In this document: piece by piece, positions 1-14,714 of the stretch
Numbering within the stretch: position 1 is the stretch's first letter
Layout of the letters: every line of letters starts with the position of its first letter
NCBI GenBank assembly: GCA_043818055.1
Contig: JBDRGF010000090.1
Span: forward strand, 1 to 14,714
DNA: 14,714 nt
Direction: 5' to 3'
DNA from: Pseudomonadota bacterium
GTDB taxonomy: Bacteria; UBA10199; 2-02-FULL-44-16; JBDRGF01
The notes under the pieces: model-generated
The model's database searches: none
Told to the model about the DNA's origin: nothing
The model's input: only the letters and a program-made list of their open reading frames with translations
Position numbers and translations under genes: made by a program

Positions 1-87
1 ACAGATATTCACAAAGAAAGGAAAAAGAAAAAAAGAAGCAAAAAAAGAAAAAGGAAAGAAAGTTACTACGGCTACTACTATGATTAA
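1..87 (+). CDS. 3' end of upstream ORF (partial): Lys/Arg-rich tail ending in a tyrosine cluster
   Basis: Frame 1 reads TDIHKERKKKKRSKKRKRKESYYGYYYD* with TAA at 85-87. Same strand as the cluster. Identity cannot be determined from 28 residues. Confidence 0.6.
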   Translation, partial: TDIHKERKKKKRSKKRKRKESYYGYYYD

Positions 88-161
88 ATTTTACACCTTA
101 GAAAAATAGAAGATTGGTCTAGACAAACCCAACCACCTTAGAATTCAACTCTTAATTTCAT

Positions 162-190
162 TTGCGAACCTATGAACAATCTGGTAATTT
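162..190 (+). promoter_or_regulatory. Possible sigma70-type promoter giving a near-leaderless transcript of the 200..484 ORF
   Basis: TTGCGA (162-167), 17-nt spacer, TAATTT (185-190) with TG at 182-183 (extended -10). The ATG at 200 has no recognisable SD. Weak match in AT-rich DNA. Confidence 0.25.
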
Positions 191-199
191 CACTTTACT

Positions 200-484
200 A
201 TGAAAAACACAAAAAATATGAATGTTGCTCCAAAGGGGACGACCGGTTATCCGGAGTTGGAAAAGCTGATCGAGACGGAAAATTTCGATGAGCTCAACGA
301 AGACTTCGAAAAGGCGTTTGCTGAGCTCGACGAAATCTCAAGCAAAGGGAAATCCCTTAAAAAATCAAGAGATGCGAAGAAGGCTCTCAAGGCCATAGAG
401 CTCACGATGGAGCTTTTGAAGGAGCTTTTGGCGTTGAAATACCGCCTTCAGGAGGAGCTGAAAAATAAGAAGCAGAAGAAATAG
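200..484 (+). CDS. Small helical/coiled-coil T3SS protein, SctE (YscE/CdsE)-like needle co-chaperone candidate
   Basis: 94 aa, charged, amphipathic helices (AKKALKAIELTMELLKELLALKYRL). Lies directly upstream of a needle-like gene and a TPR gene, matching the yscE-yscF-yscG order. Assigned by synteny only. Confidence 0.55.
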   Translation: MKNTKNMNVAPKGTTGYPELEKLIETENFDELNEDFEKAFAELDEISSKGKSLKKSRDAKKALKAIELTMELLKELLALKYRLQEELKNKKQKK

Positions 485-523
485 CTCAATGAGACTGTAT
501 AACAAATCAAATTTTGCATATAA

Positions 524-595
524 TGTCATTCTGAGTGAAGCGAAGAATCTTGTTAATTCGGATACTTAAGATCCTTCGTTACACTCAGGATGACA
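524..595. repeat. Palindromic REP/MITE-like element (GTCATTCTGAG...CGAAGAATCT / AGATCCTTCG...CTCAGGATGAC type)
   Basis: Arms TGTCATTCTGAGTGAAGCGAAGAATCTT (524-551) and AAGATCCTTCGTTACACTCAGGATGACA (568-595) are imperfect reverse complements. Resembles a widespread intergenic palindrome family. Confidence 0.8.
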
Positions 596-674
596 ATGAG
601 AGTTCGGTTTTTAGGAAGAAAGGGTGAGCATGGGGGATAAAATCCACATTTATTTCATTTTTTTCCATAAATTA

Positions 675-703
675 GCAACATCAGCTATCTCACCGGCCGA
701 TAA
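675..703 (+). promoter_or_regulatory. sigma28-type promoter of the needle-like gene
   Basis: Perfect sigma28 -10 box GCCGATAA at 696-703. GCAAC at 675-679 with a 16-nt spacer, the same arrangement as at 2786-2814. SD AGAGGAG at 711-717. Confidence 0.75.
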
Positions 704-729
704 CTTGATTAGAGGAGAAAAATATCGCC

Positions 730-1233
730 ATGAATAAAGGAATCGAAAAAATAAATCCGCAAGCTATCAAGGCCAGCTCAGCCGGCATGAAGGTGGGAGC
801 ATCCAAGGATTTCAGCTCCTTTATCGGTGCTGTGAACGCCATGGGTCCGGCCGCTGTCACAGCTGGAGACATGTACGCAAAAGTCCCTGCTCAGGCTGTT
901 TTACAGGCCGCATTTTCGGGCGCAGCTCAGTCAGGTAGCGTCGGTGGTAGTACTCCGTATATGGCTTCAGGTACAGTGCCGGGAATGATGGGTGCGGGAA
1001 GCTATGCTGGTATGAAAGGTACCTCCGTTCCCGGTGGAACTGACCCTGTAGGCGCTGACGCTGGAGTCGATCAGGCGACCCTCATGAATACGATGTATCA
1101 GAACAATTTAAAGCTGCTCGAATTGCAGGCCATAATGCAGACGAATATGCAGGCCTGGAATACGAAGTCGAATATATTATCAGCAGATCACCGCGCGCGC
1201 ATGGCGATGATCGAGAAGTTTAGCACGAGATAA
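730..1233 (+). CDS. sctF: SctF-like needle/filament subunit with a long Gly/Ala-rich N-terminal extension
   Basis: C-terminal LLELQAIMQTNMQAWNTKSNILSADHRARMAMIEKFSTR aligns without gaps to the recalled YscF/PrgI C-terminal helix (LQ...YN..S.I...ILQKFP; N..SN...IIQNFR). Sits between SctE-like and TPR genes and has a strong SD. Confidence 0.6.
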   Translation: MNKGIEKINPQAIKASSAGMKVGASKDFSSFIGAVNAMGPAAVTAGDMYAKVPAQAVLQAAFSGAAQSGSVGGSTPYMASGTVPGMMGAGSYAGMKGTSVPGGTDPVGADAGVDQATLMNTMYQNNLKLLELQAIMQTNMQAWNTKSNILSADHRARMAMIEKFSTR

Positions 1234-1338
1234 TAAAAGCAAAGGCGCATCTGGTATATGGTATATTGTATATGGTGAAAACCTGGCAGGGCGGGCTTTT
1301 TACCATATGCTATATGCCATATGCTATGTACCGCTTTT
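1233..1338 (+). repeat. Heptamer-periodic inverted-repeat hairpin (TGGTATA)n / (TATGCYA)n
   Basis: Left arm tggtata tggtata ttgtata tggtgaaaa (1252-1281). Right arm tttttacca tatgcta tatgcca tatgcta (1297-1326). Most mismatches are G.U-compatible on the + strand. Outer aaaagc/gctttt pairing. Confidence 0.85.
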
Positions 1339-1349
1339 AAGGGGGTAAG

Positions 1350-1814
1350 ATGATCGAAATTCCAAGGGAAAAATTGGTTGTGATGATGGAAGCCGGCTAC
1401 CTCTTTTTGGGGATGCAGCGATATAAAGAGGCTCATCAGGTCTTTGAAGGTGTGGCGGCGCTATCTCCTGATAGCGAAGTGCCAGTTGTAGCTCTAGGTA
1501 GCCTCGCCTTTTGTCTGGGCAAATTTAACGATGCGATCAAGCTTTATGACAAGGCGCTCAAAATCGATCCCAATAGCCTCTTTGCCAAGGTATATATGGC
1601 CGAGACCCTCTTCTTCAGTGGAAAGCCTGATAAGGCGAAAAAGCTTCTGGTGGAGGTGAGCACACACGACAGGCATGGTGCGGCTGGAGACTTTGCCCGC
1701 GCTTTGAAGGATGCGATAGATGACGGTTTTACCCCCGAGTCGCTCGAGGGGCACGCGGTAAAGAAAGGTAAAGGCAATGTCAAAACGAAAAAGACCCGCA
1801 AAATTCGTTCTTAG
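1350..1814 (+). CDS. TPR protein, SctG (YscG/CdsG)/LcrH-SycD-like T3SS chaperone
   Basis: About 3 TPR motifs (EAGYLFLGMQRYKEAHQVFEG..P; LGSLAFCLGKFNDAIKLYDKALKIDP; YMAETLFFSGKPDKAKKLL). SD AAGGGGG upstream. Follows the needle-like gene. Confidence 0.75.
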   Translation: MIEIPREKLVVMMEAGYLFLGMQRYKEAHQVFEGVAALSPDSEVPVVALGSLAFCLGKFNDAIKLYDKALKIDPNSLFAKVYMAETLFFSGKPDKAKKLLVEVSTHDRHGAAGDFARALKDAIDDGFTPESLEGHAVKKGKGNVKTKKTRKIRS

Positions 1815-2754
1815 TCTTATTCTCATAGGAATGCTCTTCATCGCGGGATGCAATCGCGTTGCGATATATCACAATCTCTCTGAAGAGGATGCGAATGCGA
1901 TGATCGTCTTGTTGCAGGAAAATGGCATCGAGGCTGAGAAGGTAAGAGAGGTTCAGCAAAACGAGGTCTACTGGTCGGTAGAGGTTTCGAAAGAGGATCT
2001 CTCCCGGGCGAGGCAGCTTTTAGTACATCACAATCTACCGCGACAGAAGGCGCTCGGATTGACCGGCGTCTATAAGGAGAAGGGACTCATCCCGACACCC
2101 GATGAACAGAAGGCGAGATACCTTTTGGCGCTCAAGGGAGAGATAGTCAATTCTCTTTTGAAGATTCCTGAAATAGTCGAAATCGATGTAGTGCTGAATA
2201 TCCCGACGAAAGAAGAATTTTCTGACGATACTGGAAAATCGCAGAAGCGTCCCACCGCCTCTGTCGTAGTGAGGGTATCCCAGACGACCGATGCAAGAGA
2301 GCTGATAACCGAGAGCAAGATCAAGGAGTTCGTGGCAAATTCAGTGGAGGGTCTAAATCCACGTGATGTTGCTGTGATAATCACCTATCTCCCCGGGCCT
2401 GAAAAATTTGTCGCGACTCAGGATTACAGGCTTCCCAAAGGGGCCGCATCTTCAAAGGATGTCGTGAAGGCTAAGGATGAAAAGAGAGAATCAAAGCTCG
2501 TAGGTCTGAATTTAACCGAGGAGTCCAAGGAGCGGTTGAAGATATATCTGCTCATTTTCTTTGTCGCTCTAGTCCTGTTGTCATCGGGCTTGATAATAGC
2601 GATAGTCTATGCCTCAAGGCTGAGGAGAAAATCATCCTCCTCTGAAAGGGGATTGATCCCATCCGACAAGAGATCTGCAGTCGAGGGTGAGGTGCTTGAG
2701 GATGGCGAAGAGGAGCCTCAAGAGGGAGAGGACGACAATATTTTCCCCGAATAA
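1777..2754 (+). CDS. sctJ: T3SS inner-membrane ring lipoprotein SctJ (YscJ/PrgK family)
   Basis: Lipobox IAG-C; IYHNLSEEDANAMIVLLQENGI; LIPTPDEQKARYLLAL; PTASVVV; IKEFVANSVEGLNPRDVAV; C-terminal TM helix and acidic tail. At 325 aa it is too short for FliF. Overlaps the TPR gene by 38 nt. Confidence 0.95.
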   Translation: MSKRKRPAKFVLSLILIGMLFIAGCNRVAIYHNLSEEDANAMIVLLQENGIEAEKVREVQQNEVYWSVEVSKEDLSRARQLLVHHNLPRQKALGLTGVYKEKGLIPTPDEQKARYLLALKGEIVNSLLKIPEIVEIDVVLNIPTKEEFSDDTGKSQKRPTASVVVRVSQTTDARELITESKIKEFVANSVEGLNPRDVAVIITYLPGPEKFVATQDYRLPKGAASSKDVVKAKDEKRESKLVGLNLTEESKERLKIYLLIFFVALVLLSSGLIIAIVYASRLRRKSSSSERGLIPSDKRSAVEGEVLEDGEEEPQEGEDDNIFPE

Positions 2755-2785
2755 GATGAGAATTTGATTTTTTTCTTTGAAAGAC

Positions 2786-2814
2786 GCAACTTTGGGTATG
2801 AAGCCCGCCGATAC
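2786..2814 (+). promoter_or_regulatory. sigma28-type promoter of the 142-aa ORF
   Basis: GCAAC (2786-2790), 16-nt spacer, GCCGATAC (2807-2814). Same architecture as 675-703. Confidence 0.7.
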
Positions 2815-2848
2815 TATATTTGAGACGTAATCAATACCTGGAGAAAAT

Positions 2849-3277
2849 ATGCAATTTAAGTCGATACAACCAAATCTTGTGCGCTATCAGATGAGAATGG
2901 TTCAGGGGGAAAATCCCCACGAACAGGCTCAGAAACGTCCCGGCGCATTTGGCCGGTTTCTTTCAGGCTTTGGCAAGATTATGGGGGCTGTTGCGGCTCC
3001 TCTTTCGTTCATCTTCCCGCCCGCTGCTATAGGTGCTGCTGGTATGTATGGGCTAGGTCAGATAGGTGATCAGGTGCAGGCCCGTGCTTATACGCGCCAG
3101 ATTGAAAATGTTCAGAAGCAAAAGGCCATGCAGATATCCTTCCCGGGTTTGGGTAATGCTCAGGGAAATGTCGATCCGGTGACCTATGGTGTCTCGATGC
3201 AGGATCAACAGGTTACCAATGTATTGTTTCAAAGGGATGCTGCATTGAATGATATGAATCAAAAGCTCCTTAAGTAG
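2849..3277 (+). CDS. Hypothetical protein with a hydrophobic Gly/Ala segment; candidate late T3SS substrate (tip/translocator/filament-associated)
   Basis: 142 aa, SD GGAG at 2840-2843. Amphipathic-hydrophobic stretch GAFGRFLSGFGKIMGAVAAPLSFIFPPAAIGAAGMYGLG. No Sec signal. Has its own sigma28-type promoter. Confidence 0.7.
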   Translation: MQFKSIQPNLVRYQMRMVQGENPHEQAQKRPGAFGRFLSGFGKIMGAVAAPLSFIFPPAAIGAAGMYGLGQIGDQVQARAYTRQIENVQKQKAMQISFPGLGNAQGNVDPVTYGVSMQDQQVTNVLFQRDAALNDMNQKLLK

Positions 3278-3290
3278 AGGTTTGAGGATT

Positions 3291-3695
3291 ATGGTAGAAA
3301 AGGTTAAAAAACAACGTGTTAGCCATCCACAGTTAAAGATAGTTCCTAATGAAATAAGGGACTTGGCCAAGACTTCAGAGGGATCTAAACTTTCAAGAAA
3401 GGGTGAGCTTGCCAGCCGTTTTAAAGAATTGCTGGGTAGAAGGCAGTTTCCTGCTACAGCCGAATTGACCGCTGAAGAGAGGAAGGAGATATTATATGAT
3501 CTCGTCGCTATACGAAAAAAAGGTGAGACCCCATTTATTCCTGAGACCCCAAAAGAGGCCCAGATGTTGAGAGATGGCTTCGAAAGGTATCATAATCTTC
3601 CTGAGAATATGAAAGTGGATCTCACAAGAAAAGGAATTACACCTCAAACCTTCGCACTCTTTTTTTCAATGCTGCAAAAATTTAAGAAGGGCTAA
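3291..3695 (+). CDS. Hypothetical basic helical protein
   Basis: Open frame 3282-3695. ATG at 3291 follows GAGG/GAGGA SD-like sequence and is the likelier start (134 aa). No recognised domain. Confidence 0.65.
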   Translation: MVEKVKKQRVSHPQLKIVPNEIRDLAKTSEGSKLSRKGELASRFKELLGRRQFPATAELTAEERKEILYDLVAIRKKGETPFIPETPKEAQMLRDGFERYHNLPENMKVDLTRKGITPQTFALFFSMLQKFKKG

Positions 3696-3696
3696 T

Positions 3697-3920
3697 CTGG
3701 ATTTCTCATAAAGCAATGAAAAATCCAGGAAATCTCAAATTACAAACTGCAAATTCCAAATAAATTTCAATGATCAAATTTCAAAATATCCAAAACAGTC
3801 TGTTTTATGTGTTTGAACATTGATTTTTTAGTTTGAAGTTTGTAATTTGTGATTTATTTGGGGTTTGGTGCTTGAAATTTGGAATTTCAAAGCATTTCTC
3901 ACTGTTATTATGAGAAATGC
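3697..3920. repeat. Composite palindromic MITE-like element: terminal hairpins enclosing a long heptamer (CAAATTY)n inverted repeat
   Basis: Left hairpin CTGGATTTCTCAT-aaagca-ATGAAAAATCCAG (3697-3728). Right hairpin GCATTTCTCA-ctgttatta-TGAGAAATGC (3892-3920). The two ends are inverted copies of each other. Inner arms 3729-3797 and 3801-3888 pair imperfectly with 7-nt periodicity. Confidence 0.8.
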
Positions 3921-3931
3921 GAGTTTAAGGT

Positions 3932-3949
3932 TGGGGGATTTTCTCCCCA
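3932..3949. promoter_or_regulatory. Palindromic candidate enhancer (bEBP upstream activating sequence)
   Basis: TGGGGGATTTTCTCCCCA dyad, about 85-100 nt upstream of a sigma54 -24/-12 element, with an IHF site in between. Confidence 0.45.
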
Positions 3950-3995
3950 TTTTCCAATAGATTTTCTAAAATGTCTTTTTCCAATTAGTTAAGCA

Positions 3996-4008
3996 AATCA
4001 AATAGTTA
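3996..4008 (+). promoter_or_regulatory. IHF binding site
   Basis: AATCAAATAGTTA is an exact match to WATCAANNNNTTR, has an AT-rich upstream flank and lies between the dyad and the sigma54 promoter. Confidence 0.6.
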
Positions 4009-4034
4009 AGTTTAAATCAGAGGCTATTTCCAAG

Positions 4035-4050
4035 TGGCACGGAACATGCA
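4035..4050 (+). promoter_or_regulatory. sigma54 (RpoN) -24/-12 promoter
   Basis: TGGCACGGAACATGCA matches TGGCACG-N4-TTGCW with one mismatch and correct GG/GC spacing. Lies 30-40 nt upstream of the sigma factor start. Confidence 0.8.
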
Positions 4051-4091
4051 AGCTTAAATCTGCGACCAGATAACTTTACATGGGGGTAGTG

Positions 4092-4994
4092 ATGGCAAGT
4101 TTACCGGCGAAGAAGATGAAAAAAAGAATACCTTCCAAATTGGAGCTTGAGGACAAGGCGCGTCGAAAGGCGGCCGCCGAAGTCACAGCTGCAATCGAGC
4201 ATGGGAAGCGAAAGAGGGGCCCGATTCATTTTACTAAGAAGGAGATGGGTTTGTTGAGAAAGCGCGACGAACTCATCGCACAGTATATGCCCTTTGCCGC
4301 CTCCATCGCGAACAGAGTTTGTCAGACACTCTCATCCGCAGTCGATCATGATGAGGTTATGTGCAACGCGAGATTGGGACTTCTCGAAGCGGCCAAGAGA
4401 TTCGATCCGAAACAGGAGGTCGATTTCAGAACTTACGCGTATTATAGGATCAAAGGCTCGATATATGACGGTTTGCGCCGCAGCGGATGGCTGCCGCGCA
4501 CCTTGTATGCCAAGGTCAGGTTTGAAGAAGCGGCCAGCGAATATCTGCAGAACAAGGCCTATGGCGCTCAGAAGGATGATGTTTTGCTCAGCAAAACAGA
4601 TGAGGAGATAGCCGATACCGTAAACCAGCTGGCATCGATCTATATTGTATCTTTAGAAGGGAGCGAGGAGTGTGAAAACCTTGAAGAGAAGAGCTCGGAG
4701 ATGGATGTCGAACGCAGGGCGGAATTCATGCAGGTTCGTAAATATATGAGGGCTGCGATAGCCGATCTTCCCGACAAGGAGAAGAAGCTGATCATGATGT
4801 ATTATTTTCAGAACAGAACTCTCGAAGAGATAGGAAAGAGGCTAGAGCTGTCGAAGTCATGGGTCTCGAGACTCCATGCGAGGGCGCTTGAGATGATGCT
4901 TAAGAGGATTAAGACGCTCGCTACTCAGACGATAAGCGATAATAGCGAATCGACGTTCGATACATCCGATGTATCCGAGACGTTCGATTTATAA
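4092..4994 (+). CDS. fliA: RNA polymerase sigma factor, FliA/WhiG (sigma28) family
   Basis: Region 2 RDELIAQYMPFA...GLLEAAKRFDP...FRTYAYYRIKGSIYDGLRRSGWLPR. Region 4 AIADLPDKEKKLIMMYYFQNRTLEEIGKRLELSKSWVSRLHARAL. ATG 4092 has a GGGGG SD; alternative start at 4080. Confidence 0.9.
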   Translation: MASLPAKKMKKRIPSKLELEDKARRKAAAEVTAAIEHGKRKRGPIHFTKKEMGLLRKRDELIAQYMPFAASIANRVCQTLSSAVDHDEVMCNARLGLLEAAKRFDPKQEVDFRTYAYYRIKGSIYDGLRRSGWLPRTLYAKVRFEEAASEYLQNKAYGAQKDDVLLSKTDEEIADTVNQLASIYIVSLEGSEECENLEEKSSEMDVERRAEFMQVRKYMRAAIADLPDKEKKLIMMYYFQNRTLEEIGKRLELSKSWVSRLHARALEMMLKRIKTLATQTISDNSESTFDTSDVSETFDL

Positions 4995-5021
4995 TTTTGG
5001 GTAAGTAAACTGGAGAAAATT

Positions 5022-5498
5022 ATGACTGTAATAAGCAAAGTCGGTGCAAAAACTGTTCAAAAGGCTTTTCAGGAGAGCCAAAAGCTCGCGAAGCCGCTCG
5101 ATAACGCAACCACTTTCAAGGATCTTATGAAGCAGGCGGACGATGGCAAAGAGTTTGCCAAGTCGCTGGGTATGAACAACGATGGCGCCGCGAAGACGAT
5201 TGAAACTATCGATGCGAAGGATGTGGCTTTCGATGCCGGCGATCTCACTTCGAATTCAAAGGGTCCGGATGGCAAGGAGAGGTTCGTTGAAATGTTATGT
5301 GAGATAAACAAAGGCCAGATGCACATGGATCAACTGGTTAATCATGTTCTTTACAGCGGAAAGAAATTCACGAATCAGGAGATGCTTGTGATACAGGCTC
5401 ATGTCTATCATTATGCACAGATGACAGAGATGACGGTGAAAGTAGCGGAACAAGGTGTAAACTCTGTTAAGACAGTGCTCAATACACAGGTTCAGTAA
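5022..5498 (+). CDS. sctI: T3SS inner rod protein SctI (YscI/HrpB2-like)
   Basis: C-terminal FTNQEMLVIQAHVYHYAQMTEMTVKVAEQGVNSVKTVLNTQVQ fits the inner-rod pattern (LL.lQ......EL..K........V..L). SD GGAG. Lies upstream of sctK/L/N. Confidence 0.75.
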   Translation: MTVISKVGAKTVQKAFQESQKLAKPLDNATTFKDLMKQADDGKEFAKSLGMNNDGAAKTIETIDAKDVAFDAGDLTSNSKGPDGKERFVEMLCEINKGQMHMDQLVNHVLYSGKKFTNQEMLVIQAHVYHYAQMTEMTVKVAEQGVNSVKTVLNTQVQ

Positions 5499-6544
5499 TG
5501 GGGGAATCGAATATCATGGGAACGCTCGAAAGACATAAAGTATTAGCCGCGATGATCGTGAAGGGTAAGGTCGATGATTACACTCCACTCGTCGATGCCC
5601 TCTCCCCTGAGGAGAAAAATCCTGTGAAAGAGTATATCAAAGAGCTGATGAATGAATCCGATGCCAGATACGCGGCTCTTGCCGAGATAAAAAAATTAAA
5701 GGCCAAACGCGATTTCAGGGACCTCGAGAAGGTTCACCCTGGATGGATACTTTACGCGCTGAGAGATGAATCTCCAAGGGTGATAGGCATTATCTTAAGA
5801 TATCTTCCTTCAAGGCAGGTCAGATACATAGTGCAGAACCTCCCGCCAAAGACCAGGGAGAGCCTTCCCCATATGGTGGAATCGTTTGCTGTTCCTTCAG
5901 AGGTGCTGGAGTTAGTTAAGAAAAAATTTATGGAGAGGTTTTCTTTTTTGAGTCCCGCCGTATCGGGTACGATTGCAAATCTCACAGCTGTCGATGGGGA
6001 AGGGGTAATGTCGATCGTTAAAGAGCTTGGAATAATGGAGTTGGGATTTGCGTTGTCAGGGCTCTCTAAACCATCGATGAAGATTCTCTATAATCGTTTA
6101 AAATTGAAGGATGCAAAAAAACTTAGGCAAAGGATTGTCGGATTTGAAGATGATTCCGCTTTAAGAAGGGAAGCGCGCTTCGCCCTTTTGGATATGAATT
6201 TAAAAGAGGAGGGCGAGGAGGAGCTTATACTAGAGATGGGGCTCAATTTTTTATCGAGGGCTATTTTGAAGGGTGATTCTTCGAGTGTCGATGTCATCTC
6301 CCAGAAGTTGCCCCCTCAATTTGGTTACAAGTTTAAACGCAAGGTCACTGAGAATTCAGTCTCCGTTAATGAAGAAAATGTGAAAAAAAGACTTAAGATC
6401 GTCTCAAAGCTTCTTTCTGATATGAGAAACGACCTGGTGATGGAGCTGAGCGATGACGAGGATACCGCGAGTTTTATATCCGAAACAGTTAACAGTTTAC
6501 AGTTTACAGTTAAAACCATCAGATATAATATCGAAAAACTGTGA
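5498..6544 (+). CDS. SctK-position sorting-platform protein with FliG middle/C-domain-like repeats
   Basis: VHPGW (SctK-type HPSW motif) is followed by LRDESPRVIGIILRYLP (FliG-M RDEHPQIIATIL-like) and VDGEGVMSIVKELGIMELGFALSG...KDAKKLRQRI (FliG-C-like). Located between sctI and sctL, with TAATG coupling to sctI. Confidence 0.7.
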   Translation: MGESNIMGTLERHKVLAAMIVKGKVDDYTPLVDALSPEEKNPVKEYIKELMNESDARYAALAEIKKLKAKRDFRDLEKVHPGWILYALRDESPRVIGIILRYLPSRQVRYIVQNLPPKTRESLPHMVESFAVPSEVLELVKKKFMERFSFLSPAVSGTIANLTAVDGEGVMSIVKELGIMELGFALSGLSKPSMKILYNRLKLKDAKKLRQRIVGFEDDSALRREARFALLDMNLKEEGEEELILEMGLNFLSRAILKGDSSSVDVISQKLPPQFGYKFKRKVTENSVSVNEENVKKRLKIVSKLLSDMRNDLVMELSDDEDTASFISETVNSLQFTVKTIRYNIEKL

Positions 6545-6575
6545 ACTGTGAACTGTGAACTGTGAACTGAAAACT
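6485..6575 (+). repeat. Heptamer inverted-repeat hairpin (ACAGTTW)4 / (AACTGTG)4 overlapping the 3' end of the SctK/FliG-like gene
   Basis: acagtta acagttt acagttt acagtt (6485-6511). aactgtg x4 (6537-6564) then aactgaa aact. The gene's TGA (6542-6544) lies inside the repeat. Confidence 0.9.
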
Positions 6576-6585
6576 AGGAGTTTTT

Positions 6586-7260
6586 GTGGCAAAAATCGTA
6601 AAACAAAAGGACTTAAAAAAGACGGATAAATCCGCCCCTGCCGTTTCGAAGAGTTTCGTCAGCCCTATAGTCGGAAAGGGAGGCATCGTTGATAAAAAGG
6701 TGCTGGCTGCCGGGGGTAAGGCGGAGGATATTCTGAAACAGGCCCAGGTCGAAGCTGAAAAGATAAGAGCCGAGGCTGAAAAAATAAAAACGGGCATTGA
6801 ATCAGCAAGAGAAAAGGCAAAAAAAGAGGGATTTGAGTCGGGACGCGAAGAGGGATTGCAGGTCTTTACTGAAAAGGTAATACAGCTGGAAAGGGAGCGT
6901 GAGGCATTTTTTGAAGAGGCGCAGGATGAAGTGATGAAACTCGTCATGTCTATCGCCGAAAAGATCATCGGCAAGCTAGTCTTGCAACACGAAGGGATTA
7001 TAGAAGTTGTCGTGCGTCAGGCGCTGGAGCGGGCGATCGGCGACAGAATAACAGTGCGCCTCAATCCGGATGACTATAAAGAGATAACCGATAAGGGTGT
7101 TGGATTTGGCGATATCATCGACAGGACGAGAAGGCTCACCTTTCGTGAGGATGAATCGATCGAACGCGGCGGATGTGTTGTTGAGACCGAGGTTGGAACG
7201 ATCGACGCGAGGCTCGAGACGCAGCTTAAGGCGATTCGCAAAACGCTCGGGGTGGGATGA
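6586..7260 (+). CDS. sctL: T3SS stator protein SctL (FliH/YscL family)
   Basis: GTG start with AGGAG SD (6576-6580). AxxxGxxxG repeats ([13 protein letters not shown]), [27 protein letters not shown] overlap with the ATPase gene. Confidence 0.92.
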
Positions 7261-8627
7261 TGGAGAAGAGGGTAAAAAAAATTCAGACTGAAGTAGGGGA
7301 GTTAGAGATTCCCGTCGTCGATTTTCATAAATATCAACATCTCCTTTCATCACTTTCAACATACAATATAAAGGGGAAGGTGACTGAGCTGACAGGTCTT
7401 GTCGTAAGGGCAGTCGTCCCAGGCGTGAGGATGGGTGAACTCTGTTTTATAGTTCCATATCATGGTCTGGCCCCCATAAAAGCAGAAGTCGTCGGTTTCA
7501 AGGATCAGGAGGTGCTCCTGATGCCGCTTGGAAATCTTGAGGGAATAGGTTTGGGTAACGATGTCATTCCCACAGGGCATAACCTCACAGTGAGAGTAGG
7601 TAACGGGCTTTTAGGAAGGGTGCTCGATGGTCTGGGCGATCCGCTCGATGAGGACAAATTAGGCCCACTCGATTTTTCAGCTGAGTATCCCGTCACAGCC
7701 GAACCGCCCAAAGCGATGAAGAGAGAGCGCGTTACAAGGCCTATCTCGGTCGGGATCAGAGCGATCGATTCTGTTCTTACGGTTGGCGAGGGGCAGAGAA
7801 TAGGTTTTTTCGCGGCGGCAGGTGTCGGTAAATCCACACTGATCGGCATGATCGCTCGCAATACGGAGGCGGATATCAACGTCATCTGTCTCGTCGGTGA
7901 GCGAGGCAGAGAGGTCAGGGATTTTATAGAGGGCGATCTTGGCGAAGAGGGATTGAAGAGATCGGTCGTCATCGTTTCCACATCGGACCAGCCCGCGCTT
8001 GTCCGTTTGAAGGCGGCATATGTAGCGACAGCCATAGCTGAATATTTTCGCGATCAGGGAAAGAGGGTCATGCTCATGATGGATTCGGTGACCCGTTTTG
8101 CCAGAGCGCTTCGCGAAGTTGGACTCGCAGTTGGAGAGCCGCCTGCGAGACAGGGTTATACGCCATCGGTCTTTTCGATGTTGCCCCGACTTCTTGAGAG
8201 GAGCGGAAATTCAGATAAGGGTTCGATAACGGCTTTTTATACGATACTCGTTGCTGGAGATGACATGAACGAGCCGGTCGCAGATGAGACGAGATCGATT
8301 TTGGATGGACATATCATCCTCTCCAGGGCGCTTGCCGCCAGAAGTCATTATCCAGCCATTGATATTTCTGAGAGCATCAGCCGTGTCATGGATTCCATCG
8401 TCGAAGAGGATCACAAGGATTGTGCAAGAAAATTGAGGGAGGTTGTAGCTAATTATGAGAAGGAGAGAGATCTGATTTTGATAGGCGCGTATGAAGAGGG
8501 CTCAGATCCGAAAGTCGATTACGCGATTGAAAAGATAGAAGAGGTGAACGAATTTCTGAAACAGAAAGTTACTGACAAAATTTCATTCGAAGAGGCTGTG
8601 GAAAAGCTCAAAGAGATTTTTTCGTAG
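7257..8627 (+). CDS. sctN: T3SS ATPase SctN (FliI/YscN family)
   Basis: Walker [10 protein letters not shown] (injectisome-type AAAG), GERGREV, Walker [33 protein letters not shown]. Confidence 0.97.
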
Positions 8628-8638
8628 GGGTGTGAATC

Positions 8639-9151
8639 ATGGCTGAAAAATACCGCCTACAGCCTATTTTGACCGTGAGAAAGAGGGTGAAGAGACAAGC
8701 TGAAATTCAGCTCTCTATCGCCCTCAAAGAGTTCAAAGAGGCGAAGGAAAAACTTAAAAAACTCGAGGAAGAGAAGGCAGAAATTGTAAAGGCGTGGAAG
8801 GCTAAGAGGCGCGAGATGGAAAAAGAGATGGGGCGCGGGGCTTTTATCGGCGAAGGAAATCGCTTTGTGAATTTTTTAAGGAAATTAAAAGAGGATCAGG
8901 AGAAGAAGGAGAAGGAGATAGAAAAACAGAAAGCTGCGATAGAGAAGGCCAAGGAGAACGTGGCGAAGTGCAGAAGAAAATATATCGATGCGTGCAAATC
9001 GCTTCAGACGATGGAGAAACATAAGGAGTTGTGGGAGAAGAAACAAAAGGATATACTGACGAAAAAAGAGGAAAAGGAAATGGATGAACTCTCAAGAACA
9101 ATTCATTCATTAAAAAAATGGCGCGGCGAAAAGTCAGTGTTTGAAAATTAG
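8639..9151 (+). CDS. sctO: T3SS stalk protein SctO (FliJ/YscO-like)
   Basis: Lys/Glu coiled coil with N-terminal YRLQPILTVRKR and MEKHKELW...EEKEMDE. Directly follows sctN. Confidence 0.85.
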   Translation: MAEKYRLQPILTVRKRVKRQAEIQLSIALKEFKEAKEKLKKLEEEKAEIVKAWKAKRREMEKEMGRGAFIGEGNRFVNFLRKLKEDQEKKEKEIEKQKAAIEKAKENVAKCRRKYIDACKSLQTMEKHKELWEKKQKDILTKKEEKEMDELSRTIHSLKKWRGEKSVFEN

Positions 9152-9202
9152 CATATAGCGCTTAGCGGATAGGTTTTTCTATCCGCTAAACGCTATGCGC
9201 TA
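9149..9202 (+). repeat. Heptamer inverted-repeat hairpin (TAGCRNW)n
   Basis: tagcata tagcgct tagcgga tag, loop gttttt, ctatccg ctaaacg ctatgcg cta. About 24-bp stem. The first TAG is the sctO stop. Confidence 0.85.
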
Positions 9203-9216
9203 TAGTTGGAGTTATT

Positions 9217-10008
9217 ATGACCAAAAGAACAAAAGACGTTGAAAAACCGAAGGAACCAATAGCTTCTCAATACAACTATAAGCCGAAGCCGAAGGCAAAA
9301 GATCAGAAGAGCAAGTTCGACAAGCTTCTCGAGCAGAAACAATTCAAACAGAGCTCCACCGTACAGGATTCCTCGCTTTTCAGAAAGACAGCGACAGAGC
9401 AGGCCGTAGGCCAGGCTCGTTCGCAGGATCAGGGGGATCGGGAGAAGAGGGATGAGAAGAAGGAGTTTCAGAAGAAAGATGGCGACGAGAGGTCGTCGGA
9501 AAAGAGGTCGGAATCTGGTCAGAAGGTAGGCGCTAAGCAATCGCTGAAGGACCAAAAGCAGCAGGGCGGATCGCAGAACAAGCAAGGCGGCAAGGGTTTT
9601 GGCATGGCAAAGAGGGGTGTTGTAGAGAAAAAGGGATTGGAGCAGAAGGGAAAGAGCGACACCTCTGTCGTAGCAAAGGGAAAATTCGCAAGGGAGCTGG
9701 CACAGAGTTTAAAGGATTTGTCCTCAACTCGCGCGAAGAGTGTCGATCAGGAAGTATTAAATGAAATCGTAAAATACGTGAAACTTGCTAAGAACGATAA
9801 CGATGAGAAGGAGATGGAGATTCATTTCAGGGATAAGCTCTTCAAGGGGTTGAAGCTCAAAGTTGCATCGACGGGAAAGGGTAGGGTCAGCGTCCACTTT
9901 TCATCCTCCGATTCCGAGACGAGAAGGATATTTGATTCGAACAAAAAGCGTATTGTAGATGCTTTGGGGAAACAAGGAATAGAGGTTGATGAGATTAGTG
10001 TTAGCTGA
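9217..10008 (+). CDS. sctP: Needle-length control/substrate-switch protein SctP (FliK/YscP-like)
   Basis: Long low-complexity K/Q/E/S N-terminus plus a C-terminal FliK-type domain (EMEIHFRDKLFKGLKLKV...GRVSVHFSSSDSETRRIFDSNKKRIVDALGKQGIEVDEISVS). Conserved position between sctO and sctQ. Confidence 0.75.
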   Translation: MTKRTKDVEKPKEPIASQYNYKPKPKAKDQKSKFDKLLEQKQFKQSSTVQDSSLFRKTATEQAVGQARSQDQGDREKRDEKKEFQKKDGDERSSEKRSESGQKVGAKQSLKDQKQQGGSQNKQGGKGFGMAKRGVVEKKGLEQKGKSDTSVVAKGKFARELAQSLKDLSSTRAKSVDQEVLNEIVKYVKLAKNDNDEKEMEIHFRDKLFKGLKLKVASTGKGRVSVHFSSSDSETRRIFDSNKKRIVDALGKQGIEVDEISVS

Positions 10009-10023
10009 TATATATTTAATCTG

Positions 10024-10953
10024 ATGACTATCAAACCATTCAAACTCAAATTGAAAAAAGTCACCGAGAGGGATATCCTGTGGGTATCATCCCTTTTTGA
10101 GCTCCCCTCCCATCTGGGATTGAATCCCACTATCACAGAGGATATTACAAATATTGTTTCGAGGCAGATCGGCGTAAATATGCGGATGGAGCTCGATAAT
10201 TATCAGAGGGAGACGTTCGGTGCTTTGAAGAAGAGGTTTGCGCACACATTTTTCGGTTTTTCATCCGAGATGATTCCCGATTCGCTTGATATCGTAACCC
10301 AGCTCGACATACCCTTCACCCTCATGATGGTGGAGCGGCTTCTTGGTAGTTCCAAGACGACATTTCCACATCCGAGGGATCTGACAGAGATCGAACAGGG
10401 GGTCTTTCAATATCTGATTTTAAATATCCTCTCAGAGATTCACAAAACTTTAAAGGCCAAGAGCAAAACGAGATTTCTTTTTAAAAAATATATCATCGGA
10501 GAACAGGACTTGAGCAGGACTTTTGAGCCTGATGAGGAGATGGTGGTTCTCAACTACCGCATTTGGGTGGGCGATAACTGTGGTTTTGTCAGAATTCTTT
10601 TTCCATTCTCTCTGATCGATAAAGTCGGATCTGTCCCCGAAGAGATGTCAGAGTTCAGTGAAGAGCGCTTACAACTGGTCGAACAAAATCTTGAGAGTTT
10701 CGGTTATCTCAACACATTGATTTGGGCAGAGGCAGGCAGAAGCAACGTTTCAGGAGCCGACTGCGGGGGCCTTGAAGAGGGGGATGTGGTCATCTTCGAT
10801 ACTTCCGAGATCGATTTTAAAGATGGCAAGCCAGGTGGTAATCTCATATTGCGTGTCGGCGACGGATTGGCTCTTGGCCTCTTGTCAGATTTTGAATTTG
10901 CCGGAAAAAATGATATAAAGTGTAAGATAAAAAAGTTATACAGAGGAGACTAG
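10024..10953 (+). CDS. sctQ: Cytoplasmic ring protein SctQ, FliM-like large subunit
   Basis: FliM-middle-like LDIPFTLMMVERLLGS...RDLTEIEQGVF...GFVRILFP, then a SpoA-like C-terminus (IWAEAGRSNVS...LEEGDVVIFD). Confidence 0.8.
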   Translation: MTIKPFKLKLKKVTERDILWVSSLFELPSHLGLNPTITEDITNIVSRQIGVNMRMELDNYQRETFGALKKRFAHTFFGFSSEMIPDSLDIVTQLDIPFTLMMVERLLGSSKTTFPHPRDLTEIEQGVFQYLILNILSEIHKTLKAKSKTRFLFKKYIIGEQDLSRTFEPDEEMVVLNYRIWVGDNCGFVRILFPFSLIDKVGSVPEEMSEFSEERLQLVEQNLESFGYLNTLIWAEAGRSNVSGADCGGLEEGDVVIFDTSEIDFKDGKPGGNLILRVGDGLALGLLSDFEFAGKNDIKCKIKKLYRGD

Positions 10954-11014
10954 TGCTTCGTCAATTTAATTGACACTGGTGTCAATATAATAATATTAAA
11001 TTGTTACGAGCACT
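10952..11014. repeat. 63-bp MITE/IS-end-like palindromic element
   Basis: Terminal imperfect IRs AGTGCTTCGTCAATTTAAT (10952-10970) and ATTAAATTGTTACGAGCACT (10995-11014). Internal dyad TTGACAC-TG-GTGTCAA (10970-10985). Confidence 0.6.
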
Positions 11015-11069
11015 TGTACCTGTCCTCAATATAATATAATAAAAAACTAAACAGATGAGGTGCTAAATT

Positions 11070-11576
11070 ATGCCAAGGCGCAAGAAGGAAGAAAAACCCG
11101 AAGAGGGAAGCGGTTTTGATGATAATTTTGATGAGTTCGACGAGCTCGAAGAGGAAAAGCCTGAAACTTCGGAGGATACAGATCCGATAGAAGAGGGAGA
11201 ATCTGAAGAGGAGGAGTTAGGCGAAGACCTCTTCGATGAAGATGCCTCCGAGGCTGAATCTGAAGAGGTAGAAGCGGCGCCTGAAGAAGAACTGCCCTCA
11301 ATCGAAGATGAAACACCGATGGAGGATGAATCATCAAAGGAGAATATCGCCTTCGAATCTTCACCCGATGTCGCAGTTCAACTCGTCGCCGTGATGGGAA
11401 AGAGAAAACTTAGCTTGAGGGATATTCTGGATCTTAAACTGGGCTCAGTCGTAGATCTAAAAAGGCCTCCCAATGAGACAGTCGATCTGGTAGCTAACGG
11501 CAAGCTGATCGCCAGAGGCGAACTCGTCGAGATAGAAGGAAAGTTGGGAGTTAAGATATTGAAGATAGTGAGGTAG
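11070..11576 (+). CDS. FliN/SctQ-C SpoA-domain protein with a long acidic N-terminal extension
   Basis: C-terminal SpoA domain DVAVQLVAVMGKRKLSLRDILDLKLGSVVDL...VDLVANGKLIARGELVEIEGKLGVKI. First ~96 aa are nearly half Asp/Glu. SD GAGG. Confidence 0.88.
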   Translation: MPRRKKEEKPEEGSGFDDNFDEFDELEEEKPETSEDTDPIEEGESEEEELGEDLFDEDASEAESEEVEAAPEEELPSIEDETPMEDESSKENIAFESSPDVAVQLVAVMGKRKLSLRDILDLKLGSVVDLKRPPNETVDLVANGKLIARGELVEIEGKLGVKILKIVR

Positions 11577-11653
11577 TTTGTAGTTCACAGTTCACAGTTT
11601 ACAGTGAACTGTGAAAACTTCGACCACATAGCTTTTACTGTAAACTGTAAACT
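11574..11653 (+). repeat. Heptamer inverted-repeat hairpin (YAGTTYA)n / (ACTGTAA)n
   Basis: tagtttg tagttca cagttca cagttta cagtgaa (11574-11608) and actgtaa actgtaa act (11637-11653). Same unit family as 6485-6575. Begins at the stop codon of the FliN-like gene. Confidence 0.85.
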
Positions 11654-11669
11654 TTATAATGGGGGATTT

Positions 11670-12026
11670 ATGTTTTTCAGTCCATTACTCACAGCTGCTG
11701 TTTCTACTGTAGAGGCGACGCCATCCACCACCATTGATTTTACATGGCTCTTTCTAAAGATGGTCATCTTTTTGGTGATCGTCATCGTGTTAGCGCTCAT
11801 CTTTCTCAAATACGGTGCCCCGAGATTGCGTAAAACTATGGGGATCGAGGGATACTTTGAAATTTTGGGGAGAAAAAGGCTGGAGGGAAGAAAAGTCCTC
11901 TATTTTGTTAAGGGGCCTGAAAGATATTTCGTGATCGGAGTCGCGGAACATGGTATAAGTAAAATCGCCGAATATAAATTAGATGAAATAGAAGGGGTGG
12001 GGGGAGATGCTCAGTCAAAGAAATAA
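11670..12026 (+). CDS. fliO: FliO-family membrane protein (export-gate assembly chaperone)
   Basis: TM helix (WLFLKMVIFLVIVIVLALIFLKYG) then FliO-type beta domain FEILGRKRLEGRKVLYFVKGPERYFVIGVAEHGISKIAE. Between the FliN-like gene and sctR. ATG 11670 has a GGGGGA SD, whereas the ORF-track start at 11604 lies in the repeat. Confidence 0.8.
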   Translation: MFFSPLLTAAVSTVEATPSTTIDFTWLFLKMVIFLVIVIVLALIFLKYGAPRLRKTMGIEGYFEILGRKRLEGRKVLYFVKGPERYFVIGVAEHGISKIAEYKLDEIEGVGGDAQSKK

Positions 12027-12789
12027 AAAGAGCCTTAAACTTTTCGTCGGTGTCGGCGTTGTCCTTTTAACTCTATCAATAAGCTCCATTGCGCATGCCC
12101 AGAACGTGGCCGCAATGAGCGTCTCAAAGCCGCTCGTGCTCTTGGGGCTGCTCGCATCTTTGGCGCTGGTTCCTTTCATGGTCATGATGGTGACCTCGTT
12201 TGTCAAGATAGCGGTCGTCCTCTCTTTGGTCAGAAATGCGATCGGCACGCAGCAGGTGCCGCCTAATATCGTCGTCACAGGCCTTGCTGTGATACTCACG
12301 ATTTACATAATGGCGCCAGTCGGGCAGGAAATTTACAGCTCTGCTAAAGGTGTTATTAATCAGGGGAGTAATCAGCCGATGATGTCGCAGGCGACGGTCA
12401 AGCTTCTCCTCGAAGGGGTTGAAAAGGGAAAGGGGCCAGTTCGCGCATTTCTCCTCAAACATTCCCATGAGAAGGAACAAAATCTCTTTTACAATCTCGG
12501 TTTGAAGCTGGAGAACGATCCAAAGAAGAAGGATGAGATTAAAAAAGAGGATTTTATAAATCTCATCCCAGCCTTCGTCGTGAGCGAACTAGCCGAAGCC
12601 TTTCAGATCGGTTTCATAATCTTTTTGCCATTTTTGGTGATAGATCTTGTCATAGCCAACATTCTTCTTGCCTTGGGCATGTTCCAGATCTCGCCGATCA
12701 CTATTTCGTTGCCGTTTAAGCTCTTGCTATTTGTGCTGGTAGATGGCTGGCACCTCATAGCGAGAGGATTGATATTGGGGTATGTCTGA
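12007..12789 (+). CDS. sctR: T3SS export apparatus protein SctR (FliP/YscR family)
   Basis: MMVTSFVKIAVVLSLVRNAIGTQQVPPN, LIPAFVVSELAEAFQIGFIIFLPFLVIDL..ANILLALGM, PITISLPFKLLLFVLVDGW. N-terminal signal-peptide-like segment ending AHA. Confidence 0.96.
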   Translation: MLSQRNKKSLKLFVGVGVVLLTLSISSIAHAQNVAAMSVSKPLVLLGLLASLALVPFMVMMVTSFVKIAVVLSLVRNAIGTQQVPPNIVVTGLAVILTIYIMAPVGQEIYSSAKGVINQGSNQPMMSQATVKLLLEGVEKGKGPVRAFLLKHSHEKEQNLFYNLGLKLENDPKKKDEIKKEDFINLIPAFVVSELAEAFQIGFIIFLPFLVIDLVIANILLALGMFQISPITISLPFKLLLFVLVDGWHLIARGLILGYV

Positions 12790-13055
12790 TGTCGGGATAT
12801 TTTGTCGCCATAGCAAAACAGTCTCTGTTTTTGGTACTGATTCTCACAGGGCCACCGGTGCTAATCGCCATGGTAGTCGGTTTGACCATCAGTATTCTCC
12901 AGGCGACGACTCAGATTCAGGAGCAGACGCTGACTTTTGTGCCAAAGCTCTTTTCAGTTGTTCTCGTCCTGGCTATCGGGGGACCATGGATGCTTGCGCA
13001 GCTGATAGGTTTTACCATTTCCCTTTATGAAGCAATCCCGACGTATGTGCATTGA
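12789..13055 (+). CDS. sctS: T3SS export apparatus protein SctS (FliQ/YscS family)
   Basis: VGLTISILQATTQIQEQTLTFVPKL motif, 88 aa, TGATG coupling with sctR. Confidence 0.96.
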   Translation: MSGYFVAIAKQSLFLVLILTGPPVLIAMVVGLTISILQATTQIQEQTLTFVPKLFSVVLVLAIGGPWMLAQLIGFTISLYEAIPTYVH

Positions 13056-13059
13056 GTTT

Positions 13060-13121
13060 ATAAAAACAAAGGCGCATGTAGCATGTGGCATGTAGGATGT
13101 AGTAAAGCCATGCAACATGCG
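13060..13121 (+). repeat. Heptamer repeat (GCATGTR)n with a short inverted arm, preceded by the leader ATAAAAACAAAGGCGCAT
   Basis: gcatgta gcatgtg gcatgta ggatgta (13074-13101), then gccatgcaacatgcg (13107-13121). The 18-nt leader at 13060-13077 matches 1233-1250 at 17/18 positions. Confidence 0.8.
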
Positions 13122-13132
13122 ATTTTTCCCCA

Positions 13133-14026
13133 ATGAATGATATCCTATCCAAAATTGGCGTTAATATAAATGTTACTTTTGCCCTCATCTTTTTTTCACT
13201 TCTTTGGGTGCGCGTGTTGGGAATGGCGATCATGATTCCCTTCCTCTTTGGCAAGCCGGTGCCGAAATATGTCGTCGTTGGGTCGGCTTCAGTTTTGGCG
13301 ATATTTTTGTTTCCGTACCTCATGCCTGCAACTCAACCTGACCTCACAAATGATTTCCTGATGCTCTTCATGCTCTATCTCAAGGAGGCCTTTTACGGTA
13401 TAGTCATGGGGTTTTCAGTCGCTATATTTTTCTATGGATTTCAGGCGGCTGGCCAGATGATCGATGGCCAGCGGGGTATGTCTATAGCCAGATCGATACT
13501 GCCTCAGCTGGGGGAGCAGAGCGCCCTCTCCGGCATCCTGCTCTTTCAGATGGCGGTCGTCCTCTATTTGAGTTTTGGCGGTCATCTCGTATTTTTAGAT
13601 TCATTTATGATGAGTTACAAGGCGTTGCCTGTGCTCGAGTTTCCTCAGGTGGGGCCGGGACTCTTTCCCCTCATGGATCTATTCGCCCGCATCACTGGGG
13701 AGGTGCTCTATATTGCCGTCCAGATAGCTGCCCCAATAATGATAGCGATATTCGTAGCCGACATAATCTTAGGTCTGTCAAACCGTATAGCCCCTCAAAT
13801 AGATGTCTGGATGCTCGGTTTTAATATCAAGGGCTATGTCGGAATCCTGCTCTTCTTTACAGCACTTGGGATGATAGGGAATCAGGTATATAATTATACC
13901 CAAAAATCAGTTATTTACGTTGAAACAGCTAAAAAGTTACTTGAAGGTAAGCCCGACGAAGTTCAGCTCGAACTCGACAAAAATATCGAGGATATCAAGC
14001 TGCCGATGGAGGTTATTACGAAGTAG
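13133..14026 (+). CDS. sctT: T3SS export apparatus protein SctT (FliR/YscT family)
   Basis: Multi-TM protein: RVLG..P, LKEAFYG, AAGQMIDGQRG, GGHLVFLDSFMMSY..LP, IAAP....DIILGLSNRIAPQIDV. Follows sctS. Confidence 0.95.
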   Translation: MNDILSKIGVNINVTFALIFFSLLWVRVLGMAIMIPFLFGKPVPKYVVVGSASVLAIFLFPYLMPATQPDLTNDFLMLFMLYLKEAFYGIVMGFSVAIFFYGFQAAGQMIDGQRGMSIARSILPQLGEQSALSGILLFQMAVVLYLSFGGHLVFLDSFMMSYKALPVLEFPQVGPGLFPLMDLFARITGEVLYIAVQIAAPIMIAIFVADIILGLSNRIAPQIDVWMLGFNIKGYVGILLFFTALGMIGNQVYNYTQKSVIYVETAKKLLEGKPDEVQLELDKNIEDIKLPMEVITK

Positions 14027-14051
14027 TATCTTACACAAAGAGGAGAGGACA

Positions 14052-14714
14052 ATGAGATTCAAATTTAACTATCGATATTTAATAGCAATTTTCATCCTAT
14101 TTTTATCACTCATTTTTTTCGCACATGAGATGAGTGCAATGGAGGTAATCAACAGAGTAATTTTGAATTTTGATTCTGAAGAGAGCTATGACAATGTAAC
14201 AGTTGAAAATGTTGATGAGCTTGCCTTGGAAGATATCAAAGAGAAAGATTCTGATATTGATATCGGAAGCTTGAGGTTATCAAAAAAATATTGCGACATT
14301 CCATTTTATAAAGATCAGAAACAGGGGATATGTTCTGCTTTTTTTCAGCAATACTATGGTGAACTGCTCGTTTGGAGCAGCTTAGTCTCAGCCACTTCGA
14401 TAAATGGAAAGTTTGTTCATGAGAATTTAACCTATTTTAATGGGATTGATATTTCAACCAGGCCGGAAATTGAAGAAGAGCGGGCGATCGAAATCGTGCA
14501 AGGAAGACTCTCTACTGAGAAGAAGCCGGAGCTGGTTGAGCTGGTTGTTTTTCCGCATGGAAGTGATTTGGATCGGATCTATTCACTGAGTTGGAAGATC
14601 GATATGCCTATGACGCACGATGACAGGGTGATGACTCTCTTTATAGATGCGATATCGGGGCGGACGCTCTACGACTATAACAGAGTTGACTATCAGATTG
14701 GCGCTAAAGGGAGT
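14052..14714 (+). CDS. Secreted FTP/PepSY propeptide-containing protein, probable M4/M36 metallopeptidase precursor (partial, runs off the window)
   Basis: Not in the ORF track because it has no stop. SD AGGAGAGG, ATG 14052, open to the window end (221 codons). Signal peptide MRFKFNYRYLIAIFILFLSLIFFA; FTP-like FQQYYGELLVW; PepSY-like PEIEEERAIEIV...ELVVFP...YSLSWKI...FIDAISGRTL. No HEXXH catalytic motif within the window. Confidence 0.75.
   Translation, partial: MRFKFNYRYLIAIFILFLSLIFFAHEMSAMEVINRVILNFDSEESYDNVTVENVDELALEDIKEKDSDIDIGSLRLSKKYCDIPFYKDQKQGICSAFFQQYYGELLVWSSLVSATSINGKFVHENLTYFNGIDISTRPEIEEERAIEIVQGRLSTEKKPELVELVVFPHGSDLDRIYSLSWKIDMPMTHDDRVMTLFIDAISGRTLYDYNRVDYQIGAKGS

Follow-up and report, generated by a model that had tools for sequence, protein, structure and literature searches.

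The contig analysed here (C90; the window is this whole contig of 14,714 nucleotides, 14.7 kb) carries the core cluster of a non-flagellar type III secretion machine that has retained flagellar-type parts. The cluster is a single + strand operon spanning 200-14026, in which a SctE/F/G-like trio, SctJ, a FliA-like sigma factor, a SctI-like and a FliG-like protein, SctL/N/O/P, FliM-like and FliN-like proteins, FliO and SctR/S/T follow one another. The system has no dedicated secretin, that is, no outer-membrane pore of its own. Far from being rare, it is found in almost all members of one small uncultured phylum.

Operon organization and genomic context

Gene calls are based on open reading frame (ORF) translations and on Pfam and NCBIfam profile searches of the window.

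200..484, + strand: g01, helical, 94 aa, positional candidate for a SctE-like co-chaperone (ORF)
730..1233, + strand: g02, 167 aa, candidate SctF-like (needle) axial protein (alignment, hhalign)
1350..1814, + strand: TPR chaperone, SctG/LcrH-SycD-like (TPR_2 51.7 bits)
1777..2754, + strand: SctJ inner-membrane ring lipoprotein, 325 aa (YscJ_FliF 83.7 bits)
2849..3277, + strand: g05, 142 aa, conserved, hydrophobic Gly-rich segment 44-62 (ORF, TM prediction)
3282..3695, + strand: g06, 137-aa ORF, in a rapidly evolving slot ahead of the sigma gene (ORF)
4080..4994, + strand: FliA/WhiG-type (sigma-28-like) sigma factor (TIGR02479 138.6 bits, under the 189.6 cut-off)
5022..5498, + strand: g08, SctI (inner rod)/FliE-like candidate (family alignment, weak profile matches)
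5498..6544, + strand: FliG-like protein at the sctK position (FliG_M 28.3 bits, cut-off 25)
6586..7260, + strand: SctL/FliH stator (FliH 78.4 bits)
7257..8627, + strand: SctN/FliI ATPase (FliI_clade2 649.2, SctN 631.6 bits, both over cut-off)
8639..9151, + strand: SctO/FliJ stalk (YscO-like 69.9, FliJ 31.1 bits)
9217..10008, + strand: SctP/FliK-type length-control or substrate-switch protein (Flg_hook 32.0 bits, C-terminus)
10024..10953, + strand: FliM-like (SctQ-type) cytoplasmic ring protein (FliM 38 bits)
11070..11576, + strand: FliN-like (SctQ C-terminal type), acidic N-terminal half, separate gene (FliMN_C 73.7 bits)
11604..12026, + strand: FliO, start codon uncertain (FliO 24.2 bits, cut-off 22)
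12007..12789, + strand: SctR with FliP-like signal peptide (yscR 239 vs fliP 200.4 bits)
12789..13055, + strand: SctS/FliQ (Pfam, NCBIfam, identity comparison)
13133..14026, + strand: SctT/FliR (Pfam, NCBIfam below curated cut-off, identity comparison)
14052..14714, + strand: g20, signal-peptide protein, runs off the contig end (ORF, signal-peptide prediction)

Every gene named in the initial annotation is present on this strand and all operon frames are intact. SctJ, SctT, SctL, the FliA-like sigma factor and the FliN/SctQ protein score below NCBIfam curated cut-offs. The host genome has a moderate GC content (43%) and belongs to a little-studied lineage, as had been surmised. The terminal gene g20 has no homologue in related loci and lies outside the conserved system. 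The genome is a binned assembly, 93.6% complete with 2.7% contamination, and contigs C12, C154, C88 and C159 are therefore assigned to the organism by binning; synteny in relatives backs the placement of C12 and C154. One RNA library covers 27 of the 30 bins, coverage that is not proof of transcription.

Membrane-ring, ATPase-complex and export-gate proteins

SctJ displays a lipobox cysteine at position 25, a C-terminal transmembrane segment (259-277) and a cytoplasmic tail of 48 residues, and scores 140.9 bits against TIGR02544 (cut-off 161.95); at 325 residues it is not FliF-sized. The Walker A motif of SctN reads AAAGVGKS in translation, the counterpart of SctP in Edaphobacter also matches HpaP, and FliO harbours a transmembrane segment at 49-67 (TIGR03500 38.6 bits, below cut-off). 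The signal peptide ascribed to SctR corresponds to a hydrophobic N-terminal segment (residues 10-28) with AHA-Q after it. The gate proteins are nearer to AscR/S/T than to flagellar proteins: SctR is 50% identical to AscR versus 39-45% to FliP, SctS 55% to AscS versus 39-50% to FliQ, and SctT 32% to AscT versus 25-28% to FliR.

The mosaic described in the initial annotation is real, with a SctJ-type lipoprotein alongside FliO and FliA-, FliG-, FliM- and FliN-like genes. Rod, hook, flagellin and mot genes, also said to be missing, are absent from the window; Flg_bb_rod, the one family of this set searched genome-wide, returned 0 matches in the 93.6% complete genome.

Axial-protein candidates and their chaperones

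The order of the trio at 200-1814 matches ascE-F-G...J. In that order g01 takes the place of ascE; 12 own-phylum loci have a homologue of it at the corresponding position, and it matches no Pfam or NCBIfam family. The g02 family combines a Gly/Ala/Ser-rich N-terminal half with a conserved C-terminal helix: hhalign aligned its C-terminal 44 columns with AscF and MxiH (E 0.0015, probability 17%), an atlas lead placed g02 in a cluster with T3SS_needle_F in 11% of members (score 0.91), the AF2 model contains only helix 115-166 (pLDDT 53.6), and 0/9 family members match the Pfam needle family. The TPR chaperone, which scores below cut-off for LcrH_SycD (39.7 bits), CdsG (28.1) and SctY (27.4), is paralogous to two TPR chaperones on contig C12. 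For g08, T3SS_basalb_I matches are sub-threshold in 3/9 family members (E 0.0037-0.086), FliE appears at E 4e-4 in 1/9, and hhalign against SctI references gives a probability of 2%. The identities of g02 as SctF and of g08 as SctI are tentative; for the SctE/F/G trio named initially the order holds, with weak profile and hhalign support.

Two further ORFs accompany these genes. g05 has homologues in 14 loci and no family in Pfam or NCBIfam. g06 has no homologue among 80 related loci, and the ORFs in its slot in four relatives are unrelated to g06 and to one another; a FlgM-like anti-sigma role for it is speculation.

A proposed flagellum-like cytoplasmic platform

The protein in the sctK slot resembles both FliG and PscK, a likeness based on its AF2 model (pLDDT 85.8): the top 12 Foldseek rows are all FliG (E 0.013-0.2), and VIA gives Z 10.7 for FliG_M and Z 8.1 for PscK over 161/179 residues. 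The FliM-like protein scores 36.3 bits against fliM_switch, and the FliN-like protein 74.1 against SpaO_YscQ and 64.9 against fliN, all below cut-off.

Docking offers weak support for contact between the FliG-like protein and the cytoplasmic domain of a SctD-like protein encoded on C154. The median score is 0.36 (runs 0.36, 0.00 and 0.69) and the best of three controls 0.00; runs share at least 8% of contacts, with partner pLDDT of at least 66. The docking mark is reached by 116/157 solved complexes and 2/215 mismatched pairs; at scores ≤0.60 it is reached by only 18/157 solved complexes and by both of the 2 mismatches.

Parts on other contigs and the missing secretin

The search for sctU, sctV, sctD and sctC proposed initially located sctU, sctV and a SctD-like gene on other contigs. 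sctV and sctU are single, unlinked genes, the former beside rpsU-yqeY-dnaG-rpoD and the latter beside an STK-PEGA kinase and a FHA-GGDEF protein. The SctD-like protein on C154 has the layout FHA(35-125)-TM(189-207)-TPR-PEGA, and in 8 relatives its gene immediately precedes g01. Contig C12 carries X1-TPR-X2-TPR, two substrate/TPR-chaperone pairs, which immediately follow sctT in at least 10 relatives. All three secretins encoded by the genome lie in loci for other machinery, namely T2SS, type IV pilus (PilMNOPQ) and Tad, and a secretin gene occurs in 0/80 related loci.

An ordinary injectisome would build a needle, borrow the T2SS, PilQ or Tad RcpA secretin or use an unrecognised pore, and deliver effectors into eukaryotic hosts, for example protists. 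The SctF-like candidate with its E/G-like chaperones fits such a machine, the two pairs of substrate and class II chaperone look like translocator modules, and the large effector-like orphan set resembles the arsenals of host-associated bacteria; Abby and Rocha (PMC3459982) report at least three recruitments of secretins. This reading is nonetheless unlikely: none of the 80 related loci holds a secretin, known translocators have strong transmembrane segments that X1 and X2 lack (the best prediction is a single segment of score 1.69, in X2), g02 is only a needle candidate, and the present data bear no sign of a eukaryotic host.

Promoters, sigma factors and regulon

Three promoter motifs lie in the window.

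675..703, + strand: sigma-28-type promoter GCAACA-N15-GCCGATAA, upstream of g02 (motif)
2786..2814, + strand: second sigma-28-type promoter, upstream of g05 (motif)
4035..4050, + strand: sigma-54 promoter TGGCAC-N5-ATGCA, upstream of the FliA-like gene (motif)

The sigma-54 promoter ahead of the FliA-like gene, and the sigma-28-type promoter at 85 genome sites, are new here. The former motif lies within 200 nt upstream of the gene in 12/20 loci (0.003 expected per window), and the genome encodes RpoN and a FHA-sigma-54 activator. A tblastn search of the genome for sigma-28-type genes returned the FliA-like gene alone. The strict sigma-28-type motif precedes g02 in 5/9 loci and g05 in 6/14. A looser pattern has 93 genome matches versus 4-9 in shuffles that preserved mononucleotide content only. 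Own-phylum loci contain 18 matches to the motif (0.3 expected) and acidobacterial loci 33 (0.1 expected), an enrichment not seen in flagellar loci, which have 0 (0.3 expected).

Downstream of 74 of the 85 strict sites an ORF of 100 aa or more starts within 5-129 nt. Signal-peptide-like N-termini are found in 5/64 long motif-linked ORFs against a background of 24%, and 26 of the 40 largest motif-linked proteins have no Pfam family. The list also holds housekeeping genes (YidC, two MFS transporters, a transposase), and some motif sites are therefore not effectors.

Distribution and phylogeny

The SctJ gene is present in 89/93 genomes of the phylum and in 62/63 high-quality ones. Gene order is conserved across 24 families, with the operon order kept in 26 own-phylum loci. 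A sister SctJ-type gene occurs in 21/201 sampled Acidobacteriota, among them the cultured Edaphobacter aggregans, whose locus has this set of parts together with sctU and sctV and whose genome has no rod domain. In five genomes a SctN orthologue (72-77% identity) coexists with a separate FliI (49-51%). That the machine is a degenerating remnant of a flagellum or injectisome, devoid of present secretion function, might be read from the absent secretin, the scattered sctU and sctV and the components below curated cut-offs; such decay is very improbable given intact frames, the order and gene retention across the phylum, conserved promoters, the separate flagellar set in the five genomes and short tree branches.

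In a concatenated SctN+R+S+T tree, the clade sits outside the sampled flagella and four canonical injectisome families. Flagella separate from the rest with SH-aLRT 100, the four families form one clade (100), and the secretin-less clade has support 94 and short branches. The tree is a quick search with 11 flagellar rows, 9 of them close kin, and contains no Myxococcus, Chlamydia or Desulfovibrionales rows; it is unrooted, and three clusters alone cannot show a shared injectisome ancestor. Deep nodes of the SctN-only tree have supports of just 17 and 34.

The clade could instead have arisen from a flagellum independently of the injectisome lineage, its SctJ-, SctD- and SctK-like features being parallel or acquired. 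Consistent with this, SctN scores slightly higher with the FliI than with the SctN model (649 vs 632 bits), the system keeps FliG-, FliM-, FliN-, FliO- and FliA-like parts as well as a sigma-54-to-sigma-28 cascade, deep SctN nodes are weak and the concatenated tree cannot place the root. A separate exaptation is quite unlikely, however, in the face of a Ysc-type operon order, the short SctJ-type lipoprotein, the YscO-like and HpaP/FliK-type proteins, the LcrH-type chaperones and the nearness of SctR/S/T to AscR/S/T.

Proposed machine and comparison with known systems

The following account of build, export and control, as an ancestral, vertically kept phylum trait with a sister form in some Acidobacteriota, is likely as a whole. 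SctJ and the unlinked FHA-TM-PEGA SctD-like protein would form the inner-membrane rings, and SctRST, assisted by FliO, would form the export gate with the unlinked SctU and SctV, powered and fed by SctL/N/O. The FliG-like protein, as a stand-in for SctK, would compose a flagellum-style platform with the FliM-like and FliN-like proteins. The SctI-like g08 and the SctF-like g02, the latter held by g01 and the TPR chaperone, may yield at most a short rod. The cargo would include X1 and X2, both helical and each paired with a dedicated LcrH-like chaperone, and probably many of approximately 70 proteins, mostly unknown, that lack signal peptides. Control may resemble the flagellar cascade: Ser/Thr-kinase signalling would act on the FHA-domain sigma-54 activator, the FliA-like gene and the X1 module would be transcribed from sigma-54 promoters, and the FliA-like sigma factor would read GCAACTT-N14-15-CCGATAA promoters.

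The interpretation first offered is partly supported: the non-flagellar system with flagellar-type parts, the lack of a dedicated secretin, the little-studied, moderate-GC lineage and the branching outside four canonical injectisome families and the sampled flagella hold; the kinship with the Myxococcales systems and the role in predation or symbiosis suggested with it are conjectural. By analogy with the Myxococcus T3SS*, the favoured action would be contact-dependent, directed at other cells and exerted jointly with the Tad or type IV pilus apparatus. The D-E-F-G-J...(K)-L-N-O-P-Q-R-S-T order is that of Ysc-type operons, and the machine is in part built and regulated like a flagellum, so that it may illuminate how injection machines arose from flagella.

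Gene content of the operon

The genome that holds the window is a 2.93-Mb assembly of 166 contigs, 93.6% complete and 2.7% contaminated; its GC content of 43% agrees with the moderate value judged by the initial annotation. The window fills the whole of contig C90 and forms a single gene array on the forward strand. Searches against Pfam and NCBIfam identified, in this order, a TPR chaperone, an SctJ lipoprotein, a FliA/WhiG-type sigma factor, a FliG_M protein, SctL/FliH, an ATPase, a YscO-like stalk, a protein with a FliK-type C-terminus, a FliM-like protein, a separate FliN-like protein, FliO, SctR, SctS and SctT. The original observation of a mosaic of flagellar and non-flagellar parts at 200..14026 is therefore correct. 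The features to which the text refers are as follows.

200..484, forward strand, g01, ORF without family
730..1233, forward strand, g02, ORF without family
1777..2754, forward strand, SctJ
4035..4050, putative sigma-54 promoter
4080..4994, forward strand, FliA-like sigma factor
5022..5498, forward strand, g08, ORF without family
5498..6544, forward strand, FliG-like protein
11604..12026, forward strand, FliO
12007..12789, forward strand, SctR
14052..14714, forward strand, last ORF, truncated by the contig end

SctJ (325 aa, lipobox Cys25) belongs to the short lipoprotein ring type and stands in place of FliF, as first noticed, no FliF-sized match being present in the genome. It scores 83.7 bits with YscJ_FliF and reaches E 3.9e-41 with TIGR02544, at 140.9 bits below the cut-off of 161.95; its 48-aa tail, considered as a FliF-like anchor for FliG, is only weakly conserved. 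The ATPase exceeds the cut-offs of both FliI_clade2 (649.2 bits) and SctN (631.6 bits). SctR has a signal-peptide-like N-terminus and scores 239 bits with yscR versus 200.4 bits with fliP. In NCBIfam, SctN, SctR and SctS lie above their Sct cut-offs and SctT below its own. The FliA sigma factor of the initial annotation was recovered as a FliA/WhiG-type gene, though its 138.6 bits with TIGR02479 fall short of the 189.6 cut-off. The TPR chaperone matches LcrH/SycD, CdsG and SctY, all sub-threshold.

No family match in Pfam or NCBIfam was obtained for the ORFs g01, g02, g05, g06 and g08 or for the last ORF, which is truncated. An SctN scan with one genome per species yielded 517 relatives; in the best 80, which were retained for comparison, g06 and the last ORF are not conserved. 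A role of g06 as FlgM-like anti-sigma factor was set aside as speculation: it has no family match and no homologue in the 80 loci, and its positional counterparts are unrelated. The last ORF, cut off by the contig end, codes for a protein with a signal peptide and is without homologue in the related loci, which carry a substrate module starting with the putative substrate X1 at this position, 3' of sctT. The contig break after sctT may hide a rearrangement or an assembly gap.

Distribution in UBA10199 and Acidobacteriota

Among the best 80 of the 517 relatives, 26 loci with 73–88% identity show the same operon order as the window, 36 with ~60–69% identity, mostly from Acidobacteriota, contain a related gene set, and 18 with ~55–61% identity look flagellar. 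The 26 loci are labelled at NCBI as Deltaproteobacteria, Myxococcales, Pseudomonadota or 'bacterium'; such 'Deltaproteobacteria' genomes are presumably those placed by GTDB in a candidate phylum. The closest relative (L011:11348-12724) has two extra ORFs between sctN and sctO, one of them with a retropepsin-like aspartyl protease domain.

The phylum of the window, UBA10199, comprises 93 species genomes in one class and 24 families. An SctJ gene is present in 89 of the 93, and in 62 of the 63 genomes of high quality. A FliF-sized match besides SctJ occurs in 11 genomes. Five of these were examined, and each contains an SctN orthologue (72–77% identity) together with a distinct FliI (49–51%); the system is therefore not the flagellum of the phylum.

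An SctJ-type gene was also found in 21 of 201 evenly sampled genomes of Acidobacteriota. In the cultured Edaphobacter aggregans DSM 19364 the locus runs from kinase, PP2C, sigma factor, SctJ and SctL/N/O/P to an FHA-FliM/FliN fusion, FliO, SctRSTU, a TPR protein and SctV, so that a Ser/Thr kinase and a PP2C phosphatase share the locus with the fusion. The N-terminal fusion of an FHA domain to the FliM/FliN (SctQ-type) protein, of 483–499 aa, is seen in the acidobacterial-type loci (L033:12381-13832 and L053:2886-4385), and a kinase homologue is present in 15 of the 36 loci of this type. Linkage of the export gate genes among the loci drawn from the best 80 of 517 stands at 0/26 for sctU and 1/26 for sctV in UBA10199, and at 25/36 and 15/36 in the acidobacterial type. 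No description of the system was found in the literature on UBA10199 with type III secretion or on T3SS and injectisomes in Acidobacteriota; Abby and Rocha, in the available portion of their article, mention Acidobacteria for flagella only (PMC3459982).

Components encoded elsewhere in the genome

A genome search located one sctU and one sctV, both off the window. The single FlhA/SctV gene adjoins rpsU, yqeY, dnaG and rpoD and does not neighbour the Tad genes. The single FlhB/SctU gene adjoins a Ser/Thr kinase with PEGA domains and an FHA-GGDEF protein; this pair (C88:5221-7931, locus L007) is divergent from the orphan sctU, and the PEGA of the kinase is C-terminal. In the same locus (C88:12596-19465), 3.4 kb downstream of sctU, lies the gene of a 2289-aa Tc-toxin B/C-like protein with SpvB, TcdB middle/N, FG-GAP and RHS-repeat domains.

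Three secretins are encoded in the genome, one each in the T2SS, PilMNOPQ and Tad operons. All of them belong to other contexts, no dedicated SctC was detected in this 93.6% complete genome, and none of the 80 related loci (best 80 of 517 relatives) includes a secretin; the view of a system without a dedicated secretin is thereby upheld. The pilMNOPQ operon, on contig C127, adjoins genes for ATP-citrate lyase, isocitrate dehydrogenase and aconitase (L009:4838-9377), which hint at a reductive TCA cycle. The rod/hook domain Flg_bb_rod has no match in the genome, as expected from the annotated lack of a flagellar rod, and none in E. aggregans.

Two further modules were reached via genes that flank the operon in relatives, the linkage between contigs of this genome being given by binning and by synteny in relatives. 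On contig C154, a 716-aa SctD-like protein combines a canonical FHA domain (35-125), one transmembrane segment (189-207) and periplasmic TPR and PEGA domains. This topology is that of SctD, and in eight relatives the gene lies directly 5' of g01, which makes it a candidate sctD. On contig C12, the putative substrates X1 (374 aa) and X2 (304 aa) are each followed by a TPR chaperone, and this module lies directly 3' of sctT in at least 10 relatives. Attempts to name X1 through a protein atlas gave scores all below 0.8, which is chance level, and the matches to NolX, LcrV and a chlamydial effector are leads only. No relation between g02 and the X1 family was found by hhalign (probability 1.7%).

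Gene order and axial candidates

The locus order D-E-F-G-H-I-J-(K)-L and N-O-P-Q-R-S-T of Aeromonas salmonicida asc is matched here by (SctD-like)-g01-g02-TPR-SctJ ... g08-FliG-like-SctL, the SctD-like gene being upstream in relatives, and by SctL-N-O-P-FliM-like-FliN-like-FliO-R-S-T. By position, g01 corresponds to E, g02 to F, the TPR protein to G and the FliG-like protein to K.

The SctE/F/G-like trio of the initial annotation fits by gene order, but the needle match of g02 is of low confidence. The g02 family has a conserved C-terminal helix, and this helix aligns end to end with needle proteins in hhalign (E 0.0015, probability 17%); synteny and a protein-atlas lead point toward the needle SctF as a candidate. 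The Pfam needle family matches none of nine g02 family members, and the AF2 model of g02 has a low pLDDT of 53.6. The SctI assigned earlier corresponds to g08, for which sub-threshold SctI matches exist in three of nine members (and a FliE match in one of nine), but the hhalign comparison with SctI references covers only 21 columns at 2% probability. Profiles of g02 and g08 met nothing meaningful among PDB sequences, the best E of 0.1–0.2 belonging to unrelated proteins. The assignments of g02 to SctF and of g08 to SctI are weak.

The FliG-like protein at the SctK position

The FliG-like protein noted at first sight passes Pfam FliG_M with 28.3 bits (cut-off 25), and its AF2 model is confident (pLDDT 85.8). 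The top 12 Foldseek rows are all FliG, none reaching E 0.001. An independent structure search matched the FliG middle domain with Z 10.7 (rmsd 1.9, 79/80 residues), full FliG with Z 10.6 and 9.1, and the FliG C-domain with Z 7.5; it also matched PscK, an SctK (PDB 6uie), with Z 8.1 over 161/179 residues, the fold being all-helical. The gene is placed like sctK, after the sctJ/sctI positions and before that of sctL, and its product has a PscK-like all-helical fold. Unlike SctK, the protein is still above the FliG_M threshold and closer to FliG middle domains than to PscK. Docked on the cytoplasmic domain of the SctD-like protein, the model scored 0.36 versus 0.00 for the control, weakly supporting such a pairing. 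A chlamydial SctK candidate has been linked to the FliG, YscK, OrgA_MxiK and HrpB4 families in the accessible part of a preprint (10.1101/2025.03.14.643159); 'FliG' was not found in the portion at hand of the preprint on the PscK structure.

Phylogeny

In an SctN-only tree (65 rows, quick search), UBA10199 forms a group with support 99, as it does together with the acidobacterial-type rows (99), and eight named injectisome ATPases fall together (99); the deep nodes, with supports of 17 and 34, are unresolved. A concatenated tree of SctN, SctR, SctS and SctT (44 rows, 1049 columns, quick search), which is unrooted, thinly sampled and without rows from Myxococcus, Chlamydia and Desulfovibrionales, sets 11 flagellar rows apart from all others (support 100). 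Aeromonas, Shigella, Ralstonia and Sinorhizobium form one group on a long stem of 1.2 (support 100), and the UBA10199 and acidobacterial-type rows form a clade with short branches (support 94). Identity to AscR/S/T amounts to 50% for SctR, 55% for SctS and 32% for SctT, and to FliP/Q/R to 39–45%, 39–50% and 25–28%, respectively. Because of these tree groupings and pairwise identities, the clade is, as judged from an unrooted and thinly sampled tree, placed outside four crown families as well as outside the sampled flagella. Of the deep-branching position first put forward, it is this separateness that the tree supports.

Promoters and predicted regulon

The putative sigma-54 promoter at 4035-4050 precedes the FliA-like gene. 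The motif recurs before this gene in 12 of 20 loci and before X1 in 7 of 11, with an expectation of 0.003 per upstream interval searched. The genome encodes RpoN and an FHA-sigma-54-activator-HTH protein 73% identical to the activator beside the substrate module of a relative.

A second motif, GCAACTT-N14-15-CCGATAA, stands in front of g02 and g05: its -10 element is of the sigma-28, GCCGATAA-type, and its -35 element is GCAACTT. Apart from the FliA-like gene, no sigma-28-type gene was found in the genome. The sigma-28 consensus has TAAA at -35; a search with the canonical pattern TAAA-N13-17-GCCGATAA, at up to two mismatches, gave a single intragenic match in the window. The strict form of the GCAACTT motif has 85 sites genome-wide, and a looser form has 93 matches versus 4–9 in shuffles. 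Observed versus expected occurrences are 18 versus 0.3 in UBA10199 loci, 33 versus 0.1 in acidobacterial loci and 0 versus 0.3 in flagellar loci.

At 74 of the 85 strict sites an ORF of at least 100 aa begins 5–129 nt downstream; the regulon is a prediction from the motif. Signal-peptide-like N-termini are found in five of its 64 ORFs of at least 200 aa, versus 24% of background ORFs. In composition, the N-termini favour Pro, Gln, Ser and Asn and contain little Leu and Glu. Among the 40 largest ORFs, 26 lack a Pfam family and FHA domains occur in three; a few members are housekeeping genes (YidC, two MFS transporters). The predicted regulon includes only three small paralogue families, the largest being a trio of 305–340 aa on contig C14, whose sigma-28-type promoters lie at 872-899, 7796-7823 and 13724-13751, two of the three almost letter-identical.

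FHA domains occur in the SctD-like protein, three regulon proteins, the sigma-54 activator and the FHA-GGDEF protein, and PEGA domains in the SctD-like protein and the kinase next to sctU. The sharing of these domains across proteins of the system suggests that it may be under phospho-threonine control.

In a groundwater metatranscriptome (RNA run X2, unrelated to the protein X2), contigs of at least 95% likeness cover 27 of 30 window bins and leave three without cover; contigs of an RNA library are no proof of transcription. RNA runs X9 and X10 contain next to nothing of the window, and DNA runs of groundwater and biofilm metagenomes hold parts of it.

Interpretation and significance

The operon and its unlinked partners would together form a functional type III exporter of the inner membrane, with a cytoplasmic platform and a control circuit in the style of a flagellum. 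Its axial structure would be short at most, and a large dedicated cargo set would be available to it. By analogy, we infer a contact-dependent action on other cells. A more ambitious joint reading is tentative and, taken as a whole, doubtful: the clade might preserve a transitional state from flagellum to injectisome, with the FliG-like protein as a surviving intermediate toward SctK and the flagellar sigma-54-to-sigma-28 hierarchy carried over, now driving a needle-like protein and ~70 orphan effectors, and the entire phylum might make its living by attacking or attaching to other cells on contact, through a machine that lacks its own secretin.

For the transition from flagellum to injectisome, a single and poorly understood intermediate is known, the needle-less and secretin-less T3SS* of Myxococcus. 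To this is now added another group of secretin-less systems, which is large and evolves slowly (SctJ in 89/93 genomes of the phylum and about a tenth of the sampled Acidobacteriota) and shows more flagellar features: the SctK slot is taken by a FliG-like protein, FliM-like and FliN-like proteins are separate, FliO is present, and there is a sigma-54-to-sigma-28-type cascade. The relation of FliG to SctK can now be put to the test, as can the exports of such machines, because a conserved promoter marks ~70 candidate substrate genes. With a sister locus in E. aggregans DSM 19364, a cultured and harmless soil bacterium, genetics, secretome work and cryo-ET are feasible.

Comparison with known systems

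A sigma-54/sigma-28 hierarchy controls flagella in polar flagellates. The system resembles a flagellum in its FliG-, FliM-, FliN- and FliO-like parts, the signal peptide on its FliP homologue, the GCCGATAA-type -10 element and the sigma-54 control of a sigma-28-type gene. Unlike a flagellum, it has SctJ lipoprotein in the place of FliF, no FliF and no rod domain, and GCAACTT instead of TAAA at -35; moreover, the true flagellar FliI of the same phylum is only 49–51% identical.

With the Ysc/Psc/Asc family, exemplified by A. salmonicida asc, it shares the gene order D-E-F-G-(H-I)-J-(K)-L and N-O-P-Q-R-S-T, and SctR, SctS and SctT are most similar to AscR/S/T among the references used. In contrast to that family, SctC, pilotin, gatekeeper, tip and recognisable translocon genes are absent here, the system has FliO, a FliG-like protein, FliM/FliN as a split pair and a regulator of sigma-28 type, and the SctD-like protein has a canonical FHA and periplasmic PEGA/TPR domains.

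The T3SS* of M. xanthus (MXAN_2434-2464), the 'Myxo' group of Abby and Rocha 2012, has been proposed as a flagellum-injectisome intermediate (PMC3459982). According to the portions of the sources available, it lacks a secretin and, by standard profiles, needle and translocon; it has SctD, J, I, Q, RSTUV, N, L and several LcrH-like chaperones (PMC10433427), as well as FliO (PMC12248157), and acts with a Tad machine in prey killing (PMC10849154, PMC12248157, PMC10433427). Compared by description, the system reported here is alike in the lack of a secretin, in its SctD-like, SctJ, SctI-like and SctQ-type proteins, LcrH-like chaperones and FliO, and in having no needle or translocon by standard profiles. 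Its genome also holds a Tad locus; the statement in a review, in the part accessible, that T3SS* and Tad co-occur only in Cystobacterineae (PMC10849154) would thus need revising. Unlike T3SS*, it belongs to another phylum, where it is nearly universal, and its sctU and sctV are unlinked. No Myxococcus-named locus is among the best 80 of the 517 SctN relatives. Further features here, set beside Myxococcus loci known by description only, are an own FliA-type sigma factor with a large predicted regulon, a recognisable FliG-like protein, separate FliM-like and FliN-like genes and the E/F/G-like trio. By gene content, and with no kinship implied, the Myxococcus T3SS* is the closest described counterpart.

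Follow-up and report, generated by a model that had tools for sequence, protein, structure and literature searches.

HrpL of Pseudomonas syringae is an alternative sigma factor of a type III secretion system (T3SS) cluster; the hrp box marks genes of the machine and scattered effector genes, and it is used for effector finding. Flagellar sigma28 (FliA) is described both by its contacts and by its targets. At the class 3 promoter TCTAAAG of P. aeruginosa, residue Q228 of sigma28 contacts the T at -36 and S224 the C at -35, and Q228A reduces transcription (PMC12784957). For E. coli sigma28, 11 residues are listed as -10 contacts (10.1101/2020.01.02.893370). In Bdellovibrio bacteriovorus, FliA accounts for 92 of 140 attack-phase promoters, many of them non-flagellar (PMC3627812). 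ChIP-seq in Chlamydia yielded no more than two sigma28 targets (PMC12282069).

The window analysed here is a stretch of 14,714 nucleotides, the entire contig C90 of a genome (G000; 2.93 Mb, 93.6% complete) whose named relatives are "Deltaproteobacteria" metagenome genomes and whose phylum, with its 93 genomes, is taken here as GTDB UBA10199. It carries a non-flagellar T3SS cluster with SctJ, L, N, O, Q, R, S and T and FliG-, FliM- and FliO-like genes; the core Sct genes are present and the flagellum-specific rod protein is absent. The original prediction held that two sites of identical architecture, GCAAC-N16-GCCGATA, are sigma28-type promoters with an altered -35 box, read by the FliA-like sigma factor of the same cluster. 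A broader reading is likely correct: the phylum-wide motif GCAAC-N14..16-NNCGATA(A/C), which includes both window sites, would be the promoter of the cluster's FliA-derived sigma factor. The features of the window are as follows.

200..484, + strand: conserved 94-aa ORF lying ahead of promoter 1; orthologues similarly placed in 9/14 loci
675..679, + strand: predicted -35 box GCAAC of promoter 1; GCAAC in 22/24 orthologous sites, ACAAC in 2/24
696..703, + strand: predicted -10 box GCCGATAA of promoter 1; start predicted near A711
713..717, + strand: Shine-Dalgarno-like AGGAG ahead of the 167-aa gene, from the sequence
730..1233, + strand: 167-aa protein, likely needle- or rod-like; first gene after promoter 1
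1350..1814, + strand: TPR chaperone; SycD/LcrH and CdsG models match, under their cut-offs
1777..2754, + strand: SctJ inner-membrane ring lipoprotein, by Pfam/NCBIfam-type profile matches
2786..2790, + strand: predicted -35 box GCAAC of promoter 2; in 31 orthologous sites GCAAC 22, GAAAC 8, ACAAC 1
2807..2814, + strand: predicted -10 box GCCGATAC of promoter 2; start predicted near G2822
2840..2843, + strand: Shine-Dalgarno-like GGAG ahead of the 142-aa gene, from the sequence
2849..3277, + strand: conserved 142-aa protein whose central hairpin is hydrophobic; first gene after promoter 2
4080..4994, + strand: FliA/WhiG-like (group 3) sigma factor, the likely motif reader
4848..4877, + strand: region 4.2 recognition helix, codons 257-266 of the sigma gene
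5022..14026, + strand: remaining non-flagellar T3SS cluster (158-aa ORF, FliG-like, SctL, SctN, SctO, SctP-like, FliM-like, SctQ, FliO-like, SctR, S, T)

The four boxes were read directly from the sequence, and each pair encloses a 16-nt spacer unlike the other. The N16 pattern matches exactly twice in the window and not at all in 200 dinucleotide shuffles, which bears out the positions, boxes and spacing first reported. The sites had also been said not to be a duplication, and this stands: the spacers differ and neither site has repeated upstream DNA. An ATG start codon follows promoter 1 after 27 nt and promoter 2 after 35 nt, with a Shine-Dalgarno-like stretch at each; the predicted transcription starts A711 and G2822 are set by the register of P. 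aeruginosa fliC (PMC12784957). A scan for sigma70 promoters and terminators over positions 1-5100 gave counts no higher than in shuffles, and Rfam at gathering level gave no match in the window and three loci. In one RNA run of a groundwater metatranscriptome, a fraction of 0.55 of the words was present and contigs extended over 28 of 30 bins, a flat cover indistinguishable from DNA, so that neither starts nor expression can be read from that run.

The first gene after promoter 1 had been called needle-like, and a needle- or rod-like identity is plausible for its 167-aa product. Its ESM Atlas neighbours are Myxococcota clusters, with PF09392 (T3SS_needle_F) on 11% of the members of one cluster, but Pfam and NCBIfam give no match and a PDB search no significant relative. 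The 142-aa protein has no known family or relative, and no significant match in a PDB search. Neither structural model is confident enough for a fold search: that of the 167-aa protein (mean pLDDT 55.6) shows a C-terminal helix of 52 residues, the rest being of low confidence, and that of the 142-aa protein has a mean pLDDT of 52.7. The 94-aa ORF, without a Pfam match, would by size and position resemble a needle chaperone (SctE/CdsE-like). The strict motif is not seen again across 5022..14026. SctU and SctV are encoded on other contigs of G000, with no motif site upstream of their genes, and an operon for tip, translocator or gatekeeper proteins led by the motif was not identified in this genome. 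It contains three secretins, whose neighbours resemble T2SS, type IV pilus and Tad loci (translations judged by eye).

Across G000, the motif class takes the form GCAAC-N14..16-(G/A/T)CCGATA, with 46 strict sites and, when one mismatch is permitted in noncoding DNA, about 108 relaxed ones, nearly all intergenic and directed at a gene. GCAAC-Nx-GCCGATA occurs 19 times with N14, 23 times with N15 and four times with N16; the same strict boxes at the seven other spacers within 12-21 give four matches altogether, and TAAA in place of GCAAC gives no peak at these spacers. Noncoding DNA holds 43 of the 46 strict sites vs 47 of 559 lone GCCGATA boxes. An ORF of at least 100 aa with a Shine-Dalgarno sequence and ATG lies no more than 100 nt downstream on the same strand at 29/46 strict sites, compared with 2/46 in the mirror test and 24/559 lone boxes. 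Among the 108 relaxed sites, 97 have an ORF of at least 80 aa inside 260 nt, at a median distance of 36 nt.

The motif recurs in 31/31 close genomes (4-77 sites each, control 0-6) and in 93/93 genomes of the phylum (5-104 sites each vs 0-8 for the reversed control), so a scan of the genome and its relatives, proposed originally as a check, came out clearly above control. Since the 93 genomes are kin and not independent, this ubiquity reflects inheritance and does not amount to 93 separate proofs. TAAAG-N14/15-DCCGATA stays at control level in the 93 genomes, the highest count being 14 vs 4 (G087); viral contigs gave scattered single matches at all three spacers, which looked like chance. The expectation that the motif finds a regulon genome-wide holds for the N14-16 class, but N16 alone recovers just 4/46 strict sites; because strict sites are mostly N14 or N15, a fixed N16 pattern covers merely a subclass. 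The -10 box is likewise right in its CGATA core, but its first two bases vary across the class. This -10 box is that of the sigma28/FliA promoter class (GCCGATAA, core CGATA), and the -35 box is GCAAC in place of the TAAAG / TCTAAAG of that class. The motif is real, conserved and far larger than first noted, a variant of the sigma28 promoter class.

Orthologous sites were compared by a best-site search at 48 loci (one a duplicate), neutral among spacers N12-18; left out of the count were 24/48 loci for the 167-aa gene and 17/48 for the 142-aa gene, with no orthologue found by a single query or an early contig end. N16 stands ahead of 21/24 orthologues of the 167-aa gene and 30/31 of the 142-aa gene, the remainder being N15 and none N14. 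Conservation upstream of orthologues, named in advance as a check, is accordingly found at both sites. Both boxes are kept (-35 = GCAAC, GAAAC or ACAAC; -10 = NNCGATA(A/C)) and the spacer sequence drifts. With G000 included, N16 also occurs at 27/30 loci of an unlinked lytic transglycosylase gene (N15 at two, none at one) and at 23/30 loci of an unlinked 213-aa orphan gene (no site at six, no alignment at one). N16 is a minority, yet it is conserved at four core loci, both window sites among them; sites elsewhere are mostly N14/15, ahead of orphan genes. An A/T tract opens the spacer in 76% of N14 and 73% of N15 sites and in 0/9 N16 sites. Spacer GC is 0.31 for N14, 0.36 for N15 and 0.47 for N16, and reaches 0.63 in the orthologous N16 sites.

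Repeated DNA abuts the -35 box at 26/108 sites, one pair of which is an assembly overlap. A group II intron is found at 12/12 junctions examined, and insertion-sequence ends lie 11-16 nt upstream of -35 boxes. The shared DNA stops at or before GCAAC, and the spacers and -10 boxes beyond it differ; since the elements end ahead of the promoter core, they did not create the promoter. Metagenomes searched for the intron junction returned 56 matches, eight of them with the motif; all but one are identical to junctions of G000 and so are not independent evidence.

Four sigma70-family proteins exceed the cut-off in G000: an RpoD-like, an RpoH-like, one ECF and the window's FliA-like protein; sigma54 is also encoded. 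The window sigma is present in 91/93 genomes and in 63/63 high-quality ones, the two genomes without it being 73% and 78% complete. Among the alternative sigmas compared, it is the only one that tracks the motif. RpoD co-occurs with the motif as well, and since motif and window sigma are both near-universal in the phylum, their co-occurrence counts as one inherited event. Regions 2 and 4 are present and the best matches are FliA and WhiG, also the closest solved structures, which places the protein in the FliA/WhiG group 3; its TIGR02479 score is 138.6, under the cut-off of 189.6. In a quick tree it falls into a clade separate from the relatives' flagellar FliA, and a plasmid collection searched with it returned canonical FliA alone (about 32%).

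The recognition helix of region 4.2 has diverged from the canonical form. L257, S258, K259, S260, W261, R264 and H266 are invariant in 62/62 distinct orthologues; relative to sigma28, Arg264 replaces the base-reading Gln that defines the canonical FliA helix, Trp (W261) replaces Arg, and Ser (S260) is kept. R264 and S260 are the positions that match Q228 and S224 of P. aeruginosa. Aligned with its solved relatives, the window sigma keeps 6/11 of the -10 contacts listed for E. coli; the other 5/11 differ, and so do K208 and R220, the two contacts to the -35 backbone. As N16 in the fliC register gives G at -36 and C at -35, a Gln-to-Arg change that reads G for T would be the simplest account. 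The assignment of the motif to the cluster's own sigma is thus favoured by its presence in 91/93 genomes and by the invariant Arg264, but what it would read is a class of N14-16 promoters.

The mechanism may be sketched as follows. Sigma regions 2-3 would still recognise the CGATA -10 box, and the changed region 4.2 helix, through Arg264, would read GC instead of TC, with N16 setting GC at -36/-35. The small conserved N16 tier, with GC-rich spacers, would serve machine-associated genes: the needle-like protein and SctJ operon, the 142-aa protein, the lytic transglycosylase and the 213-aa orphan. The large N14/15 tier, with A/T-tract spacers, would serve orphan genes specific to a lineage, whose products in many cases have type III-like N-termini. 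Transcription from promoter 2 may continue into the sigma gene, which would amount to positive feedback.

Type III substrates tend to have N-termini rich in S/T/P/N/G and poor in D/E. With gene starts approximate (purpose-made ORF caller), the S/T/P/N/G fraction of the first 25 residues is 0.325 in 60 motif-led proteins vs 0.268 in 790 controls (p = 2e-4), and the same residues are also poorer in D/E. The Pfam scan took in 92/94 non-window regulon genes, and 24/92 motif-led proteins have a match vs 55/73 genes from 20 random regions (p = 2e-10). The motif-led set includes proteases, FHA and TPR proteins and a serpin, together with ordinary enzymes: a uridine kinase, a DEAD helicase, an MFS protein and a radical SAM protein. 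Hydrophobic N-termini occur at similar rates in motif-led proteins and controls (13/60 vs 212/790, p = 0.45). The original label of a late substrate or effector regulon fits the abundance of orphans and the N-terminal bias, but sits less well with the ordinary enzymes and with hydrophobic N-termini in about one-fifth of proteins, as in controls. Motif-led genes possibly encode secreted proteins; the two targets in Chlamydia (PMC12282069) counsel caution on predicted regulons.

Another division of labour is possible, if on balance not expected: only the N16 tier would be read by the T3SS sigma alone, while reading of N14/15 sites, by that holoenzyme or a different one, would require an activator or a different growth phase. 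The roughly 100 genes would then make up a general programme of the attack or host phase instead of a list of T3SS cargo. The tiers are indeed sharply distinct in A/T tracts and GC content, the motif-led set contains signal-peptide-like N-termini and ordinary enzymes, and Bdellovibrio FliA, with its many non-flagellar attack-phase promoters, sets a precedent. Both boxes are nevertheless common to both tiers, and only four sigma70-family proteins exceed the cut-off in G000. This account is largely compatible with the preferred one, in which the FliA-derived sigma reads the whole class, and differs from it in scope.

Reading by another factor has far less in its favour. RpoD is universal and an RpoH-like sigma is found in 69/93 genomes at E 1e-55, but at that threshold the RpoH-like protein has no match in 24 motif-bearing genomes, which include three whole families and a single-contig genome, and dnaK and groEL have no GCAAC-type site. 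A housekeeping or RpoH-like sigma is therefore a very improbable reader, and so is a non-sigma regulator binding the boxes, given that a non-palindromic two-box layout about 36 nt ahead of the start codon suits a promoter. The one ECF sigma of G000, suggested by GCAAC being a known -35 box of ECF type, is a still weaker candidate and very improbable: it has no conserved orthologue (best 37% identity), no match at E 1e-8 in 35/93 motif-bearing genomes and no motif site upstream of its own gene, and the motif has a sigma28-type -10 box, not the CGTC type of the ECF class GCAAC-N16-CGTC. Spread of non-functional copies by mobile elements or duplication is close to negligible. The 26/108 sites with repeated upstream DNA would fit such spread, but that DNA ends at or before GCAAC ahead of differing spacers and -10 boxes, the window sites have no repeat, and orthologous sites retain both boxes while their spacers drift.

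It was originally suggested that the altered -35 box could insulate the cluster's promoters from a flagellar FliA. G000 (93.6% complete) has no match to flagellin, rod protein or FlgM and no second FliA; without a flagellum, insulation has no target in this genome. Flagellin exceeds the cut-off in 11/93 genomes, each of which also encodes a second FliA whose helix is canonical. Ahead of their 13 flagellin genes, neither a GCAAC site (0/13) nor, with the pattern used, sigma54 boxes (0/13) were found; 8/13 have AAG(T/G/C)T-N12/13-TCCGT upstream, a pattern devised post hoc from these same sequences. This loose flagellin-type pattern was without genome-wide enrichment in five flagellated and five non-flagellated genomes, so that it comes from the flagellin upstream regions alone and is a lead. 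On this comparison, flagellin promoters in flagellated relatives appear to keep the classic -35 box and to alter the -10 box instead, and divergence between the two sigmas may have taken place at opposite boxes. Insulation therefore gains support at the level of the lineage only (11/93 genomes, 8/13 flagellin genes), and there is nothing to insulate from in G000; it can fairly account for how the system arose, but not for what it does in G000 today.

A wider scenario is offered tentatively and may well prove wrong in part or whole. FliA would have been duplicated at the split of injectisome and flagellum; the T3SS copy would have kept CGATA and rewired its -35 helix to GCAAC, and the flagellar copy would have kept an AAGTT -35 box and changed its -10 box. 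Across the phylum, the T3SS sigma would then act as master switch for an attack on hosts or prey that involves as many as about 100 genes, with N16 for machine parts and N14/15 for cargo. The same sigma type occurs in cultured predatory myxobacteria and Acidobacteriota, and mobile elements, the group II intron included, would land just upstream of the -35 box.

The motif gives access by sequence to the cargo of a T3SS that branches early and is uncharacterised, in an uncultured phylum without known biology. It marks about 100 genes per genome, three-quarters of them without a Pfam family, and it is tied to a specific candidate sigma and a testable one-residue change of specificity. It also suggests a possible route by which a flagellar regulator passed into the injectisome.

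Outside the phylum, the helix is known from proteins alone, the motif scans covering the phylum's 93 genomes. Among the best 150 representatives at 50% identity, 110 have the window-type helix and 11 the canonical one. Named carriers of the window-type helix belong to the Myxococcota (Hyalangium minutum, Stigmatella aurantiaca and Myxococcus stipitatus) and the Acidobacteriota; the Hyalangium protein is 37% identical to the window sigma. Viral contigs queried with the Hyalangium sigma returned no myxobacterial DNA. Because cultured myxobacteria share the helix, regulation of their predation-linked T3SS is directly testable.

Set against the described systems, the locus combines familiar and altered parts. 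Like the sigma28 class 3 promoter of P. aeruginosa fliC (TCTAAAG / GCCGATAA), the sites have this type of -10 box and a group 3 sigma; in the N16 register the -35 C and the helix Ser are kept, and the gene driven would encode a secreted filament-like subunit (PMC12784957). Unlike that promoter, they have GCAAC(TT) at -35 and spacers of N14-16, and the helix carries Arg for Gln and Trp for Arg. Flagellar sigma28 systems differ further: here there is no flagellum or FlgM, and the sigma lies within a non-flagellar T3SS cluster. Bdellovibrio (PMC3627812) shares a sigma28-type motif (TTAAG-N16-CCGATA) ahead of about 100 mostly non-flagellar, often unknown genes, and also a small-genome deltaproteobacterial lineage; it has a classic -35 box, a flagellum and mapped starts, whereas the present system has an altered -35 box and helix, a link to a T3SS and predicted starts only. 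The window's T3SS resembles the early-branching type of the Myxococcales ("Myxo"), a system without its own secretin (PMC3459982). The named myxobacteria share the sigma helix, and the look-alikes of the 167-aa protein are Myxococcota. The Myxo system is reported without SctF and FliG, whereas the window cluster has needle-like and FliG-like genes; no promoter motif for it was found in the available part of the same paper (PMC3459982). HrpL, like the window sigma, is encoded in a T3SS cluster, but it belongs to the ECF sigmas (group 4) and its -10 box is of another type, whereas the window sigma is FliA-derived. The full-text literature gave no description of this promoter or sigma, in a search of main texts by terms other than the motif letters. 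New in relation to these systems are the candidate sigma, its helix change, the link to a T3SS, the tiers of spacer length and the reciprocal motif at flagellin genes.

In the flagellated relatives, eight of the 13 sequences upstream of flagellin genes contain AAG(T/G/C)T-N12/13-TCCGT, 61-91 nt 5' of the start, against a shuffle maximum of 1/13; the pattern was drawn up post hoc from the same upstream sequences in which it was counted.

Flagellin genes with this pattern:
Loci L170-L175, L178 and L179, in genomes G067, G060, G074, G087, G076, G055, G059 and G058

As read from sequence, this two-box pattern is a predicted promoter combining the classic flagellar sigma28-type -35 with an altered -10, and the FliA proteins of these eight genomes form a single branch in a quick tree. 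A diverged second copy of the T3SS-type sigma, the FliA-like factor of the window cluster, is present in four non-flagellated genomes:

L209, L212, L213 and L214, in G086, G084, G085 and G089: second T3SS-type sigma copies

Outside the window, several genes of the source genome (G000) belong, or may belong, to the secretion system:

Contig C88:8091-9176: sctU
Contig C159:84952-87102: sctV
Contig C102:14261-14902 (= locus L084:9262-9903): 213-aa orphan gene
Contig C104:28359-28994 (= locus L085:8360-8995): lytic transglycosylase gene

sctU and sctV each lie isolated amid housekeeping genes, sctV close to rpoD and dnaG, and the GCAAC motif was not found at either. The 213-aa orphan (present in 33/41 genomes) and the lytic transglycosylase (39/41, paralogues included) both have an N16 site that is kept in their relatives; they may encode T3SS components unlinked to the cluster. 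G000 also encodes other systems:

Contigs C20:1-5259, C15 and C127: Tad-like, T2SS and type IV pilus-like loci
Locus L125: gas vesicle cluster

The window itself contains small intergenic repeats:

533-594 and 9152-9205: palindromic element
6538-6570 and 11580-11615: short heptamer-like runs
3720-3890: imperfect AT-rich array, 5' of the sigma gene

RNA contigs break off at several of these, as expected for multi-copy elements.

Mobile elements recur at the motif. On G000 contigs a group II intron, on the template strand, borders the -35 box on its upstream side, the exact junction position being uncertain by a few bases.

Group II intron loci:
Contigs C14, C18, C60 (both ends), C111, C125, C130, C156, C164 and C165
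L031:5300-5660
L215-L220: 3' ends

GCAAC followed by a -10-like box at N14/15 comes after all 12 of 12 junctions, although just 120 of the 5183 GCAAC in G000 have a -10-like box at such spacing.

Further repeats in G000 stop at a fixed distance upstream of GCAAC.

Non-intron repeats before GCAAC (G000 contigs):
C16, C17, C18, C28, C33, C131, C155, C162, C165
C30, C56, C126, C154
C18 and C114

A transposase tail (5/7 copies) and a related 170-bp miniature element (3/4), which we take from resemblance to be IS1380-like, end 12 nt upstream, with a 4-bp duplication at the C33 copy of this group; a third repeat family ends 11 nt upstream (4/5), and an ISNCY/IS481-like element 15-16 nt upstream (2/2). 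The insertions appear to be directed at promoters.

At contig ends lie six identical copies of the intron's RF00029 3' end, matched by six identical intron 5' ends; the intron body and reverse transcriptase are absent from the G000 assembly. In an intron part with a weak Rfam domain I match (E 0.87), one loop contains GCAAC and could be the exon-binding site. The introduction of PMC12584367 names group II introns specialised on terminators and on start/stop codons, but none on -35 boxes.

Follow-up and report, generated by a model that had tools for sequence, protein, structure and literature searches.

A 348-aa gene product encoded in the 14,714-nucleotide stretch of DNA analysed here (the window; contig JBDRGF010000090.1, assembly GCA_043818055.1) is a cut-down homologue of FliG, and this link to FliG is firm. 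As the best explanation of all data, we consider it fairly likely that the gene is a FliG paralogue dedicated to a non-flagellar type III secretion system (T3SS) that lacks its own secretin and is conserved across the whole phylum to which the window belongs. The protein most likely links the membrane ring to pods of FliM/FliN-like proteins, as an adaptor that carries no torque, and it may be the long-sought link between FliG and the injectisome protein SctK. Its architecture is FliG_N, FliG_M and FliG C-bundle followed by an extra C-terminal module, arranged as follows:

5498 to 6544, + strand: FliG-like protein, 348 aa, open reading frame confirmed
5498 to 5713, + strand: N-terminal helical domain (residues 1-72), weakly FliG_N-like
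5714 to 5947, + strand: FliG_M (ARM_M) domain (residues 73-150)
5735 to 5746, + strand: family motif H80-P81-x-W83, inside the FliG_M domain
5768 to 5779, + strand: E91-S92-P93-R94 (ESPR), which replaces EHPQ, inside the FliG_M domain
5969 to 6226, + strand: FliG C-terminal helix-bundle-like domain (residues 158-243), without a preceding ARM_C module
6095 to 6157, + strand: equivalent of the torque helix (about residues 200-220), within the C-bundle
6227 to 6457, + strand: C-terminal extension (residues 244-320), SctK-like module (G248-L-x-F...A...K-L-P)

Met7 (nucleotide 5516) is a possible alternative start, and the database copy P0002 begins there. Across the N-terminal two-thirds of the family, the proteins are unmistakably FliG. 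The block that the original prediction had read as FliG_M was borne out by Pfam, which scored the window protein at 28.3 bits against a cut-off of 25 (residues 83-149), and by a profile of 19 homologues (A1), which aligned residues 40-147 to Helicobacter pylori FliG (3usw, E 1.4e-6). A1 also aligned positions 153-243 to residues 130-220 of Thermotoga maritima FliG_C (1lkv, E 3.8e-5), the two matches being collinear across the M and C domains. With a profile of 148 members (A3), the solved chains were matched at E 2.5e-18 (3usw), 7.6e-18 (1lkv) and 5.9e-11 (Salmonella FliG), and in an hhalign comparison five canonical FliGs from the same phylum gave a Prob of 98% and E 1.6e-13 over 243 columns. 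Pfam FliG_M was matched by 19/19 close homologues and FliG_C by 18/19 (132/148 members of the whole family). For the N domain, residues 8-79 of canonical FliG from the phylum aligned to family columns 12-79, A3 matched the FliG_N chain 5tdy_B at E 0.045, and Pfam FliG_N was matched by 25/148 members. In a Foldseek search, the best 12 matches were all FliG. The predicted FliG_C block thus stands by profile and by structure, but it could not be recovered from the single sequence: the window protein alone scored 19.9 bits against the Pfam FliG_C cut-off of 23.3, with the match placed on the M domain, and phmmer against the PDB returned no FliG, its sole match being a dehydroquinase (E 0.38). Profiles are therefore needed to see the homology. 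Two cluster look-ups of 20 representatives yielded hardly any names; those given were a 'FliG C-terminal domain-containing protein [Deltaproteobacteria bacterium]', one JGI 'flagellar motor switch protein FliG', and hypothetical proteins. A homologue search with a divergent 24-row alignment, aimed at chlamydial and planctomycetal relatives, returned 6 proteins, none of them informative. Compared to FliG proper (Pfam FliG_N/M/C; PDB 3hjl, 1lkv, 3usw, 8umd), the protein also fails the TIGR00207 equivalog model (21.6 bits against a cut-off of 226.7).

The gene lies within a T3SS cluster, whose other members in the window are:

1350 to 1814, + strand: TPR protein, class-II T3SS chaperone-like (TPR families; LcrH/SycD E 3.6e-10 and CdsG E 1.9e-6, both below cut-offs)
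1777 to 2754, + strand: lipoprotein of the inner-membrane ring, SctJ-type, whose acidic cytoplasmic tail is 45 residues long (Pfam YscJ_FliF E 1.9e-23)
4080 to 4994, + strand: FliA/WhiG-type sigma-28 factor, in synteny at every related locus that extends this far
5022 to 5498, + strand: 158-aa protein, conserved but without a known family; the stop overlaps the start codon of the FliG-like gene
6586 to 7260, + strand: SctL/FliH (Pfam FliH E 5.8e-22; T3SS_SCTL; NCBIfam)
7257 to 8627, + strand: SctN/FliI ATPase (Pfam, NCBIfam)
8639 to 9151, + strand: SctO/FliJ stalk (YscO-like, E 3.3e-19)
9217 to 10008, + strand: SctP/FliK-like length-control protein (Pfam Flg_hook E 1.1e-7)
10024 to 10953, + strand: FliM-like protein corresponding to the N-terminal half of SctQ (residues 91-201 match Pfam FliM at E 2.1e-9)
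11070 to 11576, + strand: FliN / SctQ-C protein with SpoA domain (FliMN_C E 1.1e-20; SpaO_YscQ E 1.8e-20)
11604 to 12026, + strand: FliO-like membrane protein (Pfam FliO E 3.6e-5; TIGR03500 E 8.4e-10)
12007 to 14026, + strand: export gate with SctR (12007-12789), SctS (12789-13055) and SctT (13133-14026) (Pfam, NCBIfam)

The order thus runs from SctJ to sigma-28, the 158-aa protein, the FliG-like protein, SctL, N, O, P, the FliM-like, FliN-like and FliO proteins and SctR, S and T. As predicted, the FliG-like gene holds the place that is common to fliG and sctK, directly upstream of sctL (fliH in flagella); sctJ lies 2.7 kb upstream, with four open reading frames between. This order is syntenic in 6 related loci (6 confirmed out of 48 pattern matches from an 8-row alignment) and in another 6 families of the phylum, with a rearrangement in one of these. 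The 158-aa protein is syntenic in related loci as well, its C-terminal 70 residues being conserved. Neither it nor the other small neighbours (94, 167, 142 and 137 aa) matched a Pfam, NCBIfam or PDB profile, and hhalign searches for needle and rod proteins among the small conserved proteins gave nothing significant (YscF, P 0.055; YscI, no match).

The constant place behind the sigma-28 gene and the 158-aa protein, together with MgtE_N matches in 89/148 members, would suit a regulatory protein of MgtE_N-like or anti-sigma type that acts in the cytoplasm with the adjacent sigma-28 and forms no structural part of the machine. We consider this very improbable, given that MgtE_N and FliG have a common fold, that the matches to FliG extend over three domains and are far stronger, and that the gene directly precedes sctL and sctN, just as fliG does.

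A further reading is that the protein is a degenerate flagellar FliG within a relic export apparatus that has been stripped of its axial parts, any likeness to SctK being due to chance or convergence among small helical proteins and hence uninformative on the origin of SctK. We hold this to be unlikely, though the cluster preserves the gene order of flagella along with the sigma-28 gene and genes resembling those for FliM, FliN and FliO, and its ATPase exceeds the FliI_clade2 cut-off (649.2 vs 629.8), with a clostridial FliI-like gene (58.9% identity) as its best match in a plasmid collection. The ATPase passes the SctN cut-off, too. Its position between the flagellar and injectisome clades was left unsettled by a quick tree, an unresolved three-way split in which it may stand as a third lineage next to flagellar FliI and the classic SctN of injectisomes, and this, too, leaves room for a relic. 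On the other side, the membrane-ring protein is an SctJ-type lipoprotein rather than FliF. It matched TIGR02544 at E 3.9e-41 (140.9 bits, below the equivalog cut-off of 161.95 bits), and no other YscJ/FliF gene was found in the genome; a motif in its tail, E-G-x-x-[LIV], is kept in 5/5 aligned copies. Moreover, SctR prefers injectisome models (256 and 239 bits) over FliP (200 bits).

In the window's own genome (93.6% complete), the core components SctJ, L, N, O, Q, R, S, T, U and V are all present, with one SctJ, one SctU and one SctV, the latter two standing alone on other contigs. The same genome yielded no match to Flg_bb_rod, hook, flagellin, FliF, FliG_C of a canonical FliG, or MotA_N, a setting that sets the protein apart from FliG and supports the predicted non-flagellar nature of the machine. 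Its three secretins sit in T2SS, type IV pilus-like and Tad operons, and a dedicated SctC secretin was found neither in this genome nor in the 12 related loci. Within the phylum, whose genomes mostly measure 1.1-3.7 Mb, the FliG-like protein occurs in 92/93 genomes, a degree of retention that fits poorly with decay, whereas rod genes are found in just 11 and missing from 82 of the 93. All five flagellated genomes tested carry a separate canonical FliG, at their flagellar loci, and a separate FliI; these relatives hold a complete second set including rod genes, and such coexistence points to a separate paralogous machine. Just upstream of the cluster, 5/8 related loci scanned there encode a protein of 666-750 aa with FHA, PEGA and TPR domains, whose FHA domain matches Yop-YscD_cpl at 52-63 bits (cut-off 33.2); in the other 3/8 loci (L005, L006, L036), the large upstream gene showed no FHA match. 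A TM-like segment was seen in 2/3 of the FHA-PEGA-TPR proteins scanned, and an orthologue is present in the window's own genome. The arrangement recalls SctD, which combines a cytoplasmic FHA domain, one TM segment and periplasmic ring domains, but the periplasmic part differs from that of SctD.

To see what has been retained and lost in the FliG core, we compared individual columns with those of canonical FliG. In the A1 and A3 alignments, ESPR is matched with EHPQ of the solved FliG chains, part of EHPQR, the FliM-binding motif of FliG. Its Glu is kept in 147/148 members (E91) and its Pro in 137/148 (P93), while the His column has mostly become Ser and the Gln column mostly Arg. The ARM_C module and helix MC of canonical FliG, by contrast, align to a gap in the family: an ARM_C sub-profile found the M domain only, and weakly (P 0.022), and the predicted model shows a loop of about 15 residues where ARM_C would stand. 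The charged torque-helix residues of FliG are K264, R281, D288, D289 and R297 in E. coli numbering. The original prediction that the lysine of the ALKG stretch and the acidic pair are replaced held true, the former corresponding to S187 (L186 in the hhalign register) and the latter to Q211/R212 (R210/Q211 in the alternative register); the further torque positions are occupied by K204 or L203 and by S220. None of the five columns is conserved among the 148 members, and there is no conserved acidic pair.

The column equivalent to D289 holds Arg in 69/148 members and Arg or Lys in 83/148, so some charge pattern exists. This could be read as the sign of a rotor or otherwise stator-coupled protein, driven through a different interface by a non-flagellar Tol/Exb/Mot-family stator, and one MotA_ExbB-family gene is indeed encoded in the genome. 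We regard this scenario as extremely improbable, because that single gene lies on another contig, lacks MotA_N and has the 250-aa frame typical of TolQ/ExbB, because a stator gene was found in none of the 12 syntenic loci, and because residues vary at four of the five torque columns.

Support for a link to SctK is real but moderate, and it comes from the C-terminal extension. Canonical FliG stops at about residue 243 of the FliG-like protein, and the extension of about 80 residues is absent there. In hhalign, extension residues 243-285 aligned to YscK 142-184 with a Prob of 50.7% and E 1.6e-4, the sub-region having been picked after a first alignment had been inspected. The score of 26.1 was reached by none of 200 column shuffles (mean 10.3, maximum 16.6) and compares with 13.3 for the reversed alignment and 8.5-11.8 for three unrelated ones. 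Three family sub-profiles agreed on the register (YscK 143-173), and canonical FliG gave P 0.47 against YscK. In structure space, PscK was the top non-FliG match among 48,161 chains, in two independent models and in the same register. Both the shuffling result and the structural match speak against a chance resemblance in a relic FliG, a reading that the weakness of the full-length profile comparison suits: full-length A3 against YscK gave a Prob of 6.4%, reached by 1/100 column shuffles and 3/100 block shuffles. The C-bundle aligned to YscK weakly and in a differing register, and the A3 profile did not find PscK in a sequence search of PDB chains. The original prediction had expected the HPxW motif to be of SctK type and to carry the connection. 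This part was not borne out, as the motif aligns to the 'DP.QL'/'KP.QL' start of FliG_M in the solved FliG chains and no likeness to the YscK family was seen in the M domain (score 12.6, reached by 26/100 shuffles). The proposed sequence link gains its moderate support through the extension and not through HPxW. The Pfam families YscK and OrgA_MxiK matched 0/148 members at E up to 0.01. Since Pfam SctK-family matches are lacking and the full-length comparison is weak, we grade homology to SctK as probable. On the SctK side, these comparisons cover the Ysc type only: the YscK homologue search gave just 18 close Yersinia/Aeromonas-type proteins, which makes for a shallow profile (12 close sequences tested, Neff 2.3). 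The extension also matched the C-bundle of canonical FliG weakly (Prob 11.9%, P 0.0025), and it might have arisen as a partial duplication of that bundle. Compared to SctK (YscK/PscK/OrgA/MxiK; PscK structure 6uie), which sits in the same position directly before sctL and measures about 209 aa, the present protein carries a FliG_N-like domain in addition, and its FliG_M can be recognised as such. SctK is the injectisome adaptor between SctD, bound at the FHA domain, and SctQ, bound at the N-terminal domain, and the expected role of a linker between ring and SctQ is common to both.

Based on these features, the FliG-like protein would form an adaptor layer between the inner-membrane ring and the SctQ assembly of FliM-like and FliN-like proteins, doing the same job as FliG in flagella and SctK in injectisomes. 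Its membrane-side partner would be the cytoplasmic tail of SctJ, the FHA domain of the SctD-like FHA-TM-PEGA-TPR protein, or both. Toward the cytoplasm, the FliM-like protein should be bound through the ARM_M domain, where the Glu and Pro of EHPQ are kept, and the SctQ assembly, arranged as pods of FliM/FliN-like proteins, would hold SctL and the SctN ATPase. With the charged ridge lost and no stator of the MotA_N type encoded, the protein could take no torque from a stator, and the machine presumably does not rotate. Since ARM_C is missing, a FliG-type ring built by ARM_M/ARM_C stacking is probably not formed. For the N domain (1-78) paired with the SctJ tail (279-325), a complex prediction run without controls scored 0.00 twice and speaks neither for nor against binding.

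The C-terminal module shared with SctK makes it plausible that the family is an intermediate between FliG and SctK. We tentatively propose, at somewhat less than an even chance, that SctK is a shortened, fast-evolved descendant of such a FliG, which would have lost ARM_C and the stator charges, then gained the C-terminal module and then lost its N domain once the FHA domain of SctD took over docking. If this is true, the system of the phylum would be a living intermediate between the flagellar C-ring with its export apparatus and the injectisome sorting platform, in which an SctJ lipoprotein and a ring protein with an FHA domain are combined with sigma-28 and FliG-, FliM-, FliN- and FliO-like parts. 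For the question of how the flagellar C-ring gave rise to the sorting platform, a family fixed in a non-flagellar T3SS offers a testable bridge, in sequence and structure, from FliG to SctK. As a natural experiment, the family also promises to tell the parts of FliG needed for assembly from those needed for torque.

Chlamydial T3SSs possess a secretin, a needle and SctD, and in the ESM Atlas the third-nearest cluster to our protein is a mostly chlamydial one of 288 aa (score 0.90). A chlamydial SctK candidate (cluster A0A0U5EPG3), encoded between sctJ and sctL, has a model that resembles the Pfam families FliG, YscK, OrgA_MxiK and HrpB4, and descent from FliG is not claimed in the passages of the SPfast preprint that deal with it (10.1101/2025.03.14.643159). 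By its published description, this candidate may be related to the FliG-like protein. Elsewhere, SctK has been entered only as "FliG (?)" (PMC4045390), and its crystal structure was published as a fold without relatives (bioRxiv 10.1101/2020.09.22.308627). Within the literature searched, outside of which lay subscription journals, a protein of the present kind is undescribed save for the chlamydial structural hint in those preprint passages (10.1101/2025.03.14.643159).

These data mark a whole uncultured phylum as a universal carrier (92/93 genomes) of a T3SS without its own secretin, a trait suggestive of a lifestyle that depends on contact, for instance predation or symbiosis. By description, a close parallel is the 'Myxo' NF-T3SS (Abby & Rocha, 2012), named the needle-less T3SS* of Myxococcus xanthus in later work (reviewed in PMC10849154), which is likewise non-flagellar and has neither a secretin of its own nor a recognisable needle. 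According to Abby & Rocha (PMC3459982), the 'Myxo' group lies at the root of NF-T3SS and FliG is absent from it. Both systems occur in former Deltaproteobacteria, and, as a further parallel, a Tad system is encoded in the present genome. Unlike the 'Myxo' systems so described, the T3SS analysed here includes a FliG-like gene as a fixed member.

The window is an entire contig of a 2.93-Mb MAG (93.6% complete), and all its real genes lie on the + strand.

Genes of the window in their order, with the source of the family assignment in brackets.
First in order, +: two small proteins without known family, 94 and 167 aa (Pfam, NCBIfam)
After this pair, +: TPR protein with sub-threshold similarity to LcrH/SycD and CdsG
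1777-2754, +: SctJ-type ring lipoprotein (Pfam, NCBIfam)
Between SctJ and sigma-28, +: two further small proteins of unknown family (Pfam, NCBIfam)
4080-4994, +: FliA/WhiG sigma-28 factor (Pfam, NCBIfam)
5022-5498, +: conserved 158-aa protein
5498-6544, +: FliG-like protein
After the FliG-like ORF, in this order, +: SctL/FliH, SctN, SctO, SctP/FliK-like protein (Pfam, NCBIfam)
After the SctP/FliK-like protein, +: FliM-like, FliN/SctQ-C and FliO-like proteins (Pfam, NCBIfam)
After the FliO-like protein, +: SctR, SctS, SctT (Pfam, NCBIfam)
13920-14714, +: open-ended ORF past sctT, with a hydrophobic N-terminal segment

The cluster follows the flagellar order fliF-G-H-I-J-K...M-N-O-P-Q-R, with an injectisome-type lipoprotein replacing FliF. 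The open-ended last ORF matched no Pfam or NCBIfam family and had no counterpart in the related loci.

The 348-aa FliG-like protein had been predicted to carry FliG_M and FliG_C blocks, and the sequence strings quoted for them are present in the window. Its Pfam FliG_M match (residues 83-149) scored 28.3 against a gathering score of 25; its own FliG_C match was sub-threshold and placed on the M region, and a PDB search with the single sequence returned nothing relevant. The protein has 19 homologues in a word-indexed protein database, and an exhaustive library yielded 746 family representatives at E <=1e-3, 130 of them at E <=1e-30. A profile of the 19 homologues (A1) was collinear with FliG chains, positions 40-147 corresponding to H. 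pylori FliG_M (3usw, E 1.4e-6) and positions 153-243 to T. maritima FliG_C (1lkv, E 3.8e-5). With a profile built on 148 full-length members (A3), both matches grew stronger (E 2.5e-18 and 7.6e-18, respectively), and Salmonella FliG (E 5.9e-11) and, weakly, FliG_N (5tdy_B, E 0.045) were matched as well. Among these 148 members, Pfam matches were found to FliG_C (132), FliG_M (126), MgtE_N (89) and FliG_N (25), and none to SctK families. Given the profile matches and member counts, the two blocks are, as judged from sequence, true FliG_M and FliG_C homology, far past chance. When an AlphaFold2 model (mean pLDDT 80) was compared to known structures, the 12 best Foldseek matches were all FliG (E 6e-3 to 0.15); in a second, exhaustive search of 48,161 chains with VIA-align, PscK ranked highest among the non-FliG chains. 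We are nearly certain that the protein is a FliG derivative, the original prediction being largely right on this point.

As canonical reference, we used five FliG sequences from flagellated members of the phylum, which hhalign joined to the family over 243 columns spanning the N and M domains and the C helix bundle (Prob 98%, E 1.6e-13). Whereas canonical FliG links its M domain to the C bundle through helix MC and ARM_C, this segment aligned to a gap in the family; an ARM_C sub-profile matched the M domain alone, weakly, and the high-confidence model has a loop of ~15 residues in the region. In the window protein, the end of canonical FliG corresponds to about residue 243; four extra helices follow (residues 244-320) that lack a canonical counterpart according to model and hhalign. 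The torque Lys and acidic pair, expected to be replaced, are indeed kept in neither the HMMER nor the hhalign register. For the five torque-helix charges, which are defined in E. coli numbering, the HMMER register gives S187, K204, Q211, R212 and S220 of the window protein as equivalents, and the register of hhalign lies one residue earlier; these columns vary among the 148 members, the D289 equivalent being Arg in 69. Near-fixed positions of the same alignment are W83 (146), E91 (147), P93 (137), G178 (146), E181 (133), R200 (134) and A226 (134). Because E91 and P93 are nearly fixed, the FliM-binding motif retains its Glu and Pro, to judge from the alignment, in the form ESPR.

For comparison with SctK, we used the YscK encoded on a plasmid of Yersinia enterocolitica and a family alignment of 12 rows. 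At full length, A3 matched the YscK family at Prob 6.4% (P 0.0058), a level reached by 1/100 column and 3/100 block shuffles, and the sub-profiles A3, A1 and A7 shared one core register, YscK 143-173. The C-terminal extension alone (240-322, a sub-region picked after the first alignment) reached Prob 50.7% and E 1.6e-4, placing 243-285 on YscK 142-184. None of 200 column shuffles attained its score of 26.1 (null mean 10.3, sd 2.0, max 16.6); the reversed control scored 13.3 and three unrelated alignments 8.5-11.8. The extension core and YscK have G-L-x-F...A and [KR]-L-P in common. Canonical FliG did not match the YscK family (P 0.47), nor did the M domain, whose score was reached by 26/100 shuffles, and the C bundle matched weakly in a different register. 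The predicted sequence link between FliG and SctK thus stands in part: in the extension it appears real but short, as tested against the Ysc-type family alone, and it does not lie at the HPxW site named for it. This supposed SctK-type motif falls on the first part of FliG_M in the alignments, within the domain devoid of YscK similarity. We lean towards the view that the window protein shares ancestry with SctK via its C-terminal part. In Abrusci et al. (PMC4045390), the flagellar counterpart of SctK is given as "FliG (?)", and the SPfast preprint (10.1101/2025.03.14.643159) describes, between chlamydial sctJ and sctL, a protein with a model similar to the Pfam FliG and SctK families. A mostly chlamydial 288-aa cluster was among the three nearest to the window protein in the ESM Atlas. 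In the literature surveyed, which takes in few subscription journals, no non-flagellar type III secretion system (NF-T3SS) was described as having a FliG homologue among its fixed components, and no FliG-SctK sequence similarity was reported.

Directly upstream of the cluster, 5/8 related loci with a scanned upstream gene encode a 666-750-aa protein with an N-terminal FHA domain passing the Yop-YscD_cpl cut-off, followed by PEGA and TPR; a TM-like segment was present in two of three of these proteins that were scanned.

FHA-PEGA-TPR proteins in related loci (L) and in the own genome.
L007:1217-3394, L038:14771-16771, L039:14926-17178, L040:15018-17255, L041:2208-4370: copies in related loci
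C154:4871-7018, -: orthologue in the own genome, on a contig other than the window (42% identity over 722 residues)

The protein is SctD-like in topology and may represent an analogue of SctD whose periplasmic part differs. In injectisomes, SctK binds the FHA domain of SctD (bioRxiv 10.1101/2020.09.22.308627). The window's SctJ ends in an unusually long acidic cytoplasmic tail (residues 281-325; window 2620-2754, +) with the motif E-G-x-x-[LIV] in 5/5 aligned copies, a candidate docking peptide. We propose that the FliG-like protein would connect the membrane ring to the cytoplasmic platform, its ARM_M binding the FliM-like protein and its N domain and/or SctK-like C-terminal part docking to the SctJ tail or the FHA domain. 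Because ARM_C and the stator charges are missing, it would neither build a FliG-type ring nor rotate. A torque-less adaptor of the NF-T3SS is most likely what the protein serves as. Soto et al. (PMC9907115) found that the SpaO N-domain is FliM_M-like. The window protein is of real value for tracing the origin of the injectisome sorting platform.

The T3SS genes of the own genome are spread over at least three, probably four, contigs. Its single SctV (C159, 10953-13103, -) stands alone beside rpsU, yqeY, dnaG and rpoD, and its single SctU lies alone on C88 (region 5221-9176), divergent from a PEGA-domain Ser/Thr kinase and an FHA-GGDEF protein. This arrangement is reminiscent of chlamydial T3SS loci with their kinase and FHA proteins. 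Contig C88 also encodes a 2289-aa protein (12596-19465, +) with SpvB, TcdB_toxin_midN, FG-GAP and RHS repeats, a Tc-toxin B/C-like architecture. The window's SctJ is the sole YscJ/FliF gene, and the 93.6% complete genome gave no match to Flg_bb_rod, Flagellin_N, FliG_C or MotA_N; its one MotA_ExbB gene is of TolQ/ExbB size. The genome's three secretin genes sit in T2SS, type IV pilus-like and Tad operons. For M. xanthus, a review (PMC10849154) describes a needle-less T3SS* that works together with a Tad system to kill prey.

Synteny of the cluster extends to six MAG loci under the labels Deltaproteobacteria or Pseudomonadota and to a further six families of the phylum, with a rearrangement in one. 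The FliG-like protein occurs in 92/93 species genomes of the phylum (E 3.5e-18 to 3.7e-139), the single exception being 78% complete. Rod genes were found in just 11 of the 93 (G010, G051, G055, G056, G057, G064, G072, G074, G082, G083, G087), and their scatter over eight families suggests that the flagellum was repeatedly lost, or transferred, while the NF system was retained. Five flagellated genomes tested carry canonical FliG at separate loci (FliG_C E about 1e-28 to 1e-31) and both a flagellar FliI (49-52% identical) and an NF ATPase (72-82% identical); because of these separate copies, the FliG-like protein is a paralogue in a second, non-flagellar system. In a quick ATPase tree with F1-beta as root, sampling five classic injectisomes without Myxococcus or chlamydial sequences, three clades formed an unresolved split: classic injectisome SctN (support 99), flagellar FliI together with that of the phylum (96) and the window system (86). 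Abby & Rocha (PMC3459982) place the Myxococcales systems, which have no secretin, at the root of NF-T3SS and state that FliG is missing from them.

Several small neighbours are also conserved. The 158-aa protein, with a stop codon that overlaps the start of the FliG-like ORF, belongs to no known family; its highly conserved final 70 residues close with N-T-Q-[VI]-Q, and it could be an inner-rod protein or another axial or export substrate. The 167-aa protein (730-1233, +), syntenic in many relatives and without PDB or Pfam match, combines a Gly-rich middle with a strongly conserved C-terminal helix pair, by eye reminiscent of SctF needle proteins (hhalign against YscF, P 0.055). After sctJ, a conserved 142-aa protein (2849-3277, +) that matched no family contains a long Gly/Ala-rich hydrophobic stretch and may be a membrane-inserting substrate.
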